Positions 1 to 64,000 of a DNA stretch of 64,000 nucleotides are shown piece by piece. Source of the stretch: Candidatus Omnitrophota bacterium. GTDB lineage: Bacteria; Omnitrophota; Gorgyraeia; Zapsychrales; Zapsychraceae. The notes under the pieces are model-generated. The model was not told the origin of the DNA. It made no database searches and saw nothing but the letters and a program-made list of their open reading frames with translations. The position numbers and the translations under genes were made by a program. The stretch lies in assembly GCA_023247445.1 (NCBI GenBank), contig JAHFGL010000003.1, positions 14,128 to 78,127 of the forward strand, in the 5' to 3' direction. How positions within the stretch are numbered: position 1 is the stretch's first letter; every line of letters starts with the position of its first letter.

Positions 1-13
1 TGAAACTGGTGAA

Positions 14-766
14 GTGATGCTGGATCTCTCTCGGGGAAAAATGTTTCGAGACAACGAAATTGCCAAATTTAATAGTATTGGATTAGATGAGAAAAGAGTT
101 TCGGGGATTTTAGCAGGAACAGAGGCATTTGATTTGGACTCGGTTCAAGGGGATGTCTTCGGTTCTTTTGGATTTATCACTGATAATCAAGTTTTTCAGA
201 TGGAAGCGCCAAAAGAAGACGGCGATGATATTGTTGTCCGCGGTTTAGTCATGAGTTTGGAGAATGGAAGAATTAAAGTTGAGATGGTTGAGGGGCGAGG
301 GAATAGAAACAAACTATTGCAGGAAGATGATGAAGATGTTTTGGTCTATTCAGTTGTTGGCGATGGTTTTTACGCCGACGAAGCGCTTGTGACAACGAAA
401 CCAAGTGAAACAATGCAAGAATTTGAAGCTGCTTCTGCACCAGATAAGAAGACGAATTTAGGAGAGAAGAAGTACGGTGGTATCAATCTTAATCCGGCGC
501 TACTTGATCTTCAGATCAAACGCGATGGGCAGGGGATTCCACTACCGATGAATCAACAGCCGATTGAAAATATGCATATTGAAGGATTTTTACCGGTCTT
601 TATTAAACTCACGACGATTACCGATTTGCCGCTGATGCTAGGAATTAATATTCCGGCAGACAAGAAAGATGACGAGAAGACTGATATTAGTTTCAATGTA
701 AGTAGCTTGCCGGTTGAGTATCGTGAAGAGTTTTTGGCGAAAGAGTTGGAGTTGGTGGAAGTGTAG
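14..766 (+). CDS. hypothetical protein; may extend upstream of the window (no in-frame stop before nt 14)
   Basis: 750-nt ORF with no motif I recognise; GTG/ATG start at 14/17, reading frame open to the window edge. Confidence 0.35.
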   Translation: MMLDLSRGKMFRDNEIAKFNSIGLDEKRVSGILAGTEAFDLDSVQGDVFGSFGFITDNQVFQMEAPKEDGDDIVVRGLVMSLENGRIKVEMVEGRGNRNKLLQEDDEDVLVYSVVGDGFYADEALVTTKPSETMQEFEAASAPDKKTNLGEKKYGGINLNPALLDLQIKRDGQGIPLPMNQQPIENMHIEGFLPVFIKLTTITDLPLMLGINIPADKKDDEKTDISFNVSSLPVEYREEFLAKELELVEV

Positions 767-860
767 TTAGGGTATTAGGTGATTTGGTGATTAGGGACAG
801 GGGATTAGGTTAGTAGGATATTAGGGACTGAGAGTTAGCGGATTAGGGAATTAGGGACTG
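767..860. repeat. left arm of an inverted repeat flanking the four-helix-bundle gene (degenerate TTAGGGA/ATTAGGG-type units)
   Basis: repeated ttagggtattagg / gattagggaattagggactg units; their reverse complement recurs at 1271-1352 (cagtccctattcacccaataacc). Confidence 0.5.
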
Positions 861-865
861 AAAGG

Positions 866-1270
866 TTGCAAGAAAGGAGGATAGTGATGCCTACGTTTAA
901 AGATTTATGGATTTGGAAAGAATCTCATCAATTAATGCTTGAGATCCACGAGTTAGCTAAGAAGTTACCTGCCGAAGAAAAATTCAGAAAACGAGATCAA
1001 ATAGAAAGATCATCTTCTTCCATCGCTGATAATATTGCCGAAGGTTACGCGGCGTATTATTACAATGATAAGATAAAAACTTTCTACATTGCGCGTAAAG
1101 AAGTAGCAGAGACTCAAAATCACATTGAGGCTTTGGTAGGAAAGAATTATTTGGATAGAAAACAAGCTGATCTTTGGATTAATCAATATAATCGAATAAT
1201 TGCTGGTATTAATGGGTTAGTTGCTTATATTCGCGATAAAAGTCGAAGTGAAGCGCAAAAGAAAAGGTAA
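866..1270 (+). CDS. four-helix-bundle protein of the 23S rRNA intervening-sequence protein family
   Basis: 134 aa; KESHQL..EIHELAKKLP...SSSIADNIAEGY pattern typical of the TIGR02436-type IVS proteins; RBS aaggagg upstream. Confidence 0.75.
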   Translation: MQERRIVMPTFKDLWIWKESHQLMLEIHELAKKLPAEEKFRKRDQIERSSSSIADNIAEGYAAYYYNDKIKTFYIARKEVAETQNHIEALVGKNYLDRKQADLWINQYNRIIAGINGLVAYIRDKSRSEAQKKR

Positions 1271-1352
1271 TTTGGTTATTGGGTCCATCGACGTCCCTAT
1301 TCCCCTAATAATCTAATCACCAGTCCCTATTCACCCAATAACCTAATATCCT
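1271..1352. repeat. right arm of the inverted repeat flanking the four-helix-bundle gene
   Basis: tccctattcccctaataatctaatcaccagtccctattcacccaataacctaat is the reverse complement of the left-arm units. Confidence 0.5.
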
Positions 1353-1445
1353 TTTTCCATTCTTTCTCCTAAAAAAATCCTTCCCTATCCCGTTCCTTAA
1401 TGCTATCTTATTTTTTGAAAACTCCCTGCAATTTTATTTATTCTT

Positions 1446-1586
1446 CGTCATTCTGAGCGATAGCGCACTGACTTTTCCATATTTATATTTAGATGAAGTC
1501 AGTACGTACCAACTTCATCTAAAACTATTAAGGAAAGTTGGTGCGAAGAATCTCCTGAGATCCTTCGGCTTTGCCTCAGGATGACG
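1446..1586 (+). mobile_element. MITE-like palindromic element, copy 1 (TIR + X hairpin + Y palindrome + TIR)
   Basis: cgtcattctgagcg ... cctcaggatgacg terminal inverted repeats; internal hairpin gtactgactt...aagtcagtac; palindrome ctcctgagatccttcg; near-identical copies at 25718, 39752 and 45686. Confidence 0.7.
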
Positions 1587-1613
1587 AAAAATAAGAATTA
1601 ATATATTAAGGCA

Positions 1614-3788
1614 TTGATGTTGTTTGCGCAAAACTCCAAAGATTCTTCATCCCCGTTTTCCCTTCCTGTTTTATTCTTCATCACGTTTCTCTTATGGATC
1701 TTTGCTTTTAAGGATTTTGTTTTTGACAAGATCACGCTAAGCTCGGATGCCTTGGCCTATTATGAACATTTTAAGGTTTTTACTGATGGTCTAAGGCGCG
1801 GGGTTTTCCCAATGTGGGATCCAACCTGGATCACAGGCATTCCAGAAGAATTCTTTTTGCGTCGGATGGGATCATTTAATCCCTTTATTTGGATTATTAT
1901 TATATTTAATAAAATTGGAATTCCTTACAACATTGCCTATCTTCTTTTCTTAAGTTGTTATTATTTTTTTGGCATGGTCGGATTCTATTTATTAGCCAAA
2001 CGCATAATAAAAGATTCTGCCATCGCTTTCTTGGCATATCTACTTCTGATGTTTTCTTCGCTGGGGACAAGAATGTTTGATTCCTATATTCTCCTTACCT
2101 TTGTCCCGATGGTCTGGTTTTTTTTCTTCTGCGTTGCCTTTTGTCAAAATCCGCAGCGGTTTTATTTCTTGGGCCTTATTTTTAGTCTGATGATTTTGTT
2201 TACAACCTACATCCCATTTTATTTTATAACTATCTTTTTAACATTCTTGATTTCTTTGGTGATCTTGTATTTTGCGCAATTAAAAGAGATCGCCGCAAAA
2301 GCGTTGTTTTTTATAAAGGGGAACAAAGGTTTTGTTATTTTGTGCTGTTTGTTCTTTTTCATATCTCTTTGGCCGGGCTGTTTATTTTATAAAGAAGCGC
2401 AGAAGGGGGAGATGGTATTTTTTGAGCGGCATTCGACCTCGAGCGTTTCAAACCAGGTCAGCGTTGGCATTGAAACTGTCACAAGCTGGGGAATCGAGGA
2501 AGATATTGCTTACGCGAGCGCCTTCACCGATTTGAAACGATTTAAGTTTGCCATTCTTTATATATCCTTTTTTGCCTATTTGATTTTTCTTTTGGGCATT
2601 ATTACTGATGTTAACAGAAAAATTCTGTTTCTTTTTGTCTGGGCGGGCCTGCTTATTCTAATAACGACGCCGCGTCTTAGTGGGATTTATGATTATCTTT
2701 ATCAACATGTTTTCTATTTTAAATATTTCCGGAATCTTCATTTCTTCCTGTGGCTAGTTTTACTTCCCATATTTATTCTTTTTTTATCTGGGCAATTAAA
2801 AAATTTATTATCTTTTCAACCTAAGACCAAAACCGGTCGAATTGGTTTTTTAACATTTATTACGTTAGTCCATGCTGGTTTTCTCTACTTTATCTATTCT
2901 CAGGGAAGCAATATCGCCAGCTCTTATGCAGTTGTCATTTTAAGTTGGTTGTTTCTAACGTTATATTTCTTGGGGCGGATTAAAACGTGTTATTTGCCCA
3001 TTATATTTTTGGTCATTGTGATTATCCAGCCGCTGGAGGTTTATCATTATTTATCGCGCAACTCTATCCCCAAGGTTAAAAGTTTTAAACATGTGTATGA
3101 ATCTGATTATTTGTTTCCCAGGATGATACAAACTGAAAATAAATTGATAGAAATGAAGCAAAGTTTTGCCCAGGAGATAAAGGGATTATCTCACTATGCT
3201 GAAAATAAAACGTCCAATTCTTACATTGGACTTAAGTGGATGAATCTTTTTAAGAATAATTTGAATTTAAAGATATTTGATGAATACTCGGCCTATAAGA
3301 TTGTTCTTTATGATCATGTCGAATGGATGAAAGATGACCAAGTTGATTTTGAGCGTCTGGGTAAGGCTATTGCCAACAGCGAAAACGTTGCGTTTATTTC
3401 TGAGTCGCCTCAGAAAGAGGGAGTGGGTGCTTTAGGATCATCAGCGCAAATTATTACAGCTGAATCTAAGGAGGTAAAGATTTTGAAATATGATTTTAAT
3501 GACGTGATATTAAAAACTAATCTCAATAAAGAGAAATTTTTAGTTTATAACGATAGCTATCATAGTGGTTGGCATGTGTTTATCGATGGGAAAGAGGCGC
3601 CCTTATTTCGAACGAATGTTGCCTTTAAAGGTGTTTGGGTGCCCGCGGGAGAACATCAGGTATGGTTTCGCTTTGGCACAGCGCTTGATTATTTTCGAAA
3701 TTATTTTCTTCTTATGATGTTTTATGCCGTTTTTATTTATTTATTATTTCTGGGAAAGAATTTGTATTCTCAAAAAGTGATTAATTAA
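1614..3788 (+). CDS. polytopic membrane protein, YfhO-like GT-C glycosyltransferase family (assignment tentative); paralog of 4713-6950
   Basis: 724 aa, many TM segments; C-terminal LVYNDSYHSGWHVFIDGKEAPLFRTNVAFKGVWVPAGEHQVWFRF resembles the YfhO C-terminal signature; about 60% identical by eye to the downstream copy. Confidence 0.45.
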   Translation: MMLFAQNSKDSSSPFSLPVLFFITFLLWIFAFKDFVFDKITLSSDALAYYEHFKVFTDGLRRGVFPMWDPTWITGIPEEFFLRRMGSFNPFIWIIIIFNKIGIPYNIAYLLFLSCYYFFGMVGFYLLAKRIIKDSAIAFLAYLLLMFSSLGTRMFDSYILLTFVPMVWFFFFCVAFCQNPQRFYFLGLIFSLMILFTTYIPFYFITIFLTFLISLVILYFAQLKEIAAKALFFIKGNKGFVILCCLFFFISLWPGCLFYKEAQKGEMVFFERHSTSSVSNQVSVGIETVTSWGIEEDIAYASAFTDLKRFKFAILYISFFAYLIFLLGIITDVNRKILFLFVWAGLLILITTPRLSGIYDYLYQHVFYFKYFRNLHFFLWLVLLPIFILFLSGQLKNLLSFQPKTKTGRIGFLTFITLVHAGFLYFIYSQGSNIASSYAVVILSWLFLTLYFLGRIKTCYLPIIFLVIVIIQPLEVYHYLSRNSIPKVKSFKHVYESDYLFPRMIQTENKLIEMKQSFAQEIKGLSHYAENKTSNSYIGLKWMNLFKNNLNLKIFDEYSAYKIVLYDHVEWMKDDQVDFERLGKAIANSENVAFISESPQKEGVGALGSSAQIITAESKEVKILKYDFNDVILKTNLNKEKFLVYNDSYHSGWHVFIDGKEAPLFRTNVAFKGVWVPAGEHQVWFRFGTALDYFRNYFLLMMFYAVFIYLLFLGKNLYSQKVIN

Positions 3789-4708
3789 TGATCAAATTTT
3801 TCTCGTTTATAACTCGAAAAGTATTTTTTCTCTACATTGTAATCTTTTTTATCGCTTATCGTTTTTTGGATTATCAAAGCGTATTTGAGATTAGTCGGTT
3901 GAAAACCTTGAACCGGCTTGTGCCGCCGTCTTTTAGTGGTCTTGTCCAATATAGTCAGGGCACAGAACAGTTAAAGAAAGAGGACTTAGAAAGTTATTTG
4001 TATTATTTTAATAAAGTCATAGAATATGTTCCCTATGAGTCAGACCTGGCGGATGCGTATGGCATGTTGGGATTTTGTTACTATGCCAAGGGAGAGCCGC
4101 ACAAGGCGATTGATTTTTACAAAAAAGCCATCGGTCTTAATCCGCATTTCTTTTGGTTTCACTATAACCTTGGTCTTATTTATTACAAACAAGGCCGTTA
4201 TAAGGAAGCGATGGATAGTTTGGATCATGCTATTTCTTCAAATCCGGGAGTTATTGTTGAAGTACTGAAAACATCCAGGATTTACCGCCAGGTTATGGAG
4301 TTATCAAAGTATTCTACGCAAAACATGGACATTGGATTAAAGACAGTTTATCGCAATGCTTATTTGCTTTTGATTACGATGCATGATGCTCGTAAAGATT
4401 ATCCAAAGATGTTTGATTATGCCGGTGTTGCTATTGAGGTGAAGCTAGATGATGACGGTTTATTTTATTTTTATCAGGGATTGGCAGCCTATCGTTTGAA
4501 ATCATATAATAATGCGATTTTTGCTCTACAGGAAAGTCTTCGCCGAAACCAAAACAATGCCGACACTTTTTATTATTTTGGTTTATCATTAGATGCTGTT
4601 GGGAAAAAAGATTATGCGCAGGCCTTTTTGAAGCAAGCCGAGGTGAGAAGAAGAGTTACCCAGGGGTATTCGTTTGACCCACAGAAGGTTAATTTAAAAA
4701 TATTTTGA
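3788..4708 (+). CDS. TPR-repeat protein with N-terminal TM anchor; paralog of 6940-7863
   Basis: AYGMLGFCYYAKGEPHKAIDFYKKAIGLNPHFFWFHYNLGLIYYKQGRYKEA is a classic TPR pair; start overlaps the upstream stop (ATGA). Confidence 0.6.
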   Translation: MIKFFSFITRKVFFLYIVIFFIAYRFLDYQSVFEISRLKTLNRLVPPSFSGLVQYSQGTEQLKKEDLESYLYYFNKVIEYVPYESDLADAYGMLGFCYYAKGEPHKAIDFYKKAIGLNPHFFWFHYNLGLIYYKQGRYKEAMDSLDHAISSNPGVIVEVLKTSRIYRQVMELSKYSTQNMDIGLKTVYRNAYLLLITMHDARKDYPKMFDYAGVAIEVKLDDDGLFYFYQGLAAYRLKSYNNAIFALQESLRRNQNNADTFYYFGLSLDAVGKKDYAQAFLKQAEVRRRVTQGYSFDPQKVNLKIF

Positions 4709-4712
4709 TTGT

Positions 4713-6950
4713 ATGACTAAATATCTAAGAAAAGTTAAACAGTTTTTTCGTTTGGACAACATTGCTTTCTTGCTGTGTCTGGCGTTTTTGATTTGGTTTT
4801 ATGCTTTCCGAGGATTTTTGTTAGATAAATTGACACTCACCTCGGATGCCATGGCCTATTATGATCATTTTAAATTTTTTGCCGATGCTTTAAAGCGTGG
4901 GGTGTATCCTTTATGGGATCCAACCTTTGAGCATGGGATCCCGGTCGAGTTTTTCTTGCGTCGGATAGGTTCTTTTAATCCACTCATTCTTTTCCCATTT
5001 CTTCTTAATAAGCTTGGGATACCTCATGTTTTATCGTATTTATTTTTCTTAGGATTTTATTATTTCTTAGGGATGATTGGGTTTTATTTAATTGCCAAGA
5101 AAATCTTTAAGAATCCCGCGGTCGCCTTTGTTGCTTGTTTACTTCTTATGTTTTCTTCACTGGGGACTCGCCTATTTGATTCGTATATCTTGTTAACGTT
5201 TATTCCCATGGTATGGTTTTTTTATTTTTGCGTGTCATTTTTTGATAGGCCGCAACGATTTTATTTTATCGGCATGATTTTTACGCTAATGATTTTGTTT
5301 GTAACGTATATTCCGTTTTATTTTATTACCATTTTGGGGGCTTTTCTTATTTTGTTTGGTATCTTTTATTTTTCTCATCTTGCCAGCGTTATTAATCGTG
5401 TGAAAGAATTCTTTAAAGGTAACCGCATCTTTGGTGCCTTGTGTCTTTTAGCTTTTTTAATATCGTTATGGCCAGGATATGCGTTTTATAAAGAAACGAA
5501 AGCAGGCGGGCCCGATGCAACCTTGGGAGATAACACAGCGGAGTTTATTTTGCCGGAACGACATGCGACATCCACCTCAGATAGTCAGATCGGGGTCGGG
5601 ATCTCAACAAGTACGTCCTGGGGTATAGAAGAAGATTTGGCCTATAGTCAACACTTTCGAGATTATAAAGAAATTGGATTTGCGGTTGTGTATATCCCCA
5701 TATATGCCTTTATTTTGTTTTGGATTGGGGCTTTTGCAACAACCCAGAGAAATTTTTTCCTTCTCTTTGGGTGGGGGTGTCTTTTGTTATTTATGACGAC
5801 CCCGCGGATTACGGGTCTTTATGAATTCTTGTATGACCATGTTTTTTATTTTAAATATTTTAGAAACTTACATTTCTTCCTTTGGCTGATTTTGCTACCG
5901 CTTTTTATTCTTGTCTTGGCCCAACAATTAAAGAGTTTCTTAAATTTTAAACCACAACGACAAGCCCAGCGGCATGGATTGTTGGCTTTTCTTGCCGTGA
6001 TCCATATCGGTTTTGCAATCTTGGCCTATCTTCAAGGGCAAAATATTGTGTCAACGTATGCCGTTATCGGATTAAGCTTCGGGGTTTTGGTGGCGCATGT
6101 CTACGGATGGCTTAATCCCCGTTATTTACCTGCGTTATTTTTGCTTCTGGTGGTTACTCAACCCCTCGAGGTTTATCATTATTTGAGTAAGAACGCGGTT
6201 ATTAAAGAATATAAATATCGATACGATGAGCCAAATTATTATTTGTCTTTAGGAGCTCAATACAACGATAAAGATCTGTTTAAAGTTCAAGCTGAGAATA
6301 AGGATTTAGTAGGGAATATTGATCAGGTTGTTGATAAGAAGTCAACGCGATCTTATATCAATGTTAAATGGAAAAGTTTCCTTGAGGAAAATTTAAATTC
6401 CACCGTTTATGGGAATTATATGCTTTGTAAAGCACTTCTCTATGATCATGTTGAGTGGATTGATGATGATCATATGGATTTAGAACGTATCGGTAAGGCT
6501 TTTCAGAAATTAGAGAATACAGTCTTTGTGTCTGTTGGCAAGGGAGAGCACCCTCAGGAAGAAGGGGCTATAAAATCTGGATCCAAACCAGAGATTCTTA
6601 CGAAGGATTCAAAGAATCTCCAGATTTTAGAATCTGATTTTAATCATTTTAAAATTAAAGTTCGTTCAGATCGGCCCAAATTTCTTGTTTATAACGACAG
6701 TTATCATAGCGAATGGCAGGTTTTTGTTAATGGCCAGAAAATGCCGTTATATCGAGCGAATATAGCCTTTAAAGGTGTTTGGGTCCCCGCTGGTGAGAGT
6801 GTTGTTTATTTTCGTTATGGCTCGCCGACACGTTATTTTAGAAATTATTTGCTACTAGCGGTATTTTATAGCATGTTTATTTATTTGCTGCTGTTATGGT
6901 ATCAATTTTATAGAAAAAAATCCGGAGTAATCCATCCTCATGAAGTTTAA
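4713..6950 (+). CDS. polytopic membrane protein, YfhO-like (tentative); tandem paralog of 1614-3788
   Basis: 745 aa; conserved blocks LTSDAMAYYDHFKFFADALKRGVYPLWDP, PRITGLYEFLYDHVFYFKYFRNLHFFLW and C-terminal LVYNDSYHSEWQVFVNGQKMPLYRANIAFKGVWVPAGE. Confidence 0.45.
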   Translation: MTKYLRKVKQFFRLDNIAFLLCLAFLIWFYAFRGFLLDKLTLTSDAMAYYDHFKFFADALKRGVYPLWDPTFEHGIPVEFFLRRIGSFNPLILFPFLLNKLGIPHVLSYLFFLGFYYFLGMIGFYLIAKKIFKNPAVAFVACLLLMFSSLGTRLFDSYILLTFIPMVWFFYFCVSFFDRPQRFYFIGMIFTLMILFVTYIPFYFITILGAFLILFGIFYFSHLASVINRVKEFFKGNRIFGALCLLAFLISLWPGYAFYKETKAGGPDATLGDNTAEFILPERHATSTSDSQIGVGISTSTSWGIEEDLAYSQHFRDYKEIGFAVVYIPIYAFILFWIGAFATTQRNFFLLFGWGCLLLFMTTPRITGLYEFLYDHVFYFKYFRNLHFFLWLILLPLFILVLAQQLKSFLNFKPQRQAQRHGLLAFLAVIHIGFAILAYLQGQNIVSTYAVIGLSFGVLVAHVYGWLNPRYLPALFLLLVVTQPLEVYHYLSKNAVIKEYKYRYDEPNYYLSLGAQYNDKDLFKVQAENKDLVGNIDQVVDKKSTRSYINVKWKSFLEENLNSTVYGNYMLCKALLYDHVEWIDDDHMDLERIGKAFQKLENTVFVSVGKGEHPQEEGAIKSGSKPEILTKDSKNLQILESDFNHFKIKVRSDRPKFLVYNDSYHSEWQVFVNGQKMPLYRANIAFKGVWVPAGESVVYFRYGSPTRYFRNYLLLAVFYSMFIYLLLLWYQFYRKKSGVIHPHEV

Positions 6951-7863
6951 ACCACAAATCAAATGGTTATTATTTCTTAATAGGGCGATTATTTTTTATC
7001 TTCTTTTATTTGTTGTCCTGGCGGTTTCTCTAAATCAAACCAGAACAAAATTAAAAGTTAATCTCTTGGCCCTTAATCGTTTAATGCCGTCTTTTGATTA
7101 TTTGGTTAGCTTTGAGGCAGGCGCGGCGCCTTTTAAGGCCAGTGAATTTGATAAATATGTCGACTACTATGAAAATTTTGTTAAATTCGTCCAGGATAGG
7201 CCAGAGGCGTATACGATGCTTGGGTTTTGTTATTATCATATGGGAAAAACAAAGAAGGCGATTTCATTTTATGAAAAGGCGATTAAGTTAGATCCTGATT
7301 ATTTTTGGCCTTATTACAATTTAGGATTAATTTATTTTAAAGAAGGGGATTTTGCGGGGGCAGTTAATTATCTTGGTAAGGCGGTTGATATCAGCCCAGA
7401 TTATTCTTTCAAACTTGTCCGCAATTCAAAACTTTATCGTCCCATTCAAGCGGTCAGTAGTGTTAATTCAGATTTTAAAGCTTTAAAAAAGATGAAGGTT
7501 TACTACACCTATTCTTATAATCTTTTGATTCTAAGTTATATTCAGATGGGAAATTTTCAGAAGGCTTTTGAGGCGGCCAATTTTGGGATTAATTCTAATT
7601 TTGGTCATCAAGATTTTCTTCATTATTATGCAGGGTTAGCCAATTTAAAAATGGGAAACCCTAAATTAGCCATTGTTTATTTTAGAGAATGTATAAACAA
7701 GAATAAGAATTATGTTGATGCTTACAAAGGGTTAGCCCAGGCGCTTATCGCGATGGGAGAAAAAGAGCGGGCGAAAGAGGTGACCAATGCGACCCCATTT
7801 CTATCCAAAGAAAATCCACAAGATATGTTTGACCCAAAGTTAATAAGGTTACAACTTTTTTAA
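6940..7863 (+). CDS. TPR-repeat protein with TM anchor; paralog of 3788-4708
   Basis: AYTMLGFCYYHMGKTKKAISFYEKAIKLDPDYFWPYYNLGLIYFKEGDFAGA. Confidence 0.6.
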   Translation: MKFKPQIKWLLFLNRAIIFYLLLFVVLAVSLNQTRTKLKVNLLALNRLMPSFDYLVSFEAGAAPFKASEFDKYVDYYENFVKFVQDRPEAYTMLGFCYYHMGKTKKAISFYEKAIKLDPDYFWPYYNLGLIYFKEGDFAGAVNYLGKAVDISPDYSFKLVRNSKLYRPIQAVSSVNSDFKALKKMKVYYTYSYNLLILSYIQMGNFQKAFEAANFGINSNFGHQDFLHYYAGLANLKMGNPKLAIVYFRECINKNKNYVDAYKGLAQALIAMGEKERAKEVTNATPFLSKENPQDMFDPKLIRLQLF

Positions 7864-7872
7864 AATCGCTGC

Positions 7873-9039
7873 ATGAATCTAAAAGAAAAAGTTTTCTCCA
7901 AATTCCCCGTATGGTGTTTTATCGTTTTTGCTGCGATGTGCCTTCTTCATTATTTTTCCCTGCGGCCGTTATGGCTTGATGAACAATTCATTTTAAATAA
8001 CATTCAAGATTATAATTATGTCCAAGTTTTTGGTCCTTTAAAGAATCTGCAGGCTTTTCCCCGGGTTTATTTGGTTGTAGTCAAAGCTTTTTCACAGGCA
8101 TTTGATTATCATTTGCTTTCACTGCGGTTTTTTTCTTTGGTTTTTATGCTGGGCGCTTTTGTAATCTGGATAAAGCTGTATCAACGCCAGTGGCAAGACA
8201 AGGTGGGGATATTTTTATCGATATTATCTTTTACCGTTAGTTATCAATTGGTCTATTATTCTGCTGAACTCAAACCTTATTCGATGGATGTTTTAGCGGT
8301 TGGATTATTTTGTTTGTTTTTTTACTATCAACAACAATTTGTTAGTAAGAGTCCAACAGCTTGGCTGTATTGTACGAGCATTCTTTTACCTTTCTTGATT
8401 TTCTTTTCCTATGCGGGTTGTTTCGTGTTTTGGATGGTCGGTTATAATTTTATAATTCTTATCCGAGATAACAAAAAGTTGATTCCCGTTTTTCTGGTCA
8501 ATGCCGCTGTGTCTTTATTGTGCCTGGCCCTTCTTTATTTTATCGATTTAAGGCATGGCATGTATATGAACGGGTTTTATCAGTATTGGAAAAATTATTT
8601 TTTAGGCATAAATTCTTTTACGGCCTTTATAACTCCGTTTGGCGAGGCCTTAAAAGAAATTGGAACATGGTGGTATGGCAATACTAAGTTATTAATCCGC
8701 ATGGCAACCCCGTTTTTGCCTTTATTGGTATTTTCTTTGGCGAAATATGGCTTTGGCGGATGGAAGAAAAATGGCTGGGGAATTTTTACGATCCCGCGGA
8801 TGTTTGGTGTTCTTTTTGTGGAATTGATCATTTTAAGCATTTGCCACAAATATCCTTTTACCGGTGATCGCATCACATTATTTCTGGCGCCATTTGTTTT
8901 TTATATGATTGTTAAAGGGATTGATAGCTTACGGAAGATTAAGATTCTTCATGCCATTTGCTTTGGGTATTATTTATTTTTTCTGGGCGTTTGTTTGGTT
9001 AGCAGCTTTCTCCATTATCTGAGTCTTTACAAACAGTAG
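7873..9039 (+). CDS. polytopic membrane protein, GT-C fold (PMT/ArnT GT39/GT83-like) glycosyltransferase candidate
   Basis: 388 aa; first-loop LRPLWLDEQF acidic motif after TM1, then many TM segments. Confidence 0.4.
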   Translation: MNLKEKVFSKFPVWCFIVFAAMCLLHYFSLRPLWLDEQFILNNIQDYNYVQVFGPLKNLQAFPRVYLVVVKAFSQAFDYHLLSLRFFSLVFMLGAFVIWIKLYQRQWQDKVGIFLSILSFTVSYQLVYYSAELKPYSMDVLAVGLFCLFFYYQQQFVSKSPTAWLYCTSILLPFLIFFSYAGCFVFWMVGYNFIILIRDNKKLIPVFLVNAAVSLLCLALLYFIDLRHGMYMNGFYQYWKNYFLGINSFTAFITPFGEALKEIGTWWYGNTKLLIRMATPFLPLLVFSLAKYGFGGWKKNGWGIFTIPRMFGVLFVELIILSICHKYPFTGDRITLFLAPFVFYMIVKGIDSLRKIKILHAICFGYYLFFLGVCLVSSFLHYLSLYKQ

Positions 9040-9046
9040 TCTAACC

Positions 9047-10528
9047 ATGTCTGCACGATTATTTTTTCGATTTATTTTAATCATTATCCTTCCTGGAGTA
9101 TTAGCTTTTATTCTAACAACGCTGATTTGTTCCTCACAAAACACATTGGCCCATAATGGTCGATGGATTTCTACTAAAACAACTTTGCAAAAACCAGTTT
9201 CAGGTGCATTTACTTTTTTGACGACGCGTCAGGCTTTAGCCAAGAACCGATTGAATCTTGGCGCCTGGCATGGATATCAAGAAGTCATTTACAAAGATCC
9301 ACTTTCTATTAAGGATATTTCTTTTGATGTCTATTATCCAATGCCGAGTTATTTGACATTTATTTTTAATAAGGATTCTTCGGGGTTTGACGGCATTCGT
9401 TTAAGTGCGCATCCTATTTTTAAGAATATTTATTTAAAGTCGGATGAAACTGGCCAATTTTTGAAGAAGATGAATCTTCCGATGGATTCCTTGGCGCTTC
9501 ATCGTTGGCATCATGTAGCAATGGTTTGTGAAGAAGGTGGTTTGTCTTTATATGTCGATCGTTTATTGTGGGGGAAGATTTATTCCACGTGTTTGTCTGA
9601 TCGATATCTTGGATTTCGGAGTGGTAAGAAAGATATTTTGGTTGATAACGTCGTAATCCACCTAAAAGATTCTGCGACTACGATTCATGAAGACTTCTCT
9701 AATCGAGGAAGATTTATCACCATTTTGGGTGTTATATGGATCGTTGGTTGTCTTATTTCGTTTATATATAAAGGAAGAGAACTTCTTGGTTTACAAAGCC
9801 TTCTGATTCTTTTGTGCAGCTTAATTTATTTTTTTGATAATCAATTTCAAGCGCTTAGATATCCGATAGCTTCATCCTTTAAGAAACAAGAAGAGGTTTA
9901 TTGGAAAATGGCCCAAAGAGATAGGGTCTGTGATCTTTTAAGGAAACAGTATAATTTTTCAGCCCAAAATGATATTGATCGCATTTTGTTTATTGGCAGT
10001 TCACAAACTTGGGGGGCGGGAGTGCTTAAGGAAGAAGATAATTTTGTTTCGCATCTTGAGAAACACTTCAATAAAAGGAAATTTGGGAATCGAGCTGTAT
10101 CTTGTATTAATGCCGGCATCTCTGGGCTAGATGCACCAGCCCTTTTTGATTTATACGAAAAAGAATGGATCAATCTTGCGCCCGAGTGGGTTGTTATCAA
10201 TCTATCTTTTAATGATCGTCTTGATCCAAAGAAATTTGCTTTAAGTTTAAAGAAATTTATTCATTTGAATTTGGTTAAAGGAATTAAGACCATATTTGTT
10301 TTAGAAGCCACTTCACTGGAAGATGAAGAGTTGACATTTCCAGCTTATGCCGCGATGAAAGAGGTGGCCCTCAACAATAATATTCCCATTATTGATATGC
10401 ATCAATTCTTAAAAGGTCACTATGATGACGGTTTTTTGTGGTGGGACACGGTGCATTTAACCACCTTTGGACACAAATTATTGGCGGACACCTTGGCTAA
10501 AGAGTTAAGTAAAATTATTAATAAATAA
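9047..10528 (+). CDS. membrane-anchored protein with a LamG/ConA-like domain and a C-terminal SGNH/GDSL hydrolase domain
   Basis: N-terminal TM; WHHVAMVCEEGGLSLYVDRLLWG (LamG-like); ILFIGSSQTWGAGV (GDSL block I) and WWDTVHLTTFGHKLLA (DxxH block V). Confidence 0.55.
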   Translation: MSARLFFRFILIIILPGVLAFILTTLICSSQNTLAHNGRWISTKTTLQKPVSGAFTFLTTRQALAKNRLNLGAWHGYQEVIYKDPLSIKDISFDVYYPMPSYLTFIFNKDSSGFDGIRLSAHPIFKNIYLKSDETGQFLKKMNLPMDSLALHRWHHVAMVCEEGGLSLYVDRLLWGKIYSTCLSDRYLGFRSGKKDILVDNVVIHLKDSATTIHEDFSNRGRFITILGVIWIVGCLISFIYKGRELLGLQSLLILLCSLIYFFDNQFQALRYPIASSFKKQEEVYWKMAQRDRVCDLLRKQYNFSAQNDIDRILFIGSSQTWGAGVLKEEDNFVSHLEKHFNKRKFGNRAVSCINAGISGLDAPALFDLYEKEWINLAPEWVVINLSFNDRLDPKKFALSLKKFIHLNLVKGIKTIFVLEATSLEDEELTFPAYAAMKEVALNNNIPIIDMHQFLKGHYDDGFLWWDTVHLTTFGHKLLADTLAKELSKIINK

Positions 10529-10634
10529 CAAAATAGTGGCCAAAATAATCTTGCTATAAATATTCGATACATATATAATAGCGCTCCAAGTGTAGAGAAA
10601 CTATACAGTTATGTGAGGAGCAGCGTTTTAAATA

Positions 10635-10786
10635 AAATTCCAATAAACAAGTACCAAATACCAAGCAATGCACAAATCCCAATGACCAAAATTTAGTTTT
10701 GTACCTTGTTAATTGGATTTTTTTTGGTATTTGTGATTTTGGATTTGTATATTGTCTGTGATTTGGTGTTTGGGATTTGGAATTTT
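10635..10786 (+). promoter_or_regulatory. long imperfect hairpin (A/C-rich arm then G/T-rich arm) immediately upstream of the trxA RBS; copy A of a three-member family
   Basis: aaattccaataaacaagtaccaaataccaa...ttggtatttgtgattttggatttg...tgggatttggaatttt; arms are complementary (ccaaataccaa/ttggtatttgg, caaatcccaa/ttgggatttg); followed by aaaagaggagg and ATG. Confidence 0.4.
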
Positions 10787-10802
10787 AAAAGAGGAGGATT
10801 GA

Positions 10803-11123
10803 ATGTCTGTTGCACAAATTACAGGGAAGAATTTTGAGAACGAAGTTGCTAAATCCAACTTGCCGGTTTTAGTTGATTTTTGGGCCGAGTGGTGTGGCCC
10901 TTGCCGGATGATTACCCCCATTGTTGATGAAATTGCTAAAGACTTAACTGGAAAGTTAAAGGTCGGGAAGGTTAACGTTGATGATGAACAAGAATTAGCC
11001 GCCCGATTTAATATTATGTCCATTCCGACGCTTCTCATTTTTAAAAAAGGCGAGGCCGTTGATCAAATTGTTGGTGCGATGTCGAAAGATCAGCTTTTAG
11101 CTAGGATAAATCCGAATTTATAA
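10803..11123 (+). CDS. trxA: thioredoxin
   Basis: 106 aa; WAEWCGPCR active site; strong RBS gaggagg. Confidence 0.9.
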   Translation: MSVAQITGKNFENEVAKSNLPVLVDFWAEWCGPCRMITPIVDEIAKDLTGKLKVGKVNVDDEQELAARFNIMSIPTLLIFKKGEAVDQIVGAMSKDQLLARINPNL

Positions 11124-11130
11124 GGGGCAA

Positions 11131-11188
11131 GTAGCAAGGGGCATGGGTCAAGGACATATTCCTTGCTACATGACCCTTGACCCTTTTA
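11131..11188 (+). terminator. rho-independent terminator after trxA
   Basis: GGGTCAAGG...CCTTGACCC 9-bp stem (with a nested alternative TAGCAAGG/CCTTGCTA) followed by TTTT. Confidence 0.5.
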
Positions 11189-11197
11189 GGAGAATTT

Positions 11198-11548
11198 ATG
11201 TTCATTCATTTCTGCAAATCCAAACTAGCTCACGCAACCATTAACGAAGCCGAACTTCATTATGAGGGAAGCATCACCATTGATGCCAATTTGCTTAAAG
11301 CCGTCGATATTATTCCTGGTGAAAAAGTCGAGGTTCTTAACATTAATAATGGAAATCGGTTCGAAACATATGCCATTGCTGGAGAGCCTGGTTCTGGTCA
11401 TATTTGCCTTAACGGTCCTGCCGCTCGCTTAGGGCTTGTGGGAGATAAGATCATCATATTAAGTTATGTTCTTTTGGATCCCAACGAAGCCAAAACGTTT
11501 AAGACAAAAGTTGTTCACTTAGATGCTCACAACAAAATTAAAAATTAG
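11198..11548 (+). CDS. panD: aspartate 1-decarboxylase
   Basis: KLHRATV-like [21 protein letters not shown], then ...[26 protein letters not shown]; ATG at 11198 follows aggag (the ORF track starts earlier at 11177). Confidence 0.8.
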
Positions 11549-12029
11549 ACTTTACGGCGACCCATGCCTTCGTAAAAAGTCTACTCTTTTAAAAGAAGTA
11601 GGTCCTTCCGAGCGTATTTTAATTGATTCCATGATTGCCACGATGCATGACTATAAGGGGATTGGTCTGGCGGCGCCGCAGGTGGGTGTTAACCAGCGCA
11701 TTATTGTTGCTGATATCGGAGAAGGCCCCATGGCCTTAATTAATCCTAAAATTATAAGAAAGTCAGGAACAGATATTTTGGAAGAAGGCTGTTTAAGTAT
11801 TCCCGGCATTACGGTCAAGATTAAGCGTGCGCAAAAAGTTTTGGTTCAATACACCGATCATAATAATAAATCTGTCGAGAAGGTTTTTGAAGATTTACTG
11901 GCGCGGGTGATTTTGCACGAAACGGATCATTTAGATGGGAAGTTGATCATTGATTATGCGACGATTGTAGCTAAACGGAAATTTAAAAACCAACTCAAAG
12001 AAATTGAAGCTAGCCAAAAGAAGTCATAA
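11523..12029 (+). CDS. def: peptide deformylase
   Basis: [18 protein letters not shown] and HETDHLDG motifs; overlaps the panD 3' end by 26 nt. Confidence 0.85.
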
Positions 12030-12949
12030 TGCCCCAATTATTAGAAGATAATCCAACCGCCGATAATAATCGTTTACCGCTGTGGTTTAATCAGCCAATT
12101 CCGAATATGGATAAAATTCGGGAAATGAAGGGGCTGTTTCGCTCTTCGGGACTGCATACGGTTTGCGAAAGCGCGCATTGCCCTAATATTGGTAAATGCT
12201 GGGGAGAAGGAGTTGCCACATTTATGATTTTAGGCGAGATCTGCACGCGTGCGTGTCGCTTTTGTGCGGTTAAAGCGGGCAAGGCGATGGATGTTGATTT
12301 AGAAGAACCCAAGAATGTGGCGCTCGCGGTCCAAAAATTAAAATTACGTTATGTGGTCATTACATCTGTTGCTCGTGATGATTTAGATGATGAAGGGGCG
12401 GATCATTTTGCGCAAACTATATCTGAAATTAGGCGGATAATGCCGCAAACAAAGATTGAGGTTTTGATTCCAGACTTTTCCAACAAAATGGATAGTCTTA
12501 AGAAACTTGTTGCCGCCAAACCCGAAGTTGTCAGCCATAATATCGAAACGGTTCGTCGGCTGTCGCCAAAAATTAGACCACAGGCCCAGTATGATCGATC
12601 GCTGGAGGTTCTGCGTAATTTTAAGAAATTGGATGTAAGTATTTTTACCAAATCAAGTTTTATGGTTGGACTAGGAGAAACAGACGAAGAAATCGACGTC
12701 GTCATGCAAGATTTATTAAAAGCAGAGTGTGATATTTTAACGATCGGTCAATATTTAGCGCCAACTAAATTAAAACGGCATCTGAAAGTTTCACGATTTG
12801 CGACACCCAAAGAATTTGACAATTATAAACAGCGGGGCCTGGCGATGGGATTTAAACATGTGATGAGTGGCCCTCTCGTGCGAAGTTCTTTTATCGCTGA
12901 AGAAGGATATAAAGAATGTTTTGGAAAGGGCGTTGCTAAAAATGTCTGA
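12029..12949 (+). CDS. lipA: lipoyl synthase
   Basis: CPNIGKCWG auxiliary-cluster motif and CTRACRFCAV radical-SAM CxxxCxxC motif. Confidence 0.9.
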   Translation: MPQLLEDNPTADNNRLPLWFNQPIPNMDKIREMKGLFRSSGLHTVCESAHCPNIGKCWGEGVATFMILGEICTRACRFCAVKAGKAMDVDLEEPKNVALAVQKLKLRYVVITSVARDDLDDEGADHFAQTISEIRRIMPQTKIEVLIPDFSNKMDSLKKLVAAKPEVVSHNIETVRRLSPKIRPQAQYDRSLEVLRNFKKLDVSIFTKSSFMVGLGETDEEIDVVMQDLLKAECDILTIGQYLAPTKLKRHLKVSRFATPKEFDNYKQRGLAMGFKHVMSGPLVRSSFIAEEGYKECFGKGVAKNV

Positions 12950-13940
12950 ACCTAAGAAAAAAAATAATCTTCTTTCATGGCTAATGCGGGTTGGGTTTAG
13001 CGCAGCTTTATTAGGTTATATATTTTCTAAAATTGATATAACACAAACATGGACCGTGTTTAAGTCCGCCGATTTTAGCTATATTTTTTATGCCTGGTGG
13101 GTGTTTTGTTTTATTAATGCCATTATTCTTTGGCGATGGTTTACTCTTATTCGAGCTGTTGATTTAACGACACCTTTTTTTACCGTCGCACGGTATTTTC
13201 TTGTTGGTTTGTTTGGAAATTTATTTCTTCCGAGTGCGGTTGGTGGAGATATTATCAAAATTGTTGGTTTGTGTAAGGATAGTCATCAAAAACCTAAGGT
13301 TGTTGCCTCGGTCCTACTTGATCGCCTTAGTGGTTTTTCAGGAATCGTGGTCGTTGCCATTGGCGCATTTCTGTTTGGATACCGTATTATCAATAACCCC
13401 TCACTTTTAATTTTTGTTATGATTTTGGCGGCGGTATCATTGACCGTCACATTTATATTGTTTAATGAAAGAATTTATTCTTTTTCTTGTCAGATTTTTA
13501 ATGCCTTTCCCCGTGTTAAAAACAGTCTGATGAGCCTACATTACGATGTGTCGTTATTAAAAACGAAGAAAATTGAAGGATTTAAAGCTATTGGTTTTTC
13601 CTGTATGGCTCAAATTTTATTAGCGTTTGTTTTTTATTTGGTGGCCAAAGCTCTGCACCAAGATATTCCAATAATCTATTTTCTAATTTTTGTTCCCATG
13701 ATTTGCGTCGTTTCATCAGTTCCCTCCATTGGTGGATTAGGTGTTCGAGAAGCAGGGGCGGTTTATTTGTTTACCAAAATTGGAGTGCCTTCCAACATCG
13801 CTCTTAGCATTTCGTTAATTAATTTTTCTTTTATGGTGCTTATTGGTCTTTTAGGCGGAATTGTCTATGTCATTACACTATCTTCTAGACGGGTACAACA
13901 TTATCCATCAGATACCAAAGCTAAGCCTCGAGAAGCTTGA
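12942..13940 (+). CDS. flippase-like membrane protein (UPF0104 / lysylphosphatidylglycerol-synthase TM-region family)
   Basis: GLFGNLFLPSAVGGDIIKI signature; about 8 TM segments; ATG at 12942 overlaps the lipA stop (the track start at 12867 is probably too early). Confidence 0.55.
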   Translation: MSEPKKKNNLLSWLMRVGFSAALLGYIFSKIDITQTWTVFKSADFSYIFYAWWVFCFINAIILWRWFTLIRAVDLTTPFFTVARYFLVGLFGNLFLPSAVGGDIIKIVGLCKDSHQKPKVVASVLLDRLSGFSGIVVVAIGAFLFGYRIINNPSLLIFVMILAAVSLTVTFILFNERIYSFSCQIFNAFPRVKNSLMSLHYDVSLLKTKKIEGFKAIGFSCMAQILLAFVFYLVAKALHQDIPIIYFLIFVPMICVVSSVPSIGGLGVREAGAVYLFTKIGVPSNIALSISLINFSFMVLIGLLGGIVYVITLSSRRVQHYPSDTKAKPREA

Positions 13941-14367
13941 AGTTCAGCGTAAAGAATTGGTACGCTTTATTGAGATGCATGGGCTTAAAGGGAGCATTAA
14001 TAATCAGTTAACCATTGTTTTTGACGGGAAGGCGACGGTTTTTGGTTCTTTTGAAAGTGGGCCAGTTAAGGTCATTTTTTCTCATGGCGAATCGGCTGAT
14101 GAAAAAATAAAGAGAATTGTTAGTGATGCTGGGGATAAGAAAAATATTGTTGTCGTGACTGATGATCGCGATATTCAATATGCGATAAGAGCCTTAGGGG
14201 CGAAATCGATGGCGGTTAAAGAATTTTTGTCAAAGGCCAAACCTTCTTTAATGGCCAGCAATGTGAAGAAAAAGCAATTGAAAGAAAATAAACAAATTTC
14301 AAATGTCCTGGAATCTAAGATTACGTCGGAATTCGAACGCATTTGGCTCAAATCAAAAGAAAAATAA
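13861..14367 (+). CDS. NYN-domain (YacP/Rae1-like) predicted RNase
   Basis: LLDGYNIIHQ N-terminal motif and VVVTDDRDIQ acidic block typical of YacP-like NYN domains. Confidence 0.5.
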   Translation: MSMSLHYLLDGYNIIHQIPKLSLEKLEVQRKELVRFIEMHGLKGSINNQLTIVFDGKATVFGSFESGPVKVIFSHGESADEKIKRIVSDAGDKKNIVVVTDDRDIQYAIRALGAKSMAVKEFLSKAKPSLMASNVKKKQLKENKQISNVLESKITSEFERIWLKSKEK

Positions 14368-14373
14368 TTAACC

Positions 14374-15141
14374 ATGACATTGATGGCTGTATACCAACAA
14401 GTAGTAAGAAGCTTAGGTAATGCTCTTTGGTTTTTAGGAGAGATTTTCGGGAATATCCTCCGCGGGAAAATTCGTTTTGGGGAAGTCCTTAAGCAGGTTT
14501 ATGAACAAGGATTGCAATCGGTTGTTATTGTTGTTTTAACTTCGCTCGCGTCAGGACTTGTTTTGGCCTTGCAAGGATATGTGGCGATGTCACGCTTTGG
14601 GGCTAAAGAGTTTGTGGCGGATCTGGTGGCGCTGTCACTCGTGCGGGAGCTAGGTCCTGTCTTTACCGCTCTTGTTTTTTCTGGAAAGGCAGGCGCGCGT
14701 ATTACAGCTGAACTGGGAACGATGAATGTTAACGACCAAATTTTAGCGACGCGGACTTTGGGTGTTGATCCTATGGAGTTTCTTGTTGTTCCACGAATGG
14801 TTGCCTGTTTTTTGGTTTTACCAATTTTAACGATCATTTCGGAATTTTGTGGCATCATGGGCGGATATTTTGTGGGGGTAACGCAGGCTCACATTGCTGG
14901 TGTTTATTATATTAACGAGACAATTCGCGCGATCCATTATGTCGATTTCTTTAGCGGCTTTATCAAAGTTTTTTTCTTTGCGATTTTAATCGGATGGATT
15001 TGCTGTTATGAAGGATTTTCGACGAAGGGCGGATCTTTAGGGGTTGGAAAATATACGACAAAGGCTGTTGCCTATTCGTATATTTTTGTTATTTTATTAA
15101 ATACATTATTAACGAAAGTCATTTTAACTTTCTGGGGGTAA
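14374..15141 (+). CDS. mlaE: ABC transporter permease, MlaE family
   Basis: LVRELGPVFTALVFSGKAGARITAELGTM matches the MlaE/Ttg2B signature. Confidence 0.8.
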   Translation: MTLMAVYQQVVRSLGNALWFLGEIFGNILRGKIRFGEVLKQVYEQGLQSVVIVVLTSLASGLVLALQGYVAMSRFGAKEFVADLVALSLVRELGPVFTALVFSGKAGARITAELGTMNVNDQILATRTLGVDPMEFLVVPRMVACFLVLPILTIISEFCGIMGGYFVGVTQAHIAGVYYINETIRAIHYVDFFSGFIKVFFFAILIGWICCYEGFSTKGGSLGVGKYTTKAVAYSYIFVILLNTLLTKVILTFWG

Positions 15142-15143
15142 GG

Positions 15144-15497
15144 ATGAAAAGGTTGTTTAATAAGAACAATTTGTTTCTTTGTTGTTATGTATTTTTGACT
15201 TGTTGCTTTATTGGTTGTGTGAGTACGGTTGGCAATGATGGACAATTGCAAAGTTATTCGTTTGCCACTGTTGAGCCCCAATGGATTCGCGATGGAGAGC
15301 CCATTGAGTTTGATCAGGAATTATGGTATCCGGCTGATGATACAGAGAATTTGACGGATAACGAAGTAACGCTTTTAACGGAACATCGTGGTGTTCAAGT
15401 TTTTATTGATGAGAAGGATGTTAAACCATATCACAGGCTTTACACTAAATTTGGTAAAAATAAATTTAGATATTTTGAAAAGCAAACCGCCGAATGA
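15144..15497 (+). CDS. small lipoprotein of unknown function, inserted between mlaE and mlaF
   Basis: signal peptide with lipobox FIGC; 117 aa. Confidence 0.45.
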   Translation: MKRLFNKNNLFLCCYVFLTCCFIGCVSTVGNDGQLQSYSFATVEPQWIRDGEPIEFDQELWYPADDTENLTDNEVTLLTEHRGVQVFIDEKDVKPYHRLYTKFGKNKFRYFEKQTAE

Positions 15498-16210
15498 TTC
15501 GTGTCCGAAATGTTTCAAAAAGTTTTAACGATCAATTAGTCCTTAATGATGTTAGTCTCGACATTAAGAGCGAAGAAATTTTTGTTGTCTTAGGTGAGAG
15601 CGGCGCTGGTAAAAGTGTTCTTTTAAAACATTTGATTGGGCTTCTTCAGCCTGACTCCGGGACGATTCAAATTGACAATGAGGACATCACGCATTTGCCG
15701 GAGAGCAAATTGCTTAAAATGAGAAAAAAGATGGGATACCTTTTTCAAGAAGGGGCTTTGTACGATTTTATGACGGTTTTTGAGAACATTGCTTTTCCTC
15801 TACGGGAGCATGCCCACCTGGATGAAAAAACTATTCGGCAGAAGGTTAAAGATATTTTGAAGATGATTGATTTGGACGAGGTTGAAGAAAAAATGCCAGC
15901 ACAGTTAAGCGGTGGGATGAAGAAAAGAGTGGCGCTCGCCAGGGCCATGATTTTGGATTCTAAAATATTGTTTTGTGATGAGCCGACTTCGGGTTTAGAC
16001 CCAATCCGTAGCCGAGATGTATCGGATTTGATCCGTAATGTCTCGAGGAAATTTGGGTGCACCACGGTGATTACTTCTCATGATATTCGAAATTCTTTTC
16101 GTGTGGCTGATCGATTGGCACTAATTCATGATGGAAAGATTATTGCCATGGGAACACAAGATGAACTTAAAGCATCAAAAGATGCATTCGTTAAAGAATT
16201 TATTAGTTAA
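15494..16210 (+). CDS. mlaF: ABC transporter ATP-binding protein, MlaF family
   Basis: Walker A GESGAGKS, ABC signature LSGGMKKRVALARA, Walker B ILFCDEPTSGLD. Confidence 0.85.
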   Translation: MIRVRNVSKSFNDQLVLNDVSLDIKSEEIFVVLGESGAGKSVLLKHLIGLLQPDSGTIQIDNEDITHLPESKLLKMRKKMGYLFQEGALYDFMTVFENIAFPLREHAHLDEKTIRQKVKDILKMIDLDEVEEKMPAQLSGGMKKRVALARAMILDSKILFCDEPTSGLDPIRSRDVSDLIRNVSRKFGCTTVITSHDIRNSFRVADRLALIHDGKIIAMGTQDELKASKDAFVKEFIS

Positions 16211-16237
16211 TGTTCACACCAGATAAACTTTAGCTTT

Positions 16238-16927
16238 TTGGGTTTGAAAGGACATATGGACAAAAAAGAAAAGAGAACTCAATATTTAGCTGCACTTTTT
16301 TTTATTGGTGGGATTGTGCTTATTATGGTTTTTATCTTTACCATTGGTAAAGATAAAGGATTCTCGCGGCCAAAATTTCAAGTTTCTGTTTTGTTTAAGA
16401 ATGTGGGAGGTTTAAGTGAAGGCGCTCCAACCCGTCTGGCGGGTGTTAATGTTGGTAATGTTGCTAGCATCGATTTTTTGGATAAAGAAATTGAAGGCCG
16501 ACGGGTCAAAGTTACACTGAATATTTATAACAAATATCGACAACAGTTAAATAAGAATGTTAGCTTTGCTATTAAAACCGAAGGGGTTTTGGGGGAGAAA
16601 CTTGTTGAGATTTATGTTATTGATAATTTAAGTAAAATTGATCTTAGCCAGCAGATTTTTGGGGAAGATCCTTTGGATGTTCAGGATCTAGCTCAAGTTT
16701 TCTCTGGCGCGGCGGAATCTTTTACGAAGACTTCCGATGAATTAAGTAAGATTGATATGGTTAAGCTTTCGGATGTTTTGCTTGAGGCATCACAATCGCT
16801 TATTAAAACTTCCAACAACATTAATGTGATGGTAGGTGAGTTGCAAGAAACAACACGAAAAACAAAGCGTCTGATTGACCGTGTTGAACAAAAAGTGATT
16901 GAAGGAAATTTATTTAAAGTTTTCTAA
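16238..16927 (+). CDS. mlaD: MCE-domain protein, MlaD family
   Basis: N-terminal TM plus MCE fold (VGGLSEGAPTRLAGVNVGNVASI); follows mlaF. Confidence 0.7.
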   Translation: MGLKGHMDKKEKRTQYLAALFFIGGIVLIMVFIFTIGKDKGFSRPKFQVSVLFKNVGGLSEGAPTRLAGVNVGNVASIDFLDKEIEGRRVKVTLNIYNKYRQQLNKNVSFAIKTEGVLGEKLVEIYVIDNLSKIDLSQQIFGEDPLDVQDLAQVFSGAAESFTKTSDELSKIDMVKLSDVLLEASQSLIKTSNNINVMVGELQETTRKTKRLIDRVEQKVIEGNLFKVF

Positions 16928-16944
16928 AGGCAAAAGGATTCTCA

Positions 16945-17241
16945 ATGTTTGTTCTAAGTAATTTTATTATCGCATTGGCAAAAATGGTGGATGCTGTTTT
17001 ATGGCTAGCCCCTTGGCTAATCTTTGTCAGAGTTGCGCTTAGTTGGGTTAACGCTGATCCTTATAATCCTATTGTTCAATTTCTTTGTCGGATAACAGAG
17101 CCAGTCTTAGCGTTTTTTAGAAGGTTTTTACCGCCGATCAGCGGATTTGATGTTTCGCCGATTATTGCGTGTGTCGTTATTATGTTTTTGCGATCATTTT
17201 TAGTCACGACACTTTTTGATTTGGCTTTTCGTTTGCGGTAA
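16945..17241 (+). CDS. YggT family membrane protein
   Basis: 98 aa, two TM segments; PIVQFLCRITEPVLAFFRRFLPPISGFDVSPIIA. Confidence 0.6.
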   Translation: MFVLSNFIIALAKMVDAVLWLAPWLIFVRVALSWVNADPYNPIVQFLCRITEPVLAFFRRFLPPISGFDVSPIIACVVIMFLRSFLVTTLFDLAFRLR

Positions 17242-17322
17242 CTTAATTTAGGTCTTGCAAATTTTTTGGAGATAGAGTATAAGATTGCTATTCATATTTT
17301 GTAATTTCGAAAAGAGGTTATT

Positions 17323-17613
17323 ATGTTTGATAAAATGAAACAATTGATGGAAATGAAAAAACAGGCCGATCAGATCAAACGCGAGTTGGATGCATCAAGC
17401 GTTGAGGTGACAGAAGTCCGTGGTATTAAAATTGTTATTAATGGATCTCAAGATATTCAATCGTTGGAACTTGATGAGAGTTTGTTGGGCGCCTCCAATA
17501 AGAGTAGATTAGAAGGGGATTTGAAAAAAAGCTTAAATGCCGCCATCAAAAAGTCGCAGATGTTAGCCGCTCAAAAAATGAAGAACCTTATGCCAGGTTT
17601 TCCTGGGCTTTAA
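17323..17613 (+). CDS. ybaB: nucleoid-associated protein YbaB/EbfC
   Basis: 96 aa; MKQLMEMKKQADQIKRELDASSVEVTEVRGIKIVINGSQDI pattern. Confidence 0.75.
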   Translation: MFDKMKQLMEMKKQADQIKRELDASSVEVTEVRGIKIVINGSQDIQSLELDESLLGASNKSRLEGDLKKSLNAAIKKSQMLAAQKMKNLMPGFPGL

Positions 17614-17646
17614 ATAAGGGTTAACGTAATTTAAAAAGGAGTTATC

Positions 17647-17880
17647 ATGCCGTATGATGCATCATTAGATGTGGTATCTTTTAAAGAAGCAAAAGAGTTT
17701 GATGATACGCGTATTACTGTTGGTATTTTTTCTTATAATAACGGGGAAAAGAAATTGCAGATTTCTCGTGAGAATTTGAATCAAGAAAATGAATGGCGTT
17801 TTGCGAAGTTAGGACGTTTAAACAAGAACGAAGCCAAAGAAATTATTCCGATTTTGATTAAAGCTGCAGAAAATATGTAA
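17647..17880 (+). CDS. small protein, possibly YdbC-like (PC4-fold) ssDNA-binding
   Basis: 77 aa; SYNNGEKKLQISRE...FAKLGRLNKNEAKEI resembles the YdbC ISWNGR.PKYDLRDW...GKGITLSNEE pattern; weak. Confidence 0.3.
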   Translation: MPYDASLDVVSFKEAKEFDDTRITVGIFSYNNGEKKLQISRENLNQENEWRFAKLGRLNKNEAKEIIPILIKAAENM

Positions 17881-17968
17881 AATTATCCCGGGATTATTTA
17901 ATCTTAAATAATTCTGGGATGATTTATTTCTAGTACATTATCTCCAAAATTTGAAAGGGTATTTGATC

Positions 17969-18445
17969 ATGACAGATTCTGTATATTTGACAAGGGCGGG
18001 TTATAAAAAGCTGATGAAAGAGCTGGAACAGCAAAAATCAGAGAGACTGAAGATTGCCAAGGCTATCGAAGAGGCACGGTTACAAGGTGATATCTCTGAG
18101 AATGCTGAATATGATGCGGCTAAAGATGCTCAGGCGCATAATGCTGTCAGAATAGCTGAGCTAGAAACTAAATTGACCAAGGTTAGAATTATTGAAGATG
18201 AGAATATTCCCTCCGATAAGATTTTTATTGGGGCGATCGTTAAGTTAAAAGATCAGGACACAGGTGAGCAACTTACCTATATGCTCGTTTCTCCGGAAGA
18301 GGCAGATTACGAAGAAAATAAACTCTCCATTTATTCACCCATCGGTAAGGCTTTGATGGGGCACGCCCAAGGTGAGATTCTTTCCATTAAAGTTCCCGCC
18401 GGAATTCTTAAGTACAAAGTTGTAAAAATCGAACGCCCTAAGTAG
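17969..18445 (+). CDS. greA: transcription elongation factor GreA
   Basis: MTDSVYLTRAGYKKLMKELE N-terminal coiled coil, C-terminal FKBP-like domain; ATG at 17969 (the track uses an upstream TTG at 17951). Confidence 0.85.
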   Translation: MTDSVYLTRAGYKKLMKELEQQKSERLKIAKAIEEARLQGDISENAEYDAAKDAQAHNAVRIAELETKLTKVRIIEDENIPSDKIFIGAIVKLKDQDTGEQLTYMLVSPEEADYEENKLSIYSPIGKALMGHAQGEILSIKVPAGILKYKVVKIERPK

Positions 18446-18484
18446 GGAATAGGGTTTAGGGATCAGGGGTTAACTATTTAATCG

Positions 18485-19990
18485 TTATCCGCTGGTTTTA
18501 TCCATCCACAAAGCATAAATTACCCAGAAAACGACTGTCGGTAAGGCCGCGTATAAAATGCGGTGTAAGGTGACTTGTAGCCACCAATCGATGGGGAAGT
18601 ACGTATTGATGAAGTAGTAAAAAGTAATGACCGCCGTATAAGCGATAAAAAATAGAGGGAAAATAATTATACGGGGATTTAATAAATGCTTATTGGTGCC
18701 GATTAGAATGGCGATCAAAAGAAGCAAAATAACATTGTACCCGTGCGGTAAGCTCATCCATAAACCATTGAGCCCAGGTAAAATAATTGGCCCAAAACTA
18801 AAAAGAATGATACATAGCTTTAATATTATCCAGCGTTGATCGCTTAAGAGTAACCCCGCCACTAAAACCAACCATAAGCCATTCCAATTTGGACTGACAA
18901 TTTCTGCTAAATAAAACGATAAAATATATTCTAATCTAAATAAGCTGACAGGTTTTATTGTTGAAACAAGACCATTAATCATGGTGATGTTTTTTGGTGC
19001 ATAAAATCCATAGAAAATAATGGATGGAATAGAAGCGATGGCGCCGGCAATAAAAAATGTCTTTAAGATTTTCCATTTATCCTTTGCTGAATCTTTCCAG
19101 AAAATATAAGGCACGGCTAAGCATAGAATGATGAGAGCGGCAATCAAGGCTTCACCTTTTGTAAAGCTTAAGAAAGCTAAGAAAGTTCCGGCGAGTAAAG
19201 CGTAAATGGGATGGTGGGTTTCTTTTAATTCGATTAGGCAAAAGAAGCTGGCCAAAAGATAAAAGCTCACAACGATGTCGCAGTATTGACTCAAAGATAA
19301 TTTAATATAAAAAGGCATGCTTAAAATGACGAGCGCGGTAAGAAAAGAAAATATACTTTTTGTTTTGTGCCTGAGGGCGAAAGAAAGTAGTCCGATGGTT
19401 AAAAAGGTAAATAAGAAAGAAGTGAAAATGGATGCTTCGACATCAGGTTGGTTGATGAATGTCCAACCCCAGAGAATGGTGCAGGGCAGAAATAAGGGAT
19501 AGTGTGGGCTTGATCGCCATAAAATAGAAGTAAACATTCGCTTCCAATCATCACCGCTTAAAAATAGAAATTTTGCTTTGAGATTCCATACCGACCACGC
19601 ATCCCATCCTCCGTAGGCATAAAAATGGGCATGGATCCATAATGGTAAAGAGATGATAATTAAAAATAGAAATGGGTAGAGAGCTTTTTGGCTAAAAGTG
19701 TTTGGTGGGAAAATTGGTGATTTATCTTTGTTCCACTTTAGAATTTGGATAATGGTTAGCAAACAAAGAACGATTAAATTTCCACTAATGATAAACAGGC
19801 GATTAAATTGATTAAATAAAATAAAACTAGAGAAAACAATGCTTGAACTTATACCAATGCCTAATCCAGCGGCCAAGAAAAGATGAATTGAAGGTGGTAT
19901 CTTGTGTTCTTTAGACGAAAAAAGGTTGATCGCTAAATATCCAATCGTAAAGGAGATAAAAAATGGTAAGTAGACTAATAAGAGATTCAT
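18485..19990 (-). CDS. polytopic membrane protein; paralog of the N-terminal half of the 998-aa protein
   Basis: 501 aa; shared blocks LAAGLGIGISSSIVF/LALGLGLGFSSFITF and YGGWDAWSVWNLKAKFLF/YGEWDAWAMWNLKTKFLL. Confidence 0.5.
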   Translation of the reverse strand: MNLLLVYLPFFISFTIGYLAINLFSSKEHKIPPSIHLFLAAGLGIGISSSIVFSSFILFNQFNRLFIISGNLIVLCLLTIIQILKWNKDKSPIFPPNTFSQKALYPFLFLIIISLPLWIHAHFYAYGGWDAWSVWNLKAKFLFLSGDDWKRMFTSILWRSSPHYPLFLPCTILWGWTFINQPDVEASIFTSFLFTFLTIGLLSFALRHKTKSIFSFLTALVILSMPFYIKLSLSQYCDIVVSFYLLASFFCLIELKETHHPIYALLAGTFLAFLSFTKGEALIAALIILCLAVPYIFWKDSAKDKWKILKTFFIAGAIASIPSIIFYGFYAPKNITMINGLVSTIKPVSLFRLEYILSFYLAEIVSPNWNGLWLVLVAGLLLSDQRWIILKLCIILFSFGPIILPGLNGLWMSLPHGYNVILLLLIAILIGTNKHLLNPRIIIFPLFFIAYTAVITFYYFINTYFPIDWWLQVTLHRILYAALPTVVFWVIYALWMDKTSG

Positions 19991-20418
19991 GGCTTTCTTC
20001 GGATTAATATCATTCCAAATTTATTTACAAACAAAGGTTCAGCATTTAATTCTTTAATTTTTTCAAGGGCCTGAAGATCGTTTTTACAGACTAAAAGAAT
20101 GAATTCATGATTTGTATTGTTGTAGTCAAGCACCGTGGGCGCCAAAATAAATTGAGCCTGAGAAAATAGTTTGTTTGATTCATCATCATTGGTGTCGCTA
20201 TAATAGCCCAAGAGGTTAATCTTTTTGGTAATGTTTTCTAATCCTAGGAATTTGCCCCCGATGACTTGATGCTTTAGATATTTTTTAAATGTTTTAATGC
20301 GGTTGACCTCGGGGATAAAGACAATAACATTAAAAATAATAATGGCCAGGAAGGAGACGATAAGAATTCTCTGGGGCAAAGATTTTGGCCAATTTATTTT
20401 AAATGAGGGCAACGTCAT
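19987..20418 (-). CDS. small single-TM protein; paralog of 23408-23869
   Basis: 143 aa; shares SQAQFILAPTVLDY / LQAQYFLAPTILEL with the 153-aa protein; 4-nt overlap with the downstream gene. Confidence 0.45.
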   Translation of the reverse strand: MTLPSFKINWPKSLPQRILIVSFLAIIIFNVIVFIPEVNRIKTFKKYLKHQVIGGKFLGLENITKKINLLGYYSDTNDDESNKLFSQAQFILAPTVLDYNNTNHEFILLVCKNDLQALEKIKELNAEPLFVNKFGMILIRRKP

Positions 20419-23411
20419 GGATTTATTTGCGGATTTGGTTTGGTGGCTAGTAGGGTGTTCGCCACATCAAAATTCTTTAAAACTTTTAGATTATATTTTG
20501 CCAAAACAAAGAAATCTTGGAGCCAGTCTTTACTTTCAGGTAAATGGCTCTTCGGGGTTGTTAGATAATAATAATCAAATATTCCATTGGGTCCTTGGCG
20601 GTTAACCTGTTTTAGCCATGTCAGATGATATTTTTCGCGGTAGAAATTAATACTTGGTTCAAAAAGCCAGTTGATCCCAAGGCTCACAGAATTTTCATTT
20701 AAGTTCTTCGTTTTGGGCGCATCTTGCATAATAAATTTTACGGCGTCTTTGGTTGACGCATCGAACTGCCATTCATAAAAGTATTTGATGTTAGCACACC
20801 CAAGAAAGTGGACGAAATAAATTGTTGTTAAAGCATAGAAAAAAGTTTGGGCGGATAATCTAAGGGCTTTCTGAGGAATCGATTGGGCTACTCCTATCAA
20901 GATGACCACAACCATCATAAAAAGAAAAACAAAATAAAGGGCTGTTCTTCCCATAACAAACTTTGTCCCTAAAATTTTCCATTGAAGGAAGATTAAGGAT
21001 GCGCAAAGAAATAGGATTGTTAGGATTCCCATTAAGAATTTATCAGTTGATGAGAACGGTTTTTTCATTATCAGTAGTTGCGCTAGATGGGCTACGCTAA
21101 GAGTTAAAATAGATATGATCAGAAATTTAATGATTAAAATAATATTTAGTCCATCGATAGCTTTTGCGTAAAGGGTGCTATCAATTAAACTTGTTACAGT
21201 GTCCGTCCAGAATCCTTTGTCCCCGCCATAATAAAGTTCATGATAAGTTAATAATTTTTGTAGCGGGACAATGTAAAGAGCCCCCACCACAATTGAACTT
21301 AAGATAATAGAAGGAAAGAGGTTTTTTAGTAGACGTTTAAATATTTCTTTTTCGCGAAATGATTGCAAAAGTTCAAAGCCAAATAGAAACATGATGATAG
21401 CTAGATGAATATGGAGAAAGGCGAGGTTAGATAAAGTAGCCAGAACTAATAACCAAGAGCAAAGGATTAAATTTTTTCTGTAAAGAAGAATGTCATTTGT
21501 CATCAGGATTTTAAAAAAATAATATAAACCCAAAGCCAGAAATCCTAGGCCCAACGCATACCCTCGGGCGCAGGAAAATAAATCTAGCATATAAGGATTG
21601 CACGTCAGCAAAAGAAGTCCTGCGATAAGACTTGGTCCACGTAGAACGATCGAACAAATTTTATAAGCAGCAAACAGAAAAAGCGCATGACCGATCAAAG
21701 CCGGAATTCTTATCGCAAATTCTGACAATCCAAAACAATTGACTGAAATTTTAATAAGTAAACTATTGAGCAGATGGTTGTTTGATGGGTGCGGCTGACT
21801 AAAGGTTAATATTTGAAGAAATGAGGCCGAGGCATGACGCAGATATGTTAACGCTTCATCATGGGTGATCGATATGTTGTAAGCACGGATGAGCGTATAA
21901 ATAAATAATCCCGCCATGATGAGAAAGCAGATCCAGTGAGTAATTCTATTTCTGTCATCCTGAGCGTAGCGAAGGATCTCAGGATTCTTACGTGGCTTGA
22001 GATTTTTTGCCTCGCTCTTGGCAGGCTCAGAATGTTGGGGTGATAACTTTGTTGTTTGGTCTGACCAATAACAAAAAAATGATAGAAAGAGAATGGAGGG
22101 CAAAAGCTGCAGGTAAAGGCGCTCCAGTGACATTGACAGCCACCAATGGATATCGATATTGGTGTTGACCAGATAGATAAAGATTAGGATCGCGATGTAA
22201 GTAATGATGGAGAAGCTAATAATTTTATTTTCTTTATAAAATAATTTTGGAAATTTTAGGATGCCCAACAAAATAACCAATAACCAAATAAAGCTCCATC
22301 GTTTATCAATGATCTCGTTGAATACTGTTTTTTGAATGAGCAGAAATTTTTGGGCCTGTGTAATGTTTAGCTGAACTGCTTTTAAGCTGGGAAGAATATC
22401 TTCGTTGGGCGGCGCCAGGAATACTTTGAAGATGATCGTTGGCAATGCGGCAACGATTAATCCTATCAACATAAAGCGAATCAGGCTCCAACTTGTTTTC
22501 TTGCTTATCGTTTTATCAAATATTAGATAAAGTGTCGTGACGCTTGCCAAGATCCCCGTCATTACCATGCCTTCATTCTTGATGAAGGACAAAAATCCCA
22601 GGAATAGTCCATAAAGAATAGCCACGCGGTGATCTTTTAAATGCATCATGATGATCATTGTGACAAATGCGGCCAAAAGATAATACGCTAAGACAATATC
22701 GGCATATTGGGCCGTCGACCAAAAAATGAAATAAGGATGAGATAAAAGTAATAAGGAGGCAAAAATTCCAGCGGGCTTTAAATTAAGATGCTTTAAGGCC
22801 GCATAGACTAAAAGACAGGCGCTGACCGTAAATAAAAAAGACGTTATAAGCGGAATTGGAAAAAGATTGTTGGCGAAAAAGGAATAAATCCAAACATTAA
22901 CAAATGGTAAGAAAAGTGGGTAGTCGGGATGAGTATGCCAGTTTAGGCCTGATAAAATATCTTGCCAGGGCGTTTGGCTAAAGAGGAGAAACTTGGTTTT
23001 TAAATTCCACATCGCCCAGGCGTCCCATTCGCCGTAGGGATGTTTTTGGATAAGGAATAAGATTATTCCAGACAAGATAAGCCAGCAACAAGCAATTAGA
23101 ATATCTAATGGTTTAAGATTTTTTATCGATTTTTTAAATTGGTCAACGAGTGATGAGGAGCGCAACGACGAGAAATTAAGATAGATTAATAGAATTAAGA
23201 AAAGAAGATTGGCCGTAACAATGGCCAACGCATTAAATTGACGCAGGAATAAGAAAGAAAAGAATGTAATAAATGAGGAGAATCCTAATCCAAGGCCAAG
23301 GGCGAGTAAGAGATGAAGGCTTAATGAAATTGGTTTTGTATTTTTTAATAAAAAAGAAATGGCGAGGAATCCAAGGCAAAAAGAAATAAGGTAGGGGAAA
23401 AAATGGATCAT
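20415..23411 (-). CDS. large polytopic membrane protein: N-terminal module like 18485-19990, an RPE/MITE-encoded linker, and a C-terminal GT-C (PMT/ArnT-like) glycosyltransferase module
   Basis: 998 aa; C-half has ISITHDEALTYLRHA and NNHLLNSLL first-loop motifs typical of GT39/GT83; linker ...HSEPAKSEAKNLKPRKNPEILRYAQDD is encoded by the repeat at 21954-22035. Confidence 0.55.
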   Translation of the reverse strand: MIHFFPYLISFCLGFLAISFLLKNTKPISLSLHLLLALGLGLGFSSFITFFSFLFLRQFNALAIVTANLLFLILLIYLNFSSLRSSSLVDQFKKSIKNLKPLDILIACCWLILSGIILFLIQKHPYGEWDAWAMWNLKTKFLLFSQTPWQDILSGLNWHTHPDYPLFLPFVNVWIYSFFANNLFPIPLITSFLFTVSACLLVYAALKHLNLKPAGIFASLLLLSHPYFIFWSTAQYADIVLAYYLLAAFVTMIIMMHLKDHRVAILYGLFLGFLSFIKNEGMVMTGILASVTTLYLIFDKTISKKTSWSLIRFMLIGLIVAALPTIIFKVFLAPPNEDILPSLKAVQLNITQAQKFLLIQKTVFNEIIDKRWSFIWLLVILLGILKFPKLFYKENKIISFSIITYIAILIFIYLVNTNIDIHWWLSMSLERLYLQLLPSILFLSFFCYWSDQTTKLSPQHSEPAKSEAKNLKPRKNPEILRYAQDDRNRITHWICFLIMAGLFIYTLIRAYNISITHDEALTYLRHASASFLQILTFSQPHPSNNHLLNSLLIKISVNCFGLSEFAIRIPALIGHALFLFAAYKICSIVLRGPSLIAGLLLLTCNPYMLDLFSCARGYALGLGFLALGLYYFFKILMTNDILLYRKNLILCSWLLVLATLSNLAFLHIHLAIIMFLFGFELLQSFREKEIFKRLLKNLFPSIILSSIVVGALYIVPLQKLLTYHELYYGGDKGFWTDTVTSLIDSTLYAKAIDGLNIILIIKFLIISILTLSVAHLAQLLIMKKPFSSTDKFLMGILTILFLCASLIFLQWKILGTKFVMGRTALYFVFLFMMVVVILIGVAQSIPQKALRLSAQTFFYALTTIYFVHFLGCANIKYFYEWQFDASTKDAVKFIMQDAPKTKNLNENSVSLGINWLFEPSINFYREKYHLTWLKQVNRQGPNGIFDYYYLTTPKSHLPESKDWLQDFFVLAKYNLKVLKNFDVANTLLATKPNPQINP
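21954..22035 (-). mobile_element. MITE-like element, copy 2 (short, degenerate), translated in-frame within the 998-aa ORF
   Basis: gtcatcctgagcgtagcgaaggatctcagg...gcaggctcagaatg; minus-strand translation RYAQDD from the TIR. Confidence 0.55.
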
Positions 23412-23869
23412 CGTTTTCTTTGCGTCAAGGCCTGTCCGTAGTCATTGTGGGCCACTGGACGGGCATTAATTTTTCTTAACACCATTGGAAGAATTGTATA
23501 ATCAGGAAAGTCGACAATGTTAAATACTGGATTGGGTCGATTGAGTTCTAAGATCGTTGGCGCCAAGAAATACTGTGCTTGTAAGAAAATCCCATCGTTT
23601 TTTTCTCGCGACATATCTTTGCTGGTTAAATAGCCAACACGTTCTATCCCAGCGAGTTTAGGTTTGAAGGTGAGAAATTGATACCCTGGCTCGTAATAAG
23701 TGCTATAACCACTGGCAACATGGGCCATGACACTAATATAAAGAGAAATAATATTATGGATAAGAAGTCCGCAGGTTAATGCCAAAATGAGGGTGTTTAC
23801 GTGAAACCATTTTTTGGGGAACATAGGCGAAGCTATTTTATTACTGGACCTTTGAGAAAACAAGCTCAA
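23408..23869 (-). CDS. small single-TM protein; paralog of 19987-20418
   Basis: 153 aa; overlaps the start of the 998-aa gene by 4 nt. Confidence 0.45.
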   Translation of the reverse strand: MSLFSQRSSNKIASPMFPKKWFHVNTLILALTCGLLIHNIISLYISVMAHVASGYSTYYEPGYQFLTFKPKLAGIERVGYLTSKDMSREKNDGIFLQAQYFLAPTILELNRPNPVFNIVDFPDYTILPMVLRKINARPVAHNDYGQALTQRKR

Positions 23870-23997
23870 AATTACCCGCCGCGCATCTAATTTGAAGAGA
23901 AGTAAAACTAAAAATTAGGGCTTTCTTAAATTTATCTTAGTCAGTATAATATAGCCCGTTTAGAGACATTATTTTGTTTAGACAACAGCATTAAAAT

Positions 23998-24122
23998 AAA
24001 TTCCAATAAACAAGTACCAAATACCAAACAATCCACAAATACCAATGACCAAAAGTCATATTTAGCTTTGTAGTTTGTTAATTGGAATTTGTTTGGTATT
24101 TGAGATTTGGGATTTTGAATTT
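23998..24122 (+). promoter_or_regulatory. long imperfect hairpin element, copy B, immediately upstream of the RBS of the Gfo/Idh/MocA gene
   Basis: aaattccaataaacaagtaccaaataccaaacaatccacaaataccaa ... ttggaatttgtttggtatttgagatttgggattttgaattt, then aaaaagaggag. Confidence 0.4.
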
Positions 24123-24139
24123 AAAAAGAGGAGAAGAAG

Positions 24140-25156
24140 TTGGTTCATGTCGGGATTATCGGTTGTGGTCATTGGGGGCCCAACCACGTTCGTATTTTTT
24201 CACAGCTCTTAAATTCTAAGGCCTTGATGTGCGCTGATTTTGATGAAGGCCGGCTTAAAACGATAAAAAGTTTATTTCCTCAGATTGAGACAACCACAGA
24301 TTATAAGAAGATTTTAGCGAATAAAGAGATCCATGCGGTCTGCATCGCGACTCCAACCAATACACATTATTCGATAGCCAAAGAAGCCTTGGAACATGAC
24401 AAACATGTCTTGTGTGAAAAGCCTCTTGCGTTAACTTCCTCCGAATGTGAAGAGCTCAAAAATCTGGCCCGTGACAAAAATCGGCTGCTTATGGTTGGAC
24501 ATGTTTTTCTTTTTAATAAAGGAATTTTGTGGCTTAAGGAATATATTCAGTCAGGGGAGTTGGGGCATATTCATTATGCGTATGCTACAAGAACTAATCT
24601 GGGGCCGTTTCGTTATGATGTTAATGCGCTTTGGGATTTGGCGCCGCATGATATTTCAATCTTTAATTTTTTGTTTAATAGTGCGCCGGTAAATGTCTCG
24701 GCCCGCGGACAAAAATGTTTGGGGAATTCGCAGGAAGATTTGGCCTTTGCCACGTTAGAGTATCCGGGGAATTGTATGGCGAACGTCCATGTCAGCTGGC
24801 TTGATCCTAAAAAGGTTCGACAGATTACAATCGTTGGTGATAAGAAAATGGTGGTTTGGGATGATTTGGATAATCTCGGGCCCATTCAGCTTTATGATAA
24901 ACATGTCGAGAAAACGTCAACCTTCTATGCCACGTATGGTGAATTTCAGTTATTGTCTAAAGAAGGAAATATTACGATTCCCAAAATAGGATTTAATGAG
25001 CCCCTTAAAGCGCAGGCTGAATATTTTATTAATTGTATTGAGCAAAATAAAAATCCTGATGTCTGTGACGCGCAAAAAGGATTGGACGTCACAAAAACTT
25101 TGTGTGCGATTCAGCAATCTATGGATCGTAAAGGTGAATGCGTGGTGGTTAAGTGA
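24140..25156 (+). CDS. Gfo/Idh/MocA family NAD-dependent oxidoreductase (WbpB-like UDP-sugar 3-dehydrogenase candidate)
   Basis: VGIIGCGHWGPNHVR Rossmann motif and EKPLALTSSECEEL block; TTG start after aggag. Confidence 0.75.
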   Translation: MVHVGIIGCGHWGPNHVRIFSQLLNSKALMCADFDEGRLKTIKSLFPQIETTTDYKKILANKEIHAVCIATPTNTHYSIAKEALEHDKHVLCEKPLALTSSECEELKNLARDKNRLLMVGHVFLFNKGILWLKEYIQSGELGHIHYAYATRTNLGPFRYDVNALWDLAPHDISIFNFLFNSAPVNVSARGQKCLGNSQEDLAFATLEYPGNCMANVHVSWLDPKKVRQITIVGDKKMVVWDDLDNLGPIQLYDKHVEKTSTFYATYGEFQLLSKEGNITIPKIGFNEPLKAQAEYFINCIEQNKNPDVCDAQKGLDVTKTLCAIQQSMDRKGECVVVK

Positions 25157-25710
25157 GTTATTTTAAACATGAAAAAGCGATGGTCCATCCTGACGCCAAA
25201 ATTGGGGAAGGAACGCGTTGTTGGGCCAACACCAATGTTCAAGCAGGCGCTGTCATTGGTCAAGGATGTAATATCTGCGATGGCAGCTTTGTTGAAAAGG
25301 GGGCGGTCGTTGGCCATCATGTGACGATCAAACACCATGTCTCTATTTTTGATGGGGTGACTATTGAAGATGATGTTTTTATTGGATCCAATATTGCTTT
25401 TATCAATGATCGTTATCCGCGCAGCAATCGTAAAGATGCATGGACGCTTGAGAAGACGTTGGTTAAAAAGGGAGCAACCATTGGAACAAATGCCGTTATC
25501 TTATGTGGCTTAACGATTGGTCAATATGCGCTTGTGGCCGCAGGAGCGGTTGTTGTTAAGAATGTTTTAGATCACGAGGTTGTGGCTGGAAATCCTGCAC
25601 GAGCGAAAGGTTATGCCTGCCACTGCGGACGTCCGCTTGATGCCAAATATAAATGTGCGAAATGTAAACGGCAATATCGTAAGAAAAAATTTGGATTGGA
25701 AGAAAAATAA
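25153..25710 (+). CDS. hexapeptide-repeat (left-handed beta-helix) acetyltransferase, WbpD/PglD-like, with a C-terminal Cys-rich tail
   Basis: repeated [LIV]G.....G hexads (IGSNIAFINDRY, IGTNAVILCGLTIGQYALVAAGAVV); tail CHCGRPLDAKYKCAKCKRQY; 4-nt overlap with the upstream gene. Confidence 0.7.
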   Translation: MSYFKHEKAMVHPDAKIGEGTRCWANTNVQAGAVIGQGCNICDGSFVEKGAVVGHHVTIKHHVSIFDGVTIEDDVFIGSNIAFINDRYPRSNRKDAWTLEKTLVKKGATIGTNAVILCGLTIGQYALVAAGAVVVKNVLDHEVVAGNPARAKGYACHCGRPLDAKYKCAKCKRQYRKKKFGLEEK

Positions 25711-25717
25711 ATTTATT

Positions 25718-25890
25718 GTCATTCTTCGTTCCGCAAAGCGGAACGAAGAATCTCAGGACACTTAAAACTTATGGGATCCTTCGCATCAACTTTCCTTTAA
25801 TATTTTAGAGGAAGTTGGTACGTACTGACTTCATCTAAATATAAATTATGGAAAAGTCAGTACGCTACGCTCCATTAGACGAGAGCGTCG
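25718..25890 (-). mobile_element. MITE-like element, copy 3 (opposite orientation to copy 1)
   Basis: gtcattcttcgttccgcaaagcggaacgaagaatctcagg...gggatccttcgc...ggtacgtactgacttcatctaaatataaattatggaaaagtcagtacgctacgctc. Confidence 0.7.
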
Positions 25891-25903
25891 AATAAAATAT
25901 AAA

Positions 25904-26635
25904 ATGTCGAAAATTCTGGTCTGTCCGGTTGCCTTTAATGAACATGTGAAGTTAAAGAATGCGATTGAACGCTTTTTGAAATCTGCTGCTTATGGCAAAG
26001 TCGATTATTTAATCGTTGATGACGGTTCAACTGACGGCACAACCGAAATGATTGTAAGTTACGCCTCTTCGGGAGTTAAGACGATTAAGCATGGGCAGCG
26101 AAGCGGCGTTGGCGTTGCGATTCGCACGGCAATCAACCATGCTAAAGTTCGTGGTTATGAAATTTTAGTGATCATGGCGGGCAATGATAAAGATAATCCC
26201 GAAGAGATTCCACGGTTGATTGATCCGATTGTTAAAGAAGGTTATGATTTTGTGCAAGGTTCACGTTATAAGGGCGCCAATGGCATCGGCGGTGATATGC
26301 CGTTTTATCGAAAGGTAGCAACGAAGCTTCATCCACTTCTTATGTCGATTATTACGGGCCAGAAGATAACAGACTCGACTAATGGTTTTCGAGCTTTTCG
26401 ACTTTCGATTTTTGATAATAAAGATATTAATATTGATCAACCGTGGCTGGACAAATATGAACTTGAGCCGTATTTGCTTTTTAAAGCAATTAAGTTGGGA
26501 TATAAATTTCAAGAAGCGGCTGTTACAAAGATTTATCCATCTAAGAAGCTTGGTTACACCAAGATGCAACCGTTTATCGGCTGGTGGAGCATTTTAAGAC
26601 CAGTAATTTTTTTAGGTTTAGGAATCAAAAAATAA
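25904..26635 (+). CDS. GT2 family glycosyltransferase, polyprenyl-phosphate sugar synthase-like (DPM1/CsbB/ArnC-like)
   Basis: DYLIVDDGSTDGT nucleotide-sugar-binding motif; 243 aa with a C-terminal hydrophobic tail. Confidence 0.75.
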   Translation: MSKILVCPVAFNEHVKLKNAIERFLKSAAYGKVDYLIVDDGSTDGTTEMIVSYASSGVKTIKHGQRSGVGVAIRTAINHAKVRGYEILVIMAGNDKDNPEEIPRLIDPIVKEGYDFVQGSRYKGANGIGGDMPFYRKVATKLHPLLMSIITGQKITDSTNGFRAFRLSIFDNKDINIDQPWLDKYELEPYLLFKAIKLGYKFQEAAVTKIYPSKKLGYTKMQPFIGWWSILRPVIFLGLGIKK

Positions 26636-26666
26636 TTTACATCAACATATAACAAAGGATACCCAC

Positions 26667-26942
26667 ATGAAACAAAAACATCTTCTAATAGTATTAACGG
26701 TGTTGTTGGTTGGTTGTGCTTATAAAGGACAGCAGGCGCTTGAAACCTATATTGATGAACCCGAAACAATTTTGCGTGATCCTCATTTTACTAATTATCA
26801 AGAAGCCAGTGATCATTTAGAAAGCGAATATTTAAAGAAGACGATCACCTATGCCGAGTATGTAGAAAAGAAAAAAGAGCTGGATGATAAGTACGCGAAA
26901 GAAGTCCATGAGCGTGATTCAATCGTCGCTCCGGGGCAATAA
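26667..26942 (+). CDS. small lipoprotein, unknown function
   Basis: signal peptide plus lipobox LLVGCAYKG. Confidence 0.4.
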   Translation: MKQKHLLIVLTVLLVGCAYKGQQALETYIDEPETILRDPHFTNYQEASDHLESEYLKKTITYAEYVEKKKELDDKYAKEVHERDSIVAPGQ

Positions 26943-26943
26943 T

Positions 26944-27678
26944 ATGCGCCTTTATGGTAAAAATCCTGTTATTGAACGCTTACGTTCGAATCCCACCACG
27001 ATAAAGAAAATATTTATTGAAGATAATTTCTCAGAGGCTTCGTATATCCATCAGAAGGCGAAGAAATGGGGGATCTCTGTTTTTATTATCACGCGAGCTA
27101 GAATGATTAAGATCGCGCGCAATATTAATACTCAGGGGATTTTAGTTGAGGTCGATGATTTTGTTTACACGCCTTACGATGAACTTCTTGAAGATGCGCG
27201 AGATAAACATAAGTGTATTTTGTTTTTAGATGAATTAAATGATCCGCAGAATTTGGGCGGCATTATCCGTAGTGTTGCTTGTTTGGGAAAGTTTTCGATT
27301 GTCCTGCCCACCCATGATTCGGTCAGCGTCACTGATGCTGTTTTACGTGTTGCCTCCGGTGGTGATAATTATGTCAAGATTGCCAGGGTTTCTAATTTAA
27401 CGAATGCGATTAAATCCGCCAAAGATTCAGATTTTGAGATTGCCGGTGCTGTCGTTGAGGGTGGAGAATCGTTAATTGATGTTACGTTTCCATATCCATT
27501 AGGACTGGTGGTTGGCTCGGAACAAAAGGGAATTCGTGAGGTGATTCGTAAACATTTAGATTTACAGGTAACCATCCCAATGGCGGCTGCTTCTGGGCTG
27601 TCTTATAACGTGACCCACGCCACAACCATGTTTTGCTATGAAATCACACGACAAAAAAAGCTCAGAGAAAAAAAGTAA
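26944..27678 (+). CDS. TrmH/SpoU family RNA 2'-O-methyltransferase (RlmB-like)
   Basis: MRLYGKNPVIERL N-terminus; LGGIIRS and VVGSEQKGI SPOUT motifs; ATG at 26944 directly after the upstream stop. Confidence 0.7.
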   Translation: MRLYGKNPVIERLRSNPTTIKKIFIEDNFSEASYIHQKAKKWGISVFIITRARMIKIARNINTQGILVEVDDFVYTPYDELLEDARDKHKCILFLDELNDPQNLGGIIRSVACLGKFSIVLPTHDSVSVTDAVLRVASGGDNYVKIARVSNLTNAIKSAKDSDFEIAGAVVEGGESLIDVTFPYPLGLVVGSEQKGIREVIRKHLDLQVTIPMAAASGLSYNVTHATTMFCYEITRQKKLREKK

Positions 27679-28258
27679 AGTATCGGCGGAAACGCATCTC
27701 ATCAATTTATTTGCTGAAGCGGGCCTTTTAAAAAAGGTCAAGCGCAGCGGTTGGTGGGTGGTTGGTATCCGCAATCCTGAAAGTGTGGCTGATCATTCTT
27801 TTCGCTGCGCCATTATCGGGTATCACATTGCCCAATTAGAAAAGGTTGACCCTTATAAAGTTTTGGTGATGACTTTATTTAATGACATCCATGAAGCGCG
27901 GATTAATGATTTGCATAAAATGGGTCATTATTACATTGATTTTAAAGATGCGGAAAAGAAAGTTTTCAAAGATCAGGTAAAATATTTGGGAAGTAAGGTT
28001 AAGCTCGAGATGGAGGATTGCCGCCGAGGATATGATGAGCAGAAGACTAAAGAAAGCATCGTCGCCCGCGATGCGGATATTTTAGAGTGTTTGCTGCAGG
28101 CAAAAGAATATTATGAGGAAGGCTATACGAAGGCCAAGAAATTTTTCCAAAAAGCCCCGGGTTATTTGAAAACAAAAACCGCAAAGCGTCTTTGGCAACA
28201 GATTAAACGTTGGGATAGCTCAAAGTGGTGGGAAGATGTGGTTAAATTTGAAAGATAG
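27638..28258 (+). CDS. HD-domain phosphohydrolase (YfbR-like 5'-deoxynucleotidase family)
   Basis: RSGWWVVGIRNPESVADHSFRCAIIGYHIA HD motif region. Confidence 0.6.
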   Translation: MKSHDKKSSEKKSKVSAETHLINLFAEAGLLKKVKRSGWWVVGIRNPESVADHSFRCAIIGYHIAQLEKVDPYKVLVMTLFNDIHEARINDLHKMGHYYIDFKDAEKKVFKDQVKYLGSKVKLEMEDCRRGYDEQKTKESIVARDADILECLLQAKEYYEEGYTKAKKFFQKAPGYLKTKTAKRLWQQIKRWDSSKWWEDVVKFER

Positions 28259-29120
28259 AGAAGTTAAATTCCAAATTACAAATCCAAAACCACAAACAAA
28301 TTCTAAATTCCAAACTCCAAATCATAAACGTTTTGGGCTTGGTGTTTGTTTATTGTCTGTGATTTGGAATTTGTGGTTTGTGCTTTTTCTTTCAGGTTGT
28401 GGAACTTTCGGAAATTATAATGCCGCCACGGGCCATCGAGAATTCATCGCCATCCCGACCAATCAAGAAGTTTCCATGGGGCAGGGAATTCATCAAGATA
28501 TTCTTAAGAAATATAGACTTTGTACAGATCAATCCAAGGTTCAACGAGTCGAGCGAATTGGTCTGCGGGTTGCCCAAATCTCGGACCGTCAGGATTATCA
28601 ATACCATTTTTATGTTTTAGAGAGTGATGATCTTAATGCTTTTACTACGCCGGGTGGAAGTGTTTATCTTTATACAGGGTTACTAGATAAGTTAACGACC
28701 GATGATCAAGTGGCGGCTGTTATCGCCCATGAGATCGGTCATTGCGCGGCTCGTCACACGATTAAAAAATATCAAGCGGCGCTTGGTTATCAATTGGTCG
28801 GCAACATTCTTTTAAGCCAAATTCAAGGATCCCAAGCTAAACAAGTTACTTCCTTGGGATCAAATTTAGCGATGAATCTTGTTTTTTCTGCTTATGGCCG
28901 TGGCGATGAATATGAAGCTGATCGTTTGGGTATTAAATATTTGTATTTAGCTGGATATGATTTGGAAGGGATGGTTGAAACGTTGGGGGTATTAAAGCAG
29001 GCCTCCAAAGGCTCTAAACCACCGCTTATTTTAAGCAGTCATCCCTACGTGGAAGATCGTATTGAAGAAGTGAAAAAAGAAATTGTCAAAGTCCGACAAC
29101 AATTTAAAGATGATTCGTAA
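28236..29120 (+). CDS. M48 family zinc metallopeptidase (BepA/LoiP-like) with lipoprotein-type signal; true start uncertain
   Basis: AHEIGHCAARH (HExxH), signal/lipobox LFLSGCGT; the first ~40 codons of the tracked ORF translate the hairpin repeat, so the real start is probably an in-frame TTG/GTG near 28340-28350. Confidence 0.7.
   Translation: MWLNLKDREVKFQITNPKPQTNSKFQTPNHKRFGLGVCLLSVIWNLWFVLFLSGCGTFGNYNAATGHREFIAIPTNQEVSMGQGIHQDILKKYRLCTDQSKVQRVERIGLRVAQISDRQDYQYHFYVLESDDLNAFTTPGGSVYLYTGLLDKLTTDDQVAAVIAHEIGHCAARHTIKKYQAALGYQLVGNILLSQIQGSQAKQVTSLGSNLAMNLVFSAYGRGDEYEADRLGIKYLYLAGYDLEGMVETLGVLKQASKGSKPPLILSSHPYVEDRIEEVKKEIVKVRQQFKDDS
28266..28382 (+). promoter_or_regulatory. hairpin element, copy C, overlapping the 5' end of the M48 peptidase ORF
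   Basis: aaattccaaattacaaatccaaaaccacaaacaaattc...ttggtgtttgtttattgtctgtgatttggaatttgtggtttgtg; shares tattgtctgtgatttgg exactly with copy A. Confidence 0.35.
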
Positions 29121-29198
29121 AATTCTTTTTTAAACATTTTTTAGCAAAAAAATAATGTTAAGATAAAAACGTTATCCGCGATACAAAGGAAGATTGGA

Positions 29199-29501
29199 AT
29201 GGAACGCATAGGGATCGCCGCCAGCAAAATTTCCAAAGGAAATCTTTTTCTTTATAATCTCAATGTTGTTTTGATCTCATTTTTGTTTTCGTTGTTTATT
29301 TTTGTGATCGCAGGATCAACGGTTCTTTTTGCTCTGATGATCATTGGCTATGTGGCCGGTGAGATTAAGGGGGCTGATTTTGATAAGAAATGGTTTTCGA
29401 TTTTTAGTATTTGTATGGTGACATTAACTATTTTGATTGGCTTATTTAACCTCTTTGCCATTTCAAGGAATTTAAAATTTAAAAAAGGAAAAGGCCTTTA
29501 A
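29199..29501 (+). CDS. small membrane protein, unknown
   Basis: 100 aa, 2-3 TM segments. Confidence 0.3.
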   Translation: MERIGIAASKISKGNLFLYNLNVVLISFLFSLFIFVIAGSTVLFALMIIGYVAGEIKGADFDKKWFSIFSICMVTLTILIGLFNLFAISRNLKFKKGKGL

Positions 29502-29513
29502 AATCTAAAAACT

Positions 29514-31832
29514 ATGCTCAATAAACACATTGTCTTCAAAGATTTTGTTCAACAGTTATCGATTGGCGCGCTACGTGCATCAGCGACAAAAAAGGCAAAG
29601 GTTTTGTATGCCAATAGCACATTTTGTCAAATGTTTGGCCACAAGGAGCGGGATGTTTGGGATTTATATGTTGAGGAATTGTTTGCAGAACGTCGGCGCT
29701 ATTTGATGTTTAATAAAGATCTGTTAGAGAACAATGTTGTCAAGAACTTTGAGATTCGTTTAAAAGGCCCTGCGAAGAAAACATTTTGGGGTTCGATCTC
29801 TGCTTTAACTGTCTTTGATGATCGAGGAAAGCCAAAATATTTTGATCTAGTCATTGAAGATATTTCGATTCAAAAAAAATATGAGAAGAGTCTTATTGAA
29901 TCAAAAGAATTATTTCAGACGGTCTTTAATAATACCGCGGCCGCCATTACGGTTACTGATAAAGACGAACGAATTATCGCCTGGAATCCTTTTGCTGAAA
30001 AAATGCTTGGATTAACTAAAGAAGAGCTTTTTAATAAACCGGTCAAAGATCTGTATCCTCCCAAAGAATGGCGTCGAATTCGAGCCTTTCGTATCCGTCA
30101 ACGAGGGATGCTTGCTGATATTGAAATCAAAATTTATAAAAAAAGCAATGGCACGCTTGATGCCAGCTTGTCAATTTCTGTTCTTAAAGATTCTGAAGGT
30201 AATGTGATTGGATCGATCGGAATTATTCGTGACATCACCGCGCAAAAAGCAGCGGAACGCAGAATTAAAGATTCAGAAAACAAGATTCGTGTCATTCTTG
30301 ATAACTCAGCGGCCGCCATCACCTTAATTGATGAGAAAGAACGGATTATTTCTTGGAATAGGTTCACCGAACATTTGTTGGGGATGAAAAGAAGCGATCT
30401 TTATTTAAGGCCGGTCAGCACTCTTTATCCAGAAGAAGAGTGGAAGAAGATTCGCGCTGAAAATATTCGTACAATTGGATCCAAACATCATTTAGCGACT
30501 AAGGTGATTAATAAAAGGGGTAATATTATTGATATTGACCTTTCTATTAACGTTTTGCGTGACTCCCAGGATAAGATTGTTGGGTCTGTTGGGATTATGC
30601 AAGATATTACTGAGCAAAAGCGTTTCCAGGAAATATTGATTCAAGCAAAGTTAGCTGCGGAGGAGGCCAATAGCGCCAAATCACTTTTCTTAGCCAATAT
30701 GTCGCATGAAGTTCGTACCCCGATGAATACAATTCTCGGCATGATTGATTTAACGCTAGATACGACCTTGGATGAGGAGCAGCGCGATAATCTCGTCGTG
30801 GCTAAAGAGGCCGCTGGTAATTTGCTGAGCCTTATCAACGACATTTTAGATCTTTCCCGTGTTGAGTCAGGAAAACTTACGTTAGAAAATATTGAATTTC
30901 ATTTACCTAATATTTTAAAGAATGTTTGTAAGGGGCTATCCGTTTTAGCGCGTGGCAAAAATTTAGAATTAATTCTAAAAATTCATCCCGATGTCCCTGA
31001 ACTTCTAGAAAGTGATCCTGTGCGACTGCGGCAGATTTTGATTAACTTAATTAATAACGCGATCAAATTTACACCCAAAGGAAAAATTGTTATTGAGGTT
31101 AAGGCTTCGGCAAAAACGGATCAAGAGATTACGCTCACATTTGCCGTCATTGATCAAGGAATTGGAATCGCCAAGGACAAACAAGATTTTATCTTTGAGG
31201 CTTTTACTCAAGCGGATACCTCGACAACCCGGCGTTTTGGCGGCACGGGTCTTGGGCTTGCCATTTCTAAGCGGTTAGTGGAAATGATGGGTGGGCGCAT
31301 TTGGGTTGAGAGTGAAGAAGAAAAAGGAAGCACATTTTATTTTACTGGAGTTTTCAAATATAAAGATAAAGCGTCTTCAGCTGTTTTAACGGAGGAAGAA
31401 TCTCCCGCAGGCATTGAAGATCCGGTGTTAGCCCAACGTATTAAAAGTTTACGGATTCTTTTAGCAGAAGACAATATTGTTAATCAGAAAATTTCGATGC
31501 GTTTATTAGAGAAGCAAGGTTGGCATGTAGTGACGGTTGATAATGGCAAGGAAGTTGTTGATCGCATGAGTAAGGATCATTTTGATATTGTCCTTATGGA
31601 TGCCCAAATGCCTATTTTGGATGGTTTTGAGGCGACAAAAATTATCCGTGATAATGAAAAGCATACGGGTAAACATATCCCCATCATTGCCTTAACAGCC
31701 CGTGCCATGCAGGAAGACCGTAAGCGTTGTTTAGATGCGGGAATGGATGGATATGTGGCGAAACCCATCGATCGCAAAAAACTTTTTGAAGAAATCATCA
31801 ATGTTTTTAAAAAAGGAATTGTTCATGAATGA
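29514..31832 (+). CDS. hybrid sensor histidine kinase (PAS domains, HisKA, HATPase_c, C-terminal receiver)
   Basis: [11 protein letters not shown]-box, [12 protein letters not shown]2 box, receiver [13 protein letters not shown]...[19 protein letters not shown]. Confidence 0.85.
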
Positions 31833-32178
31833 TGAGATATTAGATTTGAATGAGTTTTTAGAAAGAGTTCAAGACGATAAAGAATTATTGCTTGAACTTT
31901 TTGATATTTTTATCGCTGACTACAAAGAAAAAAGTCAATTGCTGCAAACAGCCATCGACACCAATAATTATGAGCAAATTAAAAATATTGCCCATTCGCT
32001 GAAAGGATCATCAGGAAATATTTCAGCAAAACTCTTGCGGGCAAGCTGTTTAAAGTTAGAAGAGATAGGGAAAAATGGTGACTTGGCGCAAGCCAAGGAA
32101 TATTTGATTCAGATGGATAAACACTTTCAAGATCTTTTAGTTCGTATTGAGGCCACTAAGCAACAGTTAAAGAGTTGA
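31825..32178 (+). CDS. Hpt (histidine phosphotransfer) domain protein
   Basis: HSLKGSSGNISA conserved His motif; ATG at 31825 overlaps the kinase stop. Confidence 0.6.
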   Translation: MNDEILDLNEFLERVQDDKELLLELFDIFIADYKEKSQLLQTAIDTNNYEQIKNIAHSLKGSSGNISAKLLRASCLKLEEIGKNGDLAQAKEYLIQMDKHFQDLLVRIEATKQQLKS

Positions 32179-34046
32179 AAAATCCTTTTCTATCAGAACT
32201 TCAGTTGCGTCTTAAAGCCTTAACTCAAAGGCGAATAACCATTATTTTATGCGTGGTGGGATTCTTGGCGTATGCCAATGCTATTCCACATCCTTTTGTC
32301 CACGATGATGTTGTTTTTATCCAGCAGAATCCTCACATCGCTGATTTAAATTTAAAAAATATTTTTTGGCAAACAATCCCTCAGCATGGGCAACTCGGCT
32401 TCATTAATAATTATTATCGTCCGCTTTTAGAGTTTTTTAACCGTCTTCAATATCAAATCTTTCATCTTAATCCATACGGATATCATTTAACCAATGTTGT
32501 GATTCACTTGATCAACGGACTTTTGGTTTATCAACTTGTTTATCTTTTAAGAAAAAGAAGGGCGTTGTTGTTTAAAGATGCGGCTTGGATTTCTGAGGAT
32601 GGGTGGGACAAAGGGTTTGCGTTAACAGCGGCTTTACTATTTTTAGTTCATCCTGCTCAATCGGAGGCGGTGGCTTGTATTTCCGGGATCTCCAATCTTT
32701 TAAATACGCTATTATCTTTTGGAGTGCTTTATTTGTATTTAACTTCTTTTGGTGATGATAAAAAGCGTAATTTGACTAGATATGCTTGGTCGCTGGTTTT
32801 GTACTTTTTGTCTTTGTTATCCAAAGAACAGTCGGCAATATTGCCACTGATTATTGTTTTGTGTGAATGGGCATTACCAGCCCGCGGGCAGAATCAATCA
32901 AGTAAGGCTTTAAAGTTAAGTGGTTATTTTCTCATCGTAGGATTTTATTTCTTAATGCGGCAGGCCATTTTGGGGCATTTTTTAACACCGCCGTTGGATT
33001 CTCCCGCTGAGATGCAACTACGTTTGTTAGCTTTACCGAGAATATTTTTTACATACCTTGGTATTCTTTTTGTCCCACATGATTTGCACTATTACCGCTG
33101 TCTCGATTTTCTTAAGCCATATATATTTTCTCTCGTTTTTTTCTCTTTGTTTATCATCGTCATTGGACTACTCATCAAATTGATAGCCCCAGCCCGGCGT
33201 AGATTATTGTTTTTTGGATTGGGATGGTTTTTGATCGCCCTTTTGCCTGTGCTTAATATTTTTCCGTTGGTTAATGAATATTCTCTTTTATTAACGGCCG
33301 AACATTTCCTCTATTTTGCCATTGTTGGAATGATTATTTTTATCTTAAGCCTAGGTGAATCCTGGATTGAAAGTGTTAGGAAGATGGAGGCGGTCTATAT
33401 TGTTTCCATGATACTCGTCAGCGTCCTTGTCACGTTTTTTTTAATGACGATTAAACAAAATACTTATTGGCGAGGAGAAATTCCGCTTTTTAAAAGAACG
33501 ATTAAGTATGAACGCAATTTTGGTCGAGCCCGTATTCTTTTGGCCAAGGCCTATGCGCGCAGTGGCCAATATGAGGAAGCCATAAGGCAATACGGCTGGG
33601 CGTATGACATCATGAAAAAATATGCCGATAAAGTAAAAGATGAAAAGATAAAGGCCTTTTATTTAGACTATATTAAGGAAATATATTTGGATTTAGCCCA
33701 TTGTCATGAAGCGATGGGAGATTTTGAAGCGACCGCCAAGTATTATCTTAAAGTCATTCAAATCGATCCTCAGAATAGTTTTCTTTACAGTAATTTGGGT
33801 CTTAATTATTTAAAGATTAATAATATCAATAAGGCTCTTGGCGCTTTTGAAAAAGCGGTTGCGTTAAATGATAATGATTTAATGGCCAAGAATAGTTTGG
33901 CTATTTGCTATAAAGAGGTCGGACGATTAGAAGAGGCCCAAGAGCTTTTGCGCGAGATTGTTGAACGTGATCCACAGTCTGCCTCAGCTAAACAAAATTT
34001 AGAAAATCTTATTTCTCCCAGTAATTTATCAAATGAGACACCATAA
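32175..34046 (+). CDS. TMTC-like GT-C glycosyltransferase (DUF1736-type TM domain) fused to C-terminal TPR repeats
   Basis: first-loop PHPFVHDDVVFIQQNP (F-x-DD...N motif of TMTC/PMT-like), about 10 TM segments, then TPRs (AKAYARSGQYEEAIRQY, ...GLNYLKINNINKALGAFEKAVALN); TTG start. Confidence 0.5.
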   Translation: MKNPFLSELQLRLKALTQRRITIILCVVGFLAYANAIPHPFVHDDVVFIQQNPHIADLNLKNIFWQTIPQHGQLGFINNYYRPLLEFFNRLQYQIFHLNPYGYHLTNVVIHLINGLLVYQLVYLLRKRRALLFKDAAWISEDGWDKGFALTAALLFLVHPAQSEAVACISGISNLLNTLLSFGVLYLYLTSFGDDKKRNLTRYAWSLVLYFLSLLSKEQSAILPLIIVLCEWALPARGQNQSSKALKLSGYFLIVGFYFLMRQAILGHFLTPPLDSPAEMQLRLLALPRIFFTYLGILFVPHDLHYYRCLDFLKPYIFSLVFFSLFIIVIGLLIKLIAPARRRLLFFGLGWFLIALLPVLNIFPLVNEYSLLLTAEHFLYFAIVGMIIFILSLGESWIESVRKMEAVYIVSMILVSVLVTFFLMTIKQNTYWRGEIPLFKRTIKYERNFGRARILLAKAYARSGQYEEAIRQYGWAYDIMKKYADKVKDEKIKAFYLDYIKEIYLDLAHCHEAMGDFEATAKYYLKVIQIDPQNSFLYSNLGLNYLKINNINKALGAFEKAVALNDNDLMAKNSLAICYKEVGRLEEAQELLREIVERDPQSASAKQNLENLISPSNLSNETP

Positions 34047-34048
34047 TT

Positions 34049-34729
34049 ATGACAACTATTAATATTGTTATCGGCATTGGAATTCTTTTTATATTGGTTT
34101 TGTTGGTGGGTCTTTTTTTTATGCCGACTGAAAAGAAAGTTGAGAAGAAAAAGAAAAAAGAGAAGACTGAACCCGAAGCTGACACGAAAGATTGGCAGCA
34201 AACGGTTACGAAGCTTCAGCACCATGTTCAATCGCTCCATAAACAAATTGAGGATCTTGACCGCAGCGTCAAATCAAAAGATAAGCAACTTATCATCGAG
34301 ATAGCTAAGGCCAAGAAGTTACAAGAAAAAATAACGCAAGAGCGCAGTTGGCATGAAAAAGAAAAGTCTGAGGTGGATCGTAAAGGAGGCGAGTTTAAGA
34401 AATTGCAGGACGAACTTGCTAAGTCACAAGATCATTTTTCAAAAGAACATGCTTTAACACTGCGTTTGGAACAGGAACTTAAAGAGCTTAGATTGGTGAT
34501 GGATTCTACGAATAGTCAACGGCGTGCCGCTGAAGCCGAGAGTGCGCAACTAAAAGCTCAAGTTGAAAGTTATCGTAAAGACACAGCGCAGTTACGTAGA
34601 GAAAATACGGAATTATCCAAGAAAAAAGAAGATGCCTCGTGGATTGCGAAATCTGAATATGAGCGCGTTGAGAAATTGTTGAGGGAAAAGGAAAAAGAAT
34701 TTGAGCGCATCAAGCGAGAGGCCAGTTAG
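34049..34729 (+). CDS. membrane-anchored coiled-coil protein
   Basis: N-terminal TM, then a K/E-rich heptad-like region. Confidence 0.4.
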   Translation: MTTINIVIGIGILFILVLLVGLFFMPTEKKVEKKKKKEKTEPEADTKDWQQTVTKLQHHVQSLHKQIEDLDRSVKSKDKQLIIEIAKAKKLQEKITQERSWHEKEKSEVDRKGGEFKKLQDELAKSQDHFSKEHALTLRLEQELKELRLVMDSTNSQRRAAEAESAQLKAQVESYRKDTAQLRRENTELSKKKEDASWIAKSEYERVEKLLREKEKEFERIKREAS

Positions 34730-35885
34730 ATTTGCCAAGCGAACGAATTGGATTCTGTCGTCGAATGAGCTCATGACGGCTTTGCAAAAGCTGCGTGATG
34801 AGAAGGTCACGATTTTTGATCTGACGGAATCTAATCCTACCCGATGTCAGTTTAAATATCCCCAAGATAAAATCTTAAGCGCGTTAGCGTCAGTAAAAAA
34901 TTTAGCGTATGAACCAAATCCACGCGGTTCGCTTGCGGCTCGTGAAGCGATTGCGAAATATTATCAAGCGAAGAAGTTTGACGTTTCCCCCGAAGAAATA
35001 TTTCTAACGTCCAGCACATCAGAAGGTTATTCGTATCTGTTTCGATTATTGGCCGATGTTGATGATGAGGTTCTTTTTCCCCAGCCAAGTTATCCGCTTT
35101 TTCAATATTTGGTTGATTTAAATGACCTTAAAATAAATTTTTATCCGCTGACATATGCCGATAGTTGGCACATGAATTTGGAACAGTTGGATGGACAGAT
35201 TAACAGCAAAACCAAAGCGATCGTTGTGGTTAATCCGAATAATCCAACGGGTTCTTTTATAAAAAAGAGTGAACTAAAACAACTTAGTGCCATTTGCAAA
35301 CAAAGAAATATTCCAATTATCGCGGATGAGGTCTTTTATGATTTTGGTTTTGATGATTCACCAGAGGAGAGTTTGGTCAATAACCACGAGGTGTTGACAT
35401 TTGTTTTAGGCGGCGTTTCTAAAACGTTAGCTCTTCCTCAAATGAAATTGTCATGGATTATTGTTAAAGGCCCCAAAGAATTAGTTAAAGCAGCTAACGA
35501 ACGATTGGAAATTATTGCCGACACGTATTTATCTGTTAATGCGCCAACACAAAATGCTTTTAGTGAATGGTTATTATTAAAAGATGAGATTCAGAATGAA
35601 GTTAGAGAACGTTTAAAAAGAAATTATGATTTTATTAAGAAAGAAGTGGCTCAATCGAAAAGTTGTCAGCTTCTTAAGACAGAAGGTGGTTGGTATGCGG
35701 TTTTACGATTACCAGATGATATTGATGAAGAAGATTTTGTGTTGCAATTATTAAGAGAAGATCATGTTTTTGTTCATCCTGGATATTTCTTTGATTTTGA
35801 AGAAGGGGCACATTTGGTTTTAAGCCTTCTTGCGCCTTTTGATATTTTTTGCGATGGTGTCAAAAGGCTGGTAAATAGAATCTAG
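34701..35885 (+). CDS. pyridoxal-phosphate-dependent aminotransferase, class I/II
   Basis: VVNPNNPTG, IADEVFYDF and GGVSKTLALPQMKLSW (Lys-PLP region); alternative ATG at 34773. Confidence 0.7.
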   Translation: MSASSERPVRFAKRTNWILSSNELMTALQKLRDEKVTIFDLTESNPTRCQFKYPQDKILSALASVKNLAYEPNPRGSLAAREAIAKYYQAKKFDVSPEEIFLTSSTSEGYSYLFRLLADVDDEVLFPQPSYPLFQYLVDLNDLKINFYPLTYADSWHMNLEQLDGQINSKTKAIVVVNPNNPTGSFIKKSELKQLSAICKQRNIPIIADEVFYDFGFDDSPEESLVNNHEVLTFVLGGVSKTLALPQMKLSWIIVKGPKELVKAANERLEIIADTYLSVNAPTQNAFSEWLLLKDEIQNEVRERLKRNYDFIKKEVAQSKSCQLLKTEGGWYAVLRLPDDIDEEDFVLQLLREDHVFVHPGYFFDFEEGAHLVLSLLAPFDIFCDGVKRLVNRI

Positions 35886-35953
35886 CGGCCGTATTTTAAG
35901 GCTTGAAAAGTTCTTTCAATTTGGTAAGATGAGTCAAATTTGAGGAGAGAAAA

Positions 35954-36430
35954 TTGATGACTAAACGCCCTGATTGGGATGAATATTTTTTGAAGTTAGC
36001 GATGCTGGCCTCTGAACGCGCCACATGCCCGCGGATGCATTGCGGCTGTGTCTTGGTTAAAAATAAAAATGTTATTGCCACAGGTTATAATGGTTCGATT
36101 CCCGGCGATGATCATTGTGAAGATGCTGGATGTATGGTGGTCGACAATCATTGTGTACGTACAGTTCATGCGGAGATGAATGCGCTTATCCAAGCCGCTC
36201 GGCGTGGTCATGCGGTTGATGGCGCAACGGCCTACATCACGAATATGTCATGCACAACCTGTGCGAAGGCGCTTATTATCGGTGGAGTCACACGTGTTGT
36301 TGTCTTTTCTGATTATCATGATACGCTTGCCACTGAATTTTTTGCCAAAGCGGGTGTCAAAATTGATAAGCATGCGATTCCCTCGAAAGAGATTAGTTAT
36401 AACCTGAAAGATTATTCTTCAGCTCGCTAA
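35954..36430 (+). CDS. dCMP deaminase (ComEB-like)
   Basis: HAEMNAL and MSCTTCAKALI zinc-binding motifs of cytidine/dCMP deaminases. Confidence 0.8.
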   Translation: MMTKRPDWDEYFLKLAMLASERATCPRMHCGCVLVKNKNVIATGYNGSIPGDDHCEDAGCMVVDNHCVRTVHAEMNALIQAARRGHAVDGATAYITNMSCTTCAKALIIGGVTRVVVFSDYHDTLATEFFAKAGVKIDKHAIPSKEISYNLKDYSSAR

Positions 36431-36461
36431 GCGAGACAGGCATTGAATGGAATCTAATTTT

Positions 36462-36490
36462 ATAGGCAACCGATTAAGGGTTGCCTATTT
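36462..36490 (+). terminator. possible terminator hairpin after the dCMP deaminase gene
   Basis: ataggcaacc-gattaag-ggttgcctat 10-bp stem followed by tttggtct. Confidence 0.35.
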
Positions 36491-36521
36491 GGTCTGTATC
36501 AAGTAGGAGCTATGAACCAAT

Positions 36522-36917
36522 ATGCCAGATATCAAAATATTAATGGCGGATGATGAACCGGATGTTTTAGCCATTCTGGCCAAGAAAGTGGCTAAGGAAG
36601 GTTACTTCGTCTTGACGGCCAAAGATGGAGAAGAGGCTTGGCAAAAGATTCAAATGGAATCTCCCGATATTATTATTTTGGATTTGACGATGCCAAAGAA
36701 GGATGGCTTGGAAATTCTAAGAGATCTGCGGGCCAATCCTCCGTCAAGCAAATGGCAGGCGGTTATCATTGTTTCTGCACGTGATGAACTGGAAGATATG
36801 CAAAAAGGATATTCTTTGGAAGCAGATCACTACATCTCCAAGCCCTGCACCGTAGAAGATATTCTAAAAGCCATTCGGCTGATGATCGCGTTAATTCCTC
36901 AGCGTAAATCCAAATGA
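36522..36917 (+). CDS. single-domain response regulator (CheY-like receiver)
   Basis: ILMADDEPDVL...DIIILDLTMPKKDGLEILRDLR...KPC. Confidence 0.8.
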   Translation: MPDIKILMADDEPDVLAILAKKVAKEGYFVLTAKDGEEAWQKIQMESPDIIILDLTMPKKDGLEILRDLRANPPSSKWQAVIIVSARDELEDMQKGYSLEADHYISKPCTVEDILKAIRLMIALIPQRKSK

Positions 36918-36944
36918 GAAGGTTCATTTAAGAAATAACAGAGG

Positions 36945-37754
36945 ATGAAAATTTTTATCTACATTATTATTGGCGCAGGACTAATCATTGCGTACGTGCG
37001 CTTTTTAGAAAAGAAAATGGTTTTTGTACCATCGCGTGTTTTAGCGCATCGTCCTTTAGATATTGGGTTAGCTTATGACGATGTTTCTTTGACGACAGAA
37101 GATGGGGTTAAGCTCAATGGTTGGTTTATTAAGTCTTCTGACACGAACATAAATAGCACGCTTGTTTATTTTCATGGCAACGCAGGAAATATTGGTGATC
37201 GATTAGACAAGATTGGGATTTTTGCAAGGCTTGGGCTTAATGTTTTTATTATCGATTATCGGGGTTACGGCAAAAGTCAAGGCCGGCCAAGCGAAGAGGG
37301 AGCCTACAAGGATGCCTTGGCGGCGTATGATTATTTATTACGGCGCGATGATATCGATCCCAAGAAAATAATTGGATATGGGGGTTCCTTGGGTGGCGCC
37401 ATTGCCATTGACCTGGCAACGAAGCGTCCGGTTGCGGCGCTTATTGTTGATTCGTCCTTTAGCTCTGCTGCGGATATGTCGAAACGTATTTTTCCGTTTC
37501 TTCCGACGGCCATCTTAAGCACAAAGATGGATTCACTATCAAAGGTAAAAAACATAACGGCGCCTAAATTATTTATTCATAGCCGTGAAGATACGGTTGT
37601 GCCGTTTGTATTTGGAGAAAAATTGTATCAAGCGGCGGCCGCGCCAAAAGAATTCCTAGAAATTAAGGGCGGACATAATGATTCACATTTATTTGATCAG
37701 GACAATTTTGAAGGTGGCATTCGGAGTTTCTTGAAGAGTTTAAATTTAATTTAA
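36945..37754 (+). CDS. alpha/beta hydrolase
   Basis: N-terminal TM; HGNAGN oxyanion region; GGSLGG nucleophile elbow. Confidence 0.65.
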   Translation: MKIFIYIIIGAGLIIAYVRFLEKKMVFVPSRVLAHRPLDIGLAYDDVSLTTEDGVKLNGWFIKSSDTNINSTLVYFHGNAGNIGDRLDKIGIFARLGLNVFIIDYRGYGKSQGRPSEEGAYKDALAAYDYLLRRDDIDPKKIIGYGGSLGGAIAIDLATKRPVAALIVDSSFSSAADMSKRIFPFLPTAILSTKMDSLSKVKNITAPKLFIHSREDTVVPFVFGEKLYQAAAAPKEFLEIKGGHNDSHLFDQDNFEGGIRSFLKSLNLI

Positions 37755-37757
37755 AGT

Positions 37758-38972
37758 TTGATTAAGATCATGAATCAATTTTTAAAAACGAAGAAAACGC
37801 AAATCATTGGTCCTGATAATAAACCGATTACGCTTCGAGGTGTCAATTTCGGCGGGTGGCTGATGATGGAGGCCTATATTCTTTATGCGCCCAATAATCC
37901 GGAACGAGGGTTCAAGGAAGATTTTGCCAAAAAGTTAGGGCCCGCCGCGCTTAAATCATTTGAGAAAAATTTTCGCGCCAATTTTGTTTGTGAAGATGAT
38001 TTTAAGAATATTGCCCAGCTTGGATTTAATTGTGTCCGCGTGCCGTTTAACCATCGCCTTGTTGAATCGACACCGTATCATTATTCTAAGGAAGGCCTAA
38101 AAGTTTTGGATGATGTGCTCGCGTGGGCCAAGAAATATAAAGTTTATGTTATCTTGGATCTTCACGGCGCAGCTGGGTGTCAAAATCACGATTGGCACTC
38201 TGATAGTTTTGGCAAAGCCGAGCTTTGGACGAACAAAGTTTATCAAAAACGAACCTTAGCCCTTTGGAAATTTATTGCTGACCGTTATAAAAATGAACCA
38301 TATTTGGCTGGATATGATTTACTCAACGAATCGATACTTACTGACACAAAGCTTTTGAATAGATTTTATAAGGAGATTATTGGCGGCATTCGCCACGTTG
38401 ATAAAAATCATATTTTATTTATCGAGGGAAACCGTTGGGCGCAAGATATTGAGTGCTTGGAAGAATTTGATGATGATAATTATGCCTTGAGTATTCATAA
38501 TTATGAGCCGATTGATTTTACATTTAACTTTGTGCCGCAGTTGTCGTATCCACTCAAATCGAAACAGGGGAGTTGGGATAAAAAGACAACGTATCAACAT
38601 TTATTAAAGCATAAAAAGTTATCAGATGCGCGCGGCGTGCCGATTTTCGTTGGAGAATTTGGCATTAATGCCCGTAATAGTTTTTATGGTGAAGATAAAT
38701 GGCTCGATGACACACTTCGTTGTTATAAAGAACTTGGTTTTCATTGGACTTATTGGACTTATAAAGCGATTAAGAATTTTGTTTTTCCCGATGGGGTTTA
38801 CAGTTATCTTAGCAATCCGCCGTGGGTCAATCGTGTTGGCCCCAAGATGGGTTGGGATACGTTCGCCAGCCACTGGCCTACACGACAAAAAGAGATGATT
38901 GAATCATGGCAGACCAAGAATTTTGAACCAAATACAGCCGTACTTAAAACATTACAAAAATATGCTCGATAA
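37758..38972 (+). CDS. glycoside hydrolase family 5
   Basis: GYDLLNES (NEP-like acid/base region), HNYEP, and FVGEFG nucleophile motif. Confidence 0.55.
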   Translation: MIKIMNQFLKTKKTQIIGPDNKPITLRGVNFGGWLMMEAYILYAPNNPERGFKEDFAKKLGPAALKSFEKNFRANFVCEDDFKNIAQLGFNCVRVPFNHRLVESTPYHYSKEGLKVLDDVLAWAKKYKVYVILDLHGAAGCQNHDWHSDSFGKAELWTNKVYQKRTLALWKFIADRYKNEPYLAGYDLLNESILTDTKLLNRFYKEIIGGIRHVDKNHILFIEGNRWAQDIECLEEFDDDNYALSIHNYEPIDFTFNFVPQLSYPLKSKQGSWDKKTTYQHLLKHKKLSDARGVPIFVGEFGINARNSFYGEDKWLDDTLRCYKELGFHWTYWTYKAIKNFVFPDGVYSYLSNPPWVNRVGPKMGWDTFASHWPTRQKEMIESWQTKNFEPNTAVLKTLQKYAR

Positions 38973-39762
38973 AATTACCAGCCTCACTAATCCAAAAGTT
39001 AAAGAACTCGTTAAACTGCGCGAAGCGGCTCAGCGAAAGAAGTCGGGGGTCATTGTCGTTGAAGGATATCGTGAAATTGAGCGTGCTATTGAAGCGAAGG
39101 TGAACTTTAAGGAATTTTATATCTGTAAATATTTTGTTAAAACGTTAGCGCAAAAAGAAACGCTTAAGAAAATCATGGCGCTTAATGTCCCGATTTATGA
39201 GACAAGCAGCGAAGTGTATGAAAAAATTTCATATGGTGACCGCAATGAAGGATTGATGGCGATTGCTCAGCCAAAGTATTCATCATTCTTCGATTTGCCA
39301 TCGAAAGACGATTTGTTTATTCTGGTTATTGAGCAGGTTGAGAAGCCTGGAAATTTGGGCGCGATCCTGCGTACTGCTGATGGCGTGGGCGTTGATGGCA
39401 TCATCGTCTGTGATGCCAAAACGGATATTTATAATCCAAATGTGATTCGTTCAAGTTTGGGAACAATTTTTTCAACTAAAGTGGTTGTTAGTTCTGTTGC
39501 CCCAACTTTTGATTTCTTAAAGTCGAAGGGAGTCAAGATTTGTGCGACGAGTCCTGATGCCGATTTTATTTATTCCAAGGCTGATTTAAAAGCGCCGGTT
39601 GCCATTGTCGTTGGCAGTGAACAGGAGGGCTTAAGTCGATTTTGGTTAAGTAAAGCGGATTTAAAGGTAAGAATTCCAATGCGTGGGAAAGCTGATTCGC
39701 TTAATGTCTCGACATCAACGGCAATTTTGCTTTATGAAGCGCTGAGACAATCGTCATCCTGA
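38962..39762 (+). CDS. TrmH/SpoU family RNA methyltransferase; its stop codon lies in the MITE TIR
   Basis: LGAILRTADGVGVDGII and VVGSEQEGLS SPOUT motifs; last codons caa tcg tca tcc tga are the MITE TIR cgtcatcctga. Confidence 0.7.
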   Translation: MLDKITSLTNPKVKELVKLREAAQRKKSGVIVVEGYREIERAIEAKVNFKEFYICKYFVKTLAQKETLKKIMALNVPIYETSSEVYEKISYGDRNEGLMAIAQPKYSSFFDLPSKDDLFILVIEQVEKPGNLGAILRTADGVGVDGIIVCDAKTDIYNPNVIRSSLGTIFSTKVVVSSVAPTFDFLKSKGVKICATSPDADFIYSKADLKAPVAIVVGSEQEGLSRFWLSKADLKVRIPMRGKADSLNVSTSTAILLYEALRQSSS

Positions 39763-39900
39763 AGGAGCAAAGCGTACTGACTTTTCCATAATTTATATTT
39801 AGATGAAGTCAGTACGTACCAACTTCCTCTAAAATATTAAAGGACAGTTGGTGCGACTGAAGGATCTCTTAAGAGATCCTTCGCTTACGCTCAGGATGAC
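39752..39900 (+). mobile_element. MITE-like element, copy 4 (full length, same orientation as copy 1)
   Basis: cgtcatcctgaaggagcaaagcgtactgacttttccataatttatatttagatgaagtcagtacgtacc...gaaggatctcttaagagatccttcgcttacgctcaggatgacg. Confidence 0.75.
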
Positions 39901-39929
39901 GAGAAATCATGCTATTTCTCGAAATTAAA

Positions 39930-40646
39930 ATGAAAACAAAAATTCGTCTACAAGTATTCTTGTCGCATAATGGTGTTTGTTCACGGCGAAAGGCCTTTGA
40001 TTTAATTCAAAGTGGCCAAGTCGCGGTTAATGGACGGATTGTTAAAGAACCATCAACGGCCATTGATGCTGATCGTGATGAAATTTACGTTGATGGCAGC
40101 GAAATAAAGTCTAAGGCCTTTGATTATATTTTATTAAATAAGCCTAAAGGCGTTACCACAACTAAGGCTGATCAGTTTGCCGAGAAGACAGTTCTGGAAT
40201 TATTGCCCAAAGAATTTCAGCATTTAGTCCCGGTTGGACGTTTGGATAAAGATACAGAAGGATTGCTCTTATTAACTAATGATGGTGATGTGGCGTATAA
40301 ACTAACGCATCCAAAATTTAATGTCGGCAAAACATATTTCGTTAGAGTACGATGGGAGTTAACAGAGGCTAAACGAAAAAAATTAGAGCAAGGTATTATC
40401 TTAGAAGGAACGAAAACATCGCCGGCAAAAGTTGAAGAGGTCAAATATACTAATGATCAGACGGAGTTTAACATCACGATTCATGAAGGCCGTAAGCGTC
40501 AGGTAAGACTTATGTGCGCCAAGGTTGGCCTGCCAGTTATTTATTTAAGACGTTTAACTCAAGGGCCGCTTGAGTTGGGAGATTTACAACTAGGGAAATA
40601 TCGAGCATTAACCAAGGATGAAATTGAAAGGCTTCGCAGTTTGTAA
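39930..40646 (+). CDS. pseudouridine synthase, RsuA/RluB family (S4 domain plus catalytic domain)
   Basis: S4 region RLQVFLSHNGVCSRRKAFDLIQSGQVAVNG; catalytic GRLDKDTEGLLLLTNDG. Confidence 0.8.
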   Translation: MKTKIRLQVFLSHNGVCSRRKAFDLIQSGQVAVNGRIVKEPSTAIDADRDEIYVDGSEIKSKAFDYILLNKPKGVTTTKADQFAEKTVLELLPKEFQHLVPVGRLDKDTEGLLLLTNDGDVAYKLTHPKFNVGKTYFVRVRWELTEAKRKKLEQGIILEGTKTSPAKVEEVKYTNDQTEFNITIHEGRKRQVRLMCAKVGLPVIYLRRLTQGPLELGDLQLGKYRALTKDEIERLRSL

Positions 40647-40655
40647 GATATAAAT

Positions 40656-42602
40656 ATGATTACGATAAATAATTTAACGATGGGATTTACCAACCGTACG
40701 CTCTTTAAGGATGTTACTTTTAGCATTTTTCCCAATGAAAAAATTGGTTTAACTGGACCCAACGGCGCGGGAAAGACAACACTCTTCTCTATTATATTAG
40801 GCGATATGCAGCCGATTTCGGGAAGTGTCGTTGTACAAAAGAATATCAGCATTGGATATTTACCGCAGGAGTCACGATTTGATTCGACGAAAACGGTGCT
40901 AGAAGAAATTACCGAGGGCGACGCGCGCATTCGAACGCTCATGGATGAGAAACGTAAACTCGAGGATGATAATAAAGCAGATTCGAATCGCTACGGCGAC
41001 GTTTTGCATGAGCTGGAACAACTGGGGATTTATGATATTGAACATAAGGCCGAAAAGATTTTGATGGGACTTGGATTTAAGACGACCGATTTTAATCGGC
41101 CGATTTCAAATTTAAGCGGCGGCTGGCAGATGCGCGCGCTTTTGGCGAAGCTTTTAACATATTCTTATGATTTACTTTTGCTCGATGAGCCTACAAACTA
41201 TTTGGATTTAAACGCGACGCTTTGGCTAAAAGGTTTTTTAGCCAACTATCCCGGCGCGTTTGTTCTTATCTCTCATGACCGCGTCTTTTTAAATGATGTC
41301 ACCAACTATACGATTATCTTAGAGCGCAATGGAATGACGAAGGTCAAAGGAAACTATGAAGAATATGAAATCCAAAAAGGTTTGACTGTTAAACATTTGG
41401 AACGTCAGCAAAAGGTTGTTGAGAAAAAGCGTGAACAACTGGAAAGGTTTGCTGAACGTTTTCATGCGCAGCCTAACAAAGCCTCAGCGGTGCGCAACAA
41501 ACGTAAACAATTGGAAAAGTTGGAAGAGATTGATCTGCCGCAACAGCAAAGAAGTATGGAGGCCTTTGAGTTTTCTAATATCCAACAAAGTGGATATGTG
41601 GTTGTCCATATGGAGAAGGTCAGTAAGAGTTATGTAGAGAAGAAAGTTTATCAGGATTTAGATTTTGAGATTATCCGTGGACAAAAGGTCTGTTTGGTTG
41701 GACCAAACGGCGCAGGAAAGTCTACTCTTCTTAAAATGCTCGCTGGTGCCATTGCCGCCGATAGCGGGACAATTAAATATGGCCACAAAGTTGATTTGGG
41801 ATATTTTTCACAATCACGAATGGATGTTTTAAGTCCGGAGAAAAATCCGCTGGAAGAAGTTTATTCGGCTGCCGAAGGCAAGGGCGTTCAAACGACACAA
41901 ATCCGTAGTCTCTTGGGACTTTTTAATTTTCATGGTGATGATGTATTTAAGCCGGTTAAGGTTCTTTCGGGAGGAGAAAAAAGCCGTTTGATCTTGGCCA
42001 AACTTTTGATTAATCCACCGAACTTTATGCTTTTAGACGAACCTACAACTCATCTTGATCTTGACGGCGTTCGCGCGCTAACGAGTGCTTTTCAATCTTT
42101 TGAAGGAACGATTTGTTTTATCAGTCACGATCTTTACTTTATTCGAGAGTTGGCGGACACAATTGTTGAAGTCGATAGTGGTCATATTAAAGTTTATTCA
42201 GGTGGACTGGAATATTATTTAGAGAAGCGAGAAGAAAAGGACGCCGAGCTTAAAGAACAAAAACGTCAGGAAAAGTTGGGGCAGCAAGAACAAAAGAAAC
42301 AAGAGCAGAAAAAACAAGAGAAAGACAATTCTCACCTGAGTCAATTACATAAACAGCATAACGAGGCGCTCAAACGCATCGGGCAGATTAAAAACGAAAT
42401 TAAAAGTTTGGAAGATGAGCAAAAAGAAATCGAGACGGAAAGTTATGTTAAGGCCCGCGCTTTGGCCAAGATGTATGAATCCAAAGACGGTGAGAAGATT
42501 AAGGAATATGGCAAGCGGCTCAAAGATATTCAAGCCCGCCAGCGCGAAATTGAGACGACGATAAAGAATTTAAGAGAAGAGCGCGACAGAATTAGTAAGT
42601 GA
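40656..42602 (+). CDS. ABC-F family ATPase (two ABC domains plus C-terminal coiled coil; Uup/YheS-like)
   Basis: two Walker A sites (GPNGAGKTT, GPNGAGKST), two signatures (LSGGWQMR, LSGGEKSR), K/E-rich coiled-coil tail. Confidence 0.85.
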   Translation: MITINNLTMGFTNRTLFKDVTFSIFPNEKIGLTGPNGAGKTTLFSIILGDMQPISGSVVVQKNISIGYLPQESRFDSTKTVLEEITEGDARIRTLMDEKRKLEDDNKADSNRYGDVLHELEQLGIYDIEHKAEKILMGLGFKTTDFNRPISNLSGGWQMRALLAKLLTYSYDLLLLDEPTNYLDLNATLWLKGFLANYPGAFVLISHDRVFLNDVTNYTIILERNGMTKVKGNYEEYEIQKGLTVKHLERQQKVVEKKREQLERFAERFHAQPNKASAVRNKRKQLEKLEEIDLPQQQRSMEAFEFSNIQQSGYVVVHMEKVSKSYVEKKVYQDLDFEIIRGQKVCLVGPNGAGKSTLLKMLAGAIAADSGTIKYGHKVDLGYFSQSRMDVLSPEKNPLEEVYSAAEGKGVQTTQIRSLLGLFNFHGDDVFKPVKVLSGGEKSRLILAKLLINPPNFMLLDEPTTHLDLDGVRALTSAFQSFEGTICFISHDLYFIRELADTIVEVDSGHIKVYSGGLEYYLEKREEKDAELKEQKRQEKLGQQEQKKQEQKKQEKDNSHLSQLHKQHNEALKRIGQIKNEIKSLEDEQKEIETESYVKARALAKMYESKDGEKIKEYGKRLKDIQARQREIETTIKNLREERDRISK

Positions 42603-42612
42603 CCACGAAGTG

Positions 42613-42678
42613 GTCATCCTGAGGAACGCAGTGACGAAGGATCTCTTAAGAGATCCTTCGCTGGCGCTCAGGATTACG
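42613..42678 (+). mobile_element. MITE-like element, copy 5 (short form: TIR + Y palindrome + TIR)
   Basis: gtcatcctgaggaacgcagtgacgaaggatctcttaagagatccttcgctggcgctcaggattacg. Confidence 0.65.
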
Positions 42679-42679
42679 G

Positions 42680-42955
42680 ATGGTTTACAAATTAAGGAAT
42701 ATGCGACTAAAAATAGATTTACACGACATTTATTCCAGCAGCCGTGAGCTTGAGCGATCCTTAACGGATATCATGCAAGAGGCGCAAGATAAAAAAGCAG
42801 ATTTAATTGAGATCATTCCTGGTAAAGGTTCTGGTCAGCTCAAAAAATATGTCCTGCGATTTCTAGAAAAAGGGTACAAGAATGTTTATCATCGCATCGA
42901 GAAGGATGATAAAAATTGGGGCCGCATCTTTGTTCACTTTCGGTGGTCAAAGTAA
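42680..42955 (+). CDS. Smr-domain protein
   Basis: LKIDLHD...AQDKKADLIEIIPGKGSGQLKKYVLRFL matches the Smr DLHG...IIHGKG.G pattern. Confidence 0.55.
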   Translation: MVYKLRNMRLKIDLHDIYSSSRELERSLTDIMQEAQDKKADLIEIIPGKGSGQLKKYVLRFLEKGYKNVYHRIEKDDKNWGRIFVHFRWSK

Positions 42956-43018
42956 AACAAATTCTTGAAATATGATCAGTAATTCTTATGGTATACTATC
43001 CGCGAAAGGATAAAAATT

Positions 43019-43240
43019 ATGATCAAACAAGCCAAATATTCAGTTATTCAATCCACCAAAGATATTTTAGGTGGTGTACCTGTCTTTAAAGGCACGCGGG
43101 TTCCAATTAAAACACTTATTGATTACTTGGAACAGGGCGAGACCATTGAGGATTTTTTAGAGGGTTTTCCAACAGTTTCCAGAAAACAGGTGATTCATTT
43201 ATTAGAGGAAGCTAAGGAGAAAGTTCTTGCCGGGATTTAA
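43019..43240 (+). CDS. DUF433-domain protein (antitoxin-like)
   Basis: GGVPVFKGTRVPIKTLIDYLEQGETIEDFLEGFPTVSRKQV. Confidence 0.6.
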   Translation: MIKQAKYSVIQSTKDILGGVPVFKGTRVPIKTLIDYLEQGETIEDFLEGFPTVSRKQVIHLLEEAKEKVLAGI

Positions 43241-43553
43241 GATACTTCTTGATGAATGTGTCGACCATCGGTTAGCTAAAACCATCTCCCACCATTCCGT
43301 TAAAACAGTTTTCGATATGGGTTGGTCTGGATTAAAAAATGGCGAATTGCTTACGAAGGCCCAAGAGCGATTTGATATTTTTCTTACAACGGATCGAAAT
43401 TTATCAACTCAGCAAAATCTTGTTCGCTATGATATTGCGATTTTAGTCCTTTGCGTACCTAGTAATACACTTGATGATCTCAAAGAAGTTTTGTCTAAAG
43501 GGCTTAAACAATTACATTTTCTGCAGAAAGGCAAAGCCACTTTCATCAAATGA
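43227..43553 (+). CDS. DUF5615 (PIN-like) protein, putative toxin partner of the DUF433 gene
   Basis: MPGFKILLDECVDHRLAKTI...; 14-nt overlap with the upstream gene. Confidence 0.5.
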   Translation: MPGFKILLDECVDHRLAKTISHHSVKTVFDMGWSGLKNGELLTKAQERFDIFLTTDRNLSTQQNLVRYDIAILVLCVPSNTLDDLKEVLSKGLKQLHFLQKGKATFIK

Positions 43554-43957
43554 AAAGATTAGTTAATTTGTTAATTGTAACGATTTTCTTCAGTGGCTGC
43601 TCGATTCTTGGCCACATGGATGAGCTGTTGACGTTAAAGGCTGTGGGCGATGAGCAGGCAGCAATGGATCGTGAAGTTGGACAGCAAAAGAAGAAGTTTG
43701 CGTTATTAGTTGAAGCCACGAAAAAAGATTCCTTCCTCAAAGATTATTCCACTAAAGACAAGATTAGACGACGATTCGGTGACCCAGTATTTACTCGGCC
43801 AGAAACTAAAGATGGTCAGGAGCTTGAGCTTTGGTTGTATCGTCACGGCACAAAGTTTTCTGAGGGAGATAAGGTTTATTTGTATTTTAACCCAACAGCA
43901 AATCTGATGAGTTGGGAATATGTCGAAGCTCCCAAAAAAGAAGCAGAGAGTAAATAG
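43550..43957 (+). CDS. lipoprotein, unknown function
   Basis: signal plus lipobox FFSGCS. Confidence 0.4.
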   Translation: MKRLVNLLIVTIFFSGCSILGHMDELLTLKAVGDEQAAMDREVGQQKKKFALLVEATKKDSFLKDYSTKDKIRRRFGDPVFTRPETKDGQELELWLYRHGTKFSEGDKVYLYFNPTANLMSWEYVEAPKKEAESK

Positions 43958-44666
43958 TTTCCTCCAAAGTGCTTACCAGAAATTATTTAAACATTTTGGT
44001 CCGCAACACTGGTGGCCTGGCGAAACCCCATTTGAAATAATTGTTGGCGCGATCCTTACCCAAAATACAAATTGGGGCAACGTTGAGAAAGCCATCCGCA
44101 ATTTAAAGCATGAAAAAGTTTTAACCCCGCAGGCGCTCCACCAAATTTCGCAATCCAAATTAGCTGCACTCATTAAACCCGCCGGATATTTCAACGTCAA
44201 AGCCAAACGCCTAAAGAATTTTATCGATTATTTATTTGCCGAATACGATGGAAGTTTAGCGAAGATGAAGAGGGAGAAACTTTCAACCTTACGCCTTAAA
44301 CTTTTAACCATTAACGGCATCGGTCCCGAAACAGCGGACTCGATTTTGTTGTACGCCTTTGCCAAACCGACATTCGTTGTCGATGCGTATACAAAACGTC
44401 TTTTATATCGGCACAATATTATTGAACACGATGCCACGTATCATGACGTTAAAGATTTATTTGAAACTTTTTTTAAGCACGATAGCAAATTTTTTAATGA
44501 ATACCATGCGTTGATTGTTCGTCTGGGAAAAGATTATTGTAAGACAAAAGCTCTCTGCCAGCTCTGTCCGCTGAATGATTTGGAATATTCCCTAATCCGC
44601 AAATGCCCCGACTGCCACCGCGCACTTACTCATAGTTCTCTTTCCCATTCTTGTGCTAAAAAATAG
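43920..44666 (+). CDS. endonuclease III-like HhH-GPD DNA glycosylase with a C-terminal [4Fe-4S] Cys cluster
   Basis: IIVGAILTQNTNWGNVEKA; HhH region LLTINGIGPETADSILLYAF; CKTKALCQLCPL...C. Confidence 0.6.
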   Translation: MSKLPKKKQRVNSFLQSAYQKLFKHFGPQHWWPGETPFEIIVGAILTQNTNWGNVEKAIRNLKHEKVLTPQALHQISQSKLAALIKPAGYFNVKAKRLKNFIDYLFAEYDGSLAKMKREKLSTLRLKLLTINGIGPETADSILLYAFAKPTFVVDAYTKRLLYRHNIIEHDATYHDVKDLFETFFKHDSKFFNEYHALIVRLGKDYCKTKALCQLCPLNDLEYSLIRKCPDCHRALTHSSLSHSCAKK

Positions 44667-44690
44667 TGTGAGTTAGTTATAACTATGTTG

Positions 44691-44888
44691 TCTGTGGTTT
44701 AGGCATATTATTACAGAGCGAGTTCCGCAGCTGATCGACTACAAAAATTTGGTTTAGCCATATGATCAGTCGCTCAAACATGCTCCCTTTGGTCGCAAAC
44801 TCGCTTTGTGATCATATGGCTAAACCATTGCGAAAAGTCGATCTCGCGAGGACTGTTTGAGCGAATAATAATATGCCTAAACCACAGG
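44691..44888. repeat. unique ~200 bp nested palindromic element (MITE-like or structured RNA)
   Basis: outer IR ctgtggtttaggcatattattac / gaataataatatgcctaaaccacag; inner IR tggtttagccatatgatca / tgatcatatggctaaacca; further dyads cgctcaaaca / tgtttgagcg and gatcgac / gtcgatc. Confidence 0.6.
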
Positions 44889-44997
44889 TCATTCTCCGTT
44901 TTTGCCCCTAAGTCACAACAGTAATTTTTTGGCATTTTCCCCAATCACATGGCATACTTTTGCCTATAAATCCTGTCTTTAGTAGTTAATTAATATT

Positions 44998-47900
44998 ATG
45001 TATATTTACAAGAAAAACCAAAACTCATGTGGTAGCCGCCGGCTTATTTCAACCGTCTTACTGATAGCCTTTGGATTGACCTCATTTTTGCCTCCCAATC
45101 TTAGCTGGGCGCAGGTTGTGCCCTTAACAGGACTCAATCTTCCTATTCCGGGAACGGTCATCAATTTAAGTCCCGCCTTTATTCCCGCGCATGTCACCGG
45201 CATTGCCATTCATCCCGACGATCCATTTAAATTCGATTTTATTATTGATACCGGTGATGATCATTTAGAAGGTGAGGCGTTTAAACAGGAATCGATGAAG
45301 CTGATTAAATATTTTATGGCCTCCCTAACGGTGCCGGAGAATCAGATGTGGGTTAATCTTTCGCCATATGAAAAGAATCGTATCATTGCGGATGGACTGG
45401 GGCAGACGGAGATGGGCCGCGACATGCTTGGCCAAGATTATATTTTGAAACAATTAACGGCATCTTTAATGTCACCTGAGAATGAATGGGGACAAAAGTT
45501 TTGGGATCGTGTTCATAAAGAAGTTAAAGAAAAATATGGCAACATTGATATTCCAACGGATACGTTTAACAAAATTTGGATTCTGCCGGATAAGGCGTCG
45601 GTTTATGTTCATGACAATCGCGCGTTTGTTGTTGAGAATCATTTAAAGGTGATGTTGGAGGAAGATTACGTGGCGCTTTCTAATAGTCATCCTGAAGGAG
45701 CGAATGCGACTGAAGGATCTCCGAAGAGATCCTTCGCATCAACTTTCCTTAATGGTTTTGAGAAGAAGTTGGTACGTACTGACTTCCTCCAAATTGAATT
45801 AAGGAAAAGTCAGTACGCTGCGCTCAGGATGACGGAGCCAATCAAAGAAATTTTAAAAGAAATTCTCCTTCCCGAAATCGAGAAGGAAGTTAACAACGGC
45901 AAGAATTTTGCCCAGCTGCGACAGATTTTTTATTCAATGATTTTAGCCACGTGGTATAAACAGAATTTGAAAAAGAGCTTGTTCACCAAAAATTACGCCA
46001 ATCAAAACAAGATTGAAGGAATCGACCTTCAAGATAAAAAAATCAGTGAGAAGATTTACAACCAATATTTAGAAGCCTTCCAAAAAGGTGTCTCCAATTT
46101 AATTAAAGAAGAGTATGATCCGCAAACTCAGGAAGTTATCCCGCGCAAATATTTCTCGGGAGGAGTTCAGGGAGTCGAAGACGCGGCGATCTTGACAAGT
46201 CTGCCTTCGAGTTGGATGGAAGCTCAAATAAATCGCGATCATGCGATGGTCACCGCCGGCATCGATCCTCTCGGCCCTCAAGCTTCCGATGAGGCGATGG
46301 TGACTTATGCCGAAGGAACAGATCAACAATACCTCAAGAGGCTGGATAAGATGTTTCGGGCAATTGCTGGTTCCGCCGATGTGGATGGTTCGGCTTATAA
46401 AGATTTTCAAAGAGGAGTTTCTCAATTAATAACAGATGGCGTGATCACGGGTTTAGTTGCAAGAAGGCAAGTTTGGGATTTTATGAAATCTGTGGCCCAA
46501 GGTGTTGCGTCAGGCGATCGGACAGAATTGCAACAACTGAGATTCCTCTTGAATTCTCCCGAGGAGATTACGTTATCTCATTTTATGAGAATAAGGATTC
46601 GAAAAGAAAAAACAAGTAAACGAATGATTAGAGTTGTTCAAAGAGTCCCTGGAATGCTTGCTCATTCCCAAGCGTTGTTGCAGGACATTGTGGGTAAAAT
46701 AAAACGTAATGAGCCGGTTAAAATATGTTTTGTCTGTAATATGAATGTTCACCGCAGTGCCGTCGCCCATGTCTTAGTAATGGATCAAGCTCAAAAATTA
46801 GGAAGGACCAATGTTGAGATTGTCTCTGGCGGGACATTTGATTCAAATGAACATTTAAATTCTAAATTAAGATCTGGATTCAAGAAAATTTTAGAGGCCA
46901 GGGGTGTTGACAGCGACATCATTAATCGATTTCGTACCAGAGATGTAACTAAAGAAGATTTAGAAGATTCTCAGTTAATTGTGATTGCAGAACCAATGAA
47001 CCTAGAGAGGTTGTCAGAGTTTGAAAATGAGGTTCCAGGGTTGTATGAGAAGATGATATTTTTTACATCGATTAATCCCGTCGTAGATGCCCAGCATCCG
47101 GATCATGTGATGCCAGATCCTTATGATTCAAGTAAGATATCAGCAGAAGGGTTGGTTGATTTAATAGAACAAGAAATAATTCCGCGGTTGTTTCCAACCG
47201 ACCCCGCCCTCCAGCCTTTGGCTGGAGAGGCCTCGGCATCCCGTAAGCGGGATGACCGGGCGATGTTGACTAAAACGGAACAAACTCCTCAAGCTCTGGT
47301 TGAAGATTTAAAACGCGCTGCTGCCGAGGATCCTGGCAATATTGTGGATGTTTTGTATGACCGTGGTTTTAGAAAACCGGATGAACCATTCAACGTGTAT
47401 CTTATGATAAAGAATCATAAAGGTCCGATCTTGGATATTAGAACTGGTGAGGAGTTGCAAAATTGGCCAGCCGAGCAGTTAGTCGGCCGTCAGTGGAGAA
47501 GGGCCGACGTTTATATTAGAAAAGATGACCCAAGAGGTTTGGGAGTTTTGGTGATCGATTCTGATAATATTTTGACCGCGCGCGAAAGTCATCAATTTAG
47601 AGAAAGAAATTGGCGGGATTTGGCTCAAAAAAGAGGACTGATTGTTTATACCGGAGTCAATGCCATCAATCGTGAGTTGATAACCGCGCATCGAATTTTA
47701 AAAGAAGACGGCACGATTGTTGAAAAGGAATATGGTGATTCACCGCCATTCGACTTAAAGGTCACAAAAGAGTCAATCCTGATACGTATTGGCGATGGTG
47801 TTTTTTTTATCGAGTTGGATGAGTCGATGCTGACATACTCTGAAGACCAATGGGATAAAGTCAATCAAACGTACGAGAGCCTTCGCAAATTAGCCCAGAG

Positions 47901-49578
47901 TATTAAAGATGATCTTGATGCAAAGTTAGGGCCTGGATTTGTTGAGGAGTTAACGGGGTTAGTTGATCGATTACCCGAAAATGAAACTCAGGCCAGAGAA
48001 AGGTTAGGCGAAGATGACGCAATGAAATTGTTGGAGGACACCAACCGATTAGCCAATCTTGCTTTTGTGACAATCGATCAAATTTTAACATCATCTCATG
48101 AAAAGATTACATCATTAGGTCTTGATAATATTCTTCAGTCTGATTTAGAAAGTCCAAGGTATCCGATAAAAGAAGGATTTCGCAGCTACGACATAATTCG
48201 TGATTTTACTGAAAAATTGGGCAAGGTTAAAGGGGCTATGGATGGAATGAGTTCTCGGAATCTTAGTCGAGATACAGTTTATGGAGAATTTAATAGTTGT
48301 AAGCTTTTCTCGTCAATGGCTTTAAAAAGAATTGTAGCATTTGTCAACTTATTGGATCATGTTGTTGATCTACAAAGCGAGTCCTTTGAGAAATTTAAAG
48401 AGGAGATAAAATCAAGTACCGTATCTTTTAGAGAATCAAAAAGTTTACCCGAGTATATTTATCGATATTTTTTAATCCCGTATCAAGAAGCTTTGGCAGA
48501 GCGAGAAGCCATTGCTGAACCTATTCCCGATGAGGCGCTGTTGGCTCACCCGGAAGATTTGGTTGGGGGAGAAATAAATTTAAGATATTTGCGACGGATT
48601 CAAAAAATTGTTAATTCCAGCAAGGCTGATACAAAAAAGATCGCCATGTATGTGGGGGCTGGGGCGGATATCAGTGCTGCGCTTCTAGCGATTGATGCGA
48701 CGGACTATATTTTTATCGATCAAATTCCATTTGATACGGATAAACGAAAGGTCAGCGCCAAGACATTGGCTCGCGACATGGAAATTTATTTCCATGACAA
48801 GATGGGCAAAGGATATGGCAATTATTTGGCGATGAAGTCGGTTGGTCGGATTCGGCCATTTTTTATAAAAGAATTAGAATTGTTAGGAATTGATCCTAAG
48901 GATGTTTCAATTAAAAAAGATAAAAATAATCCAAATGTTTTTAGAATTAGTTTTGAGTATAAAGGCCAGAGGAGAACGGTTACCTATGTTGGTAATGCGG
49001 ATGCGACAAGGCCAGCCAAATTCGCCTCGCTTATTAAACGTTTGGGCCGAGCTGATTTTCTAATGATTAGAGCCGGCAATTACAGTGAGCGCAATCCAAA
49101 ACCATTATTAACGCGGACTTTTGTTATGAAACATTTAAAACCATCAGGACATCTTATTGTAGATTCCCTCGATGGGTTGACGGCCAAGGATGGACTACGT
49201 GATTTAGTTGAGCAGAAGCATTTGCGTGATGCCGTTTTAACTAGACTGGAACGCGATGGGGCGGGGTTAGGGTATGGTGATCGTTACGCCCCGCAATCAT
49301 ATATTTATATAAACAATCTCGATGAGGCGCTAGTGACGGATAAAGCAGTGACTAGTGAAGTTCCTGGTGGGATTGATTTTAATCCTGCGAATATGAATTT
49401 CAATTCAAACGGCGATAAGATTCAAATCAACTTACCGATGGCAGATCCCGCGATGCTGGGAGTAGAATCACCCGTCCGTGGTTATCAACCGGTCATTATT
49501 GAAATCACTCCGATAACAAATTTTCCGCTATTGCTCGGACTTAAAGATGAGCACGTGACGCAGATTTCTTATAACTAA
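44998..49578 (+). CDS. giant secreted multidomain protein (1526 aa) with an embedded LMW protein-tyrosine-phosphatase-like domain and an in-frame MITE
   Basis: signal peptide ...FLPPNLSWA-QV; CX5R(S) P-loop VKICFVCNMNVHRSAVAH plus PDPYDS Asp loop at about aa 570-730; possible Rossmann-like MYVGAGADISAALLAIDATDYIFIDQ near the C-terminus. Confidence 0.65.
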   Translation: MYIYKKNQNSCGSRRLISTVLLIAFGLTSFLPPNLSWAQVVPLTGLNLPIPGTVINLSPAFIPAHVTGIAIHPDDPFKFDFIIDTGDDHLEGEAFKQESMKLIKYFMASLTVPENQMWVNLSPYEKNRIIADGLGQTEMGRDMLGQDYILKQLTASLMSPENEWGQKFWDRVHKEVKEKYGNIDIPTDTFNKIWILPDKASVYVHDNRAFVVENHLKVMLEEDYVALSNSHPEGANATEGSPKRSFASTFLNGFEKKLVRTDFLQIELRKSQYAALRMTEPIKEILKEILLPEIEKEVNNGKNFAQLRQIFYSMILATWYKQNLKKSLFTKNYANQNKIEGIDLQDKKISEKIYNQYLEAFQKGVSNLIKEEYDPQTQEVIPRKYFSGGVQGVEDAAILTSLPSSWMEAQINRDHAMVTAGIDPLGPQASDEAMVTYAEGTDQQYLKRLDKMFRAIAGSADVDGSAYKDFQRGVSQLITDGVITGLVARRQVWDFMKSVAQGVASGDRTELQQLRFLLNSPEEITLSHFMRIRIRKEKTSKRMIRVVQRVPGMLAHSQALLQDIVGKIKRNEPVKICFVCNMNVHRSAVAHVLVMDQAQKLGRTNVEIVSGGTFDSNEHLNSKLRSGFKKILEARGVDSDIINRFRTRDVTKEDLEDSQLIVIAEPMNLERLSEFENEVPGLYEKMIFFTSINPVVDAQHPDHVMPDPYDSSKISAEGLVDLIEQEIIPRLFPTDPALQPLAGEASASRKRDDRAMLTKTEQTPQALVEDLKRAAAEDPGNIVDVLYDRGFRKPDEPFNVYLMIKNHKGPILDIRTGEELQNWPAEQLVGRQWRRADVYIRKDDPRGLGVLVIDSDNILTARESHQFRERNWRDLAQKRGLIVYTGVNAINRELITAHRILKEDGTIVEKEYGDSPPFDLKVTKESILIRIGDGVFFIELDESMLTYSEDQWDKVNQTYESLRKLAQSIKDDLDAKLGPGFVEELTGLVDRLPENETQARERLGEDDAMKLLEDTNRLANLAFVTIDQILTSSHEKITSLGLDNILQSDLESPRYPIKEGFRSYDIIRDFTEKLGKVKGAMDGMSSRNLSRDTVYGEFNSCKLFSSMALKRIVAFVNLLDHVVDLQSESFEKFKEEIKSSTVSFRESKSLPEYIYRYFLIPYQEALAEREAIAEPIPDEALLAHPEDLVGGEINLRYLRRIQKIVNSSKADTKKIAMYVGAGADISAALLAIDATDYIFIDQIPFDTDKRKVSAKTLARDMEIYFHDKMGKGYGNYLAMKSVGRIRPFFIKELELLGIDPKDVSIKKDKNNPNVFRISFEYKGQRRTVTYVGNADATRPAKFASLIKRLGRADFLMIRAGNYSERNPKPLLTRTFVMKHLKPSGHLIVDSLDGLTAKDGLRDLVEQKHLRDAVLTRLERDGAGLGYGDRYAPQSYIYINNLDEALVTDKAVTSEVPGGIDFNPANMNFNSNGDKIQINLPMADPAMLGVESPVRGYQPVIIEITPITNFPLLLGLKDEHVTQISYN
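45686..45834 (-). mobile_element. MITE-like element, copy 6, full length and translated in-frame inside the giant ORF
   Basis: gtcatcctgaaggagcgaatgcgactgaaggatctccgaagagatccttcgc...ggtacgtactgacttcctccaaattgaattaaggaaaagtcagtacgctgcgctcaggatgacg encodes SHPEGANATEGSPKRSFASTFLNGFEKKLVRTDFLQIELRKSQYAALRMTE. Confidence 0.7.
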
Positions 49579-49601
49579 CGTGAGTTCGGTATTTATATTT
49601 T

Positions 49602-49681
49602 GTCATCCTGAGGAACGAAGTGACGAAGGATCTCCGATTATTTTAAGTACTTTGAGATTCTTCGCTTCGCTCAGAATGACG
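49602..49681 (+). mobile_element. MITE-like element, copy 7 (short form)
   Basis: gtcatcctgaggaacgaagtgacgaaggatctccgatta...gagattcttcgcttcgctcagaatgacg. Confidence 0.65.
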
Positions 49682-49694
49682 TAAACGTTTTAAA

Positions 49695-50213
49695 CTAGAT
49701 CATTAAAAGTGCAGCGTTGGCGCGAAGATAGTTACGCACATCTTCCGTAAAAGGCAAAAAGACCTTATAAAACAATTTGCCTTTTTGTTGCGCAACCTTT
49801 TTAATCTTTGTTTGGAATTGGATTTTGGATTCTTTAGGCGAGTGGCCTTCGTTTTGAAAGCTGATGGTAACCTCTGCGATTGTTCCTTCAGCAATAAAGG
49901 AAGGAATGTCGCAGGAAAGGCCGATGAGATTAATATCATGAGTGCGGCTGATAATAAAATGATCGTTGACCTTTAAATGGATCGGCCATTCATAGTGAAA
50001 ACGGCGATAATGACGTTTCTCAGAGAAAACATTTTGATTGTTTTGCACTCCTAAACGATAGCGTGTCCAATCTTGACCATATTTTTTGATCCAGTCTGTT
50101 GCCGCTGTGGCAAAACCAACTTCGCGACCTAATTTTTCACTTTCAAGCCATTTATGTTTACGAATTTCAGCTAACGCTAATTCATCCTGAAGAAATGAGT
50201 AAGTGGTATTCAT
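49695..50213 (-). CDS. PilZ-like domain protein with an unrecognised N-terminal domain
   Basis: RHYRRF (RxxxR) then DINLIGLSCDIP...GTIAEVTISF resembles a degenerate PilZ c-di-GMP-binding fold. Confidence 0.4.
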   Translation of the reverse strand: MNTTYSFLQDELALAEIRKHKWLESEKLGREVGFATAATDWIKKYGQDWTRYRLGVQNNQNVFSEKRHYRRFHYEWPIHLKVNDHFIISRTHDINLIGLSCDIPSFIAEGTIAEVTISFQNEGHSPKESKIQFQTKIKKVAQQKGKLFYKVFLPFTEDVRNYLRANAALLMI

Positions 50214-50430
50214 CGAGGCACCCCATTTTTAAAAAATATTTTAATAGAAGATTTGCATTATAGCAAAGCGAAACATCAAATCAAGATTTTAATAAATTAT
50301 TTTGTCGACGAGGAATGGCATTATTGGTAAGCATAGAATAAAATAGCGACGCGATAAATATTTCATGACTTGCCCATAAACAATTTGCTTTAAAGAGTAT
50401 TCTTTTATATGATATGGCCAACAAATTTAA

Positions 50431-51585
50431 TTGGAGAAAATAGCGATGAACAATGTTGGTCTTATCCTTTTGATTGTAGTCCTGGCCATTGGCTTTTTAG
50501 CGGCATTTTTGGTTGTGGTTATCAATTTGCTGAAGAAACAAATTAGAGAAGAGATAAAATTTAATCAAGATCAGTTTCTGCAATTAGCCCAGCAACAATT
50601 CGAGACCCAGCAAAGCAAATCAACCGCAGAATTAGATCAGCGAAAGCAATCAGTTGAGTCTTCTGTTAGCGGATTAAAGGAAGAATTGGAGCGATATCAG
50701 CGATTGATGCGCGAATTTGAACAGGATCGAGCGAAAAAATATGGAAGCTTAGAAAATGAACTAAAGAATGCATCGACCGCCACTGTCAAATTGCAGGAAA
50801 CGACGAATCATTTAAATAATATTTTGGGCAATGTTAAATTACGTGGTCAGTGGGGCGAGCGCATGGCCGAAGATATTATCCAGTATGCAGGACTTCTGGA
50901 AGGCGTTAATTACCGTAAGCAAACCAAACTCGATTTAACCAACACCATTCCCGACTATACTTTTCTTCTGCCCGATAATCATAAGGTCAACATGGACGTC
51001 AAATTTCCTTATGACAATTACATCAAGATGATGAACGCGCCGGAATCTTTAGAGAAAGAGCATTATCAAAAAGAATTTTCTGGCAACGTCACAAGCCGTA
51101 TTCGGGAACTGCGCAATCGTGGTTATATCAATCCGCAGGAAAATACGCTCGACTTTGTTTTATTATTTATCCCTAGTGAACAGGTGTATGCCTTTATTCA
51201 AGAACAGATGCCGGGGATTATGGATGAAGCGTTAAAGCAAAAGGTCGTGTTGTGTTCGCCGTTTACGCTCTATGCGATGCTGACAGTTATCCGTCAGGCC
51301 TATGAAAATTTCCGTTATGAAAAAGATATGAAGAAGATCATCGATCTTATCGACCAATTTGCTAAGCTTTATGAAAATTTTAAGGTGCGGTTTGAGGATA
51401 TTGGAAAATCGCTCGAGAAGATGGAAGCCACATACAATAATATTAAATTAAATAATTTTAAACAACTTGATACAAAGATAAGACAGATTGATGAACACAA
51501 AAAAGGAAATACAATCCCCCTTAATTCATCCGGCGCCATCATCGACGTATCCAAAGAGTCCTTGGACGATCAAGCCGTTGTTTAA
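50431..51585 (+). CDS. rmuC: DNA recombination protein RmuC
   Basis: N-terminal TM plus coiled coil; C-terminal VVLCSPFTLYAMLTVIRQAYENF conserved block. Confidence 0.8.
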   Translation: MEKIAMNNVGLILLIVVLAIGFLAAFLVVVINLLKKQIREEIKFNQDQFLQLAQQQFETQQSKSTAELDQRKQSVESSVSGLKEELERYQRLMREFEQDRAKKYGSLENELKNASTATVKLQETTNHLNNILGNVKLRGQWGERMAEDIIQYAGLLEGVNYRKQTKLDLTNTIPDYTFLLPDNHKVNMDVKFPYDNYIKMMNAPESLEKEHYQKEFSGNVTSRIRELRNRGYINPQENTLDFVLLFIPSEQVYAFIQEQMPGIMDEALKQKVVLCSPFTLYAMLTVIRQAYENFRYEKDMKKIIDLIDQFAKLYENFKVRFEDIGKSLEKMEATYNNIKLNNFKQLDTKIRQIDEHKKGNTIPLNSSGAIIDVSKESLDDQAVV

Positions 51586-52279
51586 TCATTTCTTCCCGTC
51601 ATCGGTAGTAACCTACGTTAGCGATCAGACGAAAGATTTTAAGCTAAGAGAGAAACAGCTTAGCTTAGAGGATGATCAAAGGAAGTTTCTATCTTCTCAA
51701 TTAGGTTTTGATGTTGGGCATGCGGTTAATATTCAGCAGGTGCATGGTAAAAGGGTTGTGAAAGTTGACGCTCTTTATAATCAATCTCGGTCGATTTTAG
51801 AAGAGGCGGATGGGATTATAACCAATACGATCAATGTCCCGATTGTGATTCGCACTGCCGATTGTTTGCCAATTTTTATTTGTGATGTGAAACAAAAATG
51901 CATTGGCTTGGTTCATGCGGGATGGAAAGGGACCCAGCAAAATATTGTTGGACAGACGCTTATGCTGATGTATAAATACTGGCACTGTGAATTGTCTGAT
52001 ATCAAGGTTGCCATTGGCCCAGCGATTCGATCTTGTTGTTATCAGGTTGGGAAAGAAGTGTCGGATTATTTCCCGTGGGCGATTGTCAAAAAGGACAGCT
52101 CGTTGTATTTAGATTTGCCACAAGTTAATAAGAATCAAATGATTAATTTGGGGCTCCCGCAAGAGAATATTTTTGATTGTGGGATTTGTACTTGTTGTGA
52201 TCATAATTATTTTTCATTTCGTCGGCAAAAAGAGTCCGCTGGTCGAATGATTTCTCTAATGATGTTGCAAGGAGATTAA
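51488..52279 (+). CDS. pgeF: YfiH/PgeF (DUF152) family protein; start uncertain
   Basis: CLPIFICD and GLVHAGWKGT conserved His/Cys motifs; tracked ATG at 51488 lies inside rmuC, an in-frame TTG at 51578 is an alternative. Confidence 0.65.
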   Translation: MMNTKKEIQSPLIHPAPSSTYPKSPWTIKPLFNHFFPSSVVTYVSDQTKDFKLREKQLSLEDDQRKFLSSQLGFDVGHAVNIQQVHGKRVVKVDALYNQSRSILEEADGIITNTINVPIVIRTADCLPIFICDVKQKCIGLVHAGWKGTQQNIVGQTLMLMYKYWHCELSDIKVAIGPAIRSCCYQVGKEVSDYFPWAIVKKDSSLYLDLPQVNKNQMINLGLPQENIFDCGICTCCDHNYFSFRRQKESAGRMISLMMLQGD

Positions 52280-52280
52280 T

Positions 52281-52592
52281 ATGCACGTTGTCATTTTGGT
52301 TACAGCCAAAGATAAAAAAGAAGCTCATAAAATTGCGAACAAGTTAGTGGCAGGGAAGTTGATCGCCTGTGCAAATATTATTAACGGCATTGAATCAGTT
52401 TTTTGGTGGGATGGAAAAATAGATAATGCCAAAGAAGTGCTATTGGTTTTGAAATCTCGAAAGAGTTTGGTTTCAAAGATTATTAAAACGGTTAAATTAG
52501 TTCATAGTTATTCTGTGCCAGAGATTATTGCCTTGCCGATTATTGCCGGGAACAAGGATTATTTAAAATGGATTGATGGATCAACTGGCTAA
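52281..52592 (+). CDS. cutA: divalent-cation tolerance protein CutA
   Basis: 103 aa; VVILVTAKDKKEAHKIANKLVAGKLIACANII...SVFWWDGKI...YSVPEIIALPI. Confidence 0.75.
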   Translation: MHVVILVTAKDKKEAHKIANKLVAGKLIACANIINGIESVFWWDGKIDNAKEVLLVLKSRKSLVSKIIKTVKLVHSYSVPEIIALPIIAGNKDYLKWIDGSTG

Positions 52593-52636
52593 GTATATAG
52601 TAAAAGAAATTTTTTAATCAGCGGAGGTTCTAGATA

Positions 52637-53140
52637 ATGAAATATTTGGGAAGAATAGTTTTTTTGGTAGCGGTTATCATGGTGGCATCTTATGTACCTA
52701 ATTCATCGGCACAATTCTTTATGACGGGAAATCCATTGGTCGGTGAAAAATCTCCAGATTTTACGTTGGACACAACCAGTGGCGAAAAAGTCAACATGAC
52801 GAAGTTTCGTGATAAGCACAGTGCGATAATTTTTTTCTGGGCCACGTGGTGTCCGCATTGCCGTGAACAGCTGAAGGTATTAAACAATGAAAGTGCGAAT
52901 ATGTTAAAGAAGAATATTAAGATTATTTTGGTGGATATCGGTGAGGGGGCCAAACAAGTTCAAGCGCATCTTAAGCGAGAAAAAATTAGCCTCAACGTTT
53001 TTCTGGACCAGGATCAGGCCATCGCTGAGACCTATGCCATCATTGGCGTTCCAACCTTTTTCTTCATTAACAAAAGCGGCGTGATTACTGCCGTTGAGCA
53101 CACTATTCCAGATAATTACGAAGAGATCTTGTCCAAGTAA
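52637..53140 (+). CDS. TlpA-like thiol-disulfide oxidoreductase (secreted thioredoxin fold)
   Basis: signal peptide; FWATWCPHCREQ. Confidence 0.75.
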   Translation: MKYLGRIVFLVAVIMVASYVPNSSAQFFMTGNPLVGEKSPDFTLDTTSGEKVNMTKFRDKHSAIIFFWATWCPHCREQLKVLNNESANMLKKNIKIILVDIGEGAKQVQAHLKREKISLNVFLDQDQAIAETYAIIGVPTFFFINKSGVITAVEHTIPDNYEEILSK

Positions 53141-53174
53141 TAAAACACTAAATCCAAAACTCTAAATAAATTTA

Positions 53175-53210
53175 AAAGCCAAATGCACAAGTTAAGCATT
53201 TGGCTTTTAA
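53175..53210. terminator. bidirectional rho-independent terminator between convergent genes
   Basis: aaagccaaatgc-acaagttaa-gcatttggcttt, a perfect 12-bp stem, A-run upstream and T-run downstream. Confidence 0.55.
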
Positions 53211-53226
53211 GGTTTTATAAGGCCGT

Positions 53227-54699
53227 TTAATTCTTGTTTTTAGGAAGATTATCAACGAGATTAGCTTTAAGTCTTAGGCCCGATAAGAAGTTGCTAAAAA
53301 TTTCATTTCTTTTTTCCATAAAAAGATTTTGAGCAAACTTTTCTTTTTCTTTGGCAAAAACTTCTTTATCTACAGGGATATAAGAATTTAAATGAAGGAT
53401 ACAATAACCATTTTCGGTTTCAACCACATCACTGATTGTGTTATTCTCCGTGAGTGAAAAGGCTGCTTCTTGAAATTCCTTGGCGATACCAACCTTAGGT
53501 AAATAATCCCCGCGATTAAAGCCCGGTGTTTGATAAATTTCTAATCCCAATTGTTTAGCTGCGGCTTGAAAATCTTCGATTTTCGATTTATTTAATTCTT
53601 CTTTTAGACTTTTTAAATATTCTTGAGCCTTGAGCTTCGCAATATCTTTGGCCTTTATTTTTAAAAAGGCTTCTTTAACTTTATCTTTGACTTGAGCATA
53701 ATCTGGGATTTGGCTATCTTTCTTTTCTTTGACCTTGACGATGAAAATACCTTTAGATGTTTCAAAAGGTTCATTGATTCTATTTGTTTCTAGCTGGGAT
53801 ACATATGTCTGTAGTTCAAAAGGCCATCCTAGCGAAAGATTGGGCTGGTCAACGCTAAAAAATCCACTGGTTTGTAAGTTTAAATTATCCTTTTTAGCAA
53901 TTTCTTGTATGTCAGGATTAATAAGGAGTGCTTGATAGACCGATGTCGCTTTTTGCTTCAGCTCAGCCTTCTCAGTTTCTTCAATATTGTCCTTATAATC
54001 AAAACGGATAAAATCGACATTAATGCTAGGGGGAATGCGGAATTCATCTTTATGCTCGGCATAATATTGTTGAGCTTGAGATTCATCGTAGTTAACGTCA
54101 TTTTTGAATGAATCCGTTGAAATTAAACAATAGCTAACTTGTACTTTTTCATTTTGTTTCTTATAAGCGGCAAATACTTCATCTTCGGTTAGTGTCGTCG
54201 CTGAAGCCTCTTGGTCTAGCAATTTACCAAACATCAAGGTATCGCGGACGCTTTCTTCAAAATCTCTGGCTTCCGTTCGAAAACTATAGCGCAGGATATC
54301 GTTGTAAAGCAATGTGTCGAATTGCCCATCTCGTTGAAAGAAAGAGTATTGTTTAATTGTTTCAATAACCTCTTTATCGCTAACTTTAATGTGTCTTCGA
54401 TTGGCTTCCTCTAAAAGAATGAGTCGGTCCCATGTTTCTGCTTCCAAATTTAAGAATGGGCGAGCTTCTCTAAATTTGTCACCATAACGAATCATGGCCT
54501 GAAGTTGGGTGTGTTGATACATGCGTTCAAACTTATCAAGGGAAATTTTGTGGTTAAAGATTTTGCCAGCATAGGTTGGTTGGCCGTTGCCTTGTATCAT
54601 GTAGGCTGTTCCAAAAAATCCAAAAGAGATAATGATAATAATGGCTACAAACCACAAGATTTTCTTAGCAACACCTTTTTTGCGTAACGTTTTTAACAT
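53227..54699 (-). CDS. membrane-anchored periplasmic chaperone / peptidyl-prolyl isomerase, PpiD/SurA family
   Basis: N-terminal TM (ILWFVAIIIIISFGFF), SurA-N-like region, C-terminal parvulin-like segment (EPFETSKGIFIVKVKEKK). Confidence 0.6.
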   Translation of the reverse strand: MLKTLRKKGVAKKILWFVAIIIIISFGFFGTAYMIQGNGQPTYAGKIFNHKISLDKFERMYQHTQLQAMIRYGDKFREARPFLNLEAETWDRLILLEEANRRHIKVSDKEVIETIKQYSFFQRDGQFDTLLYNDILRYSFRTEARDFEESVRDTLMFGKLLDQEASATTLTEDEVFAAYKKQNEKVQVSYCLISTDSFKNDVNYDESQAQQYYAEHKDEFRIPPSINVDFIRFDYKDNIEETEKAELKQKATSVYQALLINPDIQEIAKKDNLNLQTSGFFSVDQPNLSLGWPFELQTYVSQLETNRINEPFETSKGIFIVKVKEKKDSQIPDYAQVKDKVKEAFLKIKAKDIAKLKAQEYLKSLKEELNKSKIEDFQAAAKQLGLEIYQTPGFNRGDYLPKVGIAKEFQEAAFSLTENNTISDVVETENGYCILHLNSYIPVDKEVFAKEKEKFAQNLFMEKRNEIFSNFLSGLRLKANLVDNLPKNKN

Positions 54700-54980
54700 G
54701 AATATTCCTTAATGAATTGATTTTTGGTTAATTGGATTAAAATAAATATGCCGATTATATATTTGAATTACACCTTTTACAAGCGTTTTTCCAAACCTTA
54801 TTTGATTAGTGGCCTAGGAATTAAGACGGTATGCACCTGATTTGCTAAAAGCCCTTTTAGATAATATACTTATGTTGGCCCTTAACAATTGTCTTTACAA
54901 CAAGATAGGCCAAAGATATAATACCGCTTCATTAAAATATGATACGCATATATATAAGAGAAGAAGGGTTATTTTAAAAG

Positions 54981-55856
54981 ATGAAAAAGTTGAGATTAGG
55001 TCTTCCAAAAGGAAGTTTACAAGAGGCAACCCTCAAGGTTTTTGAACGCGCAGGATTTAAAATCTACGTTTCCTCACGATCCTATTTCCCCACAATTGAT
55101 GATGTTGAAATTCAACCCGTTCTTTTGCGTGCGCAAGAAATGTCGCGTTATGTCGAGGAAAAGGCGCTAGACTGTGGAATTACAGGGGCTGATTGGACGC
55201 TTGAAAATGGGTCTGATGTTGTTTCGATGGCCGATTTAATTTACGCCAAACAGACGGCTGTTAAAGTGCGTTGGGTTTTGGCCGTGCCGGAAGCTTCTGA
55301 TATAAAAACGGTTAAAGATTTAAGCGGGAAAAGGATTGCGACTGAACTTGTTAACGTGACAAAAAATTATCTAAAGAAAAATAATGTTAAAGCTGATGTT
55401 GAGTTTAGCTGGGGCGCCACCGAGGCGAAAGTTGCTGATGGACTCGTGGATGCGGTCGTTGAGTTGACCGAAACAGGAAGTAGTTTGCGCGCGCACAAAC
55501 TTCGCATTATCGACACCATTGTCGAATCAGTGACACAATTTGTTGCCAATAAAGAGGCCGTTAAAGATCCATGGAAGAAAGATAAGATGGAGCAGATCGT
55601 GATGCTTCTTAAGGGCGCTATTGCAGCCAACAATATGGTTGGCCTTAAAATGAATGTTGAAAAGAAAAAGTTAGATGCTGTTTTAAAGATTTTACCGTCC
55701 TTGCAGAATCCGACGGTGTCACATCTGAGCAAAGACAATTGGCTGGCGGTTGAAACGGTTATTGATGAAAGTACAGTGCGAACATTAATTCCAAAACTTA
55801 AGAATGCCGGGGCTCATGGAATTATCGAGTATTCGTTAAATAAATTAATTTATTAA
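54981..55856 (+). CDS. hisG: ATP phosphoribosyltransferase (long form)
   Basis: [26 protein letters not shown]...; 291 aa with the C-terminal regulatory domain. Confidence 0.85.
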
Positions 55857-55878
55857 CCAATAACGGGGAGTAGATAGT

Positions 55879-55980
55879 ATGCCTTGCGGAAGAAAACGAA
55901 AGTTACGCAAGATCCGAACGCATAAGCGAAAGAAGCGACGAAAGGCTTTGCGTCATCTTAAAAAACGAGCCACGCAATAA
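55879..55980 (+). CDS. 33-aa highly basic small protein, bS22-like (ribosomal protein S22 / AURKAIP1-type) candidate; not in the ORF track
   Basis: MPCGRKRKLRKIRTHKRKKRRKALRHLKKRATQ; RBS ggggag 8 nt upstream. Confidence 0.45.
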   Translation: MPCGRKRKLRKIRTHKRKKRRKALRHLKKRATQ

Positions 55981-56003
55981 ACCTTTTTTAAATAGAGGGT
56001 TTT

Positions 56004-57005
56004 ATGAAAACTTTAAAGATCGTTAAAATTTTGAATCTCTTCATTTTTTTGACGGTGACTTTCTGTTTTTTTTCTCCTAATGCGCAGGCTTTTGTAAATC
56101 CGGATAAGATTTCTACAACCAAAAGTCTGGCGCATTATACGATGGGGCAGATCTATGATTTGCTGGGGGCGACAGAGCGAGCGACTTTAGAATACCAAGC
56201 AGCAGCTGCGTTTGATGAAACAAGTTATCTCATTCATTTGCGGCTAGGTATTAACTATGCTCGTTTAAAGATGACGCCTGAAGCAACAAAAGAGATGCAT
56301 CTGGTTCAAAAGTTTAATCCAGAAGATCTGCAATCTCATTATTTATTAGCCTTGATTTATTCGAATGAAAAAGAATATGAAAAGGCGGCCGATGAATATG
56401 AATTCATTCTAAAGAAGTTCTCCAGCGCCGAACCAAAAAATCCTGAAATCTACGGTTATTTAGCTCAGCTGTACTATTCCCAACGTAAATACGATCAAGC
56501 CATCGAACAGTTTCAGAAAATGTTAATCTTAGATCCCCAAAATGCGGATGTGATGTATTTGTTGGGGGCTTTATATGTTGAGGTTAATCAGCAAGATAAA
56601 GCCATTGAATTATTGGCTCAGTCTGTTGCCATTGATCCTGAGCATGATGGGAGTTTAAATACATTGGCGTATCTTTATGCTGAGAAGAATGAAAAGTTAG
56701 ATGAGGCGTTGGATCTTATTAGCCGGGCATTAAAAATTAGTCCTGATAATGGGGCTTATCTTGATAGTTTAGGTTGGGTTTACTACAAAAAAGGGATGTA
56801 TGAAGATGCTTTGAAAGTGCTCAACAAGGCGGATACCGTTTTACAAGACCCGGTCATTAACGATCATTTGGGCGATGTTTATTATAAAATGAACCGCGTT
56901 GATCAAGCGATTAAATATTGGCAAGGGTCGCTGGATCTTTTACCTAATCAAGAAACGATTATTAAAAAAATTAATAGTGTGAAAAATACACAGGCCAGCC
57001 GTTAG
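56004..57005 (+). CDS. secreted TPR-repeat protein
   Basis: signal peptide ...SPNAQA; multiple TPRs (AADEYEFILKKF, YGYLAQLYYSQRKYDQAIEQFQKMLILDPQN...). Confidence 0.6.
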   Translation: MKTLKIVKILNLFIFLTVTFCFFSPNAQAFVNPDKISTTKSLAHYTMGQIYDLLGATERATLEYQAAAAFDETSYLIHLRLGINYARLKMTPEATKEMHLVQKFNPEDLQSHYLLALIYSNEKEYEKAADEYEFILKKFSSAEPKNPEIYGYLAQLYYSQRKYDQAIEQFQKMLILDPQNADVMYLLGALYVEVNQQDKAIELLAQSVAIDPEHDGSLNTLAYLYAEKNEKLDEALDLISRALKISPDNGAYLDSLGWVYYKKGMYEDALKVLNKADTVLQDPVINDHLGDVYYKMNRVDQAIKYWQGSLDLLPNQETIIKKINSVKNTQASR

Positions 57006-57011
57006 CCCGTC

Positions 57012-57869
57012 ATGAAATCTCTGCATCTTAAGTCTCCTGCCAAAGTTAACCTTTATTTAAAAGTCATTAATAAAAGACCAGATGGATTTCATAATATTGA
57101 AACCCTTTTTGAACGGATTAATCTTTTTGATGATATTTATTTTAAATTGACCAATGATTCAAAGATTCGTATTCGTTGTAATCATCCACACGTTCCTTGT
57201 GGGCCGAAAAATCTTGTTTATAAAGTAGCAAAACTTTTACAGCAAGATTTAGGGATTTCACAAGGGGTTGAAATTCGGATTAACAAGCGAATCCCGGTAG
57301 CTGCAGGGTTGGCTGGCGGATCAAGCAACGCGGCCACCGCTTTGATCGGTCTAAATAAGCTATGGAATTTGGGGCTTAGCCAGAAACAGCTTGTTGGTTA
57401 TGGCCAAACAATAGGTAGTGACGTGGCATTCTTTTTATATGACTATTCTTGGGCTCTGGGAACGCAAAGAGGGGATAAAATTAAGCAGGTTAAAATTCCT
57501 AAAGTTTTGTGGCATGTCCTTGTTATACCTAAGATTAAGTTATATGCCAAAGACGTCTATGGGCACCTGAATTTGAAGTTGACAAAGAGAAATGATGATG
57601 TTACTATTCTAATTCATCATTTGAGAAAAAATAATATTTTTGGTATTTGTTCTTTATTATTAAACGATTTAGAGCCTTCGATAATTGGACTTTGTCCGCG
57701 GTTATTGATATTACAAAAGCGACTAAAGTCGTTGAATACACAAGGAGTTATGATTTCTGGGAGTGGCCCATGTGTTTTTTGCCTTACGGAAAACCAACGG
57801 CAAGCTAAAAAAATTCAAACAATTTTGAAGCGACAATTTGCCCAAGTTTTTGTTGTAAGAACGTTTTAA
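57012..57869 (+). CDS. ispE: 4-diphosphocytidyl-2-C-methyl-D-erythritol kinase
   Basis: PAKVNLYLKV and IPVAAGLAGGSSNAA GHMP-kinase motifs. Confidence 0.8.
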   Translation: MKSLHLKSPAKVNLYLKVINKRPDGFHNIETLFERINLFDDIYFKLTNDSKIRIRCNHPHVPCGPKNLVYKVAKLLQQDLGISQGVEIRINKRIPVAAGLAGGSSNAATALIGLNKLWNLGLSQKQLVGYGQTIGSDVAFFLYDYSWALGTQRGDKIKQVKIPKVLWHVLVIPKIKLYAKDVYGHLNLKLTKRNDDVTILIHHLRKNNIFGICSLLLNDLEPSIIGLCPRLLILQKRLKSLNTQGVMISGSGPCVFCLTENQRQAKKIQTILKRQFAQVFVVRTF

Positions 57870-57885
57870 ATAAGAGATAAACGCC

Positions 57886-58266
57886 ATGGAGATTACAGAA
57901 ATACGTGTATTTCTCAAGGAAGGCCAAGATAAGAAATTAAAAGCGTATACAACAGTTACTTTTGACAACGCTTTTGTGGTTCGAAATATAAAAGTCATTC
58001 AGGGATCAAGCGGTCTTTTTATAGCTATGCCGTCGAGAAAGATGAAGCATGCTTGTTCCAAATGTAATTTTAAGAATGAAGTAGGCAGTAAATTTTGTAA
58101 TCAGTGCGGGGCACAATTACCAGTAATAACTGAGCATGAAGTTGAGGGGGATAATAAGTTAGAGCATCGTGATATTGCTCACCCTATAACGCAGCAATTT
58201 CGTGAATACCTACAGAATAAGATTTTAGAGGCCTTCGCAAAGGAAACTTCGGCAACAGGTCATTGA
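57886..58266 (+). CDS. spoVG: SpoVG family protein with a ~36-aa Cys4 zinc-ribbon insertion
   Basis: MEITEIRVFL...FDNAFVVRNIKVIQGSSGLFIAMPSRK...RDIAHPI is canonical SpoVG; inserted ACSKCNFKNEVGSKFCNQCGAQL between the conserved blocks. Confidence 0.8.
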   Translation: MEITEIRVFLKEGQDKKLKAYTTVTFDNAFVVRNIKVIQGSSGLFIAMPSRKMKHACSKCNFKNEVGSKFCNQCGAQLPVITEHEVEGDNKLEHRDIAHPITQQFREYLQNKILEAFAKETSATGH

Positions 58267-58474
58267 AGCAAAATCTTCCTAAAGGTAAACTCAAATAAAT
58301 AGAAATTTTGATAGTTCTTTTTAATGATTCGATTGTGATTTGTTGTGATGGTTTTGCCCGCCGCTTGCTTTTTAGAAGATTGTGAAAATATTGCCCGGCC
58401 CTGATTTATTTGAATGTTTTGTGGAAATCAGGACTGGTCAAAATTTTTTCTGGATGATTTAATGTGGTAATTTT

Positions 58475-58545
58475 TGCCCGGTGGTGTAATGGTAACACAG
58501 CAGAATTTGGATCTGCTTTTCCAGGTTCGAATCCTGGCTGGGCAG
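58475..58545 (+). tRNA. tRNA-Gln (anticodon UUG), CCA not encoded
   Basis: cloverleaf by hand: acceptor TGCCCGG/CTGGGCA (U1-A72, as in bacterial tRNA-Gln), D-stem GTGT/ACAC, anticodon stem GCAGA/TCTGC with loop ATTTGGA, T-arm CCAGG-TTCGAAT-CCTGG, discriminator G. Confidence 0.8.
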
Positions 58546-58598
58546 TGGTTCGACGCGCTCCAACATAGTTGGAGCTTGCTCACCATTGTTGCGTTGAA

Positions 58599-58640
58599 CC
58601 ATCCTGAGCAAGTGAGTGCAACGAACGCGTCGAAGGAAAA
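58599..58640 (+). repeat. degenerate MITE remnant (TIR-like accatcctgagc...gtcgaagg)
   Basis: accatcctgagcaagtgagtgcaacgaacgcgtcgaagg resembles the short-form left half gtcatcctgaggaacgcagtgacgaagg. Confidence 0.3.
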
Positions 58641-58669
58641 TAGTTACCTCTATTTAGAAATTAAATTAT

Positions 58670-59917
58670 ATGAAAGATTTACGCGCGATCATTCTGGCAG
58701 CTGGCAAAGGTACACGGATGAAATCGGATATCCCGAAGGTTCTCCATAAAGTTTGTGGACAACCAATCATCCAATATGTTTTAGACGTTGTAAAAGCCGT
58801 TGGTTCTTTGACAACATATGTTGTATTGGGACATCAAATTGATAAGGTTAAAGAATATCTACCAAGTGATTTGGTGGCCGTTGAGCAAAAGAAATTATTA
58901 GGCACAGCGGACGCAGTACGCTCGGCTGAAAAATATTTTAAGAATTATCGCGGCGATGTTTTGATTTTATGTGGCGATACACCGCTACTGAGCAAGTCAA
59001 CCGTTCGAAATATTATTCGCAAACATAAAAGTTCAAAGGCCGCGTGTACAGTTTTAACAGCTGTTGTTCATGATCCGAACGGATATGGCCGTATCATTCG
59101 TAGTGACAGCGGTGTGGCGATGGCCATTCGGGAAGATAAGGATGCGGTCGGTTTAGAACGTAACATTGCGGAAATCAACGTCGGGGTTTATTGCTTTCAA
59201 GCTAAGGAACTGTTTGCTGGGTTAAAAGAGATAAAGCTTAACCACAAGAAAAAAGAATTTTATTTAACGGATATCATTGAGTTATTTGCGCGGAAGAATT
59301 TAAAAGTTGTGACGGTTGAGACAGAAGATTCTCAGGAAGGATTGGGTGTTAACACGCGTGAAGATTTAGCGACGGCTGAAACGATTATTCGTCAAAAAGT
59401 TTTAAAAGATTTTATGTTGAGTGGAGTAACAATTGTAGATCCACAAACAACTTATATCGATCGTCATTGCCAGATTGGTCAAGATACAACGATTCGTCCT
59501 TTTACAGTTATTGAAAATAACGTTCGCGTCGGCAAACGTTGTATCATTGGACCTTTTGCAAGGTTAAGGCCAGGGGCGAGAATTGGTAATGATGTTGAGG
59601 TTGGAAATTTTACTGAAGTTAATCGAAGTAAACTTGGCGATCAAACGTTGATGAAACATTTTAGTTATTTGGGTGATGCGATTGTTGGGTCGGGAGTTAA
59701 TATTGGTGCCGGCGTTGTTACGGCCAACTTCGATGGAAAAGAAAAGAATACAACACATATCGGCAATAAAGCTTTTATTGGTTCAGATTCTGTTTTAGTG
59801 GCGCCAGTAAAGATTGGAAAAAAAGCTGTTATAGGCGCGGGCAGCGTTGTGACACGAGGTAAAGTAATTCCTGATAATAAAAAAGCATTTGGCGTTCCAG
59901 CTAGAATCATAGAATAG
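58670..59917 (+). CDS. glmU: bifunctional UDP-N-acetylglucosamine pyrophosphorylase / glucosamine-1-phosphate N-acetyltransferase
   Basis: AIILAAGKGTRMKS N-terminal nucleotidyltransferase motif; C-terminal hexapeptide repeats. Confidence 0.8.
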   Translation: MKDLRAIILAAGKGTRMKSDIPKVLHKVCGQPIIQYVLDVVKAVGSLTTYVVLGHQIDKVKEYLPSDLVAVEQKKLLGTADAVRSAEKYFKNYRGDVLILCGDTPLLSKSTVRNIIRKHKSSKAACTVLTAVVHDPNGYGRIIRSDSGVAMAIREDKDAVGLERNIAEINVGVYCFQAKELFAGLKEIKLNHKKKEFYLTDIIELFARKNLKVVTVETEDSQEGLGVNTREDLATAETIIRQKVLKDFMLSGVTIVDPQTTYIDRHCQIGQDTTIRPFTVIENNVRVGKRCIIGPFARLRPGARIGNDVEVGNFTEVNRSKLGDQTLMKHFSYLGDAIVGSGVNIGAGVVTANFDGKEKNTTHIGNKAFIGSDSVLVAPVKIGKKAVIGAGSVVTRGKVIPDNKKAFGVPARIIE

Positions 59918-59927
59918 GAAAAATAAT

Positions 59928-60878
59928 ATGAATGGTTTAGCGATTTTTACAGGCAATGCAAACCCAGAGTTAGCCAAAAAAATTTGTGCTCTTTTAAAAG
60001 TTAAGTTGACAGATGTTTTGGTTGGGCGTTTTAGCGAAGGCGAAATTCGCGTTAAGATTCAAGAAAATATTCGCGGAAAAGATGTTTTTATTATTCAGCC
60101 GACTTGTCCGCCGACAAATGAGAGCTTGATGGAACTTTTAATTATGATCGATGCGGCCAAGCGTGCTTCTGCTGATCGGATCACGCCAGTTTTGCCTTAT
60201 TATGGTTATGCACGGCAAGATCGTAAAGATCAACCACGCGTTCCTATTACGGCGAAGTTGGTAGCTAATATTATTGTTGCCGCTGGCGCTGATCGTGTTT
60301 TAACGATGGATCTACATGCGAATCAAATTCAAGGATTCTTTGATATACCCGTCGATCATTTGTATGCAATTAATGCCTTATGCGATTATTTTAACCAAAA
60401 AGAAATTAAGAATTTAGTCGTTGTTTCTCCTGATGTCGGTGGTATTAAAATGGCTCGAGCCTATGCGAAACGTTTAGGTGCGCCACTAGCGATCGTTGAT
60501 AAACGTCGTGAGAGTCCAGAAAAAACAGAGGTCATGCACATTTTAGGTGATGTTAAAGGGATGAATGCAGTTTTAGTTGATGATATTGTTGCCACGGGAG
60601 GGTCATTGGTCGAGGCAGCTTCTGCTTTATCTAAAGAAGGTGTTAAAGAAGTTTATGCTGCTGTCAGCCATGGTATTCTTTCTGGGAGCGCCATTGAGAA
60701 ATTAAATAATTGTAAAGTATTAAAGGAACTTGTAATAACGGATAGTATTCCGCTTAGTAAAGAAAAACAAATTGATAAAATTAAAGTCGTGAGTGTCGCA
60801 TCATTATTGGCTGAGGCGATTCAGCGGATTCATGATGAAGAATCGATCAGCTGTTTGTTTGATGAGACACGACAATAA
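59928..60878 (+). CDS. prs: ribose-phosphate pyrophosphokinase
   Basis: LAIFTGNANPELAKKI, PYYGYARQDRK, VLVDDIVATGGS PRPP-binding loop. Confidence 0.9.
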   Translation: MNGLAIFTGNANPELAKKICALLKVKLTDVLVGRFSEGEIRVKIQENIRGKDVFIIQPTCPPTNESLMELLIMIDAAKRASADRITPVLPYYGYARQDRKDQPRVPITAKLVANIIVAAGADRVLTMDLHANQIQGFFDIPVDHLYAINALCDYFNQKEIKNLVVVSPDVGGIKMARAYAKRLGAPLAIVDKRRESPEKTEVMHILGDVKGMNAVLVDDIVATGGSLVEAASALSKEGVKEVYAAVSHGILSGSAIEKLNNCKVLKELVITDSIPLSKEKQIDKIKVVSVASLLAEAIQRIHDEESISCLFDETRQ

Positions 60879-60958
60879 TCCTTGGATTATAGTCCCGAAT
60901 TACATTAATTAATTTGGGGAAATTCGGGGCAGTAACTAAAAAGTGAGGCTAGGAAAAA

Positions 60959-61669
60959 ATGGAAGAAATTAAGTTAGATGTTCAAGTTAGAAATCGAATT
61001 GGAAGCCGTAAGATTCGATCGGTTCGTTCACAGAATTTTGTGCCGGCCGTTGTCTACGGAGGCAAAAAGCAGCAACCTACGACCATCCAGGTTGATCGCA
61101 AAGCCTATGAACGCATCATGCGTAATCATCGAGGAGAAAGCGTGCTCTTTCATCTTAACGTGTTAGATGGAGAGAAGAAACTCAAAGATTATTCCGCTAT
61201 TGTTAAGGAAGAACAACTTGATCCTGTACGTGATGGGGTTTTGCATATCGATTTCTATCGTATTTCTTTAACGGAAGAAATTGAAGTTAAGGTTAAGATT
61301 GTTGCACGCGGCGAGGCCATTGGTGTCAAGCAAGGTGGCGGATCGCTCGAGCATGGTTTATGGGAACTCGATGTTATCTGTTTGCCGACGAAAATTCCAG
61401 CAAAGATTGAGGTTGAGGTCGCTAACTTAAATATTGGTGATGCGATTCATGTTAAAGAACTTGTTTTGCCCGAAGGTGTCAGAACAAAGCATGATCCTGA
61501 CTCAATTGTCGTTTCTGTTGTTCCACCGATGAAAGAAGAAGTTGCTCCTGTTGATGGTGAAACAATCACTGAGCCAGAAGTAACAAAAGAGAAGAAGAAG
61601 GTAGAAGGCGCTGCTGACGCTAAGGCTGAGGGTAAAGCAGAAGAGAAACCGAAAGAAAAAACTAAATAA
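60959..61669 (+). CDS. rplY: 50S ribosomal protein L25 / general stress protein Ctc (long form)
   Basis: GSRKIRSVRSQNFVPAVVYG ... LHIDFYRI; K/E-rich C-terminal tail. Confidence 0.85.
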   Translation: MEEIKLDVQVRNRIGSRKIRSVRSQNFVPAVVYGGKKQQPTTIQVDRKAYERIMRNHRGESVLFHLNVLDGEKKLKDYSAIVKEEQLDPVRDGVLHIDFYRISLTEEIEVKVKIVARGEAIGVKQGGGSLEHGLWELDVICLPTKIPAKIEVEVANLNIGDAIHVKELVLPEGVRTKHDPDSIVVSVVPPMKEEVAPVDGETITEPEVTKEKKKVEGAADAKAEGKAEEKPKEKTK

Positions 61670-61690
61670 TTGGTTGATTAGGTTTTAACC

Positions 61691-62284
61691 TTGTCTGAAT
61701 TGCAACTTATAGTAGGTTTGGGAAATCCTGGCAAAGATTATGAATATACACGACATAATTTGGGATTTCTAGTTGTTGAGCAGTTAGCTAAAGAATTAAG
61801 TTTTCGTTTTAAAAAGAGTTCTTTTACAAAAGGATTTGTAGCCGAAGGCCAGTTTGAGGGAAAAGATGTTGCGCTTCTTTTACCACAAACATTTATGAAT
61901 CATTCTGGCCTCGCTGTAAAACCGATGGTCCAACATAAGAATATTGAGTTATCAAATATTCTAGTTGTTTGTGACGATCTAAATTTGGATTTTGGGCAGA
62001 TGCGGTTGCGGCCCAATGGTTCAGATGGTGGCCATAATGGATTAACTTCTATTAACGAACTTTTGGAGTCCAAAGAATACGCGCGGCTACGGATGGGGAT
62101 TGGTCACCCTGGGCACAAAGATCAAGTGGTTGATTATGTGCTTACAGAATTTAGTAAAGAAGAAAAGAAGGATCTCGATAACTTTATTGAACAGGCGACA
62201 ACGTGTTGTCTGGTGTGGTTGCGAGATGGGATGAATCAAGCTATGGATCAATTTAACAGAAGGAATAAAAATGGTAAAGAATGA
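61691..62284 (+). CDS. pth: peptidyl-tRNA hydrolase
   Basis: LIVGLGNPGKDYEYTRHNLGF, TFMNHSG, NGHNGL motifs; TTG start. Confidence 0.85.
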   Translation: MSELQLIVGLGNPGKDYEYTRHNLGFLVVEQLAKELSFRFKKSSFTKGFVAEGQFEGKDVALLLPQTFMNHSGLAVKPMVQHKNIELSNILVVCDDLNLDFGQMRLRPNGSDGGHNGLTSINELLESKEYARLRMGIGHPGHKDQVVDYVLTEFSKEEKKDLDNFIEQATTCCLVWLRDGMNQAMDQFNRRNKNGKE

Positions 62285-62576
62285 ATTGGTAAGAAAATAC
62301 GAATTGATGGTTATTATCGACGGCAAGTTGCCGAACGAAGAAAAAGAGGCGATTGGCAAAAGTGTTTCTGAGGCGGTTGTTAAAGGTGGCGGCCGTATTG
62401 TCAATAGCCAGGTATGGTTGGATAAACACAAATTAACATTTAAGATAAAAAAATGCGGTGAAGGATTGTATTATCTCGTCAATTTTGAAGCGGACAGCTC
62501 ATCGATTGGTAAGATAGAACCGATACTTCGGCTTAATGAGAAAATTCTTCGTTATCTAGTTAGTGTGATGGAATAA
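62271..62576 (+). CDS. rpsF: 30S ribosomal protein S6
   Basis: RKYELMVIIDGKLPNEEKEA is S6-like; conserved rpsF-ssb-rpsR-rplI order. Confidence 0.75.
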   Translation: MVKNELVRKYELMVIIDGKLPNEEKEAIGKSVSEAVVKGGGRIVNSQVWLDKHKLTFKIKKCGEGLYYLVNFEADSSSIGKIEPILRLNEKILRYLVSVME

Positions 62577-62613
62577 TTATTATTTAAGCGTTTGAGGCAG
62601 AAGGAGGAGTGAA

Positions 62614-63051
62614 ATGGCGAATTTAAACAAAGTTTTTTTAATCGGAAATTTAACTCGGGATCCAGAACTGCGTTACACCCCCGGTGGAACAGCGGTGGCT
62701 AATTTGGGAATAGCCGTTAACAGAAAGTTTAAAGACAGCTCCGGAGAACTTAAAGAAGAAGTTTGCTTTTTGACAGTAACGGTTTGGGATAAACAAGCTG
62801 AGGCTTGCTGTCAGTATTTACAAAAAGGGCGTCCTGTATTTGTTGAAGGCGTTTTGCAATCTCGATTTTGGGAGACATCAGATGGACAAAAAAGAAGTGC
62901 GATTGATGTGCGCGCAGAACGAGTTCAGTTCTTAGGGACGTATGGTACACCAAAAGAAAAGGCAACGGCGGAAACGACCGAAATGGTTGACGCATCGGCA
63001 CAACAGCAAGGCGATGCCATCAAGCCAGAAGATATTGCCTGGGATGAATAA
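62614..63051 (+). CDS. ssb: single-stranded DNA-binding protein
   Basis: MANLNKVFLIGNLTRDPELRYTPGGTAVANLGIAVNR OB-fold; acidic C-terminal tail ...DIAWDE. Confidence 0.85.
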   Translation: MANLNKVFLIGNLTRDPELRYTPGGTAVANLGIAVNRKFKDSSGELKEEVCFLTVTVWDKQAEACCQYLQKGRPVFVEGVLQSRFWETSDGQKRSAIDVRAERVQFLGTYGTPKEKATAETTEMVDASAQQQGDAIKPEDIAWDE

Positions 63052-63080
63052 AATTGTGGTTTAAATGAAAGGGGTTTGCC

Positions 63081-63365
63081 TTGTTTACAAGAAGAGAAAC
63101 TAGAAGAGAAACTAAAAGAGAAAAGAAAACGCCAAGACAAAAGATGGAGAGATTTAAGAAACCGGCAGCGAAGTTTCAATTCTCCAAGGAAAATAAAATC
63201 GATTACAAAAATTTGTCTTTGTTGCAAAAGTTTATAAGCGACCGAAGCAAAATTTATGCTAGACGTACCTCAGGGGTTACAGCCAAAGAGCAGCGTTTAC
63301 TCGTGTCCGCTATTAAAAAAGCCCGCTTTCTTGCCCTGCTTTCAACAGGCGGGATTAAAAAATAA
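63081..63365 (+). CDS. rpsR: 30S ribosomal protein S18 with a basic N-terminal extension
   Basis: [48 protein letters not shown]; TTG start after aaagggg (internal ATG at 63144 is an alternative). Confidence 0.8.
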
Positions 63366-63392
63366 ATTAGCTTTTGTCGTGGAGGATATTCT

Positions 63393-63836
63393 ATGGAAGT
63401 TATATTGATTCAAGATGTTGATCATTTGGGCCGTATAGGAGAGGTTGTTAAGGTTAAAGAGGGATATGCGAGAAATTTACTTCTCCCGAAGAAATTAGCC
63501 TTCTTGGCCACCCCAGCTAACCTAAAACGTATTGACCAAGAAAAAAAGAAAAGACAGGCAGAATATAATAAACATAAAGCGGAAGCTGAAGTATTAGCGG
63601 AGAAGTTAAGTAAAGTTTCTTGTTCGCTTAATGTGGAAGTTAATGATTTAGATAAGTTGTACGGAGCCATTACATCAGCCGAAATTGCCAAGGCTTTGGA
63701 AGTTGAAGGATTCGATATTGACAAAAAGAATGTCGTGTTTGAAAAACCAATTGAAGAGTTGGGCATTTTTGAAGTTGGTATTAAATTACATTCCGAAGTG
63801 ACGGCGAAAGTACGTGTATGGGTTACCAAGAAATAG
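63393..63836 (+). CDS. rplI: 50S ribosomal protein L9
   Basis: MEVILIQDVDHLGRIGEVVKVKEGYARNLLLPKKLA. Confidence 0.85.
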   Translation: MEVILIQDVDHLGRIGEVVKVKEGYARNLLLPKKLAFLATPANLKRIDQEKKKRQAEYNKHKAEAEVLAEKLSKVSCSLNVEVNDLDKLYGAITSAEIAKALEVEGFDIDKKNVVFEKPIEELGIFEVGIKLHSEVTAKVRVWVTKK

Positions 63837-64000
63837 CAAAGATCCCACCGCAGAATTTAGAAGCAGAGAAATCTGTTTTGGGATCTATGTTAATTGATGA
63901 TGAGGCCGTTGGTCTAGCCATTGAAATCTTGGATGATTCCTGGTTCTACGATGAAGCCCACCGCAAGATCTACAAAACCGTTCTTGACCTCTACAGCGAT
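63818..64000 (+). CDS. dnaB: replicative DNA helicase DnaB, N-terminal fragment (continues past the window end)
   Basis: MGYQEIAKIPPQNLEAEKSVLGSMLIDDEAVG... is a canonical DnaB N-terminus; ATG at 63818 overlaps the rplI 3' end; not in the ORF track. Confidence 0.6.
   Translation, partial: MGYQEIAKIPPQNLEAEKSVLGSMLIDDEAVGLAIEILDDSWFYDEAHRKIYKTVLDLYSD

Follow-up and report, generated by a model that had tools for sequence, protein, structure and literature searches.

To our knowledge, the intervening sequences (IVSs) of 23S rRNA that carry an open reading frame (ORF) have remained unexplained since the early 1990s, and we know of no function for the protein family that these ORFs encode. In the window (the whole stretch of DNA analysed, 64 kb of a Candidatus Omnitrophota contig), a gene of this family is enclosed by repeats and lies between two protein-coding genes, raising the question of what kind of element it forms outside an rRNA and how such an element could persist there. 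The predicted protein scores 100.2 bits against the PF05635 profile (cut-off 33.8) and 99 bits against TIGR02436 (cut-off 24), and its length of 127 aa falls inside the size range of ~110-135 aa of the members of these families. It is thus a clear member of the 23S rRNA IVS protein family, as the initial annotation, made from the sequence alone, had recognized. When compared by phmmer with the solved members, its nearest relatives are 2GSC (XCC0516, E 2.6e-6) and 2RLD (E 1.6e-5), both of which were deposited with five chains, and XCC0516 has been described as a homopentameric toroid (PMC4990558). By similarity to these solved members, the window protein is predicted to be a four-helix-bundle (4HB) protein. 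The DGR accessory protein Avd belongs to the same Pfam clan and fold family, and an identity of the window protein with Avd was rejected on the scores for NF033474 (22.9 bits, cut-off 80) and PF22296 (20.4 bits, E 7e-4, cut-off 40) and on the lack of a reverse transcriptase domain in the adjacent genes. The 4HB gene likely starts at ATG 887, with GGAGG (876-880) ahead of it. The gene that had been placed at 866-1270 stands, but its TTG start at 866, which would give 134 aa, is less likely, and the 127-aa version (P0001) is also the form found in public databases.

The surroundings of the gene were inspected across the 64 kb (Table 1). An Rfam scan at gathering thresholds detected no rRNA in the window, in agreement with what had been stated from the sequence alone, and its only match was a tRNA (58475-58545). 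By its location the element is not a true 23S rRNA IVS, as it is flanked by the gene for a giant protein and by a YfhO-like gene. Those homologues of the YfhO-like protein that have names are from Candidatus Omnitrophota, in agreement with the origin of the contig. A protein search for named rRNA-borne homologues found none; the matches were metagenomic and either unnamed or called "four helix bundle protein". Apart from one solo fragment, neither a second 4HB gene nor a further 8-nt array is present in the 64-kb window, and no promoter-like or terminator-like site was found upstream of the 4HB gene in the cassette. The solo fragment occupies the 39-nt gap between the convergent greA gene and the ORF at 18485-19990, confirming that a related, short repeat array follows greA.

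Table 1. Coordinates of the 4HB cassette, its neighbouring genes and the solo array in the 64-kb window.
Feature	Position	Strand	Description
Upstream host gene, 3' end	14-766	+	C-terminus of a giant protein of >3828 aa; TAG stop at 764-766
Left (5') arm	767-828	+	Purine-rich, degenerate 8-nt units ATTAGGNN / ATTTGGNN, with GGGACAGGGG at the centre
Third 30-nt copy of the left array, TGAGAGTTAGCGGATTAGGGAATTAGGGAC	829-860	+	5' edge of the loop; lacks a complement on the right
Shine-Dalgarno sequence AAAGGAGG	873-880	+	6 nt before ATG 887; in the loop, outside the stem; sequence read directly
4HB coding sequence	887-1270	+	127 aa; TIGR02436 / PF05635; TAA stop at 1268-1270
Remnant of G-type unit, TTTGGTTATTGGGTCC...	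1271-1290	+	Oriented as the left arm and not complementary to it
Right (3') arm	1293-1352	+	Pyrimidine-rich, GTCCCTATTCCCCTAATAATCTAATCACCA twice; reverse complement of 769-828
YfhO-like downstream gene	1614-3788	+	Same strand as the 4HB gene and the upstream gene
Solo G-type array fragment, GGGAATAGGGTTTAGGGATCAGGGGTTAAC	18446-18478	+	No partner and no 4HB gene

The two arms can be aligned as complements over 60 nt each (769-828 and 1293-1352, 82% complementarity), and in the minimum-free-energy fold of 760-1360 they are joined by 50 predicted base pairs (z = -3.9), of which only 2-3 are G·U. The hairpin formed by the arms alone has a dG of -78 kcal/mol vs. -43 +/- 5 kcal/mol with the right arm shuffled, and the arm alignment scores 65, whereas 560 random control positions reach at most 49, with their 99th percentile at 24. 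A chance origin of the arms was rejected on both the random-position and the shuffled-arm controls. The initial annotation had described the arms as arrays of the 7-mer TTAGGGA, at 767-860 and 1271-1352, that are reverse complements of each other. The lag-8 autocorrelation of 0.62 in the left and 0.50 in the right arm corrects this unit to an 8-nt period, with ATTAGGNN as the unit, and the alignment upheld the complementarity over the 60 nt given above, whereas 829-858 has no partner and 1271-1290 is in the orientation of the left arm. The stem-loop that had been proposed around an ORF in a protein-coding context is borne out, with the arms enclosing the gene in 64 kb that contain no rRNA. A reading of the arms as G-quadruplexes, an idea adopted from work on other G-rich arrays (PMC4692102), is weak, as a GG is all that most units offer, and long loops separate the runs of GGG in the window arm.

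The layout seen in the window is also found among its relatives. The sample comprised 51 loci encoding relatives with 50-71% amino-acid identity from one-genome-per-species GTDB contigs, 47 of which were usable, and covered Planctomycetota, Omnitrophota, Margulisiibacteriota, WOR-3, Aminicenantes, Elusimicrobia, Deltaproteobacteria, Stahlbacteria, and one CPR genome. A flanking inverted repeat scoring above the 99th percentile of the controls is present at the majority of these homologous loci (38/47), spread over about ten phyla. As in the window, the arms are arrays, with NNATCAGG upstream and CCTGATNN downstream of the 4HB gene; the predominant purine-rich unit upstream is ATCAGGNN, with its complement downstream, and lineage variants include ATTAGG, ATCCGG, ATCGGG, ATTCGG/ATTTGG, ATCAAGG, and ATTAAGG. 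Both flanks carry the 8-nt period (0.44 vs. a background of 0.265), and each arm consists of 3-8 units in a fixed 8-nt register, in which a hexamer core is kept and a 2-nt spacer is variable. The arrays have a fixed polarity with respect to the 4HB gene, with the purine-rich strand on the 5' side and its complement on the 3' side: upstream, the sense strand carries 3.4 copies of ATNNGG per locus and the other strand 0.2, whereas downstream the antisense strand carries 4.1 and the other strand 0.96. The type of unit covaries between the two arms of a locus (Spearman rho 0.82, p 7e-8). Several unit families can also occur together in one locus, as in L012 and L025.

Distant 4HB paralogs (~30-34% identity) encoded in the same loci have an equal layout with other 8-nt units, which are GACTATCA in L025 and L038, CTTGAANC in L016, and of a GAATA type in L009. 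Furthermore, plasmids of cultured cyanobacteria (Nostoc, Leptolyngbya) carry three 4HB genes that have AGCAGGGG upstream and CCCCTGCT downstream. On the combined evidence of the 38 of 47 relatives, the distant paralogs, and the cyanobacterial plasmids, a hairpin around the ORF is the rule for the 4HB family, and we consider both the hairpin architecture and its generality in this family to be close to certain. In the literature searched, we found no account of a non-rRNA hairpin of repeats with a 4HB gene in it, although a source beyond that search may contain one.

The position of the cassette relative to its host genes is similarly regular. Both neighbours are on the strand of the cassette at 33 of 44 related loci and likewise in the window. 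From the upstream stop codon to the start of the left arm, the median distance is 8 nt (1 nt in the window, where position 767 is the next base after the TAG), and from the end of the right arm to the downstream ATG it is 22 nt. With its arms this close to the stop and start codons of the host genes, the hairpin therefore fills the whole intergenic gap, and its base would put both host genes at normal operon spacing. At several loci, two cassettes are found in consecutive gaps of one operon; the gene order is hdrA / 4HB / mvhD / 4HB in L025 and L038, and fabF-like / 4HB' / fabF / 4HB / serS in L009.

The explanation that we favour, tentatively, is that of an IVS-type passenger cassette, which would be cotranscribed with the host genes, looped out by its own hairpin and, by analogy, cut by RNase III; the whole chain of steps has, in our judgement, a little less than an even chance of being correct. 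The cassette consists of a functional 4HB gene that has a ribosome-binding site of its own and occupies the loop of a ~60-bp hairpin, the arms of which are inverted arrays of a degenerate 8-nt repeat. Its transcription would most likely be by read-through from the host operon, because the cassette in the window is co-oriented with both neighbours, begins one base past the upstream stop, and has no recognizable promoter. Pairing of the arms would then loop the passenger out and rejoin the flanking host sequences, and with the host sequences brought together in this way, the insertion may cost the host little. As deduced from the ORF-bearing 23S rRNA IVSs, RNase III would cut the stem and free a monocistronic passenger mRNA. 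Comparison of the loci further shows that the unit is stable for long periods at one site, now and then appears at new sites, and can lose its ORF, after which remnants of the arrays stay behind.

In the model for this analogy, the 23S rRNA IVS of Coxiella, the S23p ORF is located in the loop of an inverted-repeat stem that is cut by RNase III, and tandem GACAGAT heptamers are found upstream of the start codon (PMC4990558). The ORF-bearing 23S rRNA IVSs (Leptospira; Coxiella burnetii, helix 45) encode the same protein family (S23p / PF05635) as the window, and in both cases the ORF is in the loop of a long terminal-inverted-repeat stem and sense to the host transcript, which in the window presumes cotranscription. 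The Coxiella IVS and the window cassette are also alike in having short tandem repeats in the 5' part of the element, and decay of the ORF is common to the Coxiella IVS and relatives of the cassette (L047, L033, and L056). In contrast, the host of the IVS is an rRNA helix and that of the window cassette an intergenic spacer between protein-coding genes, and the repeat period is 7 nt in the Coxiella IVS but 8 nt in the window. The window gene has a strong Shine-Dalgarno sequence in the loop and is under purifying selection, as discussed below, whereas the Coxiella ORF is probably untranslated. Finally, excision by RNase III is established for the rRNA IVSs and would extend to the window element by analogy only.

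Further indications of how the cassette is inherited come from the comparison of related loci. Ten Planctomycetota loci are syntenic, with flanking proteins that are ~65-90% identical, and this synteny shows a long vertical persistence of the cassette at one site. L034 and L017, on the other hand, have a common cassette (79-85% nucleotide identity over ~430-527 bp) in which the homology stops at the outer arm ends, and no similarity between their flanks was detected, even at the protein level. Relatives with 70-78% amino-acid identity to the window protein are found in four unrelated gene neighbourhoods, and in the gene list for the closest YfhO homologue (57% identity), the same position is taken by a nucleotidyltransferase, an unknown gene, and an AAA ATPase instead. 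These comparisons agree with the earlier proposal of a mobile-cassette-like entity insofar as the cassette behaves as a discrete unit, and arms and gene are likely inherited together. In 6 of 8 pairs of 4HB genes, synonymous single-step differences greatly exceed the non-synonymous ones (e.g. 43:7 and 38:7), and only 2 of the 47 genes contain premature stops; judged at the codon level, the 4HB gene is under purifying selection. One locus, L056, shares its site with the orthologous loci L032, L041, and L047 but has undergone an internal deletion, after which only the left arm, ~60 nt from the beginning of the ORF, and the terminal part of the right arm remain. In the phage and viral collections searched, no copies of the cassette were found.

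The arms themselves are not confined to 4HB genes. An unbiased scan of metagenome contigs for ATCAGGNNATCAGGNNATCAGG identified at least 120 loci, and a 4HB homologue was found near 0 of the ~110 testable ATCAGG arrays among the matches listed, using a profile that did find the paralogs in the positive controls. Among the same matches listed, a complementary partner is located on the inner side of 31 of 127 arrays and on the outer side of 2 of 121, and the loops of the ORF-less hairpins are mostly 6-146 nt long. These hairpins share the layout of the cassette arms, with three units, a GTAGTGG centre, and three units, and one hairpin (L091) contains a GxxExxY / TIGR04256 gene in a loop of 618 nt. 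Relative to their flanking genes, ORF-less hairpins and solo arrays have no clear polarity, in small numbers. An abundance of the same repeats with no relation to 4HB genes, which the initial annotation had named as speaking against it, is thus what was seen outside the window. The arms are therefore not 4HB-specific and represent a general class of hairpin/array repeats that carries a 4HB gene only now and then: while almost every 4HB gene of the window subfamily is in such a hairpin, most such hairpins are empty.

Given this abundance, the arrays could also be generic, slippage-prone intergenic repeats or hairpins, like the G-rich heptamer SSRs of Xanthomonas and Nostoc, and 4HB and GxxExxY genes could land preferentially in the hairpin loops, in which case the arms would belong to the target and not to the cassette. 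We regard this as distinctly unlikely. It would also account for 4HB genes at the tips of 23S rRNA helices, and it fits the many ORF-less arrays and hairpins as well as the coexistence of several unit families in L012 and L025. X. campestris has 186 GGGAATC arrays, 70 of them in convergent pairs and one at the start of XCC0516 (PMC4692102), which would likewise be expected of generic repeats. However, the polarity of the arms is fixed relative to the 4HB gene, unlike that of ORF-less hairpins relative to their neighbours, and non-syntenic copies share the fine structure of the arms at the same level of identity as the gene. Moreover, an unoccupied hairpin orthologous to an occupied site was not found among the loci compared, the only case, L056, being a deletion derivative.

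Similar arrays have been described before. Rehm et al. (2015) reported G-rich heptamer arrays, GGGAATC in Xanthomonas and GGGGAYT in Nostoc/Anabaena, as quadruplex-forming SSRs, and their supplementary table lists a GGGAATC array at the start of XCC0516, on the 5' side only; the paper makes no connection to 4HB genes or IVSs (PMC4692102). Like the arrays in the window, those of Xanthomonas and Nostoc are intergenic, consist of short G-rich units, occur singly or in convergent pairs, and are capable of forming stem-loops. The motifs are also related (ATCGGGA in the Xanthomonas/Nostoc SSRs, ATCAGGNN / ATTAGGGA in the 4HB cassettes), and the Xanthomonas array GGGAATCGGGAGTGGAGAATCGGGAATC, which adjoins the 4HB gene XCC0516, has an AGTGG-type centre as in the cassettes. 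In contrast, the unit length is 7 nt in these SSRs and 8 nt in the 4HB cassettes, and the ATCAGG/ATTAGG units of the cassettes mostly lack the GGG runs required by a canonical G-quadruplex.

There may also be a likeness to REP/REPIN-RAYT systems, in which one protein gene is bordered by a short repeat in inverted orientation and many ORF-less hairpins of this repeat are scattered between genes. The window gene is flanked by arrays, and ORF-less hairpins of the same class are abundant in metagenomes, with the 64-kb window itself containing one solo fragment. However, RAYTs are Y1 (IS200-like) transposases, whereas the window protein, a small bundle of helices, matches four-helix-bundle families only and has no known catalytic motif, and the cassette arms are tandem 8-nt arrays, whereas REPs are single palindromes of ~35 nt.

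Whether the arms are maintained as RNA or as DNA was assessed from their mismatches and predicted stability. G·U-compatible arm mismatches number 66 on the sense strand vs. 79 on the antisense strand, providing no support for selection on a sense-strand RNA, and the hairpin is more stable on the sense strand in 13 loci and on the antisense strand in 25 (p = 0.06), again with no advantage of the sense strand. As both tests were negative, selection on an RNA rather than on a DNA inverted repeat is unsupported. Most arm mismatches are located in the 2-nt spacers and are often A·A or G·A. Conservation is seen in the hexamer core, with ATCAGG retained across loci of 33-55% GC. A composition-driven unit type was rejected, with a rho of -0.06 between unit GC and locus GC. 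This constancy of the hexamer looks more like that of a recognized motif than that of a freely varying helix. Together, the data show constraint on arm complementarity and on the motif, and do not indicate at which level, RNA or DNA, it acts. Pairing of the arms is not obligatory, because the left arm has been lost at L173 and L179, two loci that encode close relatives of the window protein, and only a 5' array is tabulated beside XCC0516.

These results bear on the possibility that the cassette is a mobile element at the DNA level, with the inverted arrays as its functional ends (as a cruciform or single-strand DNA hairpin), a recombinase acting in trans or with assistance of the 4HB protein, and pairing in RNA incidental. 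The ORF-less hairpins would then be non-autonomous copies, comparable to REPINs in relation to RAYT genes or MITEs in relation to transposons. The termination of homology at the outer arm ends of non-syntenic copies and the occurrence of close relatives in unrelated contexts are consistent with such an element, as are the abundant ORF-less hairpins with their identical fine structure (three units, GTAGTGG centre, three units), the presence of a second type of cargo, of a nuclease fold (GxxExxY, TIGR04256), in a hairpin of this kind, and the negative outcome of the G·U and stability tests for a sense-strand RNA signal. Nevertheless, we consider it unlikely, as there is no transposase or recombinase in or beside the cassette and we know of no catalytic activity of the 4HB fold. 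In addition, the ten syntenic Planctomycetota loci, with flanks that are ~65-90% identical, imply that movement is very rare, the one ORF-less intermediate (L056) arose by internal deletion in place and not by transposition, and the phage and viral collections contained no copies.

The regular spacing of the conserved hexamers raises another possibility, namely that the arrays are binding sites of a ring-shaped 4HB oligomer on RNA or DNA, with one 8-nt unit per subunit, through which the protein regulates its own cassette or all arrays in the genome. A model for this is TRAP, which reads spaced GAG triplets, and Avd, a member of the 4HB family, binds RNA and the reverse transcriptase in DGRs. 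The conserved hexamer core with its variable 2-nt spacer, 8-nt register, and 3-8 units per arm, the retention of the core whatever the GC content of the genome, and the pairing of 4HB subfamilies with differing units (GACTATCA, CTTGAANC, AGCAGGGG, and the GAATA type) all point in this direction, as do the five chains in the depositions of 2GSC and 2RLD and the homopentameric toroid of XCC0516 (PMC4990558). Still, we find this reading rather improbable: proteins 70-78% identical to the window protein have arms with different cores (ATTAGG, ATCCGG, ATCGGG, and ATCAGG), so that recognition would have to be loose or fast-evolving, and the arrays far outnumber the 4HB genes, with ~110 having none nearby among the matches listed.

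Compared to these alternatives, the IVS-type passenger cassette remains our preferred reading, and the hairpin layout on which it builds changes how the 4HB family may be viewed. The design of a hairpin plus ORF is not peculiar to rRNA; in many phyla, such a hairpin between ordinary genes is where these genes normally reside. Its arms are of one class with the short-unit arrays known to be abundant in Xanthomonas and Nostoc, so that three puzzles are joined, i.e. the IVSs, the 4HB family, and the G-rich 7-8-nt arrays. One 4HB subfamily alone comprises >7,900 clusters at 90% identity. Cultured and genetically tractable carriers exist in Nostoc punctiforme PCC 73102 (pNPUN02, NPUN_RS36250) and X. 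campestris ATCC 33913 (XCC0516), which makes the function of the element testable. As a more speculative extension, to which we assign a slim chance, 4HB proteins and short-unit arrays or hairpins might constitute one widespread two-component system, in which a ring protein would read the 7-8-nt units as RNA or single-stranded DNA and would process, maintain, or spread the arrays; this would cover the 23S rRNA intervening sequences and the hairpins that lack an ORF, as well as the G-rich SSR arrays known from Xanthomonas and Nostoc. If true, this would provide a function for a very large protein family together with three unexplained classes of repeats.

In addition to the inverted arrays of degenerate 8-nt units that flank the four-helix-bundle (4HB) gene, the window contains a second, unrelated repeat family consisting of nested hairpin elements. 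These have an outer stem of the form GTCATYCTGAG...CTCAGRATGAC and an inner stem, CGAAGGATCTC...GAGATCCTTCG, with an additional module (ACTGACTT/AAGTCAGT) in the long forms, and the motif occurs 11 times in the window against 1.2 matches expected. One copy lies directly 3' of the 4HB cassette, where the fold z-score reaches -8.2 (1425-1610), and the 847-bp gap holding the cassette thus contains two distinct hairpin elements.

Nested hairpin elements in the window
Feature	Coordinates	Location
Nested hairpin element	1438-1594	directly 3' of the 4HB cassette
Nested hairpin element	21954-22040	
Nested hairpin element	39753-39900	
Nested hairpin element	42613-42677	
Nested hairpin element	45686-45833	inside ORF 44998-49578
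Nested hairpin element	49602-49680	

The GTCATCCTGAG element at 45686-45833 sits within an unbroken reading frame of 1526 codons, which continues across it with no stop codon (...SNSHPEGANATEGSPKRSFAS...), representing either an in-frame insertion or an ORF call that fuses two genes. The sole Pfam match of this ORF is LMWPc (residues 576-726). ATCAGG arrays (~7163-7184 and ~7733-7754) and a hairpin are found inside a long open reading frame in L153, a locus from the metagenome scan, whose product is similar to a HypF-type maturation protein. The in-frame reading is ...VIRKSGNQEIRESDN..., and this may be a case of a hairpin repeat being tolerated in coding sequence.

L001, a 1131-bp contig from a different sample, is identical to the window in the upstream gene and onward across the left arm and the 4HB gene, as far as ~10 nt beyond the stop codon. 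Its bases ~1010-1131 (GAGGTAGGTAGGTGG...) then diverge totally from the window sequence from 1281 onward, and the right arm is absent from the contig. L001 is either a chimera that arose during assembly at the repeat or a genuine variant produced by rearrangement. In the gene calls of the source contig, the upstream gene, ending at window position 766, encodes a protein of >3828 aa, in the last 250 aa of which (window 14-766) Pfam and NCBIfam searches found no domain. In the fetched locus L012, both flanks of the 4HB gene are individually self-complementary hairpins. The same locus carries ORF-less hairpins of 8-nt units (16-92, 1116-1207 and 1590-1761), among them a distinct unit family (ACTGGAGT x4, loop, ACTCCAAT x3).

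L091 (540-1248), from the same scan as L153, is an ATCAGG-array hairpin whose 618-nt loop holds the gene for a PD-(D/E)XK-like GxxExxY protein (TIGR04256, 137 bits), making this a second cargo family for the same kind of hairpin.

Finally, in ten loci with 4HB relatives (L006-L011, L018, L021, L022 and L045), the right arm ends in ...CCTAATAC, ~1-5 nt before the ATG of the downstream gene, which is serS in the syntenic group. As the non-syntenic copies L034 and L017 have a similar ...CCTAAY-AYAATG junction, the end of the 4HB cassette may provide the start context for the next gene.

Follow-up and report, generated by a model that had tools for sequence, protein, structure and literature searches.

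Inverted doublets of a tagged DNA hairpin in an Omnitrophota genome, probably gene-less relatives of a repeat-plus-nuclease system

Seven doublets and their gene context

The window analysed here, a stretch of 64,000 nucleotides (64 kb) from a Candidatus Omnitrophota bacterium, carries seven short palindromic elements and one remnant, set between and sometimes within its genes (Table 1). All seven are inverted heterodimers, i.e., doublets of two non-identical units, and their GTC tags read CGTCAT or TGTCAT. The first-pass annotation had placed seven copies and a remnant at these positions, and every one of them was confirmed. GTCATYCTGAR has ten exact matches in the window against 0.08 expected, a number reached by none of 100 shuffles, whilst the relaxed scan finds nine complete units as opposed to 0-3 in the Markov controls. 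Of the 14 arms that make up the seven copies, a stem-based scan picks up 13, and among these are three of the four interrupted by X, the nested palindrome discussed below; the arm it missed (42652-42677, with a mutated tag) was recovered by the relaxed scan. The sequence at 58599-58640 does not pass the relaxed scan and is accordingly counted as no more than a remnant. Chance similarity or an assembly artefact is practically out of the question, considering this excess of matches, the same gene spacing over 37-59 kb of the window in an independent ENA contig, and the presence of the unit in hundreds of unrelated assemblies.

Table 1. Positions of the doublets, of selected units and of X in the window
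Feature	Position	Strand	Description
Long doublet	1446..1586		Found by relaxed and stem-based scans; DNA fold z = -6.4
Left unit of 1446 copy	1447-1554	+	CGTCATTCTGAG-CGATAGC-[X]-GC-GAAGAATCTC; ~80-nt X nested in apex
Right unit of 1446 copy	1557-1585	-	After 2-nt spacer
Short doublet	21954..22035		Intact left unit 21954-21980 (+), ~18-nt spacer, decayed right unit; fold z = -1.7
Long doublet	25718..25890		Left unit 25718-25754 (+), ~20-nt spacer, right unit (-) with X
Long doublet	39752..39900		Left unit 39753-39868 (+) with X in apex, spacer TTAA, right unit 39873-39900 (-); DNA fold z = -10.8 (+), -9.7 (-)
X	39774..39854		Nested ~80-nt palindrome, two inverted ~40-nt hairpins; fold z = -6.6
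Short doublet	42613..42678		Unit 42613-42645 (+), spacer TTAA, unit 42652-42677 (-); DNA fold z = -6.0 and -6.6
Long doublet	45686..45834		Left unit 45686-45721 (+), spacer CGAA, right unit 45726-45833 (-) with X; DNA fold z = -8.5
Short doublet	49602..49681		Unit 49602-49634 (+), 19-nt spacer, unit 49654-49680 (-); DNA fold z = -4.1
Decayed solo unit	58599..58640	+	CCATCCTGAG-23 nt-GAAGGAAAA; 53 nt downstream of tRNA-Gln

The 1446 copy is intergenic, with a 23S-rRNA-IVP-like gene on one side and a YfhO-like gene on the other, and so is the 25718 copy, between a hexapeptide transferase gene and a GT2 gene. The 49602 copy lies between convergent genes, namely a giant ORF with its stop at 49578 and a PilZ gene ending at 49695, and the 42613 copy occupies the gap from the stop of an ABC-F gene (42602) to the start of an Smr gene (42680). 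In the 39752 element the tag doubles as the end of a SpoU-type methylase gene, providing its final three codons and its TGA stop, and the start codon of an RluB-like gene follows 8 nt beyond the end of the element. Elements are found within operon gaps, where their co-transcription is almost certain.

In-frame insertions had also been proposed for this family. This is true of the 45686 copy only, an intragenic insertion inside ORF 44998-49578 (+), whose in-frame translation of ~50 aa (SHPEGANATEGSPKRSFAS...AALRMT) stands in place of a ~21-aa variable linker in a conserved N-terminal domain; in 11 homologs 29 residues are absent exactly at the insert, after which conserved sequence resumes in frame. 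The 21954 copy, on the other hand, lies where two membrane glycosyltransferase-like genes, in tandem on the - strand, meet, and its in-frame translation (QHSEPAKSEAKNLKPRKNPEILRYAQDD) joins the two genes into a single 998-aa ORF (20415-23411), residues 4-455 of which match homologs of ~455 aa and residues 492-993 homologs of ~500 aa.

Anatomy of the unit and of the nested palindrome

The unit, as defined from 296 unique units from 240 loci (GTC and the CTC tail being fixed by the search pattern), is a self-folding sequence of 28-37 nt consisting of a YGTC tag, a 5-bp stem (ATYCT/AGRAT), tandem G·A, an apex and a CTC tail. The apex is either a GNA triloop on a stem of 2 bp (the GCGNAGC DNA mini-hairpin) or something longer, and it measures 6 to 16 nt across the sample and ~90 nt with X; apical loops are GAA, GCA, GGA or GTA, the 3-nt GNA loop being the commonest, and GNA loops are known from DNA mini-hairpins of very high stability (PMC13037366). 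The stem as a whole has nine stacked positions, from A5-T25 to C13-G17, starting with AT, and positions 10/20 and 11/19 are the non-Watson-Crick G·A pairs. Conservation over the 296 units ends abruptly, at position -1 (T 79%, C 18%) on one side and past CTC on the other.

All three stem pairs left free by the search pattern show covariation: Y7-R23 (UA 32, CG 28), R12-Y18 (GC 43, AU 13) and Y13-R17 (CG 46, UA 5), with 3, 5 and 4 G-T wobble cells in the three. The remaining four of the seven stem pairs are set by the pattern itself and are uninformative in this respect. Compensatory-change cells number 46, compared to 15.4 +/- 7.8 in shuffles, and none of 500 shuffles equals that. With standard nearest-neighbour parameters for DNA, a single 28-nt unit is no stabler than its shuffles (-1.9 kcal/mol, z = 0.2), and the hairpin is therefore argued from covariation. 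Whole elements behave differently when folded as single strands (six of them, all except the 25718 copy), as five beat their shuffles with z from -4.1 to -10.8, the sixth being the decayed 21954 copy.

The two arms of one copy are unlike in their apical part (12 nt versus 7 nt in the 42613 copy, for example), and so each arm is a hairpin of its own. Inverted units are 2-20 nt apart, and what had been taken for a module Y (gaaggatctc-ttaaga-gatccttcg) is really the 3′ halves of two such units meeting, plus this spacer; each unit corresponds to one terminal inverted repeat with half of Y. Variants occur as well: in the left unit of the 25718 copy the apex is Watson-Crick paired throughout (TCGTTCCGC-AAA-GCGGAACGA), the tag of its right unit is decayed (..CTCCATTAGAC), and that of unit 42652-42677 is mutated to GTAAT.

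X was first described as a ~45-bp hairpin, but it proves to be a palindrome of ~80 nt made of two inverted ~40-nt hairpins (GTACTGACTT..AAGTCAGTAC followed by GTACCAACTT..AGTTGGTGC). It always lies within one arm, the left one in the 1446 and 39752 copies and the right one in the 25718 and 45686 copies, between CGNAGC and GAAG and with GC..GC on its flanks. An X 22-mer has no match in 185,579 species genomes, and the only two true relatives found come from metagenomes (loci L248 and L258). It is thus the rarer of two palindromes, and its place in the unit apex is fixed.

Spread of the unit and its association with a GIY-YIG gene

Lineage specificity, assumed at first, is wrong for the unit, and only X is rare; among the matches listed, the unit occurs in more than 119 species genomes, which represent about 20 phyla, in more than 120 viral contigs, and in cyanobacterial and Phocaeicola plasmids. 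Outside the window about two thirds of the units are solo and about one third are in convergent doublets. Solo units are intergenic in 74% of cases, although ~82% of the sequence is coding, and their neighbours are convergent gene pairs in 33 cases, co-oriented in 74 and divergent in only 4. The idea of a dispersed, non-autonomous palindromic family with a preference for intergenic regions and gene ends is upheld.

Such positions downstream of genes, few of them between divergent genes, together with some G-T wobbles in the stems and the siting in co-transcribed operon gaps, are also what one would expect if the units were mainly RNA elements (3′-end stabilisers, processing sites or attenuators) spread by selection, a role compatible with an origin at the DNA level. 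No bias towards or against the direction of transcription is seen in solo units, however (31 co-oriented, 43 anti-oriented), and the units match no Rfam family and have no T-run for an intrinsic terminator. The Rfam scan of the window gave only tRNA-Gln at the gathering score, and chance-level miRNA-like hairpin matches for the 39752 element. Near-identical sequence in about 20 phyla is also hard to square with local regulatory selection, and RNA is not bound by the one partner protein that has been characterised (PMC11893778). A mainly RNA-level role is therefore unlikely in our judgement.

Relatives at ~75% protein identity show what some of these sites look like without a copy. The site orthologous to that of the 39752 copy is empty in L267, with a gap of 2 nt. 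At the site of the 42613 copy, L267 and L268 have the two genes abutting or overlapping, whilst in L266 a degenerate solo unit is present. Empty sites make insertion in the window genome likelier than deletion in the relatives.

When the ORFs around units are clustered, a GIY-YIG family emerges whose median distance to the unit is 5 nt, and in three loci (L121, L218 and L232) its gene has inverted units on both sides. The converse holds as well: of three Omnitrophota GIY-YIG genes selected solely for protein homology (L269, L270 and L271), all three have inverted units directly on either side, and their stop codons abut or overlap the right unit. The flanked proteins are single-domain, 93-102 aa long (PF01541, E ~ 1e-17), and their closest PDB relatives are UPF0213 proteins, which are distant. 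They share 49-63% identity (E 1e-27 to 1e-40) with the protein of another Omnitrophota contig (L213), which holds eight matches to the published pattern of Ssn-related motifs (SRM), all almost identical to Neisseria NTS and the nearest 7 nt from the gene. The 49602 and 21954 copies of the window align, spacer included, with a doublet adjoining the putative ssn in L271, and the doublet aligned to the 49602 copy sits immediately upstream of the GIY-YIG gene. GIY-YIG homologs lie mostly on very short contigs. The window itself has no such gene, since the best hit of tblastn with five GIY-YIG proteins has an E-value of 0.77, and Pfam scans of 67 of its 69 ORFs of at least 70 aa revealed no transposase, in line with the earlier remark that none is associated. 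A 96-aa single-domain GIY-YIG gene between two units pointing inwards, as seen in other Omnitrophota, Saccharibacteria and Bacteroidota, would be the autonomous form.

This bears on the original reading of the copies as MITEs with terminal inverted repeats, i.e., deletion derivatives of an IS with a DDE transposase, mobilised in trans through those repeats, for which Correia elements are the model. The copies do have inverted-repeat ends, usually TG...CA in the wider sample (T at position -1 in 79%), and they are short, ORF-less, dispersed and variably present among relatives. Yet a direct target-site duplication is found at none of the seven, the inner parts of the arms differ and each arm folds on itself, base pairs covary within a single arm, and about two thirds of the units elsewhere are intact solos. 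In addition, the gene between inverted units is GIY-YIG in three of three independent cases and a DDE transposase in none, and the putative autonomous counterpart carries a GIY-YIG gene, not a transposase. Altogether a classical MITE is very improbable.

Mobilisation by a RAYT (a Y1 HUH enzyme of IS200/IS605 type), as for the GTAG REPs and REPINs of Pseudomonas and E. coli, would account for the architecture, as tagged hairpins, solos and inverted doublets, a preference for the 3′ side of genes and no target duplication are shared (PMC3116915, PMC3733652). But the tag is YGTC and not GTAG, a Y1 transposase is absent both from the window (Pfam scans) and from the recurrent gene families near units, and the unit-flanked gene is GIY-YIG. 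Di Nocera et al. 2013 (PMC3733652), moreover, report that no RAYT is flanked by CGTC repeats. We consider a RAYT-driven origin highly unlikely.

Proposed working and comparison with known systems

The window thus holds gene-less pairs of a hairpin that elsewhere brackets a small GIY-YIG gene, probably of Ssn type, and is therefore better described as containing a variant of a recently described repeat-plus-nuclease system than a lineage-specific transposon family. That its copies are ORF-less inverted doublets of a hairpin unit of the CGTC-tagged REP or SRM kind is, in our view, highly probable. At the level of the superfamily they match repeats already described from named organisms, which tells against the first-pass reading; these are the CGTC-tagged REPs and the Ssn-related motifs, known from Neisseria, Rickettsia and Wolbachia among others. 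Nuclease action on the present hairpin variant is putative and drawn from analogy with Neisseria SsnA.

By that analogy, each arm would fold on itself in single-stranded DNA, where an Ssn-type nuclease acting in trans could bind the sense strand alone, at the hairpin with its tag and tail, and might cut a few nucleotides 5′ of the tag. The sense units of a doublet face outward on opposite strands, so the proposed cut sites would bracket the element. New copies might arise through excision and re-ligation of ssDNA, through repair-templated copying or through recombination, and to our knowledge no strand-transfer activity has been described for Ssn. The outcomes are gene gaps precisely filled, a protein loop entered in frame and empty sites in relatives, and genes have been altered in three ways, one having gained its stop codon from an element, two having been fused, and one having received 50 aa in frame within a conserved domain.

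A gene-bearing module and tight gene-less doublets in one phylum, with empty orthologous sites, are the pattern expected of an autonomous/non-autonomous pair. It is possible, if still doubtful, that unit-GIY-YIG-unit modules and gene-less doublets together constitute a genuine class of ssDNA transposable elements with the 96-aa GIY-YIG protein as 'transposase', and that the hairpin variant (tandem G·A plus GNA) is a lineage spreading horizontally across phyla and still inserting in Omnitrophota, where it would rewrite gene ends, fuse genes, add peptide loops and serve as landing site for X. The variant is missed by the published SRM pattern and yet occurs in about 20 phyla, phage contigs and plasmids; pattern-based surveys therefore probably undercount the system. 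Units also explain broken metagenome contigs, given the very short contigs on which the GIY-YIG homologs mostly lie, and new hairpin-nuclease pairs of this sort might be offered for ssDNA tools.

In Neisseria, SsnA binds NTS hairpins only as ssDNA and strand-specifically; its cut falls upstream of the tag, and neither RNA nor dsDNA is a substrate (PMC11893778). The NTS-ssnA-NTS layout is accompanied by hundreds of dispersed copies, ~2% of them inside genes in N. meningitidis, and the role shown for Ssn there is the restriction of transforming ssDNA, not transposition; that NTS-ssnA-NTS is a present or past mobile element is an idea raised and not tested by Chenal et al. 2025 (PMC11893778). Our units resemble SRM in the tag (HGTCWY in SRM, YGTCAT here), the AT start of the stem, the 3′ end (RNCYNB and ATCTC, respectively), the hairpin size of 20-50 nt, the dispersed and mainly intergenic copies, and, in other Omnitrophota rather than inside the window, the small GIY-YIG gene between inward hairpins. 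Even so, the published pattern, HGTCWYN(0-2)YYVSBRHN(0-5)WNVSBRGN(0-2)RNCYNB, has no match in the window and canonical units fail it, whilst the NTS control passes; head (HGTCWY) and tail (RNCYNB) fit, and the stem part (YYVSBR) does not. The unit stem is ATYCT plus tandem G·A where that of SRM is the G+C-rich ATTCCCGCG, the apex has 6 to 16 nt, or ~90 nt with X, and hosts reach far past the named symbiont-rich examples. Tight ORF-less doublets, in-frame protein insertion and gene fusion, all seen in the window, have no counterpart in Chenal et al. (PMC11893778).

CGTC-tagged REPs, as described by Di Nocera et al. (PMC3733652), have a CGTC or TGTC tag (CCTC is also a variant), a stem of 8-9 bp starting A-T, T-A, a loop of 4-5 nt and an unpaired 3-nt tail with the consensus CCA. 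Dimers predominate, often heterodimers, some copies are intragenic, and there is no dedicated transposase; G-T wobbles are taken by these authors as a sign of transcription. Set against that description, the present units agree in the CGTC/TGTC tag, the AT stem start, the ~9 stem positions, heterodimers, in-frame intragenic copies, the lack of a transposase and the co-oriented or convergent gene setting, and differ in the loop (3 nt, GNA, or much longer) and in the two non-Watson-Crick G·A pairs of the stem. The 3-nt tail here reads CTC instead of CCA, as fixed by the search pattern, and conservation stops right behind it. The units account for many spurious peptides (VILSEAKDL, HPERSEG, LRMT, AQDD), none of which appears in the table of intragenic REPs of PMC3733652. 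The unit may nonetheless equal one of CGTC-1 to CGTC-4. The CGTC-2 peptide RHSELVSGS could come from a related CGTCATTCTGAA..TTCAGGATCT, a back-translation guessed by us rather than taken from the literature.

REPINs (Bertels and Rainey 2011, PMC3116915) likewise consist of inverted doublets of a tagged hairpin with decayed singlets, are non-autonomous and lack a target duplication; they depend in trans on a single-copy repeat-flanked gene, as the present doublets may by analogy. Unlike the present YGTC and GIY-YIG nuclease, however, their tag is GTAG and their enzyme a Y1 HUH transposase (PMC3116915), and REPIN-RAYT systems are mainly confined to lineages, whereas our unit keeps a near-constant sequence across phyla.

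The first-pass comparison with Rickettsia palindromic elements was apt, as the CGTC REP superfamily takes in RPE-4 and RPE-6 along with Neisseria dRS3 (PMC3733652). RPE-1 and Correia elements share with our units the form of short palindromic repeats, found in frame in coding genes in the case of RPE and at gene ends, co-transcribed, in that of Correia. The Correia parallel, also drawn at first, is the weaker one, for it holds for gene-end, co-transcribed short palindromes and not for the DDE-type terminal inverted repeats and TA duplication of Correia elements. Both RPE-1 and Correia are 100-150 bp long and belong to a single lineage, in contrast to the 28-nt hairpin found here, which is common to many phyla.

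The repeat unit and its copies in the window

The repeat family noted by the first-pass annotation is real: GTCATYCTGAR occurs ten times in 64 kb against 0.08 expected, and none of the shuffles reaches that number. Direct reading of the sequence locates all seven elements (named here by their starts, i.e., 1446, 21954, 25718, 39752, 42613, 45686 and 49602), as well as the single decayed remnant, in the intervals proposed for them. Nine complete units were recovered by a relaxed scan of the window (tag mismatches permitted, apex free at 4-26 nt, GAAGRATC required), compared to 0-3 in Markov controls. Thirteen of the 14 arms were mapped, three of the four X-interrupted ones among them (scan for GTC and a 5-nt stem with its complement only). 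The arm with a mutated tag in copy 42613 was detected by the relaxed scan alone, and the right arm of copy 25718, X-bearing and decayed, was identified by eye. When six whole elements (all but 25718) were folded as ssDNA, five had z = -4.1 to -10.8 against shuffles and the decayed 21954 copy had z = -1.7. The G+C content of the window is ~38% and its GC skew is positive throughout.

The basic unit is a small self-folding hairpin of the layout Y-GTC / ATYCT / GA / G C [GNA] G C / GA / AGRAT / CTC, and each copy consists of two such units, inverted, with their tags pointing out and a spacer of 2-20 nt between them. The sequences earlier described as terminal inverted repeats and as a palindromic module Y are thus present, but not as separate modules: the terminal repeat and half of Y form one unit, and the Y palindrome is the junction of two inverted units. 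Since the two arms of a copy differ at the apex (in 42613, for example, GAACGCAGTGAC in one arm and CGCCAGC in the other), the arms are separate hairpins and not one long perfect palindrome. Conservation in 296 unique units ends at position -1 (T 79%, C 18%) and after CTC. Of the seven Watson-Crick pairs, four are set by the search pattern, and every position outside the three others is fixed; these three free pairs all covary, namely Y7-R23 (UA 32, CG 28), R12-Y18 (GC 43, AU 13) and Y13-R17 (CG 46, UA 5). Two-sided changes fill 46 cells versus 15.4 +/- 7.8 in shuffles (0/500 as high), and pairing falls to 16-53% in slid registers. The 28-mer does not score above shuffles under standard nearest-neighbour parameters, so the argument for the hairpin is one of covariation and not of energy; on this argument, the unit hairpin is real. 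Its apical loop is GAA, GCA, GGA or GTA, which together with the closing pairs gives GCGNAGC, a DNA mini-hairpin of extraordinary stability (PMC13037366), and the tandem G·A motif recurs in longer apices (by eye). Stem-variant classes of the hairpin include ATYCTGAG, ATTGCGAG, ATTCCCGCG and others. A hammerhead-like ribozyme was considered and rejected, as the CUGA..GAA core comes without the NGA and GAAA elements (by eye) and Rfam gave no match; nor does the unit consensus fit kink-turn, attC, dif or SECIS.

X is a nested palindrome of ~80 nt made of two hairpins of ~40 nt, inverted relative to each other (fold z = -6.6), and its site is the same in 4/4 long copies: inside one unit, 3' of CGNAGC and 5' of GAAG, bracketed GC..GC. 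It had seemed to occur in either orientation because the arm that hosts it varies, being the left one in 1446 and 39752 and the right one in 25718 and 45686. The central 22-mer of X had zero matches in 185,579 species genomes, and a degenerate-centre scan of metagenome contigs yielded two true relatives, in contigs L248 and L258, the former lodged in the apex of another unit variant, GAAGCAATCTC. That scan was dominated by an unrelated perfect palindrome of 20 nt, AAGTTGGTACGTACCAACTT, which recurs in unrelated metagenome contigs (L243 1787-5393, L241, L245, L261 and others), with six copies within 14 kb of L243 and conserved sequence often alongside; these repeats are a different family, having only the centre of X in common. 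X is rare, and the sole lineage-restricted part of the system.

Repeat features and neighbouring genes of the window
Feature	Position (strand)	Description
Repeat unit, as oligonucleotide		TGTCATCCTGAGCGAAGCGAAGGATCTC
Tandem repeats	769-858	Three 30-nt repeats (AGGGTATTAGGTGATTTGGTGATTAGGGAC and variants), directly upstream of the next gene
Four-helix-bundle gene	866-1270	23S-rRNA-intervening-sequence / bAvd-like
Gene pair duplicated in tandem	1614-4708 and 4713-7863	YfhO-like membrane protein + TPR protein; several collinear DNA repeats, 70-78% identity, constant offset ~3.1 kb
Second palindromic repeat family	10628-10800, 23991-24133, 28264-28397	~130-170 nt, unrelated to the unit; arms with CCAAA/TTTGG-rich words, TAAAATTCCAATAAACAAGTACCAAATACCAA... 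/ ...GATTTGGGATTTGGAATTTTAAAAGAGGAG; RBS-like AAAGAGGAG ends two copies, start codon right after; a similar stretch adjoins the X-bearing doublet of L248
Glycosyltransferase-like ORF	20415-23411 (-)	Public call: one protein of 998 aa
Tag of copy 39752	39752-39762	Gives the last three codons and TGA stop of a SpoU-type methylase (..TCG TCA TCC TGA)
Arm of copy 42613	42652-42677	Tag mutated to GTAAT
Giant ORF	44998-49578 (+)	1526 aa; very large Omnitrophota family (4077 matches at E <= 1e-10 among 8000 candidates scored); ~400-aa N-terminal domain and ~60-aa C-terminal motif enclose unrelated enzyme domains (PGK, glucose-6-P isomerase, UGPase, PEP carboxykinase, methyltransferases), here a low-molecular-weight phosphotyrosine phosphatase
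Mini hairpin inside giant ORF	47235-47256 (-)	GTCATCCCGCTTACGGGATG; tag GTC, stem ATCCCG, loop 4 nt; resembles the canonical NTS/CGTC-1 type, possibly by chance, as the stem is only 6 bp
SpoVG homolog	57886-58266	126 aa; the match to the 82-position profile spans residues 1-118, hence an internal insertion; weak zinc-ribbon (DZR) match in the public record
Decayed remnant	58599-58640	

Spread of the unit and its association with a GIY-YIG gene

The unit was described in the first-pass annotation as part of a lineage-specific, MITE-like repeat, which does not agree with its distribution. The pattern GTCATYCTGAR-N6-16-GAAGRATCTC is present in at least 119 stretches of a one-genome-per-species collection and at least 120 of IMG/VR, and hosts among the species matches listed span many phyla: Saccharibacteria and other Patescibacteria, Omnitrophota, Acidobacteriota, Chloroflexota, Bacillota/Clostridia, Nitrospirota, Bacteroidota, Ignavibacteria, Planctomycetota, Verrucomicrobiota, Armatimonadota, Gemmatimonadota, Cyanobacteria, Bdellovibrionota, and alpha-, gamma-, delta- and epsilon-proteobacteria. 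Planktothrix, Calothrix, Gloeothece and Phocaeicola plasmids carry it as well (BLAST). When the ORFs of the viral loci were clustered, nothing emerged beyond structural genes from a single group of related phages.

In the fetched loci, about two thirds of the units are solo and about one third stand in convergent doublets, and 74% are intergenic, even though ORFs make up ~82% of the DNA sampled. Among solo units, 33 are located between convergent, 74 between co-oriented and only 4 between divergent genes, and their orientation is unbiased with respect to the direction of transcription. Side effects at the RNA level are possible, the elements being co-transcribed, but these orientation data lend no support to RNA as the level of their primary role.

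As for what could move the elements, 67 of the window's 69 ORFs were scanned against Pfam, which revealed no transposase or other mobilising gene, just as first supposed, and only housekeeping, envelope and signalling genes. Clustering of the ORFs of 240 fetched loci singled out one small family at a median of 5 nt from the unit. Its members are GIY-YIG proteins with a single domain (93-102 aa; PF01541, E ~ 1e-17), for which NCBIfam gave only sub-threshold matches to group I intron endonucleases. Its gene lies between two inverted units in Saccharibacteria (L121), Omnitrophota (L218) and Lutibacter (L232), and this, together with the occurrence of the unit across phyla, speaks against a lineage-specific MITE. 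Searching with the Omnitrophota protein (L218) gave 6,059 homologs; many of them bear an Omnitrophota label, and the majority come from very short contigs. Four contigs were then picked as an independent test, by protein homology and disregarding the motif. In the three from Omnitrophota (L269, L270 and L271), 3/3 GIY-YIG genes lie directly between inverted units, with the stop codon touching or overlapping the right unit, and the doublet just upstream of the ssn-like GIY-YIG nuclease gene in L271 aligns with the gene-less window copies 49602 and 21954, spacer included. The gene in the fourth contig (L272, Thermodesulfovibrio hydrogeniphilus) is flanked by the covarying variant GTCA(T/C)TGCGAG..GAAGCA(A/G)TCTC, and several covarying units, GTCATTGCGAG..GAAGCAATCTC and GTCACTGCGAG..GAAGCAGTCTC, flank it at ~10001-10291; the set of stem variants is therefore wider, with tag, GAG/GAAG core and tail unchanged. 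A gene of the 23S-rRNA-intervening-sequence / bAvd-like family is close to the GIY-YIG gene in this contig.

Relatives' sites and effects on genes

Three syntenic contigs of relatives (L266, L267 and L268), with ABC-F proteins 72-76% identical, allow the sites of some copies to be compared. The ABC-F and Smr genes stand 77 nt apart in the window, with the 42613 element filling this gap; the two genes abut in L267 and overlap in L268, and the SpoU/RluB gap in L267 is 2 nt. No units are found in the L267 and L268 contigs, and L266 carries a single decayed solo unit right behind ABC-F. All three lack the giant ORF as well as the 49602 site. Judging by these contigs, insertion in the window's lineage is the simpler reading, although deletion in the relatives may also account for them at such a level of ABC-F identity.

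Copies also affect the genes in which or beside which they lie. The N-terminus of the giant ORF is a conserved ~400-aa domain common to thousands of Omnitrophota proteins, and the translated 45686 element provides ~50 aa where eleven aligned homologs have a variable linker of ~21 aa (net +29 residues), after which the conserved sequence is in frame again; the in-frame insertion suggested earlier is thus a true case for this copy. Two classes of protein are homologous to ORF 20415-23411, one of ~455 aa matching residues 4-455 and one of ~500 aa matching residues 492-993, and the 21954 element codes for residues 458-485, a 28-aa linker. From these alignments, this ORF consists of two neighbouring membrane glycosyltransferase-like genes, fused in frame by read-through of the element.

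Proposed mechanism and comparison with known systems

By analogy to the Neisseria work, the unit would be recognized as ssDNA on the sense strand and cleaved 5' of the tag, and the geometry of the doublet would then place two cut sites at its outer boundaries, on opposite strands. We know of no joining activity of Ssn, and active Ssn-dependent transposition seems rather doubtful. The demonstrated role of the nuclease in Neisseria is the restriction of incoming ssDNA (PMC11893778).

The 94-aa GIY-YIG nuclease SsnA binds just one strand of the Neisseria hairpin NTS, CGTCATTCCCGCGMAVGCGGGAATCYRG, and only in ssDNA form, and its cut falls a few nucleotides 5' of the tag; its homologs across phyla are flanked by NTS-like motifs in an IS-like NTS-ssnA-NTS layout, and 29 Ssn-related motifs (SRMs) were curated by Chenal and colleagues in 2025 (PMC11893778). 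The present unit resembles NTS and the SRMs in its tag, AT start and ATC-Y tail, but fails the published degenerate search sequence, which has zero matches in the window. One Omnitrophota contig (L213, nzgw330) has eight motifs of the SRM pattern, TGTCATTCCCGCGAAAGCGGGAATCCAC, one of them 7 nt from a GIY-YIG gene whose protein is 49-63% identical to those flanked by the present unit. The variant studied here is on the same contig, so at least two hairpin classes coexist in one genome.

The unit is also reminiscent of the CGTC-tagged REP superfamily of Di Nocera and colleagues, in which a CGTC or TGTC tag precedes a stem of 8-9 bp starting with AT, a short loop and a 3-nt tail; these repeats are mainly dimers (heterodimers are frequent), are sited downstream of genes, include in-frame intragenic copies, and apparently have no dedicated transposase (PMC3733652). 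The peptide signatures of the unit are missing from the intragenic table of that work (PMC3733652), no Rfam family matches the unit or the element, and a string search of the literature returned only primers and vectors for 11-mers and one unrelated paper for 15-mers. With respect to the published search pattern of the SRMs and the peptide table of the REPs, the variant is probably uncatalogued so far. The earlier comparison to Rickettsia palindromic elements was a good one, since RPE-4 and RPE-6 belong to the CGTC-REP superfamily, as does the Neisseria dRS3 (PMC3733652). The elements described here are very probably a variant of the CGTC-REP / Ssn-related-motif system, represented in this window by non-autonomous doublets.

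Follow-up and report, generated by a model that had tools for sequence, protein, structure and literature searches.

The window, by which we mean the whole 64,000-nucleotide stretch of Candidatus Omnitrophota DNA analyzed here, carries six tightly packed open reading frames on the plus strand, at exactly the coordinates claimed in the earlier note (Table 1); we refer to them as A1, T1, A2, T2, M, and L. The stop codon of A1 overlaps the start codon of T1 by 1 nt (TAATG), the overlap between A2 and T2 is 11 nt long, and gaps of 4, 9, and 7 nt separate T1 from A2, T2 from M, and M from L, respectively. The public gene call for A1 is a 723-aa protein beginning with the ATG at 1617, which is likely to be the true start. 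Directly upstream, on the same strand, the gene for a giant protein (>3828 aa) ends at position 766, and one copy of an interspersed repeat of ~90 nt lies upstream of A1 at about 1461-1555. A promoter scan of positions 1271 to 1613 returned no signal above shuffled controls; we infer that M and L are probably co-transcribed with the cassette in this genome.

Table 1. Genes and upstream region of the A-T locus, with positions in the window
Feature	Positions	Strand	Remarks
Upstream region of A1, probable site of the promoter for the six genes	1271-1613	.	343 nt; from sequence
A1, divergent YfhO-superfamily GT-C membrane glycosyltransferase (predicted)	1614-3788	+	724 aa from TTG
T1, TPR partner of A1, single N-terminal hydrophobic anchor	3788-4708	+	306 aa
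A2, paralogue of A1	4713-6950	+	745 aa
T2, TPR partner of A2, faster-diverging copy	6940-7863	+	307 aa
M, compact GT-C-fold membrane protein	7873-9039	+	388 aa; Omnitrophota family
L, membrane-anchored SGNH/GDSL esterase or acyltransferase (predicted)	9047-10528	+	493 aa

The first four genes are a tandem of two paralogous two-gene cassettes, as had been proposed: A1 and A2 share 52% identity over 719 residues (E = 0), T1 and T2 share 30% along their full length (E = 1e-47), and all family-invariant A residues are kept in both A1 and A2. The source DNA is a metagenome-assembled genome, and the tandem could in principle be an assembly or binning artefact, that is, a collapsed or chimeric contig joining two strains or loci, but the two copies are only 61% (A) and 49% (T) identical in nucleotides, their third codon positions are 44% (A) and 40% (T) identical, and the longest identical run between them is 20 nt. 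Synonymous sites are saturated, and the duplication is therefore old and biological, not a product of assembly. Against an artefact there are also independent ENA and Logan contigs that carry the A1-T1-A2 junction, and the same tandem layout recurs in six or more further related loci (L001, L002, L003, L007, L018, and L066); we consider such an error extremely improbable, and the assembly duplication raised as an alternative in the earlier note is ruled out by the divergence of the copies.

At the syntenic site, the number of A-T pairs is zero in one related locus (L086), one in another (L010), and two in the window, while the backbone is the same in all of them (giant protein, M, trx, panD, def, lipA, a flippase-like protein, NYN, and Mla). 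Since L086 has no pair and L010 has one pair at this site, the tandem probably arose in this lineage by duplication of one A-T pair; A1 and A2 are more similar to each other (52% identity) than either is to the L010 protein (44% for A1 and 40% for A2). T diverged much faster than A after the duplication, and T2 is only 26% identical to the T gene product of L010, compared with 30% between T1 and T2. This uneven divergence of the pairs suggests that they differ in acceptor or sugar specificity. Elsewhere the neighbors of A-T vary from locus to locus, and the suggestion that the six genes make up one locus did not survive the comparison: of the 79 related loci, none has L beside A-T, and L010 alone has M there. 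M is a member of the backbone, outside the duplicated cassette, and the backbone exists without A-T in L086; L, absent from the 79 A-containing loci, is a lineage-specific neighbor outside the conserved module.

The GT-C fold suggested for A was borne out by structure prediction. A1 consists of a polytopic N-terminal domain, a beta-sandwich at residues ~560-689, and a last transmembrane (TM) helix at 690-723, and its AlphaFold model has a pLDDT of 93.2 and a pTM of 0.92. The top 31 Foldseek matches of this model in the PDB are all GT-C enzymes, among them PglB, STT3, EmbA/B/C, ArnT, AftD, AglB, and DPY19 (E = 5e-4 to 0.16), with probabilities of ~1.0 for most of them and 0.72 at the weak end of the list. 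Although the TM-scores are low (about 0.33), we find the E-values and the uniform list of GT-C matches convincing for the predicted fold. The C-terminal beta-sandwich resembles carbohydrate-binding modules in Foldseek (AftD, CBM6, and accessory domains of glycoside hydrolases). D45, R84, R272, and R373 are invariant in the A family; D45, invariant in 61 A sequences, directly follows helix 17-36 of the A1 model, and A thereby has the trait, shared by enzymes of the GT-C_A type (PglB, STT3, ArnT, PMT, and Emb), of a conserved acidic residue in the first extracytoplasmic loop after TM1. From this conservation and position, D45 has a putative catalytic role, although the aligned position in the bridging YfhO protein described below is non-acidic.

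The assignment of A to the YfhO family stands, but on other grounds than a direct profile match, which is weaker than claimed. A1 scores 31.8 bits against Pfam YfhO (PF09586; cut-off 28.5) over residues 615-689 only, A2 falls under the cut-off at 23.7 bits, and in both proteins the match is limited to profile positions 750-826 of 835, corresponding to the last ~75 residues; 43 of 61 A-family members match the model at E <= 0.1, the best with E = 1.6e-8. Full-length homology is provided by a bridging Omnitrophota protein (L031:7091-9502(-)), which matches Pfam YfhO with 57.1 bits over profile positions 37-440 and to which the A-family profile aligns over 590 columns (hhalign 99.1%, E = 4.9e-19). 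Judged by these profile alignments, A belongs to the YfhO superfamily as a distant branch, homologous across both its transmembrane and C-terminal domains.

T1 and T2 are TM-anchored TPR proteins, as first described. Both are well over the Pfam cut-offs (about 27-28 bits) for TPR_1 (70.3 and 91.3 bits, respectively) and TPR_2 (69.9 and 93.0 bits), and 82 T sequences share a single, strongly hydrophobic stretch at the N-terminus, whose Kyte-Doolittle values average 2.1; the K+R counts flanking this anchor are near equal (2.55 vs 2.52), and charge bias gives no orientation. In the related loci, T lies immediately downstream of A on the same strand for 80 of the 87 full-length A genes, and the two genes usually overlap by a few nucleotides. 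Two natural A-T fusions were found among diverged orthologues in independent assemblies (L043, 1075 aa; L044, 1137 aa), and they align with each other continuously from the A C-terminus through a linker and the T anchor into the TPRs, with 34% identity. Because T is downstream in 80 of 87 cases and because these two fusions exist, there is strong support for a functional link between A and T, and by its gene order A-then-T is a conserved two-gene module, near-universal in and typical of Omnitrophota. Pairwise A distances are also correlated with T distances (r = 0.76), a correlation that shared phylogeny alone can be enough to explain.

Downstream of the tandem, M was likewise taken to be GT-C-like, and its AlphaFold model (pLDDT 96.5) agrees, with ArnT (5ezm) as the best Foldseek match (TM-score 0.54) and GT-C enzymes making up all of the top 26. 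No Pfam or NCBIfam family matched M, and no profile-level homology between M and A was detected. A D36-E37 pair, invariant in 64 sequences, directly follows helix 3-27, which gives M the GT-C trait of acidic residues in the first extracytoplasmic loop, with a presumed catalytic role. On its model, M is an independent, ArnT-like minimal GT-C protein; it resembles the ArnT/PMT_2 enzymes in structure and in its first-loop D-E pair but differs from them in having only 388 aa, no periplasmic soluble domain, and no Pfam or NCBIfam match.

L comprises a putative ConA/LamG-like region (~35-215), two hydrophobic segments (~222-265), and a C-terminal SGNH/GDSL domain (315-478), and both soluble domains are placed outside the membrane by hydrophobic-segment count. 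The SGNH domain proposed for it is well founded: L scores 36.9 bits against Lipase_GDSL_2 (cut-off 32.9), its family profile matches GDSL esterases in the PDB with E = 1e-17, and the catalytic blocks are intact, with S319 (block I), N389 (block III), and D467 and H470 (block V) invariant in 46 sequences. The LamG-like domain, in contrast, is weaker than claimed, in that the matches agree in kind but none passes a cut-off: Laminin_G_3 is sub-threshold in L (E = 0.023) and in the homologue P0242 (E = 1.5e-5), other homologues have sub-threshold matches to 3keto-disac_hyd and Laminin_G_2, and the L profile weakly matches an S-layer domain (0.0085), neurexin LNS (0.1-0.2), and galectins (0.3-0.6) in the PDB. 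L is predicted to face the periplasm as an SGNH esterase or acyltransferase. Like AlgX/AlgJ, PatB/Ape, and the SGNH domain of OatA, which act as periplasmic SGNH esterases or in the O-acetyl transfer of glycans, it retains all of the Ser, Asn, and Asp-x-x-His residues, and it joins this SGNH domain to a probable, weakly supported sugar-binding beta-sandwich; it differs from them in domain order and in its anchoring by three hydrophobic segments, and no MBOAT or AT3 partner adjoins L in the window.

We compared A with YfhO of Bacillus subtilis and Staphylococcus aureus, Listeria Lmo1079, and streptococcal PgtC2, PgfM1, and PgfM2 as members of the YfhO family (PF09586). A shares with this family its whole-length homology by way of the bridging member and its general layout, that of a polytopic GT-C protein of ~700-850 aa that ends in an extracytoplasmic beta-sandwich and one more TM helix, whereas the Pfam model recognizes only the last ~75 residues of A. 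YfhO proteins move a sugar from Und-P-sugar onto teichoic acid or protein outside the membrane, and their partners, a polyprenyl-phosphate sugar synthase of the GT-A class (CsbB/GtrB/PgfS) and a flippase of the GtrA type, often have genes close by; A differs in that no CsbB/GtrB-type GT-A or GtrA flippase gene is adjacent to it. No GT-A gene adjoins A-T, the candidate being a GT2 gene 15 kb away (25904-26635), whose best matches are polyprenyl-phosphate hexose transferases (Dol-P/Und-P), including PgfS. No GtrA-like gene was seen among the open reading frames of 1-30000 or, by eye, among those of >=150 aa in 31800-64000, a search that small genes could escape; the TIGR00374 flippase-like model is, however, matched above its threshold by the protein encoded at 12867-13940. 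With the GT2 gene, this protein makes up a candidate donor pathway for A within the window. The A clade is further set apart from other YfhO proteins by its dedicated TPR partner gene, a kind of partner that none of the papers we found describes for YfhO proteins, and by its confinement to the diderm Omnitrophota, which have no teichoic acids, acceptors that YfhO enzymes are known to glycosylate (PMC5836110, PMC8035078). A dark "YfhO-like" family of bacterial polytopic proteins with a median length of 665 aa (component 27 of Durairaj et al. 2023; representative A0A7X7MB17), annotated as YfhO in InterPro yet distinct from reference YfhO (PMC10584680), is comparable to A in having Foldseek/HHpred matches to STT3 and PglB, the comparison being with the published description only. 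That description gives no TPR partner or operon context (PMC10584680), unlike what we observe for A-T.

Taken together, we favor, with moderate confidence, a reading in which A-T is a GT-C glycosyltransferase with a dedicated TPR subunit, present here as a diverged tandem and acting on an envelope acceptor; A-T is a variant within a known class of GT-C enzymes, not a system of a new type. If A works as YfhO, PgfM, PglB, and ArnT do, its donor would be a sugar linked to polyprenyl phosphate, and it would move this sugar to an envelope acceptor at the periplasmic face of the inner membrane, with D45 in the first extracytoplasmic loop as the putative catalytic residue. T would be a dedicated subunit, co-translated with A and held alongside it by one TM helix, and its TPR solenoid would lie on the same, periplasmic side as the A beta-sandwich, where it may recruit or position the acceptor or stabilize the enzyme. 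The unit thus pictured probably decorates a cell-envelope molecule.

Two other readings bear on what T does and what the acceptor is. In the first, A is a GT-C enzyme and T, rather than being a substrate adaptor, is an assembly, stability, or scaffolding subunit that ties it to outer-membrane or periplasmic export machinery. TPR scaffolds are found in the polysaccharide export machines BcsC, PgaA, AlgK, and PelB, and it is well established that TPR domains fill both roles in known systems; moreover, T1 and T2 are best conserved in their N-terminal TPRs (57% identity at residues ~86-125), as would be expected for a constant interface, weak sub-threshold NCBIfam matches link T to the TPR regions of PgaA, BcsC, and LapB, and in 10 cases a T-family gene comes after the gene for a polytopic protein of another, unrelated type (~400 aa), such that T may be a general-purpose partner. 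T is, however, a small protein of about 300 aa with some 5-6 repeats, has its anchor in the inner membrane, and lacks an outer-membrane barrel, and its much faster divergence after the duplication is a better fit to a specificity element; we regard a scaffolding T as unlikely.

In the second, the A-T pairs O-glycosylate proteins, as functional analogues of the TMTC/PMT or PgfM enzymes, and decorate secreted or giant surface proteins recognized by T. The YfhO-family enzymes PgtC2, PgfM1, and PgfM2 O-glycosylate proteins in Ser/Thr-rich regions, and PgfM1 and PgfM2 are, like A1 and A2, a pair of paralogues within a single cluster (10.1101/2024.05.05.592596). In eukaryotes, TMTC enzymes have a GT-C domain fused to TPRs (PMC7801869), and TMTC1-4 are comparable to A-T in combining a GT-C membrane domain with lumenal or periplasmic TPRs, in an order (GT-C, then TPR) that the L043 and L044 fusions share. 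T is nevertheless encoded separately in most cases and brings a TM anchor of its own, and A is of the YfhO type rather than the PMT/DUF1736 type, with no PMT_2 match in Pfam; we rejected membership in the TMTC family for the window genes, which are split and have a YfhO-type membrane domain, and consider the likeness architectural. The gene for the giant protein upstream of A1 would provide a candidate substrate, but its 2484-aa counterpart in L086 occurs without an A-T pair, the neighbors of A-T vary among loci, and the resemblance of the A beta-sandwich to carbohydrate-binding modules fits a glycan acceptor equally well. Protein O-glycosylation by A-T is, in our estimation, possible though somewhat unlikely.

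Under the favored reading of A-T as a GT-C enzyme with a dedicated TPR subunit, about 500 clusters (at 50% identity) of "hypothetical" Omnitrophota proteins become probable glycosyltransferase complexes of the envelope. The phylum consists of uncultured, ultra-small, and possibly host-dependent bacteria, and their surface chemistry is therefore likely to matter for attachment. The acceptors of GT-C enzymes are hard to assign, and the A-T pairing offers a concrete hypothesis in which acceptor choice is delegated to a partner, an arrangement previously only speculated upon, in the proposal that small GT-C enzymes rely on another protein to bind the acceptor (PMC8035078).

A broader and quite doubtful proposition is that Omnitrophota make or modify an envelope glycoconjugate at the periplasmic face with a battery of GT-C enzymes, each having its own single-pass partner (T or a small protein, S), and that the rapidly diverging TPR subunits among these partners are interchangeable specificity modules. 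If true, this would be a split, modular bacterial counterpart of eukaryotic TMTC/PMT protein O-glycosylation, with TPR subunits directed at targets such as the giant surface proteins that characterize the phylum. On this proposition the window alone would hold approximately seven GT-C proteins when those whose fold was examined (A1, A2, and M) are counted with the candidates (G1, the two G2 halves, and the protein encoded at 32175-34046), the last of which is a fused polytopic and TPR protein.

All six plus-strand open reading frames reported in the earlier note were found at exactly its coordinates, and its main claim of a tandem paralogous cassette, in which a YfhO-type membrane glycosyltransferase (A1, A2) is followed by a membrane-anchored TPR partner (T1, T2), was borne out: A1 and A2 share 52% identity over 719 residues, and T1 and T2 share 30% identity over their full length (E = 1e-47). 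The cassette is followed by M, a 388-aa ArnT-like GT-C protein, and L, an SGNH protein with a putative lectin-like part. DNA identity between the copies is 61% for A and 49% for T, saturation is nearly reached at third codon positions, and the longest identical run is 20 nt. The duplication is therefore real and old; an assembly artefact is ruled out, and so is homogenisation by gene conversion, for which a search between the copies found no tract. A1 and T1 are joined by a TAATG stop/start overlap, and 11 nt are shared by A2 and T2; the remaining gaps are 4 nt (T1-A2), 9 nt (T2-M), and 7 nt (M-L), and the flanking spacers measure 343 nt 5' of A1 and 274 nt between L and trxA. This spacing suggests a single transcription unit from A1 to L; since promoter and terminator scans gave counts not above those of shuffled controls, the operon boundaries were drawn from gene spacing only. 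An Rfam search of positions 1-12000 of the window gave no match.

Coordinates of features in the window and, where a locus is named, in related Omnitrophota loci
Feature	Coordinates	Strand	Remarks
Giant-protein C-terminal end	14-766	+	Public ENA-contig gene call >3828 aa
A1	1614-3788	+	
T1	3788-4708	+	
A2	4713-6950	+	
T2	6940-7863	+	
M	7873-9039	+	
L	9047-10528	+	
Flippase-like LPG_synthase_TM / TIGR00374 protein	12867-13940	+	Passes TIGR00374 model; conserved backbone
Two S-G modules	18485-23869	-	S 143-153 aa, G1 501 aa, G2 998 aa
UDP-GlcNAc 3-dehydrogenase-like oxidoreductase, NeuD/PglB-type sugar acetyltransferase, GT2 gene	24140-26635	+	
GT2 gene, 243 aa	25904-26635	+	Best NCBIfam matches Dol-P/Und-P hexose transferases, PpgS, AglJ, ArnC, PgfS; all sub-threshold
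Fused polytopic + TPR protein, 623 aa	32175-34046	+	C-terminal TPRs above Pfam cut-offs; TMTC-like architecture
Copies of ~90-nt repeat	about 1461-1555, 25779-25867, 39771-39856, 45726-45819		
Second module (~400-aa protein, then T-family gene)	L003:13159-15319, L016:4188-6323, L018:8205-10449, L020:1133-3329, L024:4203-6451, and others		

Close homologues all came from Candidatus Omnitrophota metagenome-assembled genomes, some of them under generic ENA labels. The principal finding came from 79 loci of GTDB species representatives, together with three contexts in other assemblies: a T-family TPR gene lies directly 3' of A on the same strand for 80 of 87 full-length A genes, the paired genes typically overlapping by a few nucleotides. 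Two of the seven A genes without a downstream T stand at locus ends, and two are natural A-T fusions (L043, 1075 aa; L044, 1137 aa) with Pfam-confirmed TPRs at the C terminus. Sequencing errors were ruled out as the source of these fusions: they are orthologues with 34-41% identity, from independent assemblies, fused through the junction, and the alignment of the two (34% identity) runs uninterrupted from the A C terminus across a linker of ~40 aa and the T anchor and on through the TPRs, so that the fused architecture is inherited and does not stem from a frameshift. Pairwise, the divergence of A tracks that of T (r = 0.76), with T evolving faster (mean identity, 25% for T and 35% for A). Many genomes carry several A-T loci, and tandem A-T-A-T arrays are also present in L001, L002, L003, L007, L018, and L066. 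T genes located away from A usually sit 3' of a polytopic protein of another type, ~400 aa long and with 8-10 TM segments (10 cases), which has no Pfam match and which in L003 is distantly M-like at its N terminus (hhalign, 91.9%; motif PLWNDE). We describe A-T as a GT-C plus TPR module, split but now and then fused, that is characteristic of Omnitrophota, and not as a categorically new system. Three described groups come closest: the YfhO family; TMTC-type GT-C/TPR fusions (PMC7801869); and, compared by hit profile only, the YfhO-like "dark" component 27 described by Durairaj et al. (PMC10584680), which has STT3/PglB hits like those of A. The literature searched contained no description of a YfhO-type enzyme with a TPR partner, nor of the Omnitrophota A-T family.

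The YfhO assignment made in the earlier note stood, though by a less direct route than a Pfam search. The Pfam YfhO match covers only the last ~75 residues of A, reaching 31.8 bits in A1 (cut-off, 28.5) and 23.7 bits, below the cut-off, in A2; this marginal C-terminal match recurs in 43 of 61 A-family members, and A has no match in NCBIfam. A bridging Omnitrophota protein encoded beside an A gene (on the minus strand at L031:7091-9502) matches Pfam YfhO with 57 bits across its membrane domain, and the A-family profile aligns with it over 590 columns (hhalign probability, 99.1%; E = 5e-19). PDB sequence and profile searches with A, M, and their alignments gave chance matches only (a glutamate receptor, a viral E protein, and a Fab). 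The GT-C fold was examined by structure prediction, and the AlphaFold2 model of A, built from the 61-sequence alignment, was very confident (pLDDT, 93.2; pTM, 0.92), with the best 31 Foldseek PDB matches all being GT-C enzymes (PglB, STT3, EmbA/B/C, ArnT, AftD, AglB, and DPY19); further matches, to AftD and CBM-like accessory domains, came from its C-terminal beta-sandwich. Taken together, the bridging homology and the predicted fold place A in the YfhO superfamily as a genuine, if distant, branch that has a GT-C fold. Both A1 and A2 retain all 20 invariant positions of the family, including D45 (just after TM1), R84, R272, and R373. In an exhaustive search with the profile, the number of representatives (50%-identity clusters) was 513 at E <= 1e-30, rising to 8,007 at 1e-10 and 42,060 at 1e-3, which makes this a compact clade within a large superfamily.

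The GT-C fold claimed for M was likewise recovered: M has no match in Pfam or NCBIfam, and its model (pLDDT, 96.5) has GT-C enzymes as its best 26 PDB matches, ArnT first (TM-score, 0.54). The M family is well populated, essentially restricted to Omnitrophota, and carries an invariant D36-E37 pair after TM1. We rejected the idea that M is a truncated A, because no homology between them was detectable, whether M was compared with the A profile as a single sequence or as a profile. The SGNH domain of L scores above the Pfam cut-off, its family has invariant S319, N389, D467, and H470, and the family profile matches solved GDSL esterases (E = 1e-17), in agreement with the original reading. The LamG-like domain proposed for its N terminus fared less well: the matches are of one consistent kind (LamG, ConA-like, galectin, and S-layer domain), but all are sub-threshold. 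The L family extends beyond Omnitrophota. The six genes did not prove to be one conserved locus: L is missing from all 79 related loci, never standing next to A-T there, and M adjoins A-T only in L010, and neither was retained as a conserved part of the locus. M is a backbone gene and not part of the cassette.

Synteny offers a view of how the tandem arose. L086 has a backbone of giant protein, M, trx, panD, def, lipA, flippase-like protein, NYN, and MlaE, and lacks A-T and L; L010 has one A-T pair followed by M and the backbone common to L086 and the window; and the window has two A-T pairs on this backbone, with L inserted after M. A1 is closer to A2 (52%) than to the L010 copy (44%), to which A2 is 40% identical; among the T proteins, identities are 32% (T1 and L010), 30% (T1 and T2), and 26% (T2 and L010). 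The simplest reading is that a resident A-T pair was duplicated within this lineage, after which T2 diverged at a faster pace. On the earlier question of whether the duplication was recent, it was not, but it appears to have come after the sampled relatives branched off.

On the model of characterised YfhO proteins and other GT-C enzymes (PMC5836110, PMC8035078, 10.1101/2024.05.05.592596), A would take a polyprenyl-phosphate-linked sugar at the periplasmic face. Its last TM helix would end in the cytoplasm and the T anchor would carry the TPRs back to the periplasm, a placement that follows from the fusion order if the beta-sandwich of A lies outside the cytoplasm, as it does in other GT-C enzymes; positive-inside charge bias was uninformative on T orientation. 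We regard T as a dedicated A subunit. That T selects the acceptor, as proposed in the earlier note, is mildly favored by its faster evolution; it may instead scaffold the enzyme. The acceptor could be a protein, for which PgfM, PgtC2, and TMTC are precedents, and a glycan or lipoglycan fits equally well, given that A has a CBM-like domain and that the window holds a whole set of known or predicted GT-C genes. A-T offers a testable model of partner-mediated acceptor selection by GT-C enzymes.

Candidates for donor supply to the GT-C enzymes are the flippase-like protein and the gene group that ends with the GT2 gene. In the S-G modules a small single-pass protein (S) is followed by a polytopic protein, G1 or G2, putatively of GT-C type, judging from motifs and a sub-threshold PMT_2 match, the only match of G2; the N-terminal half of G2 is 31% identical to G1. 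Its C-terminal half resembles a second GT-C-like domain, and the linker contains EAKNL...PEILRYAQDD. S-G modules directly flank A-T in L033, L037, L040, and L084. The membrane domain of the fused polytopic and TPR protein has no family match.

In L017 (596-5585) an A gene has no T; in its place come an MBOAT acyltransferase (73 bits) and a protein whose DltD-like match is faint. This arrangement hints that A-type enzymes and extracytoplasmic acylation are connected; L may reflect the same connection. An MlaE-MlaF-MlaD operon lies 5-7 kb downstream of A-T-A-T in L001, L002, and the window, with differing intervening genes. The giant-protein reading frame has no Pfam or NCBIfam match, and at its position, before M, L086 encodes a 2484-aa protein. 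Between the giant gene and the cassette lies a 23S_rRNA_IVP/four-helix-bundle protein (866-1270, plus strand; 99.9 bits), with a weak match to Avd of diversity-generating retroelements; it is absent from the syntenic L086. Finally, an interspersed repeat of ~90 nt, which contains a palindrome, is present in four copies (87-93% identity), three of them intergenic, including one directly 5' of the GT2 gene, and the last within a 1526-aa reading frame (44998-49578), where it would be translated in frame.
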